Below are positions 1 through 64,000 of a DNA stretch of 64,000 bases, piece after piece. The translations under genes and the position numbers were made by a program. The stretch is from positions 91,574,001-91,638,000 of the forward strand of contig OZ241826.1 of assembly GCA_965202585.1 (NCBI GenBank), read 5' to 3'. The stretch comes from Thalia democratica (Eukaryota). The first letter of the stretch is position 1. Every line of letters begins with the position of its first letter. A model generated the notes under the pieces. That model ran no database searches, had not been told where the DNA came from, and saw only the letters and a program-made list of their open reading frames with translations.

Positions 1-38
1 ACTTAATTATTTTAGTTAAATGCTTTTCCAAACATCAG

Positions 39-3000
39 GAGAACCGCGTTCTGCTGCGAGCTTCCGCCGATGACGTCATATGGTCGAACTACGTCACGTA
101 CGTCGACGAGATGATCGTCGACGGCTGCTTCAACGTGGTGCAGTCCTCCCTGCAGTTCTTCCTCGACGAGACCGACGTTACCAGGCAACCGCTGCCCCTG
201 TTCCAAGCCAAGATGGAGCTGCAGGCCCCTGACATGATATTCATGTGAGTTTTTATGGAAAAAACTGCAATAAAAATTTTATAAAATTTAAAATAACTAA
301 CGGTTTTACCTTTATAAACATTTTGTTTTCTGTTATGATATTCATGTGAGTTATTAACATGGTAGCTATTAGATTTTTGCTTCTAAAACATTTAAAACGT
401 TAAATGGTTGACAATTCGTTTTGTTTTTATTTAAGATTTTAGTGAGTCTTAGCATTTAATTAATTGAAATGGTTGTGTATACTACTTAAAGTTATAACTA
501 GGTGTGCTGTGTAGTACCACTAATAAAATATTTTTTTTCAAGACCGTCTCTGGATGCTTCCAGCGGAAACATCGGTTTTTACCAGCTGATAGACTCCCTG
601 CTCGATGACGTGTACAAGATGACGTCACTGGTACCGAGGCTGTCGAAGATCGTTGATGCGGAAAATTACCAGGTGATAAACTGTTACACTAAACTGAAAA
701 TTAAATTAAAATAGAAACACGTTTTTAAGTATTTTATTAGCAAAAAAACTACAACAAAGTACATGTTTAAAGAATAAAATTATAATATCAAAATATTGTG
801 GTTCGAAGGAATTTTTTAAATACTTTAAAAAGTATAAAAACAACTTTCCTAATAGGCCGACATGGAAGATATGGCCGACTTGTCGGAGAACAAAAACGAA
901 ATAATGGACAGAGTTCACATGGTCATGGACAAGGCTTGCGATTACAGAAACAGGTAATAGGAGAAATTTACAACTTTTGAAGATTAAAGTTAAAAACATA
1001 TATTTTGTAAATGTTATGTTAATCTGAAATATAGCATTAAAGATAAAATAGTTATAATATTAGTTATTTAATTTTTGGTGTATAGTTAAATTAAAGTATG
1101 TTTTTTAAGTTTATACTATTAGTTGATTTTGCTTTATTTGTTTACTTAAAAGTAAAAGTTTGTATTTGTTAAACTTTAATTTTGTTAATTTTCAGTTTTG
1201 ATTAATGAAAAACAGTTAATTTTGATAGAAAAGTATCTGTATTATTTTTCTTATACTTCTTAATTCAATTGGTAGTAATTAAAACTAAAACTTTGAAACC
1301 ATAGTTTGGTTTATAATTTTACGACCGAAATCTTTATAATTAAATCAAAACATTTAAAAAAATCAGTTTCGACAATTACGCATACTTGTGGGTTGACGAG
1401 CGATCGGAATTCATGAAGCAGTTTCTCACTTACGGTCATGTCCTCACCACAGAAGAAATTGAAATGCACGCCGATGAGGGAGTTCCCGAAAACCCGCCCA
1501 CTCTTGAAATGTTCAAGGAACAGGTTTGTTTGATGTCCTATTACAAGAACAGTCTTATATTTTACTTGTCAAGCTTAAGATAAAATAAATTCAATAAATA
1601 TATATAATAACTTTTGTATTTTTAATATTTTTTTATTTAATTTTACGGAGAAAAATCAGTGAAGTGTACAATATTTTTTATAAAAAAAAAAAGCTTACTG
1701 AAAGTTTTCGTTTTTTAGTTTTTTAAAAAAGTTAAAAAAGTTATTTAAACAAATCGCAACTCAATTTGATAAACACAATTTAGGTAGACATGTATGAAAA
1801 GATATACAGCGAAGTGGAATCGATAGACGCGGTGGAGGTGATAGACGGTTGGTTCCGCGTCGACGCCCGCCCCTTCAAGCAGGCGCTCCTCAACACCACC
1901 AAGCGGTGGTCCTTCATGTTCAAGCAGCACCTCATCGATCACGTGACTAACAGGTGGGTTGAAGTTTAGAAAAAGTTGTTTGTTATAATTTGCCTATTTT
2001 TTGCTTAGTATCTGTGGTTAAGTTAGTTATCAGTAAATACTTTGAATTTTAGATGTTTCTATATTTGATACATGCTTAGATTTTTGTATTTTGCTTATTC
2101 AAATATTTCAAGTTCGTAAATTGAAAATTGAATCTTTTTGATAACTTTTATTTTATCTACAATGAATGTAAATGATCAAATTATTGTGTAAATAAACAGT
2201 CTTGCTGATTTGGAGAAATTCATCAAAGAAGTAAATGAAGGTATTTCGGTTGAAATAAAAGACGAAATTGAATATGACGAACTTGTTTCGCTTATCAGTA
2301 ATCTCAGGGTTCGTTCATTTATAGTTTTAGTTGTTGTTAAGTGTAAATATATGCATGCTTGGATAGTTTGGGGAACTATCTTATTATTAAATTGTATTTT
2401 GAGCTCTGATAGTTTTATTCACTATTTTTTCTTAAATTAGATTTTTACTTTAATTCTTACATGTTTAGTTTTTGAGATAATAGTTTTATTATACTAATAA
2501 TACAAATAACAATTAATTTTTTTCTTCACAGGACATCAAGGCGAGACAGAGCAACACGGATGAGATGTTCGAACCTCTGAAGGAAACAATCGAGCTTCTG
2601 AAGACTTACGATCAGGAAATGCCTGATGAAATATACAAGCAGTTAGAAGTGAGATTTTTACATAACTTTTAGAACTGCTGTAAAACGTCTTTTTTTACCT
2701 TTGCAGTTATTTTGTTTTGATTTGTTTTACAGATCAATCCCGTTTCAATAGTAAAATTATATGATCAACATTTTCATACTTGAATCAAACTAAAATAGTT
2801 TTGTTGTATCTTTTGACTTGTTTATTACAACCAGGAATTGTCGAAACAATGGAATTGATTTTTAGCGTCAAACTTGAAAAAAAATTCTATATTTGAATCA
2901 AACAAAAACTTTATTATTATATATACACTTTTTATGTAACTAATGAAATAACAACCAGGAACTACCGGAACAATGGAACAACACGAAGAAGCAAGCGGCA

Positions 3001-6000
3001 CTCATCAAGCAGCAAGTTGCACCTCTGCAGTCCAATGAAGTGGCGCAGTTGAGAAAGAAGTGCTCGCAGTTCGATGTAAGGAAATATTTCATGTTTTTTT
3101 TATTTTGACTGTAAAGTCTTTGAATCAAAAGTAACAGCTTTTGTTAGCACAAATGTCAGTTTATGAATACTGTTCTAGGGTTATGAGTTAATGTTGAAAA
3201 TTATTTGATAGGAAAATTGAATTAAAAGATCTGAAGCAGAATAAAATACATTAATTTTTATTTACCTCAATTTTAAAATTTACATTAAACTTTTTCCAAC
3301 AAAATTATTTATTAAATTAAAAATAAAATAACTGATTGACAAGTTGCTAAATAGTGTAACAGACATTTGCTTTTAACTTACCGTATTTAAAAATTCACAT
3401 TAAAACTTTTTTTCTTCCATCGAAGGTGTCCCAACACGAATTCCGTGAGAAGTTCCGCCAGACGGCGCCGTTCAAGTTCGACTCGGCCAACTACTACGAG
3501 TCTCTTCAAAAGCGACACGAGGAAATCAGCCGCATGGAGGCGACGATGAGCAAATTGTACCAATCGGCGGCCACCTTCGAGGTGAACGCTCCTGACTTCA
3601 AGCAGATGAAGCAGTGCAGGAGAGAGGTTAATTAATATTATTTAATTTTAAAAACAGAAATTAAACTTATAAATTACAAATGTTCCTATACACAATTGTC
3701 ATTATATGGTTTTGAAACTTTATTTTTTTTTCACCTACAAACAATCAGGCATAAAGCGAAATTTAATTCAGTTTTTTTTTATGAAATAAACTAAATGAAG
3801 CAGTGCAGGAGGGAGGTAAGATGATTAGTGTTGTGTTTATATGACCAAATTATTATTTAAGGTGTTAATAAGACTGAGTATTACAAGTGTCGCCTTACTA
3901 AATTGTCATAGTAAAATTAAAAATAACAGACTAAAGTTTGACCTATAAACAATTGACAATACAGCAATTCAAGTTTTTTTAGGAATTGAGCTTAAAACTT
4001 TGTTTAACTTGACATTTTTCGTTACATTTGCATCCCTAAACACTACAAAACTTGAGTTTTAAATTTATGAACATTTCCAGGTGAAACTGCTGAAAACACT
4101 GTGGGACATGATAGTGGTGGTGACGACCTCCATTGACAGCTGGCAGTCCACGAAATGGTCGGAAATCAACGTGGACCAGATGGAGACCGAGTGCAAGAAG
4201 TTCGCCAAGGACATCAGGACGCTCGACAAAGAGGTTTATTTTGTTATGGTGTTAAATCGAAAATAGTTTAAAAGAAGATATAGAGGTTGTTTTATGTTTT
4301 TTATTACGTTTGTTTTGTTTTGGTAAATTGAATTGAAACTAATAAAATCAGTTGATAGTTTTTTGTCCTCGTAAAAATAAGTTTTAATCATTTTGTTGAT
4401 GTATTCAACACATTTTTAAATATAAAGTTTTGATAATAAGTTTACAATGAGTTTGGTATCATACTGTTTGTGTCAAGTTTAACAAAAAAGCGTTTCAAAC
4501 ATTATAATTGATTTCTTATTTATTTTTAAGATGCGGGCATGGGATGCATTTTCGGGATTGGACAGCACGGTCAAGAACACTATGACGTCATTGAGAGCCG
4601 TTTCCGAGCTGCAGAACCCCGCAATAAGAGAAAGGCACTGGCAAGAACTCATGCAGGCAACACAGGTTGGTTTCGAAAATGTAAAAATTAAAATAAGGAT
4701 GATTTTCAATATGTAGCAGTTATCATAAAAAACTTATAATGAAAATTCAAATAATATCATTTAAAATGATGCTGTATTCTTTGTTTAAGTCTTTTAAAAA
4801 CAAAATTCTGTTGATTTGTATGCAAATTTTTATAATCTTAAGTCAACATTTATACGTAAAAAAGTTAAAAAATTTAAATTCTCTAAAGTTGATTAATTTT
4901 TAAATATGCTTTTTCACTCAGCTTATATAAGGTGTGCAAGTGTGTGTACATATTTGGTAAGAAATGTATTTAGTTTATCTAAAATGCAAGTACACTTTAA
5001 CTAAAACAATTTTACCCTCTCTCAGGTGAAATTTATCTGAAACAATTTTATCTTCACAGGTGAAAATTATCTGAAATAATTTTATCTTCACAGGTGAAAA
5101 TTATATGAAATAATTTTATCTTCACAGGTGAAAATTATCTGAAATAATTTTATCTTCACAGGTGAAAATTATCTGAAATAATTTTATCTTCACAGGTGAT
5201 AGAAGCTTAAATCAAGAAATAAAAAATACTTTTTATAAAATAAAAAAAATATATTTTTACCCTATCCCAGGTGAAGTTCGTCATGGACGACACGACCACG
5301 CTGGCCGACCTGCTCTCCCTCAACCTGCACAACTTCGAGGAGGAGGTAAGGGGCATCGTGGACAAGTCGGTGAAGGAGATGGGCATGGAGAAGGTGCTGA
5401 AGGAGCTGGACGCGACGTGGGGAGAAATGAAGTTCAACTACGAGCTGCACCAGCGCACCGGGTTGTCACTCATCCAGTCGGACGAGGAGCTGATCGAGAC
5501 GCTGGAGGAGAATCAGGTTTGTTAAAAGATTGTGAGAGATTTGAGCCAATTTAGCTTTAAACTAGTGTTAAAAATAGTTAAATAGTTTTTTTTTTTAAAA
5601 AGACAAACTTAATTAAAATACTAGATAAAAGTTTGTTAAATAAAAATGTATAAATTAATGTGTTAAATTTAAATAAGTTGTTTGAAATAAAGGCGAACTC
5701 GATTGAAGTATTAGAAAATAGATTGAATTTTAAGCAATAAAACAATTGTTTTCAGTCATGTTTGTGAGAGATTTAAGCCAATTTAGCTTTAAATTAGGAT
5801 TGATAGCTATCAAATAGTTTAAAGTTAAAGCGAGTTCGATTAGAATGTTAGAAACTAGATTGAATTTTAAATTAAAGTCTAATTGTTTTGTTAATGTCTG
5901 TGGGAGAATTAAGTCATTTCCTCTGTAAGCAATTCAAAAACATTAAAAGTCAATAAACAGTTTTAATTTAAAGTTATACCAACCAAGCGTGACGCAAATA

Positions 6001-9000
6001 TTTTTCCCAGGTCCAACTGCAAAACCTGATGACGTCAAAGTACATCGCGCACTTCCTCCACCAGGTGTCGTCGTGGCAGCAGAAGCTGTCCACGGCCGAC
6101 TCGGTCATCGCCATCTGGTTCGAGGTGCAGAGGACGTGGTCCTACCTGGAGGCCATCTTCATCGGGTCGGAGGACATCAGGTCGCAGCTGCCCGAGGACT
6201 CGAAGAGGTTCGAGGGAATCGACGTTGACTTCAAGGTACAGAGTTTTTTTTGTTTGTAAAAATTTAGTTTGCTGTATCTAAATTTTTCAAAAGCTTTTAA
6301 ATTAAAAAGTAGAGTTTAATTTATATGAATTACAAAAGTTGACTTTAAGGTACAGCAGTTTCTTTCGTGTAAATTATGAGTAGAGGAAAACTATTTGCTG
6401 CATGGAAAGTTATGTTTTAAAATGGGTCTTTTAATTAAGAGGTAGAACACACTACGAACATAAATAGATGTTTTAAGACTCCTAAAATCTAAATAAAATT
6501 TTAAAATCACAGCAAACTTCTTCATGATAAACTCAAAATTGACCTTCCACTCGCAAACAAGTCCTCAAGCTACCTAATAGCTGAATAAGATAGCTTGATT
6601 CACTATTTACTTATAAAATTAAAACAAACAAATTCATATTTAAAACATACTTTTAAATGTTAACAAATTAATGTTCAAACAACCCAGGAAGTGGCAAAGA
6701 AGATCCAGGAGACGCCCAACGTGGTCGAGGCCACCAACGCGGCGGGCATATTCGAGAAGCTGGAAGACATCCAGGCGAGACTGTCGCTGTGCGAGAAGGC
6801 GCTCGCTGAGTACCTGGACACGAAGAGGCTGGCCTTTCCCCGGTTCTACTTCGTTTCGTCTGCGGATCTGCTCGACATTCTGTCCAATGGTCAGCTTTTT
6901 TTAACTTTTTTTTAAACTTTAGTAAACGTAAGAGATTGAAGTTAAATAAAAACACGAATTAAACAGTCTTTTGTTCACGAATTTTAAATGGGTGTTATTA
7001 GTAAATAATTAGTGTCTAATATAAGAAAATAAATATAGGTACGTATTTAAAACTTTTTTGATTTTAATGAACTTTAGTTAATGTCAAAAATTTTAAGTTT
7101 ATCTTTATTTAAATATTAGAACAACATCCAGATATATGCTTTCTTTTGAACTTAGGCGAATTATTATAAAAAACATCTGATTCTGTGCATACTAAATTAA
7201 TATTGAAAAAAGGCACGGATCCAGTGGCAGTTTCGAAGCATCTCGCCAAACTGTTCGACAACATGGCCAAGCTCGAATTCGAAATGGACAAAGACGACAA
7301 CCCAACCAAAGTTGCCGTGGGAATGTACAGCAAAGAATCCGAGTTAGTTTGTTGAGCTGAAAAGTTTACAATTCAAGTTACTACTGATGAATAAGAACAA
7401 CTTAAAATCTTTGTATTTTTTAAATAACACATTTCTGATGAAAAGTTTTAGTATAATTAAAATAAAATTGTATAATCGTTTCAAGTATAATCACCAAAGG
7501 TATGTGCAGTTATGCATTTTGTAAAAAAACAACTTAAGCGCAATGTTTATTTCAAATAGAAATAAAACATTGACTGAAAATATTGATTTATTTAGTTATT
7601 TATCAAAGGTACGCGCAGTTCGACAAGACGTGCGACTGCGTGGGCCAAGTCGAGGTGTGGCTGAACCGGCTGATGGAAACGATGCGGTCCACGGTGAGGG
7701 ACCGGATAACCGAGGGCATGGTCACGTACGAGGAGAAGCCGAGGGAGAGCTGGATATTCGATTATCCGGCCCAGGTTGGTTGTATGGGAAATATTTGATG
7801 GCTAAACAATTAAAATGTATAGTTTTTTTAATGTTCACAGTCTCTAAAAATAAAGATTTCTAATTTACTGTTATTTCTCTTATAACTTTTGTTCTAAAAT
7901 TATAAAATTTATTGATTATAAACCCTGTATGCATATGTGCATTAAATAAATTAACATTTTTTGTAGCACAAAATTTGATGAAGGTTGTATAAAGTGGCAC
8001 TTTTATGCTATTTGTTAATGTTTTAGATTAGTAACACCTAAAAGAATTAATTTGTGATATTCATACAGTGTGCTTAAGAAGTATTATTAGTAATGTTACA
8101 TACTATATGACATCTTTTGTTTTATTTAACTTAACAAAATTTTTACGGTTAACACTATTCAGGTATCTCTGCTTGGAACACAAATTTGGTGGACCACGGA
8201 AGTGAACATTGCCTTTTCGAGACTGGAAGAAGGATACGAAAATTCCATGAAAGATTACTACAAAAAACAGGTTAGAAATGAAAAACGTAGAATACTCTTA
8301 TTACCATTTAGATCTTTTAAGAAGCATAAGTTTAAGTAACACATGTTGCTGTATCATATTGTTCCAATTAAACAAGATTGTTAACTTTAGATCAACCAAC
8401 TGAACACGCTCATTGGACTTCTCGTAGGAGATTTGTCAAAAAGAGATCGGCAGAACATCATGACGATTTGCACGATCGACGTGCACGCGAAAGACGTCGT
8501 TGGAAAGCTTGTGGAACAAAAAGTTAGTTTTGTTTATTAAATCTTATTAGAATCAACCTTCCAAAAACCTAAACAGTCATTTTTATTATTCCTAAAAGGC
8601 AGATAAAAGCGTTTTTAAAAAATGTACAGAATTATCTAATATAAAATTTTAATGAAAATTTTTGAAAAACTTTAACAAACCTAACGTAAACTTCTGCTTG
8701 TTCAAAAACGCACAATCCGAAACCATTCTTAAAATAAACAAACCAACGTTTTAGAATCTAATAAAACCTCAACAGATCGACAGCGCGCTTGCGTTCATAT
8801 AATTTCTAAATATATTTATGCATATTAAATGTATTTTGTTCATATTTTTTTTATACAAAAATTAACAAACAATCAAATAAAACCTCAACAGATCGACAGC
8901 GCGCTTGCGTTCATATAATTTCTAAATATATTTATGCACATTAAATGTATTTTGTTCATACTTTTATTACATAAAATTGAACAAACAATCAAATAAAACC

Positions 9001-12000
9001 TCACCAGATTGACAGCGCATTAGCGTTCATGTGGTTGCGCCAACTGCGCCTGCGGTGGGACGACAAGCTGAACCACGCGTTCGCCAACATCTGCGACGCC
9101 CAGTTCAAGTATTCGTACGAGTACCTCGGGTGCACCCCAAGGCTCGTCATCACCCCACTCACCGATCGGTGAGTTGTCGGAAATATTATGTGTAGAATTT
9201 TTTTTAAAGTTTTATAAAATGAGTTCAAGGCTCTTTAACAAACTTACTGATCAGTAAATTGTTGTTTGTGGAGAAAAAGAGCTTTGACAAAACTTCTATA
9301 AGCTCTAAATAAGTTGAATAAAGATGTTACAGTTATATTTATCTTTAAGTTGGGAAAATTTAATAAAGTGCAAAATTATAAAAAAAAAATTAATTAATAA
9401 AAACAAAATACTGTTAATGCAATTTTATATATTAAGTTTAATGTTTAGATTTCAAATTTTCAGCAATTAAAACTTCAGGTTATGAAATATGACTAACTTT
9501 ATTCATTTCAGTTGTTACATCACGCTGACGCAATCGCTCCACCTGACGATGAGCGGGGCTCCCGCGGGGCCGGCGGGTACCGGGAAGACCGAGACGACCA
9601 AGGACCTGGGCAGGGCGCTGGGCATAATGGTGTACGTGTTCAACTGCAGCGAGCAGATGGACTACAAATCGTGCGGAAACATATACAAGGTGAAAATTAT
9701 TAAAAAAACGGTTTAAAAATGCGAAAGTATGTTGTTTCATTTACATTTACTAGGTATGTGGGTGATGCTGACGGTGTTTGTTGAAATATTAATTTTTTAC
9801 AACTTTACTTATTTTACAACTAAAACTGTTTGTCTTAAGTATAGTGAACTGCCCGATCCGGATCTTTTATTAAAAGTAAGATTTAAATTGATTTCTAGAA
9901 GTTAAAGTGATAATAACTAGATTATTAGGTATTTTTTTTAAACAAAAGCATTGTATCATAATAAGTGCATGTTGATGGTAAAAAGTGAAAATGAAGCGAC
10001 TTATTTATTTAGTAAGTTAGAATCTAGTATTAAATCCATGTTTTATCTAGGGCTTGGCGCAAACCGGAGCTTGGGGATGTTTCGACGAGTTCAACAGGAT
10101 TTCCGTTGAAGTCTTGTCCGTGGTGGCTGTGCAAGTTAGTGGTTTTAATTTTATTAAAAAACAGTTTACAGCAAGTTGTGAAATAATTAAGCAAACTAAC
10201 TGTAACAGTCTCAAGTGTTAATCAAGTATATCAAATTATAGCTATCAGTAAAACTTTCAGGTCAAGTGTATACAAGACGCGATCAAGGAGAAACGGGAAA
10301 GGTTCGACTTCTTGGGAGAAGAGATCAATCTGGTTCCGACGGTCGGCCTGTTCATAACCATGAACCCCGGGTACGCCGGAAGAACCGAACTTCCCGAAAA
10401 TCTTAAGGCTCTTTTCAGGTCAGTAGATTTAAAAAACTTTATGAAAAATATAAACTGTTTGTTTGAGGATAGCTTTAAAAAGTACAAGATTGTGTGCTTG
10501 AGGTGCATATATAAGCAACATGGCTGATAAAAAATGACAAATATTTAATTAATCATCTACTATTTAATTTAACAAAAAAAAGTTAAACTTTGTTTAGGTT
10601 ACAATGTTTGGCTGAAAAACAGCTCTTTGTAAAGCAATAAAATACAAAATAGGTTTTGCTCCTAACGTAAGCTGTATTAATCGAACTTAGTAATTTTATA
10701 CGAGATTGCTTAATAAAAGTATAAGCTACAAATAAGTCTTAATATTAACTATTACCAAATGTAGTAATTTGGTAAAAGATACATTCAAGTGTACTTAATG
10801 TAAGCTGTATTGGTCGGATGTAGTCATTTGAAGAGTGATTGTACAGATAGTTGAAAAAGCATTTTCAGTAATACTGTTTCCAAACAACAGGCCGTGCGCG
10901 ATGGTGGTGCCCGACTTCGCCATGATATGCGAGATCATGCTGGTGGCGGAGGGGTTCATCGACAACAGATTATTAGCCAGGAAGTTCATCACCCTGTACA
11001 CCCTATGCAGGGAGCTGCTTAGCAAGCAGGACCACTACGACTGGGGACTGAGGGCCATCAAGTCCGTGCTGGTGGTGGCCGGCACGCTGAAGAGAAGCGA
11101 CCCCGGCAGGGCTGAAGACCAGGTTTGTTTTTATACTGTTTCTGTAGATATTTTGAATTAAAATCTTACACTACAGTGACTACCTTTGTTTCTTTACTTA
11201 GTTTTAGTATGAAGCATATCAAAAAGTTGACATCTTACGAATAAGTAGGTTAAAAATTAATAAAACTTTTAAAAATTGTCTTTACATATAAGGTTTCCTT
11301 ACAACAGTTTCTTTAATAAGGGCGTTCACAATTGTTTATTTAACAACAACTAGTGCCTCTTCAGAATGTTTTTGTTTTAAAAATACTTTTACATTAATTT
11401 CAACTAAGGTCCTTATGAGAGCGTTGCGCGACTTCAACATACCGAAGATAGTCACCGATGACATGCCGGTCTTCATGGGGTTGATCGGAGATCTGTTCCC
11501 CGCAATCGACGTTCCCAGGAAGAGAGATCCCGAGTTTGAGAAGATTGTTAAGGTGTGTTGAGATTTGCAGGGTTCCGGTTGAACATAAGAGTTGTTTTCT
11601 GGATTTTAATTTTTTGTCAAAGTAAACTGATTAGCTTAAATATTAAAGTAGAAAAAAAATTGTTACAATTTTTAAATTTTCTTTTGAAAAGCATTCTGTG
11701 TTTGGCTTATTATTCTGCTATTATAAAAATAAGCAAGAAGTTGCTTTTAATATGCTTGACCGATCCTTAATTTTAATATTAATAATTTTGTAAATTATTA
11801 AAATCTTACTGTAATTACAGCAATCGATGATCGAGATGAAGTTGCAGCCGGAAGACAACTTCTTGCTGAAGATTGTTCAGTTGGAAGAATTGTTGTCAGT
11901 CAGACATTCCGTGTTCGTCATCGGTAACGCCGGTACCGGAAAATCCCAGGTACTTAAGGCACAGTTTTATTTTGTAAGATGCACATTTTATGAAAACTGT

Positions 12001-15000
12001 TACTTTGTATGTATCCAGTTTTTAAAATTTATATATATTAAAAGCTTTTTTTTTTTTTGTTTGGAGATCATATTAGTATTATTCTTAGATAAAATTTATT
12101 TTATAAGATAATTGGTTTATTTAAATAAAAATTTAAGAGCTTAGATATGTACAATTTTTATAAGAACTACTATAATTGTACTTGAACAATAAACAACAAC
12201 TTAAATGTTAAAATATTTTCAGGTTTTGAAAGCACTGAACAAAACTTACCAAAATATGAAGAGAAAACCAGTTTGGGTCGACCTGAATCCAAAAGCCGTA
12301 ACTAACGATGAACTTTTCGGTTTGATATTTTTTATACAGTTTTTATTTGCATTTTAGATTCGTAAGTTTTAAATAATAGTTTATCAGAATAGGGAATCAA
12401 ACTTAAAACAGTGCTAATTGTAGTAACTATTCAATCTGATAACTTAATAGTTCATAGTTACAAAACGATTTATACAAAATCTTTTAAAATATTCATAAGG
12501 TTATTTTCAAATGTAGTTTATAGTTATCAGGCATAAAGTCACGCGTTTAATAATAATAGTTTATCAGATAAATATGAAATAAAAATTTTAAAGTGTTTTT
12601 ACAAAAAACGTGTTATTAAAAGATTCTTTTTAAACATTACTTATAACAGGTATAGTAACTCCTGCTACTTAAAAGTGTTTAAAAGTAATAAATGTTTAAG
12701 TTGAAAGTTTGCCTGTAAATAAGTTTAAAAACGTTTTATAGCAAAAGTTTTATTAAAAAAAGTTTTTTTTTCAAAAAAAAAACAAACTATTAGGTATAAT
12801 AAATCCCGCGACTCGTGAGTGGAAGGACGGTTTGTTCTCCACAATAATGAGGGACTTATCGAACGTTACTCACGATGGACCCAAGTGGATCGTGCTTGAT
12901 GGTGACATCGACCCCATGTGGATCGAATCATTAAACACTGTCATGGACGATAATAAGGTTGGTTGAAAGTTATGATCGGATAAACTGTTTTTTGAATATT
13001 AGTCTAGTTGTTGTAGAGTACGTCTATATGATGGTTTACTTTAATAGGATAAAGTTTGTTTCAGTTATACCGCTATTAGCTTCTAATAAGTTTTAACGTT
13101 TTTTTCAACGAAAGGCTAACTGCTTTCGTTTGTTATTAGTACCATAATCAAAGTTAAAAAAAAATTACATAACACTGCGCATTGGAACAATTTTGTATAC
13201 TTTCAGGTTCTCACATTAGCGAGCAACGAGCGCATACCCCTCACTCCGAGCATGAGGTTGTTGTTTGAAATCAGCCACCTGAAAGCCGCCACACCCGCCA
13301 CTGTGTCAAGGTGATTGGATTTTGTATTTATGTCATGCTTAAAGTTGCTGTATAATTATATTTTTCCTTAACAAAATTATATGTAATTATGTAACTTAAA
13401 TTCCAAAATTACTTTTATAATTTTAACAATAAATTACCAAAGGGCTGGTATCAAGGTAATTGATTTTTGTATTTATATCAAGTTATGTTATGCTTAAAGT
13501 TATTTCAATTAATATTATCAGTTTTAATATGTAGTGAAAATTAAACCATATACTTGAATATGTATCAAATTAAATCTTTATAAATAAAGTATTTGAAAAG
13601 TTTAAAACTGTTTAACACGTAACACCTTGTTTTTTTTTCCTAAACAAAATTGTAGAGAATTATGTAACTGAAATACTAAAATTATTTTCATAAAGTCAAC
13701 AATAAATTACCAAAGGGCTGGTATCCTGTTCGTTAATCCAGCGGATCTCGGTTGGAACCCTCCCGTATCAAGCTGGTTGGACGCAAGGGAGGTTCAGAGC
13801 GAACGAGCCAATTTGACCATTTTGTTCGACAAGTACGTTCCCATCATCATCGAAGCCTTCAAAACCAGGTTACTTTTTTTATTACTTACTAAATTAAAAC
13901 TATTTTTTTAATTAAAATATTTACATTACAATGTGATTGAATAACTTCTTCTTAACAACAATTAACATAAAGATTTATTTTTTTCTTTCCCGTAGAGATC
14001 TGTCTTGTAAAATAGAAACTTGTTTTAAAAGCTATTATTAAAGAAAAAAAATTAAGTCTTTTTTGTATGAAAGGCGTAAAACTCAACTGTTCAAAATTGA
14101 AAATAAATTAATTACTTTCCAAACAGTTTCAAGACTAATCCCATTTTTGTCTTTATCTTAGTTGCTATATATATATATATATATAAAATAAGGTTAATAT
14201 TCAAACTTGAACACCTTCTACTGAGCCCACTTGAAGGGCTTTAAAATAATTTATTCTTATGTCATATTGTTTTTGTTCTTTTGTAAACTTTTGCATCTTT
14301 GTTTACCAAAGTTCTTTTTATTTTAAATTTGAACTGACTGAAGATTAGAGACAATCTTTTTTGTCTTTATGAAACATATGTTCCATCATTTTTAAAATCG
14401 TCTTTTCATTAAATTATATATATATATATATATATAAAGCTATTCAGCGAATTTTTTATTTTAGACTCATCATAATTGCTTGATGTAATTTCAAATGCTT
14501 CGTCAGCAAGCAAGTAGAATAATAACCAAAAGAAAAAAAAGTACAAAAAGTTTAGTTTTTCAAAATTGAAAATAATTACTTTCCAAACAGGTTCAAGACG
14601 ATCATCCCAATACCGGAGCAGTCGATGATCCAGATGCTGTGCTACCTGTTGGAGGTGATCCTCACCCCCCAGAACACCCCTCCCGACTGCCCCAAGGACC
14701 TGTACGAGCTGTACTTCGTCTTCGCCGCCATTTGGGCGTTTGGCGGCTCCCTTTTCCAGGATCAGGTGTTTTAAATAGATTTCATTATTCTGAGTTTAAA
14801 AAAACTGTTTGTTTAAAACTATTAGCTTTATTTTGATAGTTAGTTGCAAGATCAGGTATTTCAGATAACTTTTGATTTTTTTTTCTTTTATATTAAAAAA
14901 CTAGTAAGCTTTATTTGCGAAATAATATGTTTGAAAATTTCTCTAAAAACCGTTAGCTCATGATATAAAAGTTTATACGCCAGTCCATCAAACATCACAA

Positions 15001-18000
15001 TTATTTCAAAAATTTATTTTTAATAAGGTAAGTTTTTAAATGTTATAAAAAATATTTTTAAAACAACAGTTGGTGGACCATCGGGTTGAATTCAGCAAGT
15101 GGTGGACGACGGAGTTCAAAACGGTCAAGTTTCCCTCCCAGGGCACGGTCTTCGACTACGTGGTGGACAACGAGACCAAGAAGTTCATCCCGTGGTCCGA
15201 AGTCGTGCCCAAGTTCGAACTCGATCCGGACATGCCTTTGCAGGTACCTGTTTGGTTGAAATTGTCTTTATAATGTTTCTGTAACGTATCTTAAAAGAGT
15301 TAAAATTATACCTATAAAATTATTTCGAAATTCAGCATTTTTATATTTGATAAAGTTCTTTAAAACCATTTGATTTTTATCAAAAAATGAAGAAATTTAC
15401 CTCATTAAGGTAACATGGGTCAGCGTTTTTATCAACTTAAAAAGCCGGTTGTATAATTGATAGAGTTCTTGAAAACTGTTAGATTTAAAAAAATAGTTGA
15501 ACAAAATTAAGCTTAAAATTTTTATTCAACCTGTAAAATATACCTCACAAAATTTGGATAAAAACAATCCACCAATCAAACAGGCGCAACTGGTCCACAA
15601 TTCGGAAACGATCCGGGTGAAGTTCTTCGTCGACCTGCTGATGGAGAAGCGACGGCCGGTGATGCTGGTGGGAAACGCGGGCACCGGCAAGTCGGTCCTC
15701 ATTGGCAACAAGCTGTCGTTGCTTGACGACGAGCACTACGCCGTTGCCAACGTCCCCTTCAACTACTACACCACCTCCGAGATGCTGCAAGGTAGGAAAA
15801 TACTTTTTTTAATAAAATTTTTTTTTCTATTTGTGTCATTTTGATTCAGCTTGAGTTATTTTGAATTGAAATTGAAACTTATTGTGGGCATAATATACTG
15901 TGCAAGTTAAAAAAAAAGTACACTGCAAAATACGTTCACATTGTTTAAAAAACCCTTTGTAGAAATATGCATTAAAATAATATTTTGTATACAATGAAAC
16001 TTAACAGCGGTGTTGGAGAAGCCGCTTGAGAAGAAGGCGGGCAGGAACTACGGTCCGCCAGGCACGAAACGGCTGGTGTACTTCATAGACGACATCAACA
16101 TGCCGGAGGTGGACACCTACGGAACCGTGCAACCCCACACCCTTATCAGGCAGCACATGGACTACACTCACTGGTATTTGTTTATATAGAAAACTGTAAA
16201 AATTATTTACTCGTTTTAAATGCTTTTTTTAAGATTTAAGTTATAACTGTTGAACGAAAGAATTTATTGTAATTAAGATCTTTCAGATAAGATCTCAAAA
16301 ATATGTGTTTAGTGTTTACATAAGTTGAAAATAAGTTTGTTTAAAAATATAGTTTGTTTGTTTTTTTTTATGTTTATTCTATTTGAATAGAACTATCGAT
16401 TTGTTGTACTGATGAGCTTTTTCAGCATAACATTGTTCTCAAAAAAAAAATAAAAAAAAAATTACTGAAGTAAAGATATACTTTGTTGATTTACTATTGA
16501 GCAAACTATGATATTAATATGTTAAATCTTTGAATAAACTTATGAAAATATTTGGATCTTCTTACAAACATTCTCCATACGAACAGGTATGACAGATCGA
16601 AACTTACACTGAAGGAAATTCACAATGTTCAGTACGTAGTCGGTATGAACCCCACAGCCGGTTCATTCACTATCAGCTCGAGATTGCAGGTTTGTAAAAG
16701 TTTAGTTAAATATTATCACTTTTGTAAGCTTATTTAAGTTGTGCTGTAAATTAAGCTAAAAAAATAAATTTTGTGGAGTTTGTTAAAAAATTGAAGATAA
16801 ACCTATTTAAAAGTACTCTGAAAAATAAAGATGGTACTTTATTTTATTTATATTTATTATTTTTCATTAGTACAAAAACTATTTAATTTAAGTTTTAAAG
16901 CAGAGGTACAGTATATTTATTTCTGGTATCTCAAAATTAGATGTTAATATTTTAAGATTAAAACAAATTTATTATCGTTGGTTTTTCTTTTTATGTAGAA
17001 TAATATTATAGTGCGTACTCAAATTTTTTATGACTTTATAATATTTATAAAAAATTTCACTAAACGAAACATTAGTCCAGTTTTATTTAAGGTTACTTTT
17101 TGTTCAACTACAATATTTCCACACACAGCGTCACTTCTGCGTGTTCGCTCTGAGCTTTCCCGGCAAGGGCGCGCTCAAGACCATTTTCAGCTCGATATTG
17201 AACCAGCACCTGAAGGACAACTCGTTTTCAACGCAGATACAGAAGCAAGCGGACAACCTGATAGAGGCGGCCCTCTACCTGCACACAAGGGTGGCGCAGG
17301 TGTTCCTCCCCACCGCGGTCAAGTTTCACTACGTGTTCAACCTGAGGGACCTCTCCAACATCTTCCAAGTTGGTTTTAAGATGAGTATAAATAGAAATGA
17401 GAATGTTTGTGCAATTAATTATAATTAATGTATAATTTGAGAATAATTAGCTACGGTTTTTTTTTAAATAAGGTTTTTGCTAGATTATTAAAAAAAAGTT
17501 AAAGCTGTTACTAAGAGTTGGTTTGGTTTTGCAGTAATGATAACTGCGAAAAATTGGTACCCTTAAATGTTTTATGCACACATTTTTGTAATGGTTTATA
17601 GGTTTTGTTACTTAAAAAGTAAAAGAGTTGTTTAAGTTTTTTACTAAAAGTTTATTTAATCTTGAAAGGTGTTTGCGAGAATAGTTTCTTAAAAAGTTTT
17701 TTGTTTTAATTAAAAGTTAAAAAAATTTCTACATTTTCCAAGTCAGTTTGAGATCAGTTTGAGTATTAATAAAAAAAATTTAGACTTTTAAAAGCATTTG
17801 AAAAATTTCTTGTTATGTTTTGAAATTTTTTTTAGCCCTTGAAGAAAAAAGAAATGTTTGAGTTGTTTATTAAAACTGGTTTAAGTTTGGTACTTGTGAA
17901 AAAAAAAGTTTCATAAAATTTTTCATGTAAAATTATACTTCTATTATAAAGTGTTTTAAAATTTGCATTTTTGCGGGCCGGCATCGTTTAGAACGACAAC

Positions 18001-21000
18001 TACAATTAAAATTTGAGTTAAAGTGTTTCGAAAGCCGAGTCTCGACAAGAAATTAGTGTCTAAACTCAGCTTAACTTTAAACAAATAGAAACTGCTCGTA
18101 ATAAATCTAGTAAACAATTTTCAAGGGAATATTGTTCGCGCCAGTGGAAGCGATTAAAGGTGTGAACGACGTTATCCAGTTGTGGCTGCACGAATCATCG
18201 AGGGTTTATCACGACAAGTTGATCGACGAAAAGGACATGAAGATGTTCAACGACCTGGCTGTTGATGCCACTAAAAAGCATTTCGAAGTTTGTGACTTGT
18301 TTGTTGAATAAATTTTTGAAACAAATTTTACACAAAAAATTTATATGTTTGTTACCAATGATTACACTCAACTTAGAAGTAAATAGTTTATAAAATATAA
18401 CTTGTATATCCAATAAACTGTTCTTATAAATATTCTAAAATTTAGTTTTTATAATTTTTCTAACTACTATAACTTTGATATTATTTTGAAACATTTAAGT
18501 GATTTAAAAAACTTTTTATGGTTGCAATATAAGAGCTGCTAATAATTTAAAGTTTTTTATTATTTTCTACAAAAACTAGTTCTAATGCTAACAAGTTAGT
18601 TGAAAACATTAAACTTTTATTAAAAAATAACACTAATGCAGGACATCGAACTTGAGGAGGTCCGACCCAACCCGAACATATTCTGCCACTTTGCGGACGG
18701 CATAGGCGACCCGAAGTACTGCCCCATGCGAACTTGGGAGGGACTGGGCAAGTTGTTGAACGAGGCCCTTGACAACTACAACGACATGAACGCCGCCATG
18801 AACCTCGTACTGTTCGAAGACGCTATGTCCCATATGTTTGTTTGTTTTTTTCTTTCGAAATATTGAAATCTATGTTTAAAGTATAAACTATATATTTTTA
18901 ACTTTTGAAAGAATTTGAAAAATTTGCTGTTGTGTTTCAAAGTTTTTATTAACTGTTGGAGAAAAAAGAAATGTTGAAGTTGTTGCTTAAAATTATTAAA
19001 TAGCTGTTAATTAGCTAATATGTTATTTTATAACTTACCATTCAAATTTTTATAATATTGTAATTTAATCGATGTTCTGTTTTTTGCCATTCTACAAAAA
19101 ACGTGTTTAAAACATATCAACTTTTATGAACGTATAAAAAACAAGTGGATTTTTTTTTGGTAGAAGGATGGTTTATGCTAATCCATATAAATTATTAAGA
19201 AACACTTTTTCCTAAAACACAACAGTTGCCGCATCAACCGAATATTCGAGTCGCCGCGGGGTTACGCGTTGCTAGTCGGAGTCGGTGGAAGCGGCAAGCA
19301 GAGTTTGTCCAGGCTGGCGGCTTACATCAGTGGGCTGGACGTGTTCCAAATAACACTGAGAAAAGGCTACGGTATACCAGATCTGAAAGTGAGATTTATT
19401 TGCAATCTTTCCAAGACGCATTAACTGCTACTTGTTTGATTTTAATATATTACTAGTTTAGCAACTCGTGTAAAAGCTAAGCAGATTTATTATGTGCTAA
19501 AGCTAATATGTTATTTTGTCAGATCGATCTCGGAGCACTCTTCTTGAAAGCTGGATTGAAAAATCTCGGAGTCTTGTTCCTGTTGACAGATGCTCAGGTA
19601 ATTTTGTTTTTTGAAGTTCTTTTACAGTTTTTGTAAATAATATAATACATTCAATGTCAAAATTGTGTTTAACTACAAATTTAAAAAACCCAGTATTGTT
19701 TTTTTAAACTTTACATTAGTTTATAAGTTTTGCAGCCTGTATAGTGAAAATTATAAATTCACTATAAGCTTTTTAAGGTACAAAACTAATTAGCGTTTAT
19801 GTATTTTACAGTTTTTCCTTAATAAACCAACCACTTGAAAATCTTAATTAATCTGACGAACTTTTAAAATTTTATGTTTTTAATTTTAATGTTAAAATAA
19901 TTTTATGAAAAGTCAAACATATTTTTTATGTTTACATGTTTCACTTTAAAAAACGCTCACAGCTTTCTATTAAAGATTTAATTGAGTTTTAACTAAAAAG
20001 TCGCCGACTTTAGGCAACATTACAAATGTCCATTTAATTGTTAGTGGTTTATTATGTTGTTTACAGTTTATTTTGACATACTAAGCGTTTAAAAATCTTT
20101 ATTTAAAAAAAAAGAATTTAAAATGAGAATTATTTTAACTACGTTTTATGTTTAAAGTAGCTGTTTTAAAACCTCAATTAGGAATTTTCCTGTTAATTAT
20201 GTTGTCATACATATAAAACACTGATTTTTTAATCAAAGGTCGCCGACGAGCGCTTCCTGGTCCTGGTGAACGACATGCTCAGCACGGGGGAAATCCCCAA
20301 CCTGCTACCGGACGACGAGGTGGAGAACGTGATATCGGGGGTGCGGAACGAGGTGAAGGGGATGGGGCTGGTCGACACGCGGGAGAACTGCTGGAAGTTC
20401 TTCATCGAGCGCGTCAGGAAAAATTTGAAGGTCTGTTGAAATTTCAATAAATGTAATTTTTTGGTGACATTTTTTGCGGTTCTAATTTATTTTAAAGCAA
20501 TATTTTTCACAATAAGGTATTAGAAATTAAGACAGTTGTTTATTTGCTTTGCTTTATACAAAATGTAAAATGTAATGCATACGTATAATTAATAATAACT
20601 TCAATTTAAATAGTACTCTTTCTTTAATACATTAACACATGTTTCTGTGCTTTAACAAATTAAAACGTTTCAACGGAGCTATGAAAGTTCAAGAAATACA
20701 TGTAAAAATTTAAATCACTATATATGACTATTATTTTGCTGTTTTAAATTATTTGAAAGCAAGATTTTTGTCACAATAAAGAATTTTGAATGTTAGAAAA
20801 TTATTAATTTTTGAACCGGAATAAAAGTATACATAGTAAAAATTTTATTCTATTTATAATTATATTATACGCATAAAAGTTCAAATAAATTACCATTATA
20901 AATCAATCAGTTATATTATACGCACTAAAGTTCGAATAAATAATTATTACAGAACACACAATAATCAATAATTTAATTTAATAACAAGGTTTTTGTTAGA

Positions 21001-24000
21001 ATAAATTGTTAGAGTTTACGATAGTTACCTCTTTTTTTTTGCAGTACAAAAGTTATAGTTATAAATAATTTGTTGTAGTTATTTTTTATACTCGTTATTA
21101 AAAAAAATTACAACTCAAACACCCAGGTGGCGCTGTGTTTCTCACCGGTGGGCAACAAGCTGCGGGTCAGGGCCAGGAAGTTTCCAGGAGTGGTCAACTG
21201 CACGTCCATAGACTGGTTCCACGAGTGGCCCGAGGACGCGCTCCAGTCCGTCAGTCTCCGCTTCCTCGGCGAAGTGGAAAACGTTTCGGTTCGTTGGTTT
21301 CGTAACTTATTAGTTTTTTAGTTAAGTTAAATTTTTAAAAAGTTCTAAAAGTTAAATAGAAAAACCAACTGCCAAATGTAACATAAAAAGAACGAGGATA
21401 TTTAATTAAACTGCTTTAACAAAAACAGTTAATGCGTTATTATGTTTTTGATATTATGATATTGTTATTGAAAGTTTAAATAAAAGGTCAATTATAGTAT
21501 TGTAGCTACGTACATTTTTGTTTGTAATACATATGTTTGATAATATAACGAATTAAAACATTACAGGAAGAACACAGGGATTCGATCAGCAAGTTCATGT
21601 CTTACGTGCACGTCAGTGTGAACGAACTCAGCAAAGAGTATCTGCTGAGCGAGAGGTTGTTTGATATTGAAAAAAAAAATAAATAATTAAAACTTTCACA
21701 TTGAGTTATTGTCTTTATTTGCGTAAACTTTTTTAATCTTAGAAAATAAGTTTTGTAAAAACTTTAAAGTTTTAGAAATCTATCTAAAATTTTCTTTACG
21801 TTTATCAACTCACGAATTCTTTCATAAGTCAACTCAGTTAAGTTTAACTCAGTTAATCAACGAAATTTGTGATCTTAAACTCCAATAAAGTTTTTATTCA
21901 AGTAGAATGTGATATACAAACTTTTCATATCAAACTAAACACAATTTTTAAGTTTTTTATCGAACTAAATTCTTGTTTTTAAAATACCTGCAGAAGATAC
22001 AACTACACGACGCCGAAAAGCTTCTTGGAGCAGATCAAACTGTACGAGTCTTTATTAGGCAAGAAGAACTCGCAGCTGCAGGCCGCAGTTGAAAGACTGG
22101 AGAACGGACTTGAAAAATTGAGGAGCACCGCCGCACAAGTTTGTTGTTGATGATTGGTAAAAATAAGTATTTGTTTAAAAAAATTGTGTTCTTGTTATAT
22201 GATCACGGAAGCATTTCATTCACATTAAAATTTTATAGATTATTAAAGTTTTTCCTGCTATCAACTTAGAAGTGAAACGAATATGTAAAAACAATTAAAT
22301 CAAGAACAGTCTTTGCTAAAACAAACAAGTTTAAATATCATATGCAACTTAATATGACTATATTTATTATGATAAACCTTTAAAACTATATGCATTTCAT
22401 TTAACTTTTGATAAAGAATCAAACATAAGAGTCGGAAAGCTCTAAGTTTTAAAATTTGTTAAAAAAATAAATTATCTGTCAAACGGTATCTAAATACAAT
22501 AAAATTCCTTCCGAAAACAAAGATAAGTATTTATATAGTATTTTAGTAAATTTTTATTAAGTCACTGAAACTAAAAACCAAAATTTTCAACTCAAGGTGG
22601 TTTGTAGTTTAAAGCCCAGTTTTAAACCTGTTATAACCAAAAGAATGCTTGTTTAAAACAAACAGTTTTAAAACAACACCTTACCTAACTGAACCAAAAA
22701 ACTCATATTAGGTTATTTCCCTAATGTAAGATTATTCAACTCAAGGTGGACGACTTGAAGGCGAAGTTGGCGGCGCAGGAGGTGGAGCTGAAGCAGAAGA
22801 ACGAGGACGCGGACAAGCTGATCCAGGTGGTGGCGGTGGAGACGGAGAAGGTGAGCCGGGAGAAGGAGGTGGCCGACGTGGAGGAGGGCAAGGTGACGCA
22901 GATCGAGGTGGAGGTCACCGCCAAGCAGAAGGACTGCGCGGAAGATTTGGAGAAGGCCGAGCCGGCGCTGCTGGCCGCGCAGGAAGCCTTGAACACATTG
23001 AACAAGGTGAAGATTTGTCTTGACATGTTGTTTAGCAGTATATATCGTACACGTAACTGATGTAATTTCGGATTATTTTACGCAAGAATGGATTTGTTTT
23101 TAGCGTTATTTAAAGTTTGTTAAAGAATTATTAACATGGAAATATGAAACAGCACAGTATATGCCAGGGGTCGGCAAACTGCGGCCCGCGGGCCAATTGC
23201 GGCCCGCGAAGGGTAAATCTGCGGCCCGCGAGCACGTTATTTTTTTGGATGGAATGCGGCCCGCGAAAGAAAATTTTGTGGCCCGCGAGCATGTAAATGT
23301 GGCCCGCTGATGTAAATATATTTCAAGTTGAATTTTTGTTAATAATTTAGTTTGATTAGTTTGGTTTTAAGTCTCTGTATAACATTTAAAAATAATTAGA
23401 AGAAATTACTGCTTTAGTTTAAAAATGTGAAAAAGACAGATTAGCATTCTAACAGGATACTTTTCCGAGTTTCATAAAATTTTCTTTTTTACAACAGCAA
23501 GTAATTATCTGAAAAAATAGTGTAAAGAGTGATTGAATTTAATAAAATAGTTATATAATACCTATTTATTAAATAAACTAAATGCAAATGTTTTCTATTT
23601 TGTACAAAAGTAATTCACAGTAATTAACTAAAGTGTCATTTCTTTATAGCTTAGATATTCTTTTTCAATATTTTTTATACCTAAGTTTCCTTTATAGATT
23701 TTTTTTTGTAAATGTTATATTTTAGTGTAAAAACATTTAACATAACATAGTAATAAGAAATAAGGTTTATTTGATTTTTGTTTTGACACATTTTAATTTT
23801 TTAAAAGTTTTCTCTGCACTTTGAATTAATTTCTATGCACACCAACTTAAAAAGATGCTCATACTTTAAACCACTTTTTATTTAATACTTTAGTTAGTTA
23901 AAGTTTAGTTTATGCTTAGTTTTCTAACATTGTTGTTTCTACATGTAATATCTAAATTATACACACACGTTTAAAACAATATGACATGAATTAATATAGT

Positions 24001-27000
24001 TTTTGTTAGGTACACATTTTAATTTTTCAAACATTTTTTTGTCAAACTTTTTATGCCTTGTATATCAATACACACAATTGCTGTTTTTTTGAGCTACCTA
24101 TTTAATATAAACTAGATTTAGGGATGGTAAGTTTATTAAGTTTGTACATTGTTAATCAAAATAGTTCAAATTCAAGCAAATAAACAACTAAACATTGTCA
24201 CACACTCAGACTATCACTATTTGAAGACTTTAAATCTTGAGCCAACTAAGTCATTTTTTAAGTTTTTGGCTAGAATTGCTTTTTGTATACAAAAATATCA
24301 GGATGTTTTTGTTGACTCAGGCTGACTTTTTTGCTTGAAAGAGTGGCAAATTAAACTTATGATGTATGTTTTGCTCAATCCACAATGTTAGTTTGAGCTA
24401 TAATATATGTTAAATTTTAAGTCTTGCAGCTAATATAATTTAAAATGCTATTTATATTTTTGTGTACATTTAAGTGTGAACAATCAGTGTTGCCAAAAAA
24501 CTTGAATCCCGGAAAAGCTTTGAATTTGAAAACTTGTGCTTAAAAGTTCTGGAAAAAAACTTGAAATTGAGAATTTTTGAAAAAACCTGTAAAGTAATAA
24601 AATTTCGATTTGACACAAAAAACTTACCAAATAAATATTTTTCATTAGAAAATATATTGAAGTAGCTGAACAGTATTTTTTAATATCGATATATTTGTTA
24701 AGTCATTTTTATCAACTTAAATTAAACTTTCTACTAACAATAAAAGAAGGAATTGTACTTTCAAAAACTTTGTTTTGGTGCTTTCAACCTTTACTTGTAA
24801 AATTTCACCGATTGTTGTGCTTCGCTTTGAAACTAAACCAAGAAATTCTATTAAAATGTCAAAGTTAGTAAAAACATCTCTAATAAAAATTCTCATATGA
24901 ACAATAGTTTTTTTGTCAGTGCTCTCATATTAACAGATTGATTAAAGTCCTAATTTGATTTATGCGACTATAACCTTAATGCATTTCCTAAACACGACGT
25001 CTAGTTGTCATTGAAGAAATAAACAAAAGCTTTTCATTACCGCCAACATAAATTCTTTAGAAAAGTCTTCAATTATAAACGGTATCTCATTTTAATTAAT
25101 AAATTTTGCTACTTTATAATTTGCCTTAACAATTTTTTCTTATCATTCTGTAGTTACTGAAGATAATCATGTGCTTTATGGAAAAACTGACTTTGGTCAT
25201 TTGTTTTTTATCGTTTCTCGCAATAACTCCTAACTAACGTATTTTTTATTCTTGTAGCTCATCTTATATTTTTCAATTACTATTTTTAAATACAATATTC
25301 TTATTTCAGATAAAGAATTGCTAAAATGCTTAATAAAAAATAAGTTTTTCTACTTCGCTAATGACTGAATAGAATTTTATACTTTTGTTAAATTTGTTTA
25401 AGAATCTTAATTGTCCATTCCAGCTGACTTATATTTTTTTGGCATGTAATTTATTTACTGTTAATAAGTTTCGTTATTTCTTTATGTTGTGAACTTTATT
25501 TTAACTGGGTTGCTACACAAACAGGCTATTTTAAAAGCTTGAAAACTCAGGTGTGTGTGAAACTTTTATTTAAATCACTTTAAAGAAATCTTTCAATTCT
25601 CAGAATAGTTTTTATGGCTGTAGTGTAGTTTACTGATTGTAATTTTTTCTTTTTTTCTTACATTTTGTCTACTTTTTGATAATGATGATATTTTAACTAG
25701 GTATTTAAGCTGGATTAACAACTATTTAATAGCTTTTTTAACTTTTAATAAACTCAGGCTGGTTTGATACAACTCAGACATTTTTGCTTTTTTAAGGGGC
25801 AACCATGTAAAATACTAATTACTAATAAGATATTTTATTAAAGTTTTCGAAAATTAATTATGTTAAAGAATTTGTTTTAGATTTTTGGAATACAAACTTG
25901 TAATAATTTTATTAAGTTAACTAATTAATGAATTTTCTAATGAGTGTAAATTATTTAACACGCAAAAACTTTTTTTGAAGTAAATATTCTTAGAAATATG
26001 AAAAAAGGGTTGATATAATAACAAGTGTATTAAAATAACCCATAAATTGTCTTTCAAGTTAGGTTTTTATAGAGAGTTAGGTTGTAAGTAAAATTACAAA
26101 AGTATTTTAGTTTAACTTATTAAGTGCTTATGAAAGTACATAGTTTATTAACACTTAAGTATAACAGTCAATGTAAATTCTATTCTAATAAATATTAATA
26201 AAATAGGCATTCTATGTATAGCTAAAAGTCATTAAAAAAATATGGTGAATAAAAGTAAAACCTTTCTTTAGTGTGACTAAAACTAAAACCAAATTATTAT
26301 TCAAATGTCACTAAAACTAAAACTGCGGCCCGCGAAGACTTTGGAAACTTGAAATTTGGCCCGCGACCACCAACTGCCTGCCGACCCCTGGTATATGCCC
26401 TAGTTGCTTAAACCTCTTTTAAAAATAGTTAGCTAAAACTATTTTGTTTAGTTGCAATTTATCAGTTTGAGTATTTAAAAAACTCAATTTGAAACAAATT
26501 TTGTAACATCTTAAAAACAAAAAGACGTTTTAAGGAACCATTAAGCCGTGCTTTTTAAATTTCCAGCTAAAAAATAAAGATTAAAAAAAATCATTATAAA
26601 AACTAATTATATTATTGTTAATTGTATTAAAGTGAATTTTGAATTTATCAACAGAACAACTTGACGGAGTTGAAGTCTTTCGGTGCGCCCCCGCCCGCCG
26701 TGGTCAACGTCATCGCCGCCGTCATGGTTCTCATGGCTCCCAACGGGAAAGTCCCTAAAGACAGGAGCTGGAAGGCGGGAAAAATCATGATGGGAAAAGT
26801 TTGTTCAATTTTTTGTTGTTTTTTTTTAAATTTTTTTAATTAGTTTCTTAAGTTTGTTTTAATTTTTTCTTTTTTTTTTCTTTACTTAGCACAAAATTAA
26901 AAAAAAAAAATTAATTATTAATTTTTTTTGTTAATGGATTTAAGTAAATGTTTTGTTGTTTTTTGATAAAAATGTGAAAAATACTTAGGTGGATCAATTT

Positions 27001-30000
27001 TTGGACGCTTTGATAAACTACGACAAGGAGAATATTCATGAAAATTGTTTGAAGGCCATCAAACCTTACTTGGACAGTCCTGACTTCGACCCAGAGTTTG
27101 TCCGTGGAAAGGTATGTCTTCATTTTGTTTGTCAATGTTTGAATGTTGATACTTATTTATTTCTAACTCAAACTTTACAATTTAAATTTTATTTTATTCC
27201 AAAACTTGCTTAACTAACGCATACAATTTAATATTTTGTTTTTCTTAAAACCAGTGATATACCGGACTTACTATCCGGGTCCGGATCCGGCCGGATATTG
27301 TCATTTTTGTCTGATATCCGGTTCCGGCCGGATTCTAATTTGAAAAAAAAAGTCCGGATACGGTTCCGGCCGGATTCTAATTTGCAAAAAAAAAGTCCGG
27401 ATTCGGGTCTGGCCGGATCTTAATTTGAAAAAAAGTCCGGATCCGGGTCCGGTACATCACTACTTAAAACTAAATCGAGTTATTTATTAAGCCAAGTATG
27501 ATATACTATTCTAAATTTAATCCATTTGTATTTTTTTCACAGTCGTTCGCAGCGTCAGGTTTGTGCGCATGGGCGGTGAACATCGTCAGGTTTTACCAAA
27601 TTTTCTGCGAGGTCGAGCCGAAGAGACAGGCGCTGAAGAAGGCCAACGACGAACTGCAGGCCGCAAGAAGCAAACTCGCTCAAATCAAGTCGAAAATTAC
27701 CGTGAGTTCTAATTTTCTATTTTGCCTGTTTTATAATAAAACTAATTTAAAATTTTATATTTAAAGAATTTTGTTATAAAACAAAGTATTAGAAATCTTC
27801 AGTTTTAATTAAATTCTCGTTAAAATCAAAATCGATTTTTCTTTAACTATTAAAATCACTTGATTAATATTATGACATATACAGTGTTGCTGCCAACAAG
27901 TATAAAGTTTTTAATTTTATCAGGCATTGAACAACAACTTGGCGGAACTGACGGCTCAGTTCGAAGAAGCGACTGCCGCCAAGCTGAAATGCCAGCAGGA
28001 AGCAGAAGCCACTGAGAGCACCATCTCGCTTGCTAACAGGTTGATAATTAATTTGACAGTTGAAAGTTAAATTAAAGTAATAAATAGTATAAAATTATAA
28101 AGTTACTAGAAATATTTTTTTAACTAAATTTTTAACGTGAAGTTTTTTCCAGTAAACATAGTTGATTAATTTAATTTCCACACATGGTTTGTCTTTTTGA
28201 ATTTAAGTTTTATAAAATTTGTTGTTTAAATTTCTAGTTTAAAAGCTTAATGTTTAATCTTTCAAACAACACTTCAATCCAGACTCGTCGGCGGCTTGCA
28301 AAGCGAAAACGTGCGTTGGGCCGAATCGGTGCAAAACTTCAAAGTTCAGGAAACCATGATGACTGGAGACGTGCTCATCATCACCGGTTTGTAAAATATC
28401 GTGATATTTACAAGTTAGAATAGAAAACTGAATATTTTTTTTTTCAGCAATCGTCTCTTACGTGGGCTACTTTACCAAGCCATACAGGCAGCGTTTGTTG
28501 AACGAACAGTGGCTCCCTTTCCTCAAGCAACTCAAAGTAAGTTTTCTCACGTAAAGTTGACGTTTTGATAAGCTTGTAAAAAAACTTAAAACTTCTTTAA
28601 GTTCATTAAAGATAAACAAAAACTTGTTTCGGGTAGCCGTAATACTTGATATATTTAAACAACTCTTGCTGATAAACTTCTGTTTTTATTTACACAAATC
28701 GCCCAAAAATTCCCTTTTATTTTATTCCAGGTTCCAATCCCCATCACGGAGGACCTGGACTTTATGAGCCTGCTCACCGACGAGGCCGTCATAGCCAATT
28801 GGAACAACGAGGGGTTGCCTAGCGACCGCATGTCCACGGAGAACGCCACCATACTGTCCAACTGCCAGCGGTGGCCGCTGATGGTGGACCCCCAGCTGCA
28901 GGGCATCAAGTGGATCAAGAACAAGTACGGCGACGACCTCAAGGTCATCAGGATCGGAAACAAGGGGTTTGTTGATTAATCATGAAAATAATTGATGTTA
29001 ATACAAAAATTGTAAAAATGATAATTCAATAATTTTTAATTGCAAGTTTCTTATTTTTTATTGTTTTTTTTTAATTTGAAAACTCTTTCAGTATAAAGGA
29101 GGTATGTTACCAAGTACAGAATATAGGGGTTTGTTGTTTTGTTAAGCTGTTGGATAAAAAATTAGACTAAATCTAGTATTATGTTTTTTGATAATTTTTA
29201 TATATGCTCTTTTTTTTTGTAGTTTTAGAAACGTTGCAGTTTAAAGAAGGTCTGTTATCAAGCGTAGACTGTTTTGATAAAGTGAAAAATTTCCCAAATA
29301 CTTATACAACTGAAACAACTTTATTTTTAATACACTTAATTCTAAACAAATTTAAACATCACTCATATTACATCATTTACATAAACAATCATCAAACAGA
29401 TACTTGGATGTTATAGAAAACGCATTATCTTCCGGTGACACCGTTCTGATTGAAAACATCGAGGAATCCCTGGATCCCGTGCTTGGCTCTCTGCTGGGAA
29501 GAGAAACAATTAAAAAAGGAAGGTTGGTAAAAAAATTAATTGTTTAATAAAACATCACTTAATCATTTAAATTTGATTGGTTTTAATACTTTTACTTACT
29601 TGTTACCGTTTTTTAAATCGTTACTCGGGTACCTTAGAAAAATTTTTGTAGTATTTTTAATCATTCACAACTTGCAACGAAAGCTCTACGATTAAAAAAA
29701 GTATGTTTTATGCATTTCAATATAAAAAATACACTATGTTTTTGTCCTTTTTTATCTACGATTTTGAAATCTAAATATACTTTATACAATTTAAATAAAA
29801 TCAAGGTGCATCAAGATAGGTTTTATAATTCAAGTACAGATAAGATAAGATTTATTTTTTTGTTTTTTTTTAAGTTTAGAAAACTTTAATTTCATTGTAG
29901 TTTATTTTAATCTTTTACACCTTACACAGATGATCCGCACTTTTGAAATCAATGTTTTTTATACAATACAAAAACACAGGTACATCAAGAAAGGGGACAA

Positions 30001-33000
30001 GGAGTGCTAACATACTGTTATTAAATTACTTGTTTATTGCAGCGCTTTTTAATCTTTTGCACCCCTTACAGCAAATGAGCCACAATTTTAAAATCAACAT
30101 ATTTTATACAAACACAATTGAAAACAAAATATTTTTACACAATTCAAAACCAACAGGTACATCAAGATAGGGGACAAGGAGTGCGAGTACCACCCCTCCT
30201 TCAAGCTCATCCTGCACACGAAATTAGCCAACCCGCACTACCAGCCCGAGACGCAGGCCCAGTGCACGTTGATCAACTTCACGGTGACCAGGGACGGGTT
30301 GGAGGACCAGCTGCTGGCCGACGTGGTGGGCATGGAGAGACCCGATCTCGAGGAACTCAAGGTTTGTGATAAATAAACTAATAAATAAACAAAACTAATA
30401 AATAAATGTTTTTGTATATTATTGTTATTATTATTATTATTAAATAAATATTCGAAGAACTCAAGGTTTTTGATTTTATTAGTTGGTTGAAAATATATTA
30501 AGTTTTACTTATAACAAATAAAAGATATTGTTTTTGTTTGGTTGTTTAACGTAAAGTAAAAAAATCTTATTTTTGCCCATTGTATAATTACTTAATGAAA
30601 AATGCAAAATTATTGTTAAGTCTTTTTAAAACTAATTCGTATTAAATGTTGTTATGCGAAAACCATAAGTATTAAAAGAAAAAATTGAAAAACTCAATGT
30701 TTGATAAAATTATTATAGTTTTTCAATTAATTAATTAGATAAAGTGTAAAGAACTTATTTTTACCTTACTAGTAGTGTAGTTACCTTAAGAAAAGGTTTG
30801 ATTAGTTTTATTAGTTGGTTGAAAATTATATTAAGTTTAACTTATAAAGTCTACTTACTTTATATGAAGTTTTCAACAGTTTTGAATTTTAAAATACGTT
30901 TTAAAAACAACTTGTATGCGGTGATGTTATTTTAAAGGCATATATTTTGAAAGGTAGGAAATTAGCCTATTGAAAAGTTATAATATTGAAACACGCAACA
31001 TTTTAATTCCAGGCCAACCTGACGAAGCAGCAGAACGATTTCAAGATAACGCTGAAGGAGCTGGAAGACAATTTGCTGGCGAGGTTGTCGGCTGCCAGCG
31101 GTGACTTCCTCAGCGACACCGCGCTCGTTGAAAATCTCGAAAACACCAAGAAAACCGGTTTGCATAGTTTCAAAGTTTTTTTAAAATAATATTTAGTTAA
31201 CTGTGCGTACATTTTATTTTCTATAAGTTTTTTAATTAAATTTTCAGTTGAAAAATCATTTTGTTATAAAATTAATGATATGTGCATTTCAACAATTTAT
31301 TAATTGAAGAGTTTTTATGCGTATAGTTATTGATGTTATGTATTCTACTTTTTTGTTTATATACTAAACCCATTAAAGCTTTACTTTCGTTCAAGTGAGG
31401 AAATTTAAAATTTTTACTTTTAAAAAGTACATGGTTTAGATTTTGTCAAACTGCTATTTAATCATTTCTTCTAATAAAGTAATTGAAAACTCCAATTGTT
31501 TATACAATTTCATGTAAACAACTTTTTTAAATGTTAGTTACATGTACAATGCTTAAACTTCTTCTGAGATCAACACGTTTACAATTTAAACTCCCCTAAA
31601 AGTACCCGCTTTCGTTTAATTTGAGAAATCAATATTACAGCCGCGGAGGTCGAGGAAAAAGTGAAGGAGGCGAAGGTGACGGAGGAGCAGATAAACATCG
31701 CGAGGGAGGAGTACAGAGGGGCGGCAAGCAGAGCCTCACTGCTGTACTTCATACTGAACGACCTCAACAAGATACACCCCATGTACCAGTTCTCATTGAA
31801 GGTTTGAATTTTTATATAATTACAAAATACACCCATGTACCAGTTCTCATTGAAGGTTTGAATTTTTATATAATAACAAAATACACCCCATGTACCAGTT
31901 CTCATTGAAGGTTTGAATTTTTATATAATAACAAATTCAACACATGTACCAGTTCTCACTGAAGGTTTTTTGAGTGATATATGTTTGATTTTTAATTTAA
32001 TAAAATGAGAACAAAATACATACCTTGTACAGTTCTCATTTAAGTTTAGTAGTATTTGTTTGAATTTTTTAATACTATAAGCACTAAATAAATGTACTTC
32101 ATTCACACTGAACGACTTCCATAAAATAAATTATATGTACAAATTTTCATTGAAGATAGGTATTATGTGTTTGATTTTACAACAACACAAAATACATCTC
32201 ATGTACCAGTTCTCATTGAAGGTGCTAGTATAATTTTTGCTGTTTGTTAAACATCTAATTGTTTGATGCTTATGAAGCATCAACAGAAATAGAATAAGAA
32301 ATATATATTTTGTTTTAATAGTAAGTCAATTCTTGAGGGGATTACATAGCTGAATAACATTACTACCTCGATTAATGGAATTTTTTTAAATAGTTTTCTT
32401 TTAGTTTAAGTAAGCCATAAAAATTTGCAACGATTGTTTATTATCGATTTTGGATAAGTAATTTATTATTTAGATTAAATTTTAAATTAAACAATCTCAC
32501 CACTTTCAAACAGTCGTTCAAGATCGTGTTCGAGCAGGCGGTGCAGAAGGCGGTGCAAGACGAGCAGCTGAAAGTGCGGGTGAGCAACATAACCAGCAGC
32601 ATCACGTTCAGCGCGTTCCTCTACACCTCACGCGGTTTGTTCGAGCAGCACAAGATCATATTCACCGCCCAAGTCGCTTTCCAGGTTCGTGTTTGTTATT
32701 ATTTATTTGAATAAATAGTGAGTATTTTGTTATTAAAATAATGTTATTCAGAGGAACAAAAATTCTTGTTTTAATTATGAGTATAAATAATAAAAATATC
32801 ATATTTAGCGCCCAAGTCGCTTTCCACGTTTGATTTCGCGTTGATTTAAATTAACAGTTCAGTTCTTTATTGAAATTCTTTATTTCATTACTTTATTTCT
32901 CGGTTATTTTGTAAATTTTAATATCTGCGCACAGTATATTACGATTTTATAGGTTTGTTTTTATTTAAAAGTTTGGTTTTTTATTGACATAACTAACAGA

Positions 33001-36000
33001 AATATATAAATATTATAATTAAATAAATAAGTGTTTAAATTTTTAATATTTTACGCTTACTTTTTTCAACAATAACCAATACTTTAATTCCTATGTATGT
33101 AATGTATGTTTGATTGAAAATATTTTAACAAAGGTGTTGCTGATGCAAAAAGCGATCAACGCGAAGGAGTTGGAATTTCTGCTGAGATTTCCCACTCAAT
33201 CGGCCACCAGTCCCGTCGATTTCCTCAGCAACAATTCGTGGGGAACTATCAAGGTGAGCTTATTGAGGCTGTATGGCGTTAATATAAAAACAACTAGTCT
33301 ATGATATAAAACTTTAATGTCTTTTTTGTTGGGGTTCATAAAATAACTGTTGCTTAAAACACATGCGTTTGTGTTTGAAATGTGTATTAGTTGTACAAGC
33401 ATAAGATATGTATGAAAAATTAAACGTAAAAGTAAACTTATATGTTTATATTTTACAAGCGGAATACTTTGTTTCTTACTTGTTCCCTTTTATTTTTCAC
33501 AAGTTTCACAAACAAAACTCAACACGACTTTGTAGTTCTGAAACGCAAACCAAATATAATCTTCAGTTGCTGGCGGACATGGACGAGTTCCGGGGGCTGG
33601 ACAAGGACATCGAGGGGTCGGCGAAGCGGTGGAAGAAGCTGGTGGAGAGCGAGGCGCCGGAGAAGGAGAAGCTCCCCCAGGAGTGGAAGAACAAGAACAG
33701 CATCCAGAAGCTGTGCATTATGAGGGCGCTCCGGCCCGACAGGATGACCTACGCAGTCAGGTGAGAGGAGAAAATACATTAAATAGTTATTTTCATTTGC
33801 TGGTTTTAAAAAATAGGTTCTTTAAATTATGAACATTAAACAATTGCAACTAAGTATTTTTTGATTTATATATACTGACCCGACAGGATGACCTACGCAG
33901 TGAGGTGAGAGGAGAAAATACTTTTAATAGTTATTTTCATTTACTTTAAAAAAAATAGGTTCTTTAACTATGAACATTAAATAACTGCAATTAAGTATTT
34001 TTTGATTTATATATACTGACGCGACAAGATGACCTACGCCGTCAGGTGAGAAAATATATTTAAAAAAATATATTTTGTTTAAAGTTTTAGATTGCTTGTC
34101 AAAAACGACTTGATAAGTTTTAGGTTGAAGTTTACTTAAAACAAACTTAACGTCAGAATGATTTACGATCTCAGGTGACTAAGTGTATATAAACTATCAA
34201 AATTATAATATTTGATTTAGTATTTAAAAGCTAGTTGACCGATTTGTTTTTATGATGTTATGATATTTTTACAATAATGAACGACCTATGCCGTCGAGTG
34301 AAACAAAAAAAAATATTTTTTTTTAACTAGTTAGAATAAAAACAATTCGTTTTGGTGAAATAAATTTTCAACAAAACAAGATTAGAAATAGTTGTGTGTT
34401 ATATGCACTAAAAAATATTTTTTAATGTTATACTTTATATTTTTTCAGGGATTTTGTTGATCAGAACCTTGGTAACGAGTATGTTGAAACAAGGGGAATA
34501 CCCTTTGAAAAATCCTTCGAAGAAACCGGGCCTCAGACCCCAACCTTCTTCATATTGTCACCCGGTTCGTTGTTTGTTTTAAATTTAAATTTTCAAGTTT
34601 TTTAGAATAAAACTATTGCTTCTTCTTTCAATAATTCCTTAAAGTTATGAAGACAGTCAGTTAAAATTTTTGTTACGCTTACAGATCGCGTAACAAAAAT
34701 ACTTTTCAACAATACAATTCATAATACTTGAAGATATAAAACTAATTTGTTAAACACCCGCTTTTCACTGAAAATTTGATCAGTTCTCCAAATAAAATTT
34801 TACTCAACAGGTGCACTTAAACAACTGAAAAAAAAAATGTATAAAATATCTATATTTCACCACAAATTTACTCACAGGAGTGGACCCGCTGACGGACGTG
34901 GAGAAGTTGGGCAAGAAGCTCGGCTTCAGCATGGACAACAAGAACTTCCACAACGTGTCCCTCGGTCAGGGACAGGAGGTGGTGGCCGAGAGCGCGCTGG
35001 ACGTCGCCGCCGAGAAGGGACACTGGGTCATACTGCAGAACATCCACTTGGTGGCCAAGTGGCTCATGACCCTCCAGAACAAAATTGAAAAGGTTTACTT
35101 GATGGAATTTTACCTTGAATACTTTAGTTGCTTTCTTTTCGGTTGACTGTAGCAGACAGTGAAATAGTTAAAATTAAGTTGAGAAAAAATAATACCTATT
35201 TTTCTGTTAAATTTATTTTAGAAAGTGTTTAGATAATACTAATATAATTACTTTAAAAAATAATAATTAAGAGTATTTTTCAAAAACGCTTTGTTGTTAC
35301 TGAACTTTAACGGAAACCTATTTATTCGTTTTTGTTAACAATAGAAATATTTAACATATACAACACTAAGTATACTAAAATTAAAATATGTTTACTTCAA
35401 CCTACAGCAGTGGTAGTTTGATTTTAAAAGTAATTAAACAACCAATAAAAACACTAAGTTTCTTAGTGCAAGTTTTTCCACAGCACAGTGACGGCGAGGC
35501 TCACAAGGACTTCAGGATATTCATGAGCGCGGAACCGGCGGGGTCCCCGGAGTACCACATAATTCCGCAGGGGATCCTGGAAAACTCGATCAAGATCACC
35601 AACGAGCCTCCCACCGGGATGCACTCCAACATCCACAAGGCTCTCGATAACTTCAATCAGGTAAAGTTTTAGTAAAAGTTTTTAATTTTAATTCTTTTAT
35701 TTTATTTTTTTTTTTAGTTTTCTTTAAATTAGCTTATTGAAGCGGTAAAACCATAGGAAAGAGCAGAAACAGTAGATCTAAACAAAAATTACTTTGTAAT
35801 TATTTAATATCATTATTCGTTCTTTATCAATAAAAAACTTTGCTTTGTTACCAAACGCAAAACAAAACTTATTTCAACACAAATTATTCAACAGGATACT
35901 TTGGAAATGCGTTTACTAATTACTTTTGAATTTTGTCTAAAACTAATTAAAGCTCTAAAACTAATACTAAAAAAGAGTAGAAAGTTGTACCGAAATAAAC

Positions 36001-39000
36001 AGTATATTTAGAAAAAAAATTTCATTGCATAATTTAACTTGTGACGATCGCTCGACTCCTCGGTACTTTCCCTAGACGGAGCCGGCGGTCGAGACTTCTC
36101 TGTTTCGCTAACAACGGGATCAGGCGCGTTGGCTGACTCAGAGCGAGTTGTCATTTTGGCCAATTTCTTGGCAACTTGTTTTGAATTCATGTCGCGCTAC
36201 TTATCGATTGATATACCGCGAATGAATGGTCAAGTAGTATAAACTAAAACAACAAAAATGTATAAACACAATTATTTATTAAAAGAACTCACAACGTAAA
36301 ATATAACACACAAGTAATCTTTATAATCGTAAGTAAATGAACACAAGTATAATATTAGACTAAAACTAGCAAAAAGTAAAACACTGACTTTTGTCTATAT
36401 CGTCTATGCGATCAAGAAGCGCATGCGATAAAAAGCGCATGCGATACAAAAGCGACGTAATCGTTCATGCGTAGTATATATAGTGCTTTAACAATCCCTT
36501 TTTCCTAATTCTCTCAATTTATAACAGAGCATGTCTGTTAGACTGCTACAAACTAACTAATGTAGATCTGAGTTCTAAAATGACAATACCATGCATTTTT
36601 TAGTTTTAAGTTGTTGTTAGTTTACCTATTAGCAACTTTAGCTCAATTGGTATAAAAAATGCAATTTTTTTAACTACTAAAATGTTCAACAGGACACTTT
36701 GGAAATGTGCGCCAGAGAGCAGGAGTTCAAAGCAATTTTGTTCGCGCTGTGCTACTTCCACGCGGTGGTGTGCGAGAGAAGAAAGTTCGGTCCTCAGGGA
36801 TGGAACAGGGTCTACCCGTACAACACCGGCGATCTGACCATCTCCGTCAACGTCCTGTACAACTACCTGGAAGCCAACAACAAGGTGATTTATAAATAAA
36901 ATAGATGAAAAGCTTGTAAGACTGCGAAAGCGATACAAGTTGAATAAAAAATGAATGAGTTTTGTTTTAATTGCAAAAATTAAATGCAAGTGTACAAATT
37001 TTGTAGTTGTATTATGTGTTATGTTAAACAGTTAAAAGCAATCTATTTTTTTTAATGCTTTGTAAAAGATTGCAACGTTTGAATAATATACTAAAATACA
37101 CTTGACACTAAGATTAAGTAAATTTAGTTCTAAAGTAAGTTTATAATGTTTTATGTTCTAATGATAATAAGTACAAAATATGCATTTACCACTAAGGGAT
37201 ACTTTACAAACAAATTTGATGCATATTGAACACAAGGTACCATGGGACGATCTTCGGTACTTGTTCGGTGAGATCATGTACGGGGGACACATCACGGACG
37301 ATTGGGATAGGAGGTTGTGCAGGACCTACCTGCAGGAGTTCATGAACCAGGAGATGTTCGATACCACCATCTACCTGGCACCGGGATTCCCCGTACCCCC
37401 ATCATTGGATTACAACGGTACGTTTGATGTTTTATTTTTTATGTTAAGATGTATATTGATTGGTATTTCTAGATGCATTATTCTTGTAAAATACGAGTTC
37501 TTTTGTGTAAAACTTAGTAGATGGCATTAGTTTTTTTTAATGAAATAAGTTTATCCGTTAAGTTGGTTTTGGAATAAAGCAGTTATCAATTTATGCTTTT
37601 TAGAAATACAAGTAATCATAATTGTAAACAGTTTGCTTAACATTGGCAAACCTACGACCCGTAAAACTTCAAACATTCTTAAAAATATTTATTCTATTCT
37701 AAAACTAGTTTGATGACTTATTTCTTTAAAAGTTTAATAAACTACAATAAAAACAAAACGCAGGGTACCACCAGTACATCGACGACGCCCTGCCTCCAGA
37801 GTCCCCGTATTTGTACGGGCTGCACCCCAACGCCGAGATAGACTTTCTCACTTCGACCTCGGACAACCTGTTCCGGACCATATTGGACCTCACCCCCAGG
37901 GACTCCGGGACGAGCGGCGATTCCGGAGACACCAGGGAGGAAAAAGTTGGTTCTTTGATAAAATAAAAATGTTGCGGGTTTTAAGTAGTTTGGTGTACAG
38001 CTAGTCAATTTTTATTTTAGTTAAAGAACTTTATTCAACACCATCTCTGAAAAACGTCACATTCGATGTTAACATGTTTAAACAACATTTAGCCAAATGT
38101 CTACTTAGTATAAATTAATTAACAGATAAAGTCGATATTAGACGAGATACTAGACAAACTGCCGGACCTGTTCAACATGTTCGAGCTGCAAGCGAAAGTT
38201 GATCCGAGCGAGAGAACTCCTTACATGGTGGTGGCGTACCAGGAATGCGAGAGAATGAACGTGCTCATTGGCGAGATAAGGTTTGAAAGATGTTTTATAG
38301 ATTTCATGCAAAGTTTTTATTTTGTTTGATAATTAAATATTCGCACTGAATAAAATACTATTCTTAACTTTTTGTGAAAATATTTACATCATTATTTTAA
38401 AATTAACAACTTTTTGACAGTATATCAATTTAGAAACTTATAAGCTTTAACCAAGTGTAATAGTTATTCTTTTCTTTGATTTTTAATCGATATATTTATT
38501 TGGTAATTTTATCTCACAAAGGTCCACACTGAAGTCGCTGGATCTTGGTCTGAAGGGAGAACTGACGATAACTCCGCAGATGGAGGCGCTGGGGAATTCC
38601 CTATTTCTAAACACGATTCCGGAAAGCTGGGCAGCCAAGGCGTACCCCTCCATGGCCGGATTGAGCTCATGGTTTGTTTGTTGAACAAATTTTTGGTTTT
38701 AATAAACTAGTGACAAGTGTGTTTGTATGTTATTTTTTTTTTAACTAAATCAGGGTTGCCACTCGGTCAGGAAAAGTCAGGAAATCAGGAAAAGTCAGGA
38801 AAAATTTTAAAAAATGACAAAAGTCAGGAAAAGTCAGGAAAAAATTGGGGGTTTTGAAAAAAAGTCAGGAAAAGTCAGGAAATTTGATAAAATTAAAAAA
38901 AAAATTCAGGTTTTATCAGATTAAATTTACAAAATTCCTTGTTTTCCAAAGCCTTCAAATGGTAAAAATTAATTAAAGGTCCTTTAAAGTCAGAAAAAAA

Positions 39001-41877
39001 TTCCAAAATTTTCCTAGAAATTTACAAAAATGTTTAATTTTATTTCCAATGCCTTCATCTGGTATAAATTAGTAAAATATCCTTTATAAAACTGCAAAAA
39101 TTTTCTATTAACATATTGAACAAGTACCCTACTTGAACAAGAAGGTTTTGTAAGCTTTTTAGTATTGATGATCTGTAGCAAAGACACTTCCATAGTGAAA
39201 CTGTGATATAGAAACAAAAGTTTATCTAGCATAATTTTAGAATCAAAGTGTTTTTTGTTTAAGTAAATAATTGAGTTCTTTATAACTAAGCAGTTAGTTT
39301 AGTATTTTATGTAACAAGTTAATGTGTACACTGAACCGGAATGCAGACCTAATGAAGGAAACCATATCTTCATTAGATGAAGAGGTTGAAGTGCTAATAA
39401 AAAAACGAAGAAAATAAATTTTAGTACATACATAAAAAGAAACAGTATTTGATTAAGATCTTAATTGTTTTAATGTTTTAAATGTAAAAGTTCGTTATTG
39501 TTTTAAGGTTTGTGTTGTAATAGTTCGTTATTGATTTAAGGTTTTAATTGTAAAAGTTCCTTATATGTCGGTTGTTTTTTCTAGATACATTTATGCTAGG
39601 AAATGCTAAAAAAATGTGTCTTTTTTCAGACAGGCTGTGTTTATAAGGTAATAATACAAGTATTTTGCTGATAGAGCTGTTTATTACAAACATCAATCAT
39701 ACACAGATGGTTTAAGTGATGTACTGGAAGTTTGATGATAGAATTCAGCAAAAAACTGTTGTTTTTAACCTGTATTGAAATTAGATTGAAAGCTTTATAT
39801 AGTTTTAAGTGTTAGGTTATGTATTTTAGAATAAGTTTAGTTTAAGAGTTTGATGTAGAAAAGTCAGGAAAATTTTTGTAAAAAGTCAGGAAAAGTCAGG
39901 AAATTTTTCTCAGCTTGAACAGTGGCAACCATGCTAAATATTTTACTTAGTAGAACTACGTTTTTAATGTATTTGAGTAAAATTTGTTTTATTAAATATT
40001 CTTTTTCTTTTGTAATACTATAATATTGTTGGTTTTAATAAACTAGTGACAAGTGTGTTTGTATGTTTGTTTTTTTTAACTAAATATTTTACTTAGTAGA
40101 ACTACGTTTTTAATGTATTTGAGTGAAATTCGTTTAATTAATAACTCTTTTTCTTTTGTAATATTATACAAAATACTAAAAAAGGTATTTTATCAATGTG
40201 CTAAGTAGTGCCATAGTATATTTTAAAAGATTCTTAACAATAGTACAAAATTGCTTAACATTTTAAAACAACAGTACAGTTAATAAAATAAATATGTCAT
40301 TAACTCCGGTATGTTTAACTGCTAATTGTATAAAATGTGGCTTACTAACGTTAGATCTCACAAAATCTGGTAAAAATAAATGCGTATTACAAACACAGGT
40401 ACGCTGACCTGCTGAGCAGAATACGGGAGCTGGAAACGTGGACGACAGATTTCCAGCTGCCCGCTGCTGTGTGGCTGGGAGGACTCTTCAATCCTCAGTC
40501 CTTCCTCACCGCTATCATGCAGGTTTGTTTTATGTATAATTTTCAAGTCATAGCTCTTCACTGCTTTTGTACAAAGTCATTGACATAACTGCAAAAACTT
40601 TTTTTTTTGAATATCATTCATTAATCATAATACTTACTTTACATTGGTTAAAACTTTGCAGTAATATTTTTTAGTTGTTTCCTAAAAGTAATTTAAACAA
40701 AAGCATATTTTTTCAAAATTTTCAATCCCTAAACAAGTAGGAACAATCTTTGGGAAAAATTATTTACTTTTTTTTTAAAGTTAACAACAAAAATGTTTAA
40801 TTGTTGTGTTAGAAAAATAATCTCTTTATTTCCAAAAAATTAACAACAAACATTATTAACAGGCGATGGCTCGAAAGAACGAGTGGCCATTGGACAAGAT
40901 GTGCCTGCAGTGTGACGTAACAAAGAAAACGAAGGAGGACTTCAGCAGTTCGCCGAGAGAGGGCGCCTACATTCACAGCTTGTACATGGAAGGTTTGTGT
41001 TTGCAAGTTTTTGTAAAATATAAAAAGTTTTTTGTTTTATTTTCATAAGCAAGCAGGTCTATCTGGCAGTTATTATCAAACGCATAATTTTTTTAAGTTC
41101 TTTCAGATGTGTCTCAAAAATGTTCGAAACTAGTTTAAGTAACATCTAATGTTTAACTTAATTCCTTCTAATTTTTCACACTCATCATCGTCAGTATACC
41201 ATGAAATTATTTAAACTTTCAAGTTTTACAACAAACAAGTTTTAAATTAATATAAATATTTATTCACAGGAGCTAGGTGGGATCCTCAGGCGTCTGTGAT
41301 ATCTGAAGGAATCCTGAAAGAGCTCACTCCAAGCATGCCAGTTATTTTCATAAAGGTACATTTTATTATACTGGTGTAAGTAACAAAAATAATTATTTCG
41401 TGTTTTGTTAAGACTTTTTAAGTTACTATATATATTTTTTGTTTTAGCATGTTAAGGACGTTTTAAAAGTTCTTTAATGTTTCTATAAGGTTTTCATTTA
41501 CTATAAGTATGATATACAAAATTAAACTTAAATCAATTCCAATCTAATTTTTGTTAATTAAAGTTTATGAATTTAAAGCTATCCGTTTTCTCAATAATTA
41601 AACTGTTACAACTGATTAATGCATTTAGAAAGTAGTGTTTTCAAATACAAAACATTAACAGACGATACCGAAAACGAAAAGTTATCAAATTATTTATATT
41701 TTATTTTAAAAACAGGCGATCCCGGTGGACAAGCAGGACACGAGGAGCGTGTACGCGTGCCCGGTGTACAAGACCAAGATGAGGGGACCCACATTCGTGT
41801 GGACCTTCAATTTGAAAACAAAACTCCCGCCGAACAAGTGGACGCTGGGCGGCGTGGCCATACTGCTCCAAGTTTGA
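39..41877 (+). CDS. DNAH9: Axonemal dynein heavy chain, outer-arm beta type (DNAH9/DNAH11/DNAH17 orthology group); 5'-partial, 70 exons in window
   Basis: Manual splicing gives one continuous frame of 3,624 aa ending ...GGVAILLQV*. Exons: 39-244,543-672,856-953,1367-1523,1784-1953,2200-2308,2532-2648,2959-3075,3426-3626,4081-4233,4531-4665,5271-5516,6011-6235,6688-6889,7213-7342,7609-7774,8163-8270,8391-8522,9008-9168,9512-9689,10051-10134,10261-10418,10891-11122,11409-11552,11821-11949,12223-12319,12794-12957,13207-13310,13716-13868,14591-14765,15070-15243,15584-15791,16008-16173,16587-16689,17129-17368,18126-18287,18642-18835,19226-19388,19523-19597,20239-20430,21127-21288,21567-21655,21994-22138,22746-23006,26655-26798,26989-27111,27543-27701,27924-28039,28283-28386,28448-28536,28731-28966,29400-29522,30157-30361,31013-31157,31641-31801,32514-32684,33134-33253,33567-33760,34449-34564,34878-35092,35484-35660,36693-36884,37237-37417,37764-37945,38126-38280,38522-38671,40399-40522,40863-40992,41270-41355,41716-41877. 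Four P-loops: [32 protein letters not shown]. Also [22 protein letters not shown], the stalk [29 protein letters not shown], and the C-terminus typical of DNAH9/17-type chains. The symbol marks the orthology group; a one-to-one assignment among DNAH9/11/17 is not possible. Confidence 0.96.
5005..5200 (+). repeat. 34-bp tandem repeat derived from the exon-12 acceptor
   Basis: caggtg occurs at 5023, 5057, 5091, 5125, 5159 and 5193; unit caggtgaaaattatctgaaataattttatcttca. The first copy (ttttaccctctctcaggtgaa) resembles the real acceptor ttttaccctatcccag|gtgaag at 5270. Confidence 0.9.
8761..9035 (+). repeat. 116-bp tandem triplication spanning the intron-18/exon-19 junction
   Basis: aaacctca(a/c)cag|at(c/t)gacagcgc... 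with AG ending at 8775, 8891 and 9007 (the real acceptor). Confidence 0.9.
14165..14437. repeat. Two (TA)n microsatellites bracketing a ~230-bp segment
   Basis: (ta)~10 at about 14166-14186 and 14416-14436. A third (ta)n tract lies at about 61810-61838. Confidence 0.7.
23165..26390 (+). mobile_element. Non-autonomous hAT DNA transposon (3.2 kb) in dynein intron 44
   Basis: 12-bp TIR caggggtcggca ... tgccgacccctg; perfect 8-bp TSD gtatatgc (23157-23164 and 26391-26398); subterminal gcggcccgcg repeats; no transposase ORF. Confidence 0.92.
24485..25807. mobile_element. Possible nested TIR element inside the hAT insertion
   Basis: Starts cagtgttgcc and ends ggcaaccatg, with subterminal aaaacttgaa and aactcagg repeats. 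The ends resemble those of the 38751-39933 element. The flanks (aacaat/taaaat) match only imperfectly as a TSD. Confidence 0.4.
27252..27462. mobile_element. hAT-type MITE (211 bp) in dynein intron 46
   Basis: TIR cagtgatataccggac ... gtccggtacatcacta; perfect 8-bp TSD cttaaaac (27244-27251, 27463-27470); three internal copies of a ~40-bp unit containing aaaaaagtccggat...ccggccggat. Confidence 0.88.
29790..30190 (+). repeat. ~175-bp tandem triplication spanning the intron-52/exon-53 junction
   Basis: ag|gt(a/g)catcaaga... with AG ending at 29805, 29979 and 30156 (the real acceptor). Confidence 0.85.
31775..32225 (+). repeat. Tandem copies (~54-55 bp) of the exon-55 3' end and donor
   Basis: catgtaccagttctca(t/c)tgaag|gttt occurs four times between 31780 and 31970, with decayed copies near 32020, 32090-32160 and 32200. 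Confidence 0.9.
33730..34300 (+). repeat. ~140-bp tandem copies of the exon-58 3' end and donor, progressively decayed
   Basis: cgacaggatgacctacgcagtcag|gtgag (real, ends 33760) is echoed near 33880-33910, 34021-34050, 34150-34180 and 34278-34300. Confidence 0.85.
35951..36487 (-). mobile_element. Kolobok-like non-autonomous element (TTAA-flanked, AG termini) in dynein intron 61
   Basis: Flanked by TTAA on both sides (35947-35950, 36488-36491). Short imperfect TIR agctcta/agcacta. CpG-rich interior with two gcgcatgcga motifs and a truncated minus-strand ORF (36190-36008, [19 protein letters not shown]...). Confidence 0.55.
38751..39933. mobile_element. Non-autonomous TIR DNA transposon with 6-bp TSD in dynein intron 66
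   Basis: TIR cagggttgccact ... agtggcaaccatg; multiple subterminal aaaagtcagga repeats at both ends; ctaaat duplicated at 38745-38750 and 39934-39939. An uninterrupted copy of the target site lies at about 40028-40100. Confidence 0.85.
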
Positions 41878-44563
41878 TTTCCCGCGCTTTTGTTGTTCAC
41901 AGCTTCGAACTTGTTTCTTCGTTTTATATAGTGTGTATAGTGTAAATTACTACTGTGAATTGAAAAAAGTAACTGTAACATTTATTTTTATAAAAGCTGT
42001 GGCAATTTATCGCTTTCTAAATATTTATCTTCTTATCTTAACGCTTATTTTTAATCATCTAGCAACTGTGAAACAACATATTCAAGATCGCAAGTGCTTT
42101 AATCAATATAATTATGTAGTTTTTTTTAACTGTGTTTGTTATGTTCTTAATTGTAAATAAATCTCACCTTAAAATAATAATTGTCCTAAAATTATTGATT
42201 AAAAAATTCCATAACTACTATAAAAAGCAAAATTTATCTAATTGATAAATATATTTTCAATGTTTTATAAAACAAAGTATTTAGTTTGTTTAACTTTTTG
42301 ATAATTCCAAAGTGTCTAGACTGTTTTATTAAAATTTTTGGTAAAGTACAAGCTAGGTAACAATTTAAAATACTGCATAATTAAGATGTAATAATAGTTA
42401 GATAAATTTTAGTATGTTGATATTTATGTAAAAAAAAAGTTTATTCAAGAATCAATTTATTTATGCTAGTTATTGTTTATAATCTTACTTAAAGCAAAAG
42501 CTTTTATTTTAGTTAGTTTTTTGGTATTGTTTAAGCATGTTGAATTTTTTAAGACTAAACTAGTTGTAGACTCATGAGTAAAGGCTACAAAACTGAAACA
42601 GACAAAAGCTTTATAGTGAATTCAAAAATGTGTTGAAAACTAGAAAGGCAAAGATTACTTATAATTTACAAATGTAAACTTATACTAAGCTTTATTAAAA
42701 AATAGGTACACTACTCAGGTTTTTTCGTGTTTATTTTTCGGTTTCAATACAGAGAGCCAATAATTTTTTTTTAAATAAATTAATTCTATTATTTCGCAGC
42801 TTTTGTAATTCTTCTCAATAACTTTAACTTTTTCCACAACAATAACAGTAAGTTTGCAATATAATAATTACTTAATCAAAAACTTTTGCTAACAAAACAG
42901 AGCAGAAAAATTTGTATCTGATAGTCGATTTTCTAACAAACTTTAAAAATATCTAATAAACAACAAGAAGCTTACAGTGTAACTTACTTTTACAAAAAAA
43001 ATGTGTATTGCGGATCCCCTTAAACTCAACAAATAATTTATTATACCGCGAGCAGTAATATAGACATAGAAAAAACATTCAGTTGAAACTATAGAAGTCT
43101 TACTTTAGTATGAGTAAAAGTAACTTTAGACCTAGAAAAAAATTTAACACAATGTATTTTAAAACTAAAGCTCAAGTTTTATTAAAGTTATCAAAGACTG
43201 TTGTAAGGATATTTTTATCTATTATTTTGAAACAACAAACCATCATGCGTATATATGAAGATAGGTTATTGTGTAAAGTTGCAAAACAGGTGCTTTAATA
43301 AAGATGAATGATTCGTTTTTTTATTTTTAAATGCATGATAGCAAGAAAATACCTGAATAAATTCTACTAAAAGACTATGTTAAAAACTACTTTTAACTTG
43401 AGAACTTCTGGCTATTGTATAGAATAGTTTACAGTGGAATAAGCTAAACTGTTTCGTCATTTTCGAAATAACTCATTACCGAATAAGTGTTATAGACTAT
43501 AGTAATACTAAAAACAAGTAAATAAGTATGTTGTTATCGATTACCAAAAGGTTTTTTCGTGCAACAGGTCCTAGGATCAATTATTTTGAGCGCTTTTTTT
43601 CGTTCAACAAGCAATCGTATACTACAATTGTTACTCAGAAAGTATTTGAAACTAAAACTGAGCTTTGTTTTTGATTTAAACATTCGTTAACCAAACAAAA
43701 AAGATTTTTATTAGATAAAAATGTTCTAAATTTAAAACAGTTCCACTAAATTGCATAAACAATTTTGAGCTTTAATAAAAACAGAATATTCTACATAAAA
43801 ATAAATCTAAAACTTTTGTACATGTAAGTTTAGTAGTGAATAAGGCTATGACTAAGATGACATTCTAAAATTAAACTAATTCTTTTTATTCAATAAATTT
43901 TTAGATTAATATGAATAAAATTTATGGTTTAATGGTAGAAAAATTTGCTACTAAGCTATTAAATTTATTTATGATAATTTCATTATAAAAATGACTAATA
44001 ACTACTAATATATTTAAAAAAATTGCAATAAGATAATAACTTTTGCACGTTCTTAATTACAACATGTAAATTCTTAAAGTTAACATTATTGTCATATGAT
44101 TATATTAAATAAAACTAAAAGTATTTAGAATGTAATAAATTTTATTTTTTTATTAACAAAAACAAGATCGTATTTCTCAAAATAAAAGTTGTTTGTAAGT
44201 TTTCAATAGTTACCAAAGTTTTTTTTTAATGCAACAGTAAGTAAGTTTAAAAATTATAATAAATAAATATTGAATTCAAAAAACTATTTTTGCAATTAGT
44301 TTTTGTGTGTAAAGGTTTGCTTATAAATTTTACTACTCATTTAACAAGCTATGTATTTTTCATTTACTTATGCAACAGCTTTATTTCGAAATAAACATTG
44401 AGTTGTTGTACTTAGTATCATTTTAACCACAACATCTAGAGACCTTAGAAAAAATAAAAAAATATTTTATATTAAGAAACGAAACAGAATTTAGTCAAAC
44501 TGTACAGAAATATGTTTTAAAGTTTTGTAAGTTCTATTAGTTTTTTTATAAATCGTTATTCGT

Positions 44564-46660
44564 TTATACGCTCAATTCATCGTATTTAGGTGGACTGCCT
44601 TGAAGTTGGTCCGTATTAATGGTAAAATCATGGTGGTTGGAAAATGATTGGGGTATCGGCACATTCTGGCTAAATTTCGGTTGGTAAGCAGAATTTGGAA
44701 GCCAATTAGAATACGTTGGTGCATCTGAAGAAATTAATAAAAAACCAAATCGAATAGTGTTTGAAGCACATAAAATTTATTCGATAATTTTAATCTGTAG
44801 CACAATAAACTTTTTTAAAAGAAAACGTTTTAGGTACAACATTTTACCAAAACATGTTATAATAATATTTTCTTTAAGAAATGAAGTTTAATAAATATAA
44901 TTTATTACAAATTTGCTTACTTTATTTTGATAGTGTTATTTTAGTTTTAATTATTTTTATTAGATCTAATAAATACAATTTTTATGTATAAAAGAAGTAA
45001 TTTATTCTAAAACTTAATTTAAAATTAATTTCAAACTTAGTTCGTTGTGCTGGTTTGAATCACTAGAACTATAAACGACTATTTCTGACGAATAATTCTT
45101 CTGTAAAAAAAATTTTTAGGTCGATAAATGTTTGCAAAAAGGTAAAATTACAGGTTTTAATTGAAGTTTAATTATTATTTTAGCTTAAATATATAACTAT
45201 CAAGACGCAAAATACAAGATTCTACTGAGCTTCAAACAAAATGATATTAGTGAAGCTCAAAAAATATTTGTAACCTCAACAAAACAAACTTTTTTACGAT
45301 AAATGTAGCAGGCACATATTATCAGCAGAATCAAGTTTACAAAGGCGATCAACGTAATAAATATTTGAAGGGCCAACAAGCCTACACTTTTTTCTTCATT
45401 AAGCTTCTGAAAATACAAAGTTTACTTTTAAAATATGATATAATTAGAGCAAAATTTACTTTTTTAGATTGATACACCATGCACATAAAGAAAGTTCAAA
45501 TACATATTTTTTTATAAAAACAATTTTTTATTGAAATTACAGTCAGTTTTGTTTTTGTTTACATGCTTTTGAATATAGTTACATTTGCCATCTGGCCAAA
45601 ATTAATAACAAAATTAAACTCACAATTGTTGAAATTTTTGCAACTATTGGTTGAAGAACTACCAATAATAATGTAGTTACAGCTCCAGCAACATTGAATC
45701 TCAATGTAAGGCTAACCTTATTTTTATTTATACTTCATAAATCACAGTCTCAGAAACCCAAAAAAAGTTTTCTATAGTTTAACATCGTTAATTTTTTTAT
45801 CACTCAAAAAAAGTGTGTATATTAAATACCGTAAAAACATTATTATAAATTACTTGAGCTTTTGAAGTACAGTTTAAACTGATTTGAACTCCAAAAATTC
45901 CAGCAACTAGAGGCTAGAAAATTGTTTAGTTTATTTAGTTCCACCGTAAGATGATTATATGTATATTTATTAAAGCTGCATTGAAAAAAGACTTTGTAAA
46001 AATATAGTTTTAGTTTGTTTTATCCTTTTTAAACTAAAGAAAAAAAATGTTTTGTTTGTAAAAAGTTCATTTATGAACAAAAACTTAAGTAAAATTTACT
46101 AACTGTTAACACAGAGATTAATGTTTGTAAAACTTACGATGATAGAGCACCAAACGGCTTGGCCAATAGATTTATTATGGCACTTGTTTATTTTGTATTT
46201 GTTGCAAGGATCAATTATTGCTTCCGAGGTTCCAGTCCCTAGTAATATTACCGACAGTATTACTGTGATTATCTGTATTTGAAACACTGCTTTGTTATTT
46301 GGTTTAAAACCTAAAAAGCGAAAATCTCTTTTAACCGAGTAAATATAATTCTTTAGATAATAAACTACTGTAAATAATATTAATATCTTAGTCAAATGGG
46401 AGTTATTAGTTGAAAATTTGTACAAAACTCAGAAAAATTTATACTACTTTTATACTTAAAAAAAGTCCTCTAATAAGTTCATTTTTGCTCAAAATACTTT
46501 AATTTTTAAAGTTTCAAAATAATCAAAAACACAAAAATTGACAATTTTATTTTTATTTTTTATTTTAATGTTTATGAAAAGCTTTTATTTCTGGTTTCGT
46601 TTAAAAGAATAAAAACAAACTTACACTAAGAGCTTTAACAACTTTGTTAATATGTTTCAT
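44564..46660 (-). CDS. Predicted small single-pass type I membrane protein: signal peptide, Cys-rich PLAC-like ectodomain, TM helix, cytoplasmic tail with PPxY
   Basis: Minus-strand exons with compatible phases: 46660-46625 (MKHINKVVKALS), 46272-46138 (IITVILSVILLGTGTSEAIIDPCNKYKINKCHNKSIGQAVWCSII), 45711-45624 (PYIEIQCCWSCNYIIIGSSSTNSCKNFNN), 45591-45563 (YGKCNYIQKH; needs a 32-nt intron, uncertain), 45406-45290 (KLNEEKSVGLLALQIFITLIAFVNLILLIICACYIYRKK), 45100-45037 (KNYSSEIVVYSSSDSNQHNEL), then about 44725-44564 (NAPTYSNW...QGSPPKYDELSV*). All introns are GT-AG. An in-frame upstream ATG lies at 46753. The last-exon coordinates are approximate to a few nt. Confidence 0.7.
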
Positions 46661-49600
46661 TCTTTTGAGTCTAGCAAGAGTTTCGTTCTCTGAGGTAGAC
46701 TGTAGAGGGTAAGTTAGCCGGTATCTCGTATTAGATGATGGTGTTTCGTCCATTCTTATAAAATTTTTTTGTCTTTAATCTCTAACAGTTTTTGGTTTCG
46801 TAAAATCTTTAAATTAAGTATAAAAAAACAAACTAACTTCTTATTTATATTTGTTGTGATTTAGTATGTTTAAAATATTGGTGTAAATTTAATATTTAAA
46901 AACAACATGGTTGAAACTTAAGAAGATGTATGAAAACTATAAATCATGAACAACACTTATAATTAAATCAAATTTAAATTTAATATGCCCAAAACTTATT
47001 TTTTTTTAAATTTAAAAATAAATGTCAGTAATTCTAATACCTTTTAACAAAACTGAATGTTAGTTTTTCGTACATTTTTACTACAACTTAACTCAGTTAA
47101 CAAGACGAACTCATAATATGTTATTAAGCTAGTCATGTATAACTAATATAAAAGATTGTAATATGCAAACTATCAGATAATATTGTATTAAAAACGAATT
47201 AGTTAACTTTTAAAAATTTCTGATTGAAAAATATGTGAGTTAAACTGTTCAAAACTTAAACTAAAACACTAATTGCGAAAAGCACTAATAATAAAAAAAC
47301 ATTTACTTTTTGAAATGAAGTACTAAAAATATTTTAAGATTTAAAAGTTTCATTAAAAAAAACGTATGTTTACTACAACTAACAACAGTAAAGTTATTTC
47401 AAAAGAAAAAAAAGATTAAATTTCTAAACTAATGAAGTCTCACTAAAACAAAGCAACTTAAAACAGTTTAAAAGTTTCAATTGCAATCAAGATATAACAA
47501 TTAATTAGGTCGTTTAATAGCTTTTTACTTGGAACTTGAGTTTCATATTAATTGTAAAACTTTAGTAAATAAGCTCAATTGCTTTGTAAACAAAATTATA
47601 AACCACTTGTACCAAAACTTTAGTTGTAAGTTTTTAACTATACTTTAAACTAAGCTAAATTTATCTTTTTTACACCGATACAAAAAATTTTAAATTTTAT
47701 TTTTTTATTAAAATTGATATCAGTTTTAATTACACATTAAATGTATAACAATTTAAAGTAATTTATACACGATATTTTAGTAATATCGGGCAATAAAAAG
47801 TAAAGCATACAACAACTAACTTACACTAGATATTTCAAAGTTTTATTTAGTACTATAAAAAAAGTACCGAGGATAATTGACGACACATTTGAAACTTACA
47901 CTAGATGCTTTGGGTTTGTAATGAAGGGAGAGACTCAATTTTTAATTTTATAATAAAGGAACGACAATTTAAAAAAGTTTGGTAAACCCAGTTAGAGTAA
48001 ATTAAAAAGCTTAATTCTTTATTAGCTTTAAAAGCGGAAACACTTTGACTATATTAGGCATTCTTAAATTACTAACGTTGCTTCAAAGTTCAAAAAAAAG
48101 TCAAATTGAAAAATTAGACAAATACAAATTATGTAATTATTGATCTGGAATATACTTAAAAGTTATTTGCGGCTTAAAGTCACTAAACTCAAATTTTTGT
48201 ATTCTGCATTTATGCTTACATTTATTAAATAAATTTAAACTACTTTATGTAATTCATTTTTAGTAATTAAAGGTTACAATATTGAAAAGTAAAATAAACA
48301 AAACTGTCGTTAGAAAAAGTTGAACACTCTTTTAATTTCAATTGATTTCTTAAATAAGTCTTCTAAACAACTTTTATATATTTTGAATTAATTTTGAAAA
48401 GATATAAGTTTTAATAAATTTATAACAAATATATTAGTTTTAAGTCGCTATTGATTCAAAAAAAAACTAAATTCTTTCCTACAACAGAGTATGATAAGCT
48501 TTGTCATTTAAAACTTCTGTTAAATACATGTGGTTTAAGAAGAGTAAGTTAACTATTGATAAAAAGTATGTTTCAACTTTTATACAAACTTATTCTATTT
48601 TGTATACTAGATTTTAGTGTCTTTAAATATTATCTATTTATTATTTTTATCCATTAAAAACGCTTATATTTTTATAACTGTTTCTTCTGTCTCTATGGTA
48701 ACAAATATACTTTTTCAAGTTTAACTACAATGCATCTTGTTTTTTCGGGTATTTTGTTAAATTGTATTGTCAAGTAATGATATAATAAAGGAATAAAATT
48801 GAATTTCGTAAATCGATTTGTCGTGTAACCGATTGTAGTTAAACCGCAAAAATAAATGACTTGAGTGTGCTGAAAGCCTTCAGTGCTCGAGCCTTCAATA
48901 TTTTTAATCCAATAATGTTTTATTTAAGTGTTATATTTTGAACACATCACACAAGAGAGTACTCAACAGTATGCTTTGCAAATGAAATATTAACTTAAAA
49001 TATAGAGTTTGTTAACTCAAAAATGCTTACTTATTAGGAATTGCGTACTTGAGAAACGAACAGTTTGAAGATGACTTTATGTAAAAATATTTGAAGAAAA
49101 TACTTTGTGTCGGTTATGACGCGTTATTGCAGTGTTATACTTAAAACTAATTTTTTGTAACCACGTAAACTTTAATGCTGATAAATGTTTAGAATTTCCT
49201 TTAGAAAATATTTATAACTTAATATTTACCAAACTGATACATGTTTTATTTATTAAGACCAAGATTTTGGAAAACTATAACTTATACTTATTTCAGAAAT
49301 TAGCTACTAAAAAATTATTTCTAACTAATTATTTGTATATTAAATGATAAAGAAAATAAAAAGACATCTATAGTATTTTTTTACTTTAACTATATTGATA
49401 TACTGTTTTATTTTTAATACAACAAGTGTAAACATAAAAAAAGCACATAAACACGATCACTTTGTAAACTATGTTACTCTTTTTTAACATTTATTATGTG
49501 AAACTCACACAACTTAAATATCGGTTACAACTAACATATACTTATGTATTCAAATTAATTATCAGCAAAGAAATTGTTTGACATTAATAAACTGGCAAAA

Positions 49601-49932
49601 TTTTAAGTCTTACCAATTTTAACTCTAATTTAGGAACAGCTAAGCTTCATTAAAAAGCTTTAATTAAAAAAAATCCAAAAAAATGATAACTTCAAACTTT
49701 TACTGAAATAATAAACTTTAGCTTAATCAATCAGATGTAATTAGGAATATTTTTTTTTAAACCTAATGAAAACATATTCTGTAGTCATAGCATTAGATTT
49801 ACCTAAAGATATAAACTTAATTTATTATAAATTATCAATTTTTCGTAGTAAAAACGTTTCAACTTTTTTTAATAGTTAAAATACTTGATGACAAATTGTC
49901 TTATTCCTTATACAATGGTGTTACTATCGTTT

Positions 49933-52900
49933 TTATTTATTCGGATGATTGCGTTTCACATGGCTTTGCAACGATTGTACGTGTTTGTAAGCTTTTTGAC
50001 AATGAGGGCACGCGAAATCTCTGTTTTTGCTATGAACCCTTTGGTGAGCTGTCAAGTGGACTCTCCTGTAAAATGCTGACGTGCAATTTGGAAACGGGCA
50101 CGCAAACGGCCTTTTTCTATCAGTATGAATCTTCTCGTGTCTTCTGAGAATTTGTCTGGTTGCAAATGTTTTGAGGCAAACATCGCATTGAGCCCTTTCA
50201 TCGCCCGTTTTCGCATCTGGAGCAAGTCTGTTCTTTTCTTTGACTTTAATTGTATCATCACAACCTAAAAAAATGTTAAGCTTACTAAATTAAGGGCCTT
50301 ATAAGATTTATCAAAACTAGTTTAACTGTTTTTTACAGCTTTTAGTTTTCTTGAATATAAGATTTAAAATTATTTAAACTAGTTTTGTATCAATAACTTT
50401 TATAGATAACACTTGAAATAACCTCTAAGAAAATACAATTTTTTTTGTTTAAAACTGGAACTCTATTAATCAAAAAACGTTAATTTTAGCCAAGTATCAA
50501 ACACATAACCACAACTGAACTAATAGGAAATTTAGGGCAAATTGAGGAATTACAACAAGTGTGAAAACTAGGTTTTACAACAATAAAGACTTTTGAGTTT
50601 ATTACTTAAGTCCAAAACCTTAAACATAAAAACATACAAACTTAATGTTACCAAAAAAATATGATATAATTCAAAATGAAAAATATTTACCTTTCGCAGT
50701 TTTAGGCAGATCATCAACTTCAGCTTTTCCTGCATTATGTAAACTTCCTTCTAAACCTGTTTTCGATATGTAATTACTACTACTTAACTAGGAGATTTGA
50801 AAATTTTATAACTTTTATTTGTTTTGAAATATTTTTTTAGTTATTAATGTAATATGAAAGTAAGACATTTAGCGTAAACAAAAAACTTTGATTTCTTTAG
50901 AAAATCAATTCAGCTTTTTTAGCTTTATGTTTAATTTTGTAACCTGAAAATCCGAATAGTTTTTGAGCTGAATAGACTGTATTAAACAGTCAGTTAGAAA
51001 TAAGAAGATAACTGTTTTACTTTTATAGCATAGTATCAAAAGTTTATAAATTTATTTACTTAATTTTTGTTTTAGCAACTTTTACAGATAATCTAAAAAA
51101 AGGAATTAAAAAGTCCATATTTAAAATATACAACGAAGAATTTAAAAATAACGGTTTATCAACAAAATGTAAATGAAAACTTATGTCATATATGACTTTT
51201 TAAACCGTTGATAAATTAATAGCAAATTTAGGTTAAGGTAACGAGATTTACCAAAAGTAAAAATATCTTTGAAATAAGTGACGTTTTTTGTAAACTTGTA
51301 TGTCTAAAACTAAAACAACAATTAAATAAACTAAGACATTGTATGTCCAAAATGTTAATGCAAGACGTATTTATATAGATGGATTATATCATTTAAATTT
51401 CAATATTACCTTCTGTTTTCACAGGTAAGTCGTTAAATGCAGCTTCTTTCGGTTCAGGTAAATTTTCTTTCAAACCTGTGTTTGTTTTGTTGCTTTATTA
51501 CTACTTGACTTTTATTTTAAACCTCAAAACTTTTACAGCTTGTTAAATGTAAATAAGTTATGTTATGTAACAAGTAAGATATCTTATAGTTGATTGTAGT
51601 TTATTACATTTAGTTCATCAAACTAATAAACTTTTGTTAATTTTAAAGATACAGTACAAATTGTAAATTATAACTACTTTGGCTTTAAACCACAAAAAAC
51701 AAGAGAGTTTATAACTGTTTTTGTATCATACTAGTATATATATATATTAGTTTTAACTCATACTATTTTGGAAGCACTTAATAAAAGTACAGTTTTGTGT
51801 GTTTATTTTAAACTTCTACCAATGTTAAACAATAAAACTTGCCTTACTAATATCAATTTTACAAATATGATATAAAAATACTTGATTTGTTTAGTAAATA
51901 ATCATTTTTTAAACAAGAACTTTTTTTATAATTTTTGTTATTTGAATTTAGATAACCTATGGGTGTGTTTTTTATTTTACTTATCACAAACGAGGATAAA
52001 AACTAAATAAAATTTTTCCAAAATTATTTTTACATCCGCCTCCTTCAAATAAATCAAAAAAAATGTTAGACCCCTTAGTTAGATGTTATTACCCACGTTA
52101 TTAATGCTACCTTTATGATTGTTACCCAAATTATTAATTATAACCCCTGATACCCAAAGTTGCTCCAGAAGACCAATATAGCCCATTTTGGTAAACCCTG
52201 TCCTAGACACCGTTTTCATTTGAAATGAGTAAAAGAGCCTTGTTTTCTTTTTATTCTATATTACGGTCTAAAACTGAACAGCTTGAATAAAATAGCCAGC
52301 CATAATGTAGTACTCTATGACTGCTAAGAATTTTATAATCGCCAAAAAGGAAATTCAAAAAAGGATCTTGAATTTTTTTTTTCACAAAGAATCCAAATGG
52401 GTCCGGATCTTAGCATGAAAATCTGATTTGTGGATCGGGTAAATAACTTGTAAATACTTTTATTTTATAAATTTTTAACTTTTAAGTGGGCTCAAGAAAA
52501 TACCTTAAAATAATTTTTCTATGCTTATACTGCTTGTTGAAAATATTAAGTTTAAGATACAAAAAAAAGAAAGTAAACAATGATTGCTAACCTTTTAGGT
52601 TGTTGAGTGCTAATTCACTTTTTTCTTTGTCATTCAAGTATTTGCTAGTATCACTACCAGTTTGTTCTGCTTTACTCCCAGCTCCGCAACTTGATTGTTG
52701 TTTATCAATACTTGTTGTTTGTTTACTTAGTTCACTTTCTGTTTCACAAGAAAGACTGCCATCATATTCAGAAATTCTTCTATAAAACAGAGAATACGCA
52801 GCGGCTTTCAAAGCAAATTTCAACTCAGTTTTTCTTACCGAAGTGTCGTTGTACACATTCCACCGACCACTAGGTGCCTTGCAGTAAGCATAATAATGCC

Positions 52901-53666
52901 CATTGCCTGTCCTACGATTGCCCACGTAAACTATCACGCTGTACAGCTCATACAACACCGTTTCGTCTTGTTTATCTCGTAAATACGAGCTTATGTCAAT
53001 AACTTTTCGGAACTTTATCGGTTTTCTTACTTTCACAACCAAAACTTGCGGGCAAGATGTGATCACATTTTGTTCAGTCCAGCTCGTTTGTTTGTTGCAT
53101 TGATCACAATTTTTTTTAGAATCTTTTACAGCAAAGTATTTATTCAGGTTGTCTACAACATCGCCTTTTCCTGAGCCAAGGTAAGGAAAGCCTTTAATTC
53201 TATCCTCACTACCGCAGGCCTTACATTGACTTATTTCTTCTTGCTTGCACACAAAAATATCTTCCAGAAAGTTTTCTGAACAGCTTTTATCATCGACTTT
53301 TCCCATTTGTTCTTCCAAAAGAGTAAGAAACTCTATCGGGTCATTTTCCTCATTAATCTTCATACCTAAATTGTTTCCATCCATGACTTTTTTCAAACAG
53401 GCAACTGGCTCAATGAGAACTGGCTTCTTAATTCCAGTTTTGTTCAACTTGTCTAAATTGAAAAAAGTTTCCTTCACATTGCAGTAGTGACAACCTTTTT
53501 GGCAGGTGCAGTCGTGCTTCAAAAAGTGGTTGAACACCGAAGGTGTGTGCATAAGGGTCTGCATGACTGAGTTTGCGTAGCAGTTTAGGTTTTTGTTGAC
53601 CAATCCTGGCATTCTGCTTACTAATGCTAAATCAGATTGCCATTTCGATTCAATTTTGTAAACCAT
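49933..53666 (-). CDS. Ubiquitin-specific protease (peptidase C19, USP36/42/17-like) fused to three C-terminal C2H2 zinc fingers; 4 coding exons, about 512 aa
   Basis: Exon 53666-52592 has the Cys box GLVNKNLNCYANSVMQTL, two CxxC pairs (CKAC, CDQC), the His box YELYSVIVYVGNRRTGNGHYYAYCKAPSGRWNVYNDTSV and AAYSLFYRR. It ends AAA G|GTTAGC. Two 66-nt phase-1/1 exons follow (51475-51410, 50756-50691). The terminal exon 50264-49933 encodes CDVCLKTFATRQILRRHEKIH, CPFPNCTSAFYRRVHLTAHQRVH and CPHCQKAYKHVQSLQSHVKRNH, then TAA. All three introns are GT-AG phase 1 and the frame is preserved. An acceptor (ttttacag) at 53691 implies a further upstream exon. Confidence 0.8.
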
Positions 53667-53799
53667 TAAAATGTATATACTTTTTTTTGTCTGTAAAAAT
53701 TCAAACATTAAAAAAAGAATACTTTTTAATGGATGTACAAACGCCACTTAACATGTATGTATTTAAATATATACATAAAAATGTTGTATACAATTATAC

Positions 53800-55018
53800 A
53801 ACTTCGTAGAAAGACTGAGATGGCGCGCAAGTTTCTTTGAGATTCAGCAACCCGACAAAAGAACTATAAAGACGAAGACAAACACCATCAAACAAATGTT
53901 TTACCTACAAGAAGCACACCACAACCGGACGCAAAGTTAGCTGATTTTAAAAACGTTTTGTACAAGTTGATAAGTAACAATAAATTCAAAAGATACAACA
54001 ACAATTCATTAAACACTATGAAAAAAGACATCTAAAAAATGACATCCCCGACAAATAGTTTATTTTTTCTGAGAAATTACCTAACATTTACGAAATAGAC
54101 AAAAACACCTACAACAAACTTTTAAAAGAAAACAGCCCATAAGAACACAAAAAATCAAACCTGAGAATAATTGAACAATTAAATGAATAATTTACCAATT
54201 TATCAATAATTACAAAATACAGGCAAAACTAAAATAATAGAACAAAAATCCTAATTTATCATATCAAAAAACACAAAAAAATTTTCCAAAACAAAGCTAT
54301 AGAGTTTTGAACCCCTCTAAATCCCTTTTTAACAAACTCACCAAAGCTAAACTAGACACAATAAATAAAAAAAAACAATTAAAGGCTCAAAACTAAATCA
54401 ATGGAAGGACACAGACAGCATTATAAACTGGTTCAATACACTAAAAATAACCCTAAAACCCGATTCATGAAATTCAATATAACTAAATTTTACCCATCCA
54501 AAACAAAAAAAACCTTAATTATTTCATTAAATGCTGAAAATTTCACACCAATCATAGACAACGACCAAAAATTAATATTATATTCATGCAAGTCTACAAT
54601 TTTATACAAAAATAAAACATGGGAAAAAATAAACACAACTGACCTCTTTAACGTTAGCATGTTATCCTAAAATGGAACCGAAGTGTGCGACATGGTGGGA
54701 CTCTTTATGCTAGCAAAAAACAAAAAAAAATAATATATTTAACAACAAAGAGTTTGGAGTTTATAAGGACGATGGCCTCGCGGTCATACAATCGAGCTCG
54801 GCAAGAACCGCAGAAATTACACCCTAAGCGCTACATTAGATTTTTAACAATTCTGATTTTAAAGTAACAACAGACGCAGACCTAGTTCAAGGAAACTTTC
54901 TAGACATAGAGTTTAACCTAACCAACAAAACATACATCCCATTTAGAAAACCGAATTCGGATACCCTATATGTGAATAAGCAATTAAACCACCGAAACAA
55001 ATGTTAAAGCAAATGCCT
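53800..55018 (+). mobile_element. Degenerate Penelope-like (PLE) retroelement, reverse-transcriptase fragment
   Basis: Frameshifted, stop-riddled pieces: NIYEIDKNTYNKLLKEN, QWKDTDSIINWFNTLK, KFNITKFYPS (RT motif A-like), EVCDMVGLFML, GVYKDDGLAV (YxDD motif), NFLDIEFNLTNKTYIPFRKPNSDTLYVNKQ, KQMLKQMP. These follow the order typical of PLE RT/thumb. No GIY-YIG domain is seen, so the element is 3'-truncated. Confidence 0.8.
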
Positions 55019-56469
55019 ACAACTAAAGAGTTGATCATACCGATTCGATCATCAAGCCAAAAAAACTTCAGTAGACTGAAGTCTACACTGACCAGTATAC
55101 GGAAGGTTTGTGGTCTGATGGTCGAATTGGTACTATCAACCCTTTTGTTAAACTTTAGCTTGTTTCATGGCATACAAAAGTCCAGGCTTCTGCTCTGCAG
55201 AATTTCGCTGAAAAATACAGTTTCAACAAAATTTTAATTACACTGAGTTATTTGTAAAAAAAAAATTATATAACTTAAGTCGAGCAGAATTGAAAACAGT
55301 GAAATTGTACAAAAAATAAATATTTTTAGTTCAAACTAGCTAGCTCCCTAAAAATAACTTTTTCCATTGCTAGAACAATAAAAAAATGTGAAAAAAATTT
55401 TTACAAGTAAAAAGCACGTTTTATTCATTAATAATTTTTTGAAGCTGTTTTGTATTTTTAAGCACATCAATTATAAAGATTCAACGATATAAACTTAAAA
55501 TTGTAATTTTATAATTTAAGAGTTATAAAATGTAATAAACCTCTAACAAAAAATACTAGTTACAACTTGAAGTGGAGGTCAATTCAAGAATTTTTCTGAC
55601 AAAATTACATTCGTGACATAACAAAACTAGCCTTGCTTACAACAATAAGAAAAAAATAACAGTTGAAACTTTAAGCTAATTTAATTTTGAATAAATAATC
55701 TCAAACAATCCAAATAAATCTGGACAGTTAAAACATGAACAAATCAAGTTTCATACCCGTTTAAATAACATGGAATATTTTCAGTAAAACTTAGCTAAAA
55801 AATACTTTAATGATATTTTAAAAAGCGCTGTTGCTTGTTTGAACTCACGACAAGAACTAAACTGAAAGTGCAGTTATTTCAAAAACATACTTCTCTTGAA
55901 AAACTACTTTTTTGAACTTTTGTACTAAAAAAATGTCAATATCTCATTTTATTCTCACATTAATTATGAAAAAATACAAGCGAGCCTAAGGCGTTGTTCA
56001 AGTGTCAAACTACTGACAAAAGTTACCCTTTCATTAGCGTGAAAAAAAGCGAGTTTTATAAAAAGGTGCAAAATGTCAGCTAATAGTTTAACTATTTATA
56101 ATCAGACTTGTGTTGAGTAAGTGTGAAATTATCGGGTAACAAAAAATAATTATTTTTTTTAATTAAAGCCACCTGCTTTGCGTTAATATAGGCTTGTAAA
56201 CAAATTTATTTAAACTAAACACTTATTAAGATTTTTTCTAAAATATAATGCGCGTTGAGAAAATTTATGTCTTAAGTGTTAAGTTTATACAAAACCACAG
56301 TAAATTTAAATTGACGGAATAAATTTTGCTATACAGTTCGGCACGCAAGTAGCTTTTTTTCTGTGCTGTGCTTAAACTCAAGCTAAATTACATAGGTTGA
56401 TAATATTTACTGAAATGAATAGGTAAAATTTTTGGCACAACTAAATATAGTTTATTGAACGATTAAAAA

Positions 56470-56580
56470 AATACGCTGAAAATGTTTGGTCCTATGACCT
56501 GGTGCACGAAGAAGTTTTTGTTTACCGAGTCGTACAATACGGATACCTTTAAATGTCTTGTCCAGGACATAATATATTAA
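56470..56580 (+). repeat. Dispersed repeat with three copies in the window
   Basis: tttggtccta(t/g)gacctggtgcacgaa... at about 56485 and 63437, and in reverse orientation at about 43550-43595. Confidence 0.7.
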
Positions 56581-56931
56581 ATGTAAATATATATACATAC
56601 TTAAAGATTGAATAATACCCATAAAAATCACAACTGTTACTTTTAGCCAGGTATAATTTTATCAATAAAGGCACTTAAGTTATTAAAATTGTAAGTACAT
56701 TTTTTTGTATCCTTTATATTTTTCTTAAAATTACATACACTTACTTAATTTTTCAACAGTTGTATATAAAATCAAAAAATTAGTTGTTAGTTACAATATT
56801 ACGGTTATATCTTGTTTACATTAATATTTAATATTTAAGAATTATAACATGTTGCGTTCTGTTGTATGTATCCTGCCTTAAAAAAATTGCTGCTTTAAAG
56901 TGGCAGTTGAATTTATAACAGTTGACTTCAG

Positions 56932-57004
56932 CCCAACAAGGGCGACATCGGGTGGAACGTTTTCAGCCTGGACTATCATGTCAATCCTCCGATAAACACA
57001 ATGC
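56932..57004 (+). pseudogene. TUBGCP3: Orphan exon fragment of gamma-tubulin complex component 3 (GCP3/Spc98)
   Basis: After a cttcag acceptor the frame reads [23 protein letters not shown](M). This closely matches the GCP3 motif as I recall it ([21 protein letters not shown]). It is a GC-rich island in AT-rich DNA. No other GCP3 exon is visible in the window. Confidence 0.65.
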
Positions 57005-57944
57005 GTTACTTTTGTAGCTAATAAGGTACAATTGTGTTAGATTGAAGTTACATACTTTTGTTTGATCTTAAAGTAGTTGTTTTTTTTTTAGCTCTTGATA
57101 GTTTCATAGCAGAAAAGAAATTTCAAACTCTAAGTTACTGCACAACAGGAGTTTAAAGGCATGATAAAATTTAATAAGAGCTTTCAAAAACTCTTAAAAA
57201 ATCTAAATGGTTCACAAACTAAAAGTTAATCTTATACCAAAATGATAACCTGATTATCGTTTTATCAATTTATAATAAGTAACTTACACATTTAAAGCTG
57301 AAGTTTTTTAGCAATACTTCTTAAAGTTGTTATGTAATGACCATTTATACTTTGATTATTTATTATCACTGAGCTTGTAGTTTTAACCAAATAGGATATT
57401 AAATGATGCTGGTTATGTTTCTGAGTTAAAAATTAAACACACTCAAATCAATGTAAACTTTATTTAAAACAATCATTATTATTTCTGAAGAAAGAAACTA
57501 TTAAATAACGACACAAATAAAATCTATAAAAAAGTATTAACAATCGTAAAGTTGTATAAAATACTAACATCAACTCTGCGAAGTAGACGTTTTCTTGATT
57601 CTCGAAATTAGTAAATAAAACGTTGATTTTAATCGTAACTTGTGCGGAATAACTAATTCACCAACTAAGCAACTAACGCTTATTTGAGAGACAAACGCAA
57701 ATGTATACGCATTGAAATGAATATTAATAAAAAAAATATAAAAATGTTTGTTTTTAATACAAAAACTGTTTGTTTTTTTAATACTGGAAGCACGTTATAA
57801 AAACAGTGAAAAGCACTTACAACATTCGCTTTAAAAAAAAAAAAAGTAAATGTTAATATCATTACATAGTTTTTGAAAAAGTTTCGTTAAATTTACAAAA
57901 AACTATGACAATAACTAATTCAGTTTTAATATTATTTTATCGGC

Positions 57945-58075
57945 AACGGGTCAGAAAAGCACGGGTTACACTTTAGCACAGAATGAAACTTTAATACGGA
58001 GTGACACTTTAGCACGGCGTGGCACTTTAGCACGGCGTCACTTTAGCACAGAGTGACATTTTAGCACAAAATTTT
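57945..58075 (+). repeat. Subterminal-type repeat array (cactttagcac, ~19-bp period), probable transposon end
   Basis: About six copies of cac/ttttagcac following cgggtcag...cgggttac. Confidence 0.55.
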
Positions 58076-58203
58076 TTTTACATTTTGTTTTCTTTGCTTA
58101 AATCACATTAGATATTGTATTATTCAAGAATCTAAAAACGAACTATGAAACATGTAAACTAAAAGTTAACAAGCTTTAAATGAGTTACAAGATTAAACTA
58201 AGA

Positions 58204-61088
58204 CAGGGTTCGGCAGGCAATTGGTTCTCGCGGGCCAAATTTCAAAATTCTCCGCGGGCCGCAGTTGTAGTTTTAATCAGTTTTTACTTTTGATCGGTTT
58301 AAGTCACATTTAGCTACTTATGGGGGTCTGACCTGGCCTATTTAAAAAGTATTTTTATTTTAAAGTCTAAAATTAATATTTAATACAATACTTATGTCGT
58401 AATATTATTTCTATCATTGTTTATAAACTTACTTAAATAAAACTATAATTTTGTTCTTTTTACTACCACCTAACTCTTTAACAATGAAGTATGCAATCTA
58501 TCAGACGTATTTTGTTTGAAAAAAATTACACGATACGGAGCAACAATAAAAGATCAACTACAAACACAGTGATGAAAAAAAACAATTAATAAAATTTTAT
58601 ACCTATTTCCTCTTCTAGTTCATTTTCATTAAGTGTTGTTTTTTTTTATCTCTTTCTTCCAGTCTCTTGAAATTTGTAGATAGCCATTTCACGTAGTCAT
58701 TTACAAGCAATTCTCACTGACATCTGTAAAAACCTAAGCTCAAAAAACAGATGTGGATCACTTTGTACACTTTTTACATAATCAACTTCAGTTTTTATTT
58801 AGTTATTATTTAATTTTAAATTGTTGAAAATAATCTTTATACATATAATACATTGCACAGCACATACTTTAAGTTTCAGTTATTTTGTTAAGTTAACTAA
58901 ATGTAAACAAAACTTATATTATTGATTTCATTTTAAGCAGCGCAAGTTTTTCTTTTGGAACCCTCAAATACTTTAATAATATATTTAAAGTTTTCTTGGT
59001 TGCAACGTTTTGAAACTAAAAATTTATAATCAGATGCATCAAACCAGTCAGTGTTTTTAAAAAATAAAAAAATCTACAAAAGCTGAGATTGAAATTTTGC
59101 CATTTAAACAAAATATTTTACAAGAAAAAACATTTCAGTTTTAGTAAATAGTTTTTGATTTCTTTTGAAAGTATCTTTGCAAATTTCAATATAGTGACAA
59201 AATAGTTAAAAAAGAAAAATTTTTCTGATCACATGTCAAAGCAAAGACCTAAATTATAAAGAATTGACGACTTAACTGTAATGTCCGCATAGTGTTTGTA
59301 CACATAAAAACTTTTATACTAAATAAAATTGCTTATTGCATTGCCAACTTAGTGAATCTAAAAAACTTTCCAATCCAAGTACAAAAGCTTTTGCATACAC
59401 TCAAAGCTGCTGTTGTTTAAAAAGAAAAGCATAATCTAAACGCAAAAAACTAACTGCTAGAACTACTATCTGTCTTTTTTTACATGGTTTAGCTTAAGCA
59501 GTGAAGATATCATATGGTTTTAAAATGATATTATGGAACTTAAAATCAAAACCAATATTTTTTTTTCTTTTGAAAAAAACAATTTAAAGTATAGTTTTGT
59601 TTAGCGGGCCAAATTTACATGATAGCCGGCCGCAGCTTTTTCTTTCGCGGGCCGCATTCCATTTAAACAAAAAATAAGCTTGCGGGCCGCAGATTTACAC
59701 TTCGATGGCCGCACTTGGTCCGTGAGCCGCAGTTTGTTGACCCCTGGTTTAGAGTCTAAAATAATTATTTAACAAAATATTTATGTCGTAATATCATTTT
59801 TACCATTATTTATAAATTTATTTAAATGAAACAATAATTTTGTTCTTTTTACTACCACCTAACTCTTTAATAATAAAACAAGCAATCTATCAGACATTTT
59901 TGTTTGAAAAAAACTTAAACAACAATAAAAGATCAACTACAAACACAGCGATGCAATAAAACAATTAATAAAACTTGAAAATCATTTCCTCTTCTAGTTT
60001 GGTTTCATGAAGTGTTGTTTTTTTCTCTTTCTTCGAGTCTCTTGCAATTTGTAGATAGCAATTTCACTTTTCATTTACAAGCAATTCTCACTGACATCTG
60101 TAAAAAACTAAGCTCAAAAAACAGATGTGGATCACTTTGTACACTTTTTGTATTAACTTTCTACATTTCAATACATTGCACAGCACATATTTAAAGTTTC
60201 AGTTATTCTGTTAAGTTAACTAAAATATAAACAAAACATATATTATTTTTTTAATTTTAAACGGCGTAAGTTTTTATTTAAAAACCGTTAAACGATTTAA
60301 TAATGTTTTTAAAGTTTTCTTGGTTGCAAATTTTTGAAACAAAAAAGTTACAATCAATTACATCAAATCAATAACTATTTTTATAAGTTAGAAATATGTA
60401 AAGAAAACAAGATTGAAAAACTTTGCCATTTAAACAAACAGTTTACAAATTAAAAAAAAAGTTTTAGTAAATAGTTTTTGATATCTTTTCAATATTTCTT
60501 TGCAAATTTCAATATAGTGATAAAACAATTATAAAAGAAACATTTTATAATCACATGTCAACCCAAAGACCTAGATTATAAAGAATTGACATGTTAGTAA
60601 AACACTGTAATGTTTGCACAGTGTTTGTACATATAAAAATCGTTCTACTAAATAAAATTACTTATTGCATTGCCAACTTACTGTATCTAAGAAACACTCC
60701 AATCCTAGTACGTAAGCTTTTGTATACACTCCAAGATGCTGTTATTTGTATGAAAAAACAAAATCTAAATTTTAAAGAAAAACTGCTAAAACTACTATAT
60801 GTCTTTTTTCACATATTTATGCTCAACCAGTAATGATAATAAATGGTTTTTAATTGATATCCAGGAACTTAAAAGCAAAACTTATAAAAACACTGTTTTT
60901 TTTTTATTAGAAAAAGTCAATTTAAAATATAGTTTTGTTTAGCATGTCAAATTTACATACTCGAGGACCACATTTACATGCTCGCGGGCCGCAGGTTTTT
61001 CTTTCACGGGCCGCATTCCATTTAAATAAAAAGACATTCTCGCGGGCCGCAGATTTACACTTCATGGGCCGCAGTTAGCCGACCTCTA
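58204..61088 (-). mobile_element. Second, diverged copy of the 23165-26390 hAT family in reverse orientation, with a tandem partial duplication
   Basis: 58204 cagggttcggcaggc is the reverse complement of the right end of the intron-44 element. One copy ends at 59746 (ttgacccctg). The stretch 59750-61088 repeats about 58360-59746 (period ~1.39 kb) and ends in a second decayed terminus (gccgacctcta). No matching TSD is seen. Confidence 0.8.
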
Positions 61089-61807
61089 ATTTAATGAATG
61101 AAACATATCCAATTTGTTTTGAAGCTTCAGTTGGTTTTCATCAATTTGTTTTTCTATTAGTTGTTTCAAAACAGTAAAATATAATTGAAATTGTGTTGAG
61201 TCTAAAATAAATAAAAGTGTATTCAAATGATAAACCTCTTTTTTAAAATAACCATACAAGTAAGTTTTTGTGAGTGTTGTATATAGATTTTTATATAAAA
61301 AATAAATAATGAACTCTAATAATTACAGTCAATGGACTGAAGTGGAAAACACTTATACGTCTCAAGCTACACACAATAAATTTTAAAAACACTGGTTTAA
61401 GTTATTTTATTTTTTAGTGATAAGAGAACATTTTTTTAAATAAAAAATAAGGAAAAATATATATATGTTGCATTACTTTGTAAGTTGTTTCAAACATTTA
61501 TTTTAATAAATAAGTGTATGTTTTTAATTAGAATTTGTAACTTTTAGATTCATAACATTCATTTTATATTCATTCATATTAGATAACATACATTCTTCTA
61601 CTTCATGATTTTTCTTGATGAATTCCATGGAATATATTCTGATGATAAAGTTGTTAGTTTAGCATTTTAAATGCTACATTGGAGAGCATGTGCAAAATTT
61701 TTCTTTGAAGGGGAAGTTTTTTTCTAAGCATAATTACCTCTTAAATGTTTACTATAGTAAAGTAAATTAATATCTATAGAATTTTAAATCAAGGACAAAC
61801 GCTTTAA

Positions 61808-61838
<31 letters not shown>

Positions 61839-62149
61839 AGTTTAAGTTTCAAATTATGGATTTATGGCTCCTTTACTAGTTATGCCCTTCAGCCCCTTTA
61901 CAGCTAATGGCCCCCAAGTGGGCCATCTGACCAGCTTGAAATAATTTTGGTTTAAACTCTTTTATTTTGGTATAACTCTAGTTTTAACTCTATGCTCTAG
62001 TTTTCTACTACAAAAGAGTTTATCCAGTTTCAATTTAAGTGGCACACAACTCTTATTTTAGGGAACAGGTCAAAATTGCATGATGTTCAATTTTGAAACC
62101 GAGGGTCATTTTGCACTAGAGTAAAAAATTTATAAAAAACAAAGAAAAA

Positions 62150-62591
62150 AAAACTACGGACTGAGGGTAAGGGTTAAGTTTAAGGGCAGTAATGATATTA
62201 AAAAAAATAACAAATAAAAATTATTATTATTATTATAAATGAACAAATTAAAATAAATTAATTAAAAAGAAAAAAAAAAGCTACCGACCGAGGGTAAGGC
62301 TTAAAGGTATCAGTAATAGTAAAAAAAAAAGATAACTAATAAAAACTATTATTACTTAATATAATTGATAAACTTATTAAAAAGAAAAAAAAAACGCTAC
62401 CGACTAAGGGTAAGGGTTAAGAATAACAGTAATAGTATAAAAAAAGTTAAAAAAAAGAAGTTTAACCTGTGCAAAAATGTCTTCGTGCAAAGTTGTCTGC
62501 TGGTGCAAAAGTGTCTTTGTGCAAATGTTTTTTCAAGAAATTTTGTCCCCTTGAGCAATTTTGTACGCTCGTGCAAATTTGACAGCTACCC
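62150..62591 (-). repeat. Probable transposon end: three ctacc/ggac..agggtaagggttaag units plus a gtgcaaa repeat array ending gacagctaccc
   Basis: Telomere-like agggtaagggtt units at about 62155, 62282 and 62398. About five gtgcaaa repeats at 62470-62580. On the reverse strand this resembles the 57945-58075 array. Confidence 0.5.
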
Positions 62592-64000
62592 TTTACTTTG
62601 AAAATATTTGACATTTTTATTTTTACACTCCGGTAGAATTAAAAAGCAATTAATTTGCCTCAAATATTTTTTATGATTTACTCTCGTCAAAGTATTTGGA
62701 AATAACTTAGAAACTTTTAAATCATGCGTATAACTATAGCAGACCAGTTTTTATTAACAAATAGTTTCACAGAGTTAAAATAGGCACTATTAAACCAATT
62801 TTTTTAATCATTGACGTAGAACCATTTTTAATTAAAATGGTTTCTCAATAGAAGCGAAATTTTCCCCTAATCTCCTTTTACTTTGGGAGCTGTAACTAAA
62901 CACTGAAAAAACGTTTTAAGATAAAGTTCGGTGCTCGAGTAATCGTGTGGTTATTTTTAAATCTTGAACTTATAGTGCATTATACATTGTTTTATTTATT
63001 TTGTATCTATTACTGGTTTTATGATTTTTTATTGTTTTATTGTTTGTTTAGTTTTTAGACGATATGTTTTATGGCTTGCTGAAACATAAAACTGTTTTAA
63101 TAATGAGAGTATTTGTAGACTTTTTTTTGTTTTAGGACTTATTATAAATAGTAATTTTTTTTAAAGTATACTCTACTATAAATTCAAAGTTTTAATAGGT
63201 TGAATTTTGTTACTTCAACAAGGGTATAGTATAATAACAGTTTATTTTATTTTTTTTTTTCATATTTTTTTACCTTCATCCAAAGGCTTAAGTTGCTTAG
63301 GGGATTTTATTTTCAAAAATTCAACCAAGTTTGAAATTTCATTGGAAATTACAAGCTATTGATAAACCTAAGCATCATCTATTAGATTGTAGTTATTATT
63401 ATAAGTTTATTGAACAAATAAAAATGCTCAAAAAATTTGGTCCTAGGACCTGGTGCACGAAAAACCTTTCGGTTATCTAGTTGTTCTACACTACTTCAAT
63501 ACCATTTAAAGTTTTGTCCAGAACAAATATGAAATAATATATATGTAATATAAAAATAAAAAATGTAACACATATATGTAGCATGTAAAATGTTATAAAA
63601 ATTGACAGTATGTAAATGCTTAAAACTTCAATCAAAGGACCTAGTGTTGAGCAAGACATCTTGGTCTACAAACAAATAGTTTGTCTCTACTGTGTTTAGC
63701 TGCACATGTAGTTGCAATATTGATAAACTTGAGTGGCCTAATTGCTAAGGGATATCAATACTAGCATTGAAATCTCTCTGAGTTGTACATTACAAAATAA
63801 AATTCAGTTGTGGACACATATGAAAATTAGAAAAAAATAGTAAAAGTTTTTTGGAAATTTTCTAAGCTTGACTTATAGTTTTTGTAGCAATATAAATTTT
63901 TATAATAGAAATATCAATCTAAATTTCTAAAAAATAAATTAAACTTAGAGAATAGCTCAAAACAGAGTTTAAAAAATTGGTGTGTAGCTCAATGATCAAA

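Follow-up and report, generated by a model that had tools for sequence, protein, structure and literature searches.

Textbooks treat the polypyrimidine tract and its reader, U2AF65, as fixtures of animal splicing. At the canonical metazoan U2-type 3' end, a mainly-U tract of ~10-20 nt lies between the branch site and the AG, and the branch site itself follows the consensus yUnAy, 18-40 nt upstream. U12-type introns also lack a tract and carry a branch box, TCCTTAAC, near the 3' end. The 3' splice sites of C. elegans have neither a long tract nor a branch consensus, and their U-run is nearly invariant; the short UUUUCAG/R is reportedly bound by both U2AF subunits. Mammalian in-vitro work has defined a minority class of "AG-dependent" introns, whose weak tracts make them need U2AF35. 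Vertebrate isochores are said to show GC-dependent splice-site composition and exon definition. Among tunicates, the larvacean Fritillaria borealis has duplicated U2AF1 and U2AF2, and the heterodimer of its divergent beta paralogs serves weak, purine-interrupted tracts in a genome whose introns mostly break the GT/AG rule (PMC13326754). A uridine-rich tract is typical of all other genomes in that 2026 study of tunicate U2AF, which mentions neither salps nor thaliaceans (PMC13326754), and two salp genome papers do not analyse splice signals. Here we show that in a salp, a marine animal with a very AT-rich genome, ordinary U2-type GT-AG introns are almost without a polypyrimidine tract.

A dynein heavy-chain gene and its acceptors

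The window, by which we mean the whole 64,000-nucleotide stretch of DNA that was analysed, contains most of one long gene and the acceptors discussed below, in which a slash marks the splice junction.

1..41874, + strand: 3' four fifths of a DNAH9/11/17-type gene for an outer-arm axonemal dynein heavy chain (residues ~827-4447 of the reference)
19..38, + strand: acceptor number 70, whose intron starts upstream of the window, CAAACATCAG/gag, also given as TTTTCCAAACATCAG/gag
2200..8199, + strand: RNA-supported stretch, with acceptors at 2958, 3425, 4080, 4530, 5270, 6010, 6687, 7212, 7608 and 8162

Introns were called by our own spliced protein-to-genome alignment against a dynein heavy chain of 4447 aa (P0078), spanning 36-41874 on the + strand. 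The sole demand was GT/GC...AG, and neither a tract nor a weight matrix was scored. The gene resolves into 70 exons and 69 introns, GT-AG in 69/69, with a median intron of 350 nt and a median internal exon of 156 nt; GC at codon third positions (GC3) is 0.75 and GC in intron interiors is 0.24. The letter at -3 of the 69 acceptors is C in 49, A in 14 and T in 6, and the acceptor at base 38 brings the window to 70 (C50/A14/T6). The upstream N-terminal exons (L031, L032), which aligned poorly with 4/20 junctions of high confidence, were used solely to place that last acceptor. An earlier sequence-only reading had counted 51 CAG, 13 AAG and 6 TAG among 70, and the acceptors that it quoted at 7212, 10890, 15069 and 37763 are exactly those called by the alignment. 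The string that it quoted at 51476 on the minus strand does occur there, with an open frame after it, and we list this acceptor as a candidate.

523..542, + strand: AAG acceptor, TTTTTTTTCAAG/acc, with no other in-frame AG within 12 nt
2521..2540, + strand: AAG acceptor, the least certain, GGACATCAAG/gcg, with in-frame CAGs 9 nt to either side
3406..3425, + strand: AAG acceptor, TTCCATCGAAG/gtg, from alignment and RNA contig
4511..4530, + strand: AAG acceptor, TTATTTTTAAG/atg, from alignment and RNA contig
7193..7212, + strand: AAG acceptor, quoted earlier, TATTGAAAAAAG/gca, from alignment and RNA contig
7589..7608, + strand: AAG acceptor, TTATTTATCAAAG/gta, from alignment and RNA contig
11389..11408, + strand: AAG acceptor, TTTCAACTAAG/gtc, intron position shared with paralog C8a (there TAG)
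13696..13715, + strand: AAG acceptor, AATTACCAAAG/ggc, from alignment
18106..18125, + strand: AAG acceptor, CAATTTTCAAG/gga, position shared with C8a (there AAG too)
20219..20238, + strand: AAG acceptor, TTTAATCAAAG/gtc, position shared with C8a (there TAG)
22726..22745, + strand: AAG acceptor, TTCAACTCAAG/gtg, position shared with C8a (there TAG)
33114..33133, + strand: AAG acceptor, TTTTAACAAAG/gtg, position shared with C8a (there CAG)
37217..37236, + strand: AAG acceptor, TTGAACACAAG/gta, position shared with C8a (there TAG)
38502..38521, + strand: AAG acceptor, ATCTCACAAAG/gtc, from alignment
10871..10890, + strand: A/C-rich CAG acceptor, quoted earlier, TTTCCAAACAACAG/gcc, position shared with fish, which has TTTGTGTCCTTTACAG
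15050..15069, + strand: A/C-rich CAG acceptor, quoted earlier, TTTTTAAAACAACAG/ttg, from alignment
37744..37763, + strand: A/C-rich CAG acceptor, quoted earlier, AATAAAAACAAAACGCAG/ggt, from alignment
51476..51495, - strand: candidate A/C-rich acceptor of a predicted USP gene, gcaacaaaacaaacacag/gtttg, then an open frame with a GT at ~51410

Are these acceptors real? The first reading was made without tools, and homology-guided junctions may slip by one codon. However, spliced contigs from the metatranscriptome run X1 fit 10/10 junctions tested in 2200-8199, including four AAG acceptors (3425, 4530, 7212 and 7608). RNA support consists of these 10 junctions, from contigs that are ~95% identical to the window and come from a sample rather than the same individual; the stretch is present in one RNA run only, X1, and at a small share, while X2 and X3 behave like the source organism's own DNA. 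Intron positions agree exactly, in residue and phase, with a paralog at 33 introns of the window gene and with the ortholog of the fish Cyprinodon variegatus at 43, and no other in-frame AG lies within 12 nt at 12/14 AAG sites. The RNA contigs and the shared positions rule out mis-called acceptors. Nor does AT-rich background account for the pattern: fish introns are AT-rich too (GC 0.35), yet display a strong tract with the same code, and T is the commonest intron base in the window genome, so that a T tract would cost nothing. High-confidence subsets yield the same numbers, and we regard an artefact of either kind as highly improbable. The claim of A/C-rich ends without a tract is confirmed by the tract-blind alignment, the RNA contigs and the shared intron positions.

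Intron 3' ends almost without a tract

Within the window gene, the pyrimidine fraction at -20..-4 ranges from 0.41 to 0.64 per position, compared with 0.506 in intron interiors, and T is not enriched. G falls to 0-4% at -13..-5, and C rises to 20-28% at -8..-4. The tract sample was extended to five dynein heavy-chain genes on contigs C1, C8 and C10, giving 281 gapless junctions. All 333 introns belong to one family, the five axonemal dynein genes, and the references for C10a and C10b are only ~43% identical. The other four genes are GT-AG in 261/264 introns, the 3 GC-AG calls all falling in the poorly aligned C10a and C10b. Across the five genes the pyrimidine fraction at -20..-4 is 0.54 versus 0.50-0.52 in intron interiors, and the longest pyrimidine run is no longer than in the interior control.

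The only usable animal control was the fish locus, L034, with 81 introns, of which 58 positions are shared with the window genome; its gene model comes from a gene finder that possibly favours tracts. The loci of P0054, P0120, P0138 and P0132 are colinear (intronless) and the 13.7-kb locus of P0112 is almost intronless; these loci lie in assemblies that are not of animals (metagenome, read-assembly and others) and were not used as controls. When real acceptors were compared with decoy intronic AGs, tract pyrimidine content separated them with an AUC of 0.55-0.58 in the five salp genes versus 0.90 for the fish ortholog in the same pipeline, and relative entropy over -20..-4 was 0.6-1.4 bits versus 2.3 in fish. 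In the same decoy test the AUC was 0.72-0.78 for the AG-free zone, 0.71-0.75 for G at +1 and 0.90-0.92 for downstream GC. The 43 orthologous introns allow a paired comparison: fish 3' ends have a pyrimidine fraction of 0.687 and an A fraction of 0.196, the window gene 0.528 and 0.424 (paired Wilcoxon, p=4e-6 for pyrimidine and p=1e-7 for A).

What marks the 3' end instead? In the five dynein genes A is tolerated and G alone is excluded. The 30-40 nt 5' of the acceptor are AG-free and G-poor, with A at its intron-wide level of ~36-42%; the median AG-free zone is 28-38 nt, versus 11 nt between interior AGs, and is 31 nt in fish. A weak residual pyrimidine signal of at most 6 nt occupies roughly -9..-5, accompanied by C or T, sometimes A, at -3 and by G at +1, and a sharp rise in GC marks the exon start. 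At -3, C+T reaches 0.80 in the window gene (0.81-0.92 overall), A accounts for 7-20% and G for no more than 3%. A strong branch consensus that might compensate was sought but did not emerge, CTAAY and ACTAA being only ~2-fold enriched at 15-30 nt upstream by sequence counts. Minor (U12-type) introns were rejected as well: [AG]TATCCT donors occur in 0/333 introns and CCTTAAC within the last 40 nt in 1/333. Within introns, the +3 letter of the donor shows no clear association with acceptor type.

Exon GC3 and the choice of pyrimidine

The residual pyrimidine varies with the downstream exon, being T before AT-ending codons and C before GC-ending codons in proportion to GC3. Three of the dynein genes have a GC3 of 0.75, 0.72 and 0.68 and two of 0.39 and 0.35, with the same intron interiors. 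As exon GC3 rises from <0.3 to >0.75, TAG falls from 60% to 4% and CAG climbs from 30% to 84%. Over the same range the C fraction of the tract grows from 0.10 to 0.25 and its T fraction drops from 0.46 to 0.32, while A stays steady at 0.35-0.39. The contrast in TAG between GC3-rich and GC3-poor genes is strong (p=5e-9), the link to GC3 holds within each GC3-rich gene (r=0.30-0.41), and a gradient of C toward the acceptor appears in GC3-rich genes only. At sites where the paralog has T, the window gene has C ten times and A four times.

With its GC3 of 0.75, the window gene consequently has acceptors that read A and C, its TAG nearly gone (6/69 versus 26/81 in fish, p=6e-4) and its AAG minority larger than its TAG. 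The sequence-only reading had noted an excess of AAG over TAG. It holds in the window gene (14 vs 6) but not organism-wide: in the paralogs with AT-ending codons, TAG about equals CAG (-3 letters T37/C37/A5/G2 in C8a and T24/C26/A3 in C1b) and AAG is ~6%. That reading had also set AAG against its rarity in most animals; the premise that AAG is unusually common fails for the window gene, where its share (14/69) equals that of the fish ortholog (15/81, p=0.84). AAG is nonetheless somewhat raised in the GC3-rich class, at 16% versus 7% in GC3-poor genes (p=0.016), and by exon GC3 it stands at 30% in the 0.60-0.75 bin and 7-9% in the others; to call it an unchanged minority is a simplification.

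The shift from T to C would most simply be explained by weak-to-strong substitution pressure centred on exons and reaching 10-70 nt into the intron, where selection against G may filter it at the 3' end. At the four sites with A in place of the paralog's T, a pure weak-to-strong shift is insufficient.

Splicing factors, rival readings and known systems

U2AF2 is encoded at two full loci, C4:70843232-70847423 and C6:36152353-36161975, which share their exon structure. In a comparison with human that covered RRM1 and RRM2, these domains of both copies best match human U2AF65, with like RNP motifs and about equal closeness. The proteins are 83% identical and the third positions of identical residues 54% identical, which implies an old duplication under long purifying selection. 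The U2AF2 models used each paralog as the other's reference, leaving the first three junctions unreliable, and their introns were excluded from all counts. The best TIGR01642 match, on C8, is a CstF-64-like protein rather than U2AF2. U2AF1 is a single intronless ORF (C2:71514187-71514804) in which both zinc fingers are conserved to the residue and Ser34 is present; no second U2AF1 was seen in an exon-by-exon zinc-finger search, which could miss an intron-containing copy. SF1 is encoded and intact.

How, then, might such acceptors be recognised? We favour, with moderate confidence, a combined account in which the tract is nearly absent, the remaining pyrimidine follows exon GC3 and U2AF is kept. 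Judging from sequence, U2AF would still bind these acceptors, which would act as weak-tract "AG-dependent" sites. Recognition may then lean on three cues: contact of the small subunit with yAG/G, use of whichever AG comes first after the branch site, and exon definition across exons that are short (~156 nt) and GC-rich amid AT-rich introns. The earlier proposal went further, making 3' splice-site definition largely independent of U2AF65 and of any tract, with the branch site and first AG, or exon-bound factors alone, as cues. In its favour, the tract is effectively missing in five genes, where it carries almost no discriminating information, and A is tolerated even at introns whose fish counterparts show a clear tract. 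But U2AF loss or decay is not indicated: the RNP motifs of two U2AF2 genes retained under long purifying selection match human U2AF65, and the substitutions or losses in U2AF2 and U2AF1 that it led one to look for did not appear, the RNP motifs, zinc fingers and Ser34 being intact. The T/C preference persists at -9..-5, and no strong compensating branch consensus of the yeast kind was seen in the sequence. Independence from U2AF thus lacks support, given that U2AF1, SF1 and both old copies of U2AF2 are intact and conserved, and we consider it unlikely.

Could the two U2AF2 paralogs instead divide the labour, one serving T-type acceptors and the other the A/C-type acceptors of GC3-rich exons? 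Two full loci from an old duplication would suit such a split, for which Fritillaria borealis, with its alpha and beta copies of U2AF2, offers a parallel; there the beta copy favours weak, A-rich ends (PMC13326754). The two salp copies, however, differ little in their closeness to human U2AF65, both have the same RNP motifs, the non-exhaustive search saw no second U2AF1, and the window introns are all GT-AG, so that the split seems rather improbable. We are equally doubtful of the wider scenario in which a tunicate lineage dropped the tract at ancient chordate introns, kept U2AF and SF1, and came to split T-type and A/C-type acceptors between its U2AF2 paralogs. Were this scenario true, it would add a second and independent example, among tunicates, of U2AF being retuned, this one with GT-AG kept. 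It is very unlikely that A/C-rich 3' ends replace the tract by pairing with the G/U-rich 5' ends of their own introns (GUUUGUU/AACAAAC). In GC3-rich genes the last 45 nt of introns do show a 2.2-3.3 fold enrichment of AACAA, AAACA and CAAAC, motifs that are reverse-complementary to the common donor GTTTGTT, yet T-to-C changes in AATAA and AAATA would give the same motifs. Own ends pair at -4.97 kcal/mol versus -4.72 for swapped ends (permutation p=0.16), two other genes are likewise null (p=0.20 and 0.32), and ~-5 kcal/mol is too weak to matter; we therefore rejected pairing.

Why does this matter? The 43 introns at exact fish positions have lost their tract while the reader proteins stay highly conserved, which offers a natural system for the role of U2AF without a tract and for how far the AG, the small subunit and the make-up of the exon can carry 3' choice. 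The link of exon GC3 to -3 and -9..-5 means that a GC-raising force reaches the splice signal itself, and it is relevant to the question whether mutation or selection supplies that force. In practice, true acceptors of this kind will get poor scores from gene finders and splice predictors that were trained on other animals.

Among known systems, the salp resembles C. elegans in having no extended tract, a pyrimidine signal within ~6 nt of the AG, an apparently weak branch consensus and both U2AF subunits. The near-invariant U is absent, however: T makes up 0.29-0.39 of -7..-4 in GC3-rich genes and 0.39-0.60 in GC3-poor ones, it amounts to just 0.32-0.60 at -8..-5 with A at 0.27-0.46, and C rather than U fills the tract positions before GC3-rich exons. 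With F. borealis it shares tunicate ancestry, a duplicated U2AF2 and intron ends that are purine-interrupted or A-rich. It differs in its GT-AG introns (69/69 in the window, with few low-confidence GC-AG elsewhere), in U2AF2 copies that both look conservative in RRM1 and RRM2, and in the one U2AF1 found. As in vertebrate isochores, the tract positions and -3 are richer in C near GC-rich exons, and GC-rich exons in AT-rich introns fit exon definition. In vertebrates, though, intron and exon composition change jointly with the isochore and the tract is always present, whereas salp intron interiors keep a GC of 0.24 at an exon GC3 of 0.35 or 0.75, only the final tens of nucleotides shift, and neither class has a tract. 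With mammalian AG-dependent introns the salp sites share a weak tract, the yAG/G context and a small subunit conserved to the residue in both zinc fingers; unlike in mammals, AG-dependence would be the default state in the salp.

Introns of the Dynein Gene

The window's AT content is very high (GC 0.24-0.35), with short GC-rich islands interspersed. Translated, the plus-strand islands match outer-arm axonemal dynein heavy chains, with DNAH17 and DNAH9 as the top solved relatives. Full-length references were obtained from a search of protein representatives, and the best fit was P0078 (4447 aa), the product of a gene in the fish Cyprinodon variegatus (assembly GCA_000732505.1, assigned to this species in publications citing it). 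Junctions were called with our own protein-to-genome dynamic programme, which admits only GT/GC...AG introns in all three phases. Containing no tract, branch or weight-matrix term, it has no bias for or against any kind of acceptor. The alignment places 69 introns, 69/69 GT-AG, between bases 36 and 41874; acceptors total 70 if base 38 is counted, whose intron begins upstream of the window. The median intron is 350 nt; one (23007-26654) measures 3648 nt.

Are these acceptors real? Spliced contigs from the public run X1, ~95% identical to the gene, fit 10/10 predicted junctions in 2200-8199, equivalent cut positions allowed, and four of these ten are AAG acceptors (3425, 4530, 7212, 7608); RNA support thus comprises 10 junctions in one run from a near relative. 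X1 is a marine metatranscriptome of 2016 and differs from the window mostly by A>G and T>C; its transcripts stem from a closely related organism or from a diverged population, or record a GC3 (GC at third codon positions) drive caught in progress. Introns are common, at identical residue and phase, to the window gene and a paralog elsewhere in the genome (33) and to the window gene and the P0078 gene (43), and 12 of the 14 AAG sites have no alternative in-frame AG within 12 nt. The acceptors quoted by the sequence-only reading (7212, 10890, 15069, 37763) are identical to the alignment calls, and its tally of the base before AG (-3), 51 C, 13 A and 6 T of 70, is close to ours (C49/A14/T6 in 69 introns). 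GT follows 8/14 AAG acceptors, so that these junctions resemble a donor site, and 13/49 CAG acceptors.

The 69 donors carry T at +3 in 55% (GTTTGT, GTTGGT), A in 19% and G in 22%, with G at +5 in 71% and T at +6 in 72%. At +3, A is foremost (57%) in C8a, a GC3-poor paralog, and the fish ortholog has A 45, G 22, T 10 and C 4 of 81. No minor-type donors were found among the introns of five dynein genes, and no strong branch consensus in dynein introns.

Acceptors Without a Pyrimidine Tract

Intron interiors of the window gene contain A 0.363, T 0.393, C 0.113 and G 0.131. Upstream of its acceptors, pyrimidine (Y) content per position is 0.41-0.64 and A 0.35-0.54, with T nowhere enriched; the signals present are depletion of G to 0-4% at -13..-5, a rise of C to 0.20-0.28 at -8..-4, and an AG-free zone with a median of 38 nt, versus 11 nt between interior AGs. 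Four further dynein heavy-chain genes of the same assembly were aligned with the same programme, all counts thus coming from one gene family and two of the five genes being aligned to references at ~43% identity. Across 281 gapless junctions in the five genes no tract was found: Y at -20..-4 is 0.54 versus 0.50-0.52 in interiors, and the median of the longest pyrimidine stretch within -40..-4 is 5, equal to interior control segments.

As a positive control, the same code was applied to the Cyprinodon variegatus locus (KL652502.1:399001-457183; L034). Here a clear tract is seen, with Y 0.64-0.77 and A 0.14-0.22 at -20..-5 and a median longest Y run of 7 versus 4 in interiors.

Discrimination of real acceptors from decoy intronic AGs (AUC)
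Tract pyrimidine content: Thalia democratica 0.55-0.58; fish 0.90
AG-free zone: Thalia democratica 0.72-0.78; fish 0.86
G at +1: Thalia democratica 0.71-0.75; fish 0.69
GC of next 30 nt: Thalia democratica 0.90-0.92; fish 0.72

At the 43 shared introns, Y is 0.687 in fish versus 0.528 in the window gene (p=4e-6) and A 0.196 versus 0.424 (p=1e-7); fish and a GC3-poor paralog are also apart (Y 0.665 versus 0.570, p=9e-4). The introns are of the common GT-AG type, have a conventional AG-free zone and, as the sequence-only reading had held, lack a tract. Its further claim, that AAG is unusually common, falls: AAG makes up 15/81 acceptors of the fish gene (18.5%), a share equal to that of the window gene (p=0.84), and it is TAG that is depleted in the window gene relative to fish (p=6e-4). 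Genome-wide, AAG acceptors amount to a few percent in vertebrates, and the 18.5% of the fish ortholog is well above this; at intron positions shared with the Thalia democratica genome its AAG share is 15.5%.

Acceptor Composition and Exon GC3

The five genes fall into two groups by their -3 letter, with intron interiors alike in both (GC ~0.24).

Codon GC3 and -3 base in five dynein heavy-chain genes
Window gene: GC3 0.75; C/T/A/G 49/6/14/0
C10a: GC3 0.72; C/T/A/G 35/11/11/6
C10b: GC3 0.68; C/T/A/G 42/11/12/2
C8a: GC3 0.39; C/T/A/G 37/37/5/2
C1b: GC3 0.35; C/T/A/G 26/24/3/0

By exon, the relation is graded. From downstream-exon GC3 <0.3 to >0.75, TAG falls from 60% to 4% and CAG rises from 30% to 84%; at -12..-4, C goes from 0.10 to 0.25 and T from 0.46 to 0.32, with A steady at 0.35-0.39. 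The correlation is present within every GC3-rich gene (r=0.30-0.41). C increases toward the acceptor across the last 30-70 nt in GC3-rich genes and is flat in GC3-poor genes, where T shows a slight excess at -9..-5 (0.50-0.60). Composition at -3 and -9..-5 thus follows exon GC3. The A/C-rich look of these intron ends has two components: A stays constant throughout the genome, and C follows the local exon.

The driver of the GC3 contrast between dynein paralogs operates on exons, not on regions. Single exons inside GC3-rich genes range in GC3 from 0.14 to 1.0, and the window gene (0.75) compares with 0.39 at G000:C8:38960001-39000000 and 0.35 at G000:C1:62830001-62870000, intron interiors being at GC ~0.24 in all. 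The T-to-C shift would be a spill-over of the force enriching some exons in GC, with selection against G ahead of the AG acting as a filter. Spill-over alone leaves unaccounted for the moderately higher AAG share in GC3-rich genes (16% versus 7%, p=0.016). The common donor GTTTGTT reverse-complements to the words AACAA, AAACA and CAAAC, which are enriched close to GC3-rich exons; pairing of intron ends was considered and rejected, as the two ends of one intron show no better pairing than ends taken from different introns.

Splicing Factors and Comparison With Other Tunicates

A genome search with a U2AF large-subunit model found two colinear multi-exon loci with matching RRM exons, and the small subunit was also located.

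U2AF2, first copy: G000:C4:70843232-70847423 (L007), minus strand, introns 250-630 nt
U2AF2, second copy: G000:C6:36152353-36161975 (L008/L030), plus strand, introns 290-2100 nt
U2AF1: G000:C2:71514187-71514804 (L029:4187-4804), minus strand, intronless, uninterrupted 205-codon ORF

The RRM1 and RRM2 exons of both U2AF2 loci match human U2AF65 best, with PUF60 far behind, and keep their RNP motifs. The copies share 83% protein identity across 321 aligned residues, but third positions agree in only 54% at identical residues, with synonymous sites near saturation, so the large-subunit duplication is old and has been retained, and both copies are constrained. Over its whole length the U2AF1 ORF can be aligned with S. 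pombe U2AF23 (E 2e-72), and both zinc fingers and Ser34 are intact; its RS tail is short and its GC3 is 0.72. Vertebrate U2AF1 is a multi-exon gene, unlike this ORF, which may be a retrogene that replaced the original. Another intronless ORF, of 500 codons (L001:1177-2679; G000:C8:47573094-47574596), encodes a CstF-64-like protein whose long N-terminal repeat has the form (G)PNMNxN.

The SF1 helix-hairpin domain was also found, and the U2AF/SF1 set, with its two U2AF2 genes, appears intact by sequence. Neither loss nor decay was seen, down to the RNP and zinc-finger residues, and the proposal that acceptor definition here is largely independent of U2AF65 finds no support in these factors. We suggest instead that the acceptors may function as weak-tract, AG-dependent sites aided by exon definition.

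No relevant papers came up in a literature search on splice sites in thaliaceans, and splice signals are unanalysed in two salp genome papers (PMC10686999, PMC5174732). One published comparison is the larvacean tunicate Fritillaria borealis, in a study whose text leaves salps and thaliaceans unmentioned: the uridine-rich tract is typical of all other genomes examined there, and in F. borealis the U2AF subunits are duplicated, with a beta U2AF2 that prefers weak, A-rich intron ends (PMC13326754, 2026).

Follow-up and report, generated by a model that had tools for sequence, protein, structure and literature searches.

A Candidate Ubiquitin-Specific Protease Joined to a Three-Finger C2H2 Array in Thalia democratica

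Organization of the locus and its domains

The locus described here lies on chromosome 1 of Thalia democratica and is likely a four-exon gene encoding a 512-amino acid fusion of an intact ubiquitin-specific protease (USP) domain and an intact C2H2 zinc finger array. Coordinates are positions in the window, the whole 64,000-nt stretch of DNA that was analysed, and the gene is on the minus strand. A dynein gene neighbours the locus. The features are listed in the direction of transcription.

53691..53699, minus strand: splice-acceptor-like motif tttttacAG, an AG after a pyrimidine-rich run, 24 nt 5' of the start codon
52592..53666, minus strand: coding part of exon 1, with the start codon, the USP domain (residues 21-295) and a 63-residue disordered tail (Pfam UCH, AlphaFold2)
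53580..53582, minus strand: catalytic Cys29 codon TGC in the Cys box GLVNKNLNCYANSVMQ (motif NLNCYANS), read from the sequence and invariant in a 20-sequence alignment
52845..52898, minus strand: His box, from catalytic His257 (CAT, 52898-52896, GHYY) to Asp274 (GAC, 52847-52845, YND), read from the sequence
51476..52591, minus strand: intron 1, GT-AG, phase 1, donor position and phase kept in all paralogues
51410..51475, minus strand: exon 2, a 66-nt phase 1-1 mini-exon, LKENLPEPKEAAFNDLPVKTE
50757..51409, minus strand: intron 2, GT-AG, phase 1, read from the sequence
50691..50756, minus strand: exon 3, a second 66-nt phase 1-1 mini-exon, with the counterpart PKGNVLKAEKMEIDDTPVEEK in the chromosome-2 paralogues
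50265..50690, minus strand: intron 3, GT-AG, phase 1, acceptor ttttAG at the same place in all copies
49933..50264, minus strand: terminal exon, in which three C2H2 fingers and the stop follow a short basic lead-in (three Pfam zf-C2H2 matches, zf-H2C2_2)
50187-50125, minus strand: finger 1 in the terminal exon, C-x2-C
50100-50032, minus strand: finger 2 in the terminal exon, C-x4-C
50010-49945, minus strand: finger 3 in the terminal exon, C-x2-C and H-x4-H
49935-49933, minus strand: stop codon TAA, overlapped by two AATAAA hexamers (49941-49932)

A preliminary description of the sequence had proposed in-frame splicing from the USP to the fingers through three phase-1 GT-AG introns, and each of its elements was found where it had been placed. 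The spliced frame has 512 codons and no interruption between the ATG at 53666 and the stop behind the fingers, and the exon 1 donor is in phase 1 (AAG/GTTAGC, with the slash at the splice site). As had also been described, the USP open reading frame (ORF) ends at an intronic TAG. This in-frame codon, at 52589-52587 in intron 1, would terminate an unspliced, USP-only product one codon past the donor. The fused transcript is probably the main coding product of the locus. For the assembly, unitigs of the source DNA (two DNA runs from one sample) cover every bin of the stretch; unitigs free of differences match the introns and the exon 1/intron 1 boundary, and no splice joints occur in the unitigs. 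Public runs searched with the locus, and again with the neighbouring dynein gene, gave matches only in these two DNA runs and in no RNA run, a result that is uninformative on transcription.

The motif upstream of the ATG is a candidate acceptor, either of a 5'UTR intron or for spliced-leader trans-splicing, and its use is presumed from its sequence. In the 12 loci displayed, an AG after a pyrimidine-rich run precedes the conserved ATG, at a distance of 33 nt in most chromosome-2 copies. In-frame stops lie between the acceptor-like AG and the ATG in the chromosome-2 copies, which argues that the conserved ATG is the start codon.

The 512-amino acid protein was studied piecewise, with the USP and finger parts searched and folded separately. 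The USP part matches Pfam UCH (PF00443) over profile positions 2-254 of 254 (E 2.9e-27, 96.3 bits; the curated cut-off is 23.9 bits). The Cys box reads GLVNKNLNC29YANS and has an Asn before the catalytic Cys. The USP domain with Cys, His and Asp in place, as first described, is thus borne out by a full-length match and by a triad (C29, H257, D274) that is invariant across 20 family members. The same alignment has invariant zinc-ribbon cysteines (C148, C151, C187, C190) and, after the Cys box, a CxCx3Cx2C motif of the family's own. The AlphaFold2 model of the USP exon has a mean pLDDT of 79.6 and a pTM of 0.81, with low confidence for residues 301-358. Its best Foldseek match is USP36 (8bs3; E 4.8e-25, TM 0.68-0.75), and the top 50 PDB fold matches listed are all USP catalytic domains. 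USP36 is also the best solved relative by sequence (E 7e-18), followed by Ubp8. Among the best 150 representatives of 1.84 billion proteins, the nearest to bear a name come from the multi-copy USP17-like genes of vertebrates. By best matches, the domain appears closest to the USP36/USP17-like group, and it looks catalytically competent. Its ESM Atlas neighbours are plain UCH clusters. A giant-virus origin, raised by Atlas feature matches, is not favoured; these reflect no more than similar features, and the composition of the genes is host-like, with introns and paralogues present.

The terminal exon contains three C-x2-4-C-x12-H-x3-5-H units with a conserved Phe/Leu core. Pfam zf-C2H2 matches three stretches (41.7 bits; cut-off 25.2), and zf-H2C2_2 also matches (8.2e-13, 48.4 bits; cut-off 40). 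The zinc ligands are kept in all intact paralogues, and the best PDB sequence matches of the exon are the DNA-binding arrays of ZNF568, Aart, PRDM9, CTCF and WT1. The three canonical fingers of the preliminary description therefore stand. Its TGEKP-like linker stands only in part; the linkers of this copy, HTDRKRPF and HSKNRDF, have the right length but, unlike TGEKP, keep only the Pro or the Phe. The paralogues have HTGKKPF, HSGKKPF and HSNEKPF, which are of the canonical TGKKPF/SNEKPF type. Overall, the array reads as classical Krüppel-type C2H2. Between the USP domain and the fingers is a flexible linker of ~130 residues, composed of the exon-1 tail, the two mini-exons and the start of exon 4.

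Related loci and selection

The preliminary description pictured a one-off fusion. This picture has been replaced by that of a family, because 12 further loci have the same USP-finger order. At least 13 loci in the genome carry a USP ORF followed 2-5 kb on, on the same strand, by a homologous finger exon. Thirteen were modelled, 12 from the T. democratica genome and one on a Tara contig (L001). Nine of them read without interruption from the ATG to the finger stop through 3-5 GT-AG phase-1 introns, and four are decayed. In the modelled loci, positions are conserved for the donor of exon 1, the two mini-exons and the acceptor of the finger exon. Recurrence of exon order, splice positions and phases in 12 further loci is more than chance would give, and the fusion gene family is probably real. 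From its sequences, the family is lineage-specific, partly decaying and centred on chromosome 2, and the copy described here reads as a recent off-shoot on chromosome 1 (dS 0.09 to the paralogue L022).

Exon 2 has homologues in 12 of 12 other loci, each of 66 nt with AG and GT at the same positions and 65-91% peptide identity; it shows no indel against either the Tara contig or the decayed copy L031. For exon 3, the chromosome-2 counterpart matches in order, length and phase, and exon 3 appears to have arisen from exon 2 by an old duplication. Stop codons interrupt L031 in its USP part and also in its finger part, which fits decay as one unit. Compared with L031, the exons have 4 gap events in ~1,540 bp, with gap columns in multiples of three, and the introns have 39 gap events in ~2,200 bp. 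A Tara Oceans contig, 89% identical to the locus, keeps all splice sites and mini-exons without indels. Identity to this contig is 91-97% in exons and 89-91% in introns, a contrast that is barely discriminating because the sequences are too close.

The introns can still be aligned between the main paralogue groups (60-75% identity), so that the chromosome-2 cluster provides no more than one or two independent observations. The only deep comparison among the paralogues is L033, whose USP domain has ~36% identity and whose synonymous sites are probably saturated. In L033, a phase-1 GTAAGT donor precedes the ORF stop by three codons; next come a 162-nt phase 1-1 exon with one finger and a final exon with three finger motifs, ending in one of the C2HC type. 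Its spliced frame is open for 592 codons and includes the USP and four finger motifs. By this reading, L033 joins a USP to fingers independently, again through phase-1 introns.

The USP and finger domains are under purifying selection (dN/dS 0.2-0.6). For the USP core, dN/dS is 0.30-0.54 in all comparisons but one (0.89, in a pair with a dS of 0.03). For the fingers it is 0.22-0.62, and for the exon-1 tail about 1.

A single USP-C2H2 transcription unit is the best reading of these sequences, because of the phase-1 structure of 13 loci (9 intact), the deep paralogue, and finger-side exons that lack a Met. The 154 residues after exon 1 contain no Met at all, so these exons cannot start translation at an AUG of their own. 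The earlier suggestion of exon shuffling is plausible, since the linking exons are all symmetric (phase 1-1) and visibly duplicated within the family. The unspliced frame stops at most 1-3 codons past the donor in every copy, and a USP-only product is therefore equally encodable. Processed retrocopies were sought in the genome with exon 1/exon 2 and exon 3/exon 4 junction patterns, allowing up to 3 mismatches, and no match was found.

The same architecture was also sought elsewhere. No finger array occurs among the best 150 USP representatives of 1.84 billion proteins. The word-indexed search of 5.8 billion proteins gave 3 matches with a single sequence and 12 with a profile, mostly ORFs on Tara contigs; these are UCH-only, and none of the 12 profile matches has a finger array. 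These Tara contigs are 1-5 kb long, too short to show a downstream finger exon. The P0002 contig ends 0.5 kb past its own ORF. Four loci in JGI metagenomes are distant and have no fingers. In the literature searched, nothing relevant was found on PF00443 together with PF00096, nor any description of a C2H2 array in USP17, USP36 or USP42 proteins. These results agree with the preliminary description, which knew of no characterised USP with a C2H2 array.

Proposed function and alternative readings

We infer for the fusion a role in DNA-targeted deubiquitination, as a sequence-targeted chromatin deubiquitinase. In the proposed mechanism, the finger array would bind a short nucleic acid motif, most probably ~9 bp of DNA, and the bound fingers would tether the USP domain through the flexible linker. 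The tethered enzyme could then remove ubiquitin or a ubiquitin-like modifier from nearby proteins (histones H2A/H2B or transcription factors, for example). The USP-only isoform may additionally arise from an unspliced or intron-retaining message. The chances that the fingers aim the enzyme at DNA seem about even. DNA targeting is favoured because the finger exon finds its best matches in classical DNA-binding arrays, because the paralogue linkers are canonical, and because the nearest solved USPs work in the nucleus or on chromatin (USP36, and Ubp8 of the SAGA module). A broader proposal is more tentative and, as a whole, rather unlikely: the family would consist of sequence-addressed chromatin deubiquitinases, brought to defined genomic motifs by their short C2H2 arrays, that erase H2A/H2B ubiquitin or one of the lineage's expanded ubiquitin-like modifiers, an enzymatic counterpart of KRAB zinc-finger proteins that evolved by phase-1 exon shuffling and tandem amplification.

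USPs commonly carry ubiquitin-binding zinc fingers (ZnF-UBP), and C2H2 arrays can bind RNA or protein as well as DNA. The fusion could thus be real with fingers that bind ubiquitin, another protein or RNA, as a module for substrate or chain recognition, which we consider unlikely. Both linkers of the described copy deviate from TGEKP, a departure that speaks against DNA targeting, and finger 3 has H-x4-H spacing. Among the chromosome-2 copies, the positions predicted to contact bases hardly differ, so there is no visible diversification of targets. This reading also has a precedent in ZUP1/ZUFSP, where C2H2-type fingers are linked to a deubiquitinase of another fold (PMC5824887). Against this reading are the full Krüppel signature (F/Y-x-C, conserved Phe and Leu, three tandem fingers), the canonical TGKKPF and SNEKPF linkers of the paralogues, and best sequence matches that are DNA-bound arrays. 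The UBZ fingers known to us are all single and unlinked.

Less probable still are two separate adjoining genes that were duplicated together. One would be an intronless USP gene ending at the TAG past the donor, and the other a small zinc-finger gene with its 5' exons supplied either by the mini-exons or by an exon hidden in intron 1. The closure of the USP ORF 1-3 codons past the donor in every copy fits this, as do the intronless, fingerless USP ORFs that are abundant in the genome (e.g. L034) and in Tara contigs (e.g. L036). Tandem block duplication preserves neighbours, and would hold two separate neighbouring genes together too. In chromosome-2 copies, an in-frame ATG is located 8 codons 5' of the finger-exon acceptor, but such finger-frame ATGs are found in some copies only and are not conserved, and the mini-exon/finger-exon frame of the described copy has no Met. 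Here every junction agrees in phase, as it does separately in L033, whose linking exon encodes a finger and has no start codon of its own, and the composite frame is fully open in nine loci. Moreover, phase 1-1 linker exons, including copies of the USP exon's tail, have been duplicated inside the gene, which makes sense only if they are a translated continuation of exon 1.

It is very improbable that this copy, in a young family with fast turnover, is silent or decaying, intact-looking in its frames and without present function. In favour of this reading, 4 of 13 modelled loci are broken, dN/dS is only moderately below 1 with a neutral tail, and the copy is a recent duplicate (dS 0.09 to L022). 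Against it, the 512 codons have no defect, the splice sites are intact, and exon gap columns come in multiples of three; moreover, dN/dS against the closest paralogue is 0.44 for the USP core and 0.27 for the fingers, and the corresponding values against the Tara relative are 0.30 and 0.29.

If the targeting proposal is true, a USP covalently attached to a modular sequence-reading array would amount to genetically encoded aiming of ubiquitin removal at DNA addresses. A real fusion would in itself offer a simple natural system for the effect of local deubiquitination on chromatin, an example of symmetric-phase exon shuffling as a source of effector-domain innovation in an animal lineage that evolves fast, and, alongside mammalian USP17, a second instance of single-exon USP genes amplified in tandem. 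If the fusion is false, the locus is a USP gene beside a small zinc-finger gene.

Comparison with known systems

KRAB zinc-finger families are lineage-specific, tandem-clustered and subject to birth-and-death evolution, and their C2H2 arrays are spliced to an effector through symmetric-phase exons. The USP-C2H2 family resembles them as a lineage-specific tandem family with an effector spliced to a C2H2 array in the same manner. It differs in that the effector is a USP enzyme instead of a co-repressor-recruiting module, there are 3-4 fingers, and the contact residues are little diversified. On the enzyme side, mammalian DUB/USP17 likewise has its catalytic domain in a single exon and forms tandem clusters that are dynamic in copy number (PMC2874809). 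USP36 is nucleolar and cleaves the ubiquitin-like Fubi as well (PMC10611586). The USP-C2H2 family is set apart from USP36, USP42 and the USP17-like proteins by its low identity (~22%) and its peculiar CxCx3Cx2C motif.

ZUP1 carries its fingers N-terminal to the catalytic domain, and they are not known to form a TGEKP-linked DNA-reading array; its catalytic fold is of the ZUFSP class. It combines a deubiquitinase and C2H2-type fingers in one chain (PMC5824887). A deubiquitinase fused to a nucleic acid or chromatin reader has its clearest precedent in MYSM1 (2A-DUB), a histone deubiquitinase with SANT and SWIRM domains in the same polypeptide (PMC7216186). Its catalytic domain, however, is a JAMM/MPN metalloprotease rather than a USP, and SANT is not a modular sequence-reading array.

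The deubiquitinating module of SAGA (Ubp8, Sgf11, Sus1 and Sgf73) also pairs a USP with a zinc finger, and its enzyme is the second-best solved relative of the USP domain described here. Ubp8 acts on nucleosomal H2B-ubiquitin, and the zinc finger of Sgf11, located beside the active site, contacts the nucleosome (PDB 4zux). Neither Ubp8 nor MYSM1, the chromatin deubiquitinases compared, is aimed by a sequence-reading array. The single finger of Sgf11 is part of another subunit and engages the surface of the histones without reading DNA sequence, whereas the USP-C2H2 protein is predicted to carry a three-finger Krüppel-type array attached covalently through a long linker.

The USP exon and its catalytic domain

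At 30% G+C the window is AT-rich; it is eukaryotic DNA and lies on a contig of more than 92 Mb in an 802-Mb assembly. Dynein heavy-chain exons fill its first two thirds (1-40000, plus strand). The gene under study is on the minus strand.

Features of the window
53666 (ATG) to 52592, minus strand: exon 1, the USP ORF; full-length Pfam UCH match (E 2.9e-27, profile 2-254 of 254)
51475-51410, minus strand: mini-exon of 66 nt, bounded by AG and GT
50756-50691, minus strand: mini-exon of 66 nt, bounded by AG and GT
50264-49933, minus strand: finger exon with three C2H2 fingers, ~2.3 kb downstream of the USP exon
10835-11161, 15497-15844, 22746-23060 and 37180-37530, plus strand: examples of the dynein heavy-chain exons (Pfam AAA_6, AAA_7, MT stalk, AAA_lid_11)

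The preliminary description read exon 1 as a USP with an intact catalytic triad, and this is borne out by the Pfam match and by the residues in place: Cys29 in the box GLVNKNLNC29YANS, His257 (GHYY) and Asp274 (YND). The zinc-ribbon cysteines C148, C151, C187 and C190 are also present, and all seven residues are invariant across a 20-sequence family alignment. An AlphaFold2 model built on this alignment (pTM 0.81) is confident over residues 1-300 and disordered over 301-358. Its best matches in the PDB are USP catalytic domains, with USP36 at the top (8bs3, E 4.8e-25); by sequence, USP36 is again the best match and yeast Ubp8 the next. In all the sequence and fold features of the family, the predicted catalytic domain is that of a peptidase C19, and best hits alone suggest a USP17/36/42-like placement. 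Directly past the Cys box is a CxCx3Cx2C motif, CTCQKGCHYC (window 53508-53479, residues 53-62), whose cysteines C53, C55, C59 and C62 are near-invariant across the family, Tara ORFs included. This motif may be an extra zinc site, of a type that we do not know from other USPs.

The fused reading frame and its paralogues

As had been described, the USP frame hits a TAG one codon past the GT at 52591-52590, and joining the four exons through three phase-1 GT-AG introns gives a frame of 512 codons open from the ATG. All that the preliminary description saw in the sequence is borne out. The fingers, also anticipated, clear the Pfam thresholds for zf-C2H2 and zf-H2C2_2, and AATAAA hexamers overlap the stop codon of their exon. 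Exons 2-4 of the window copy hold 154 residues without a single methionine. ATGs in frame near the finger-exon acceptor occur in some copies only and are not conserved. Upstream of the start ATG is a conserved pyrimidine-rich AG acceptor (window 53691-53699), present in all 12 of the 13 loci in which this region was compared, at 24 nt in the window copy and 33 nt in most chromosome 2 copies; it could belong to a 5'UTR intron or receive a spliced leader by trans-splicing.

A six-frame genome search that paired USP ORF homologues with a downstream finger exon returned about a dozen loci in which a USP ORF (62-91% identity) is followed on the same strand, 2-5 kb later, by a finger exon (55-93% identity). 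One lies at 68.5 Mb on chromosome 2 and a cluster at 81.4-84.9 Mb. The former is a near-copy of the window gene on another chromosome (L022, G000:C2:68505900-68511600; dS 0.09). A Tara Oceans metagenome contig (L001, ERZ907909 k127_1469479) is 89% identical across the whole locus, exons and introns alike, so a close relative or population of Thalia democratica was sampled by Tara.

Twelve loci were fetched for comparison of exon structure with the window copy. All have the start ATG, a phase-1 exon-1 donor (AAG|GTTAGC or CAG|GTAAGC), the 66-nt exon-2 homologue, flanked by AG and GT just where the window copy has them, and a phase-1 finger-exon acceptor (ttttAG); the 66-nt exon-3 homologue, with AG and GT likewise placed, is in all but L025. 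In nine of 13 loci the composite model runs unbroken from the start ATG through the finger stop (512-680 aa). The four broken ones include L031, a decayed paralogue with stops in both the USP and finger parts. The chromosome 2 paralogues L023-L029 and L032 carry one or two extra 252-nt phase 1-1 exons (e.g. L027:2249-2500 and 3909-4160), each a duplicate of the exon-3-like unit plus a copy of the exon-1 tail. By this pattern, the predicted linker lengthens through internal exon duplication, as a translated linker would.

Two neighbouring genes would stay together under block duplication alone, and the chromosome 2 cluster does not provide many independent witnesses because the introns of different paralogue groups can still be aligned (60-75% identity). 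The locus L033 (chromosome 2, 80.87 Mb) is an independent test of the fusion, since its USP is only ~36% identical. Three codons ahead of the ORF stop it has a phase-1 donor with the consensus GTAAGT, then a 162-nt phase 1-1 exon that encodes one C2H2 finger and also lacks an ATG. Its last exon starts in phase 1 and has three finger motifs (the last C2HC) arranged as in the window copy, again with C-x4-C in the second finger; its composite frame runs 592 codons without a stop. Comparative genomics gives the fusion reading good support.

Both domains show purifying selection. The USP core has a dN/dS of 0.30-0.54, apart from one comparison at 0.89 (a pair whose dS is 0.03); the fingers have 0.22-0.62, and the linker tail is near 1. 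Against L031, gaps in the exons amount to four events in ~1,540 bp, their columns coming in multiples of three, vs 39 events in ~2,200 bp of intron. The segment 52781-51410 (exon-1 tail, intron 1 and exon 2) is less diverged from L031 than the USP core: dS is 0.26 in the tail and 0.70 in the core, and identity is 74.5% in intron 1 against about 60% in introns 2 and 3. This suggests gene conversion over the segment.

The public runs that match the locus are two runs of one sample that behave as genomic unitigs, and their contigs cross the exon 1/intron 1 boundary without splice joints. The absence of an RNA match is uninformative because the neighbouring dynein heavy-chain gene, used as query, likewise finds no RNA runs. 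A junction-pattern search of the genome found no processed retrocopies with spliced junctions. Over the exon regions 49940-50198 and 53029-53637 the DNA runs also contain variant unitigs, 2.5-4% different and at ~2x the depth of unique intron unitigs, probably from a paralogue or the other haplotype. As the matching runs are genomic, the case for the splice is the comparison of paralogues, on which we consider a fused USP-C2H2 transcript quite probable. A USP-only isoform is possible beside it, since the unspliced frame closes at once after exon 1.

Proposed function

In the window copy, a USP whose active site looks intact is followed by a disordered linker and an array of three Krüppel-type fingers. 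The array would bind a short DNA motif, and the bound fingers would hold the USP near chromatin-bound ubiquitinated proteins. In favor of DNA binding are the complete signature of the fingers, the paralogues' canonical linkers (TGKKPF and SNEKPF), and the solved structures whose sequences match the fingers best, which are DNA-bound (the arrays of ZNF568, Aart, PRDM9, CTCF and WT1). The nearest USPs of the catalytic domain are nuclear or chromatin enzymes. Against DNA targeting, the linkers of the window copy are degenerate, and C2H2 fingers can also bind RNA, protein or ubiquitin. The clustered copies are nearly uniform at the predicted contact residues, so no target diversification is visible. 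A DNA-aimed deubiquitinase is a plausible functional reading, and we give DNA-addressed deubiquitination an even chance.

Comparison with known systems

The preliminary description knew of no characterised USP joined to classical linked C2H2 fingers, and no such protein appeared in the best 150 of 4,194 representative hits, in a profile search of 5.8 billion proteins, or among ESM Atlas neighbours or the literature searched; this negative is weak because the contigs of most metagenomic relatives end too early to show the downstream exon.

Genome-wide, the USP domain has about 98 six-frame matches in several clusters. The majority sit in tandem clusters as one unbroken ORF each (31-41% identity), and at least one, L034, is not followed by a finger exon in the next 5 kb.

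Examples of USP matches in the source genome (G000)
C7: 50.96-51.30 Mb
C14: 13-126 kb
C4: 35.8 and 71-72.5 Mb
C8: 47.7 Mb

By sequence, single-exon USP genes have undergone a large expansion specific to this lineage, which recalls mammalian USP17. Ubp8, the H2B deubiquitinase of SAGA (cf. PDB 4zux), acts beside the Sgf11 finger. That finger is on a separate subunit, whereas the USP-finger gene would place its fingers on the same chain. USP36 is a nucleolar enzyme that cleaves Fubi as well (PMC10611586). Mammalian DUB/USP17 genes have a single-exon catalytic domain and are tandemly amplified (PMC2874809), and both traits recur in the Thalia democratica genes. Fusions of a deubiquitinase to a chromatin reader have precedents. 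MYSM1 unites SANT, SWIRM and JAMM domains (PMC7216186), and ZUP1 joins C2H2-type fingers to a ZUFSP domain (PMC5824887). Beside these, the fused gene would be a USP whose targeting domain is both new and modular, one member of a lineage-specific family rather than a single accident.
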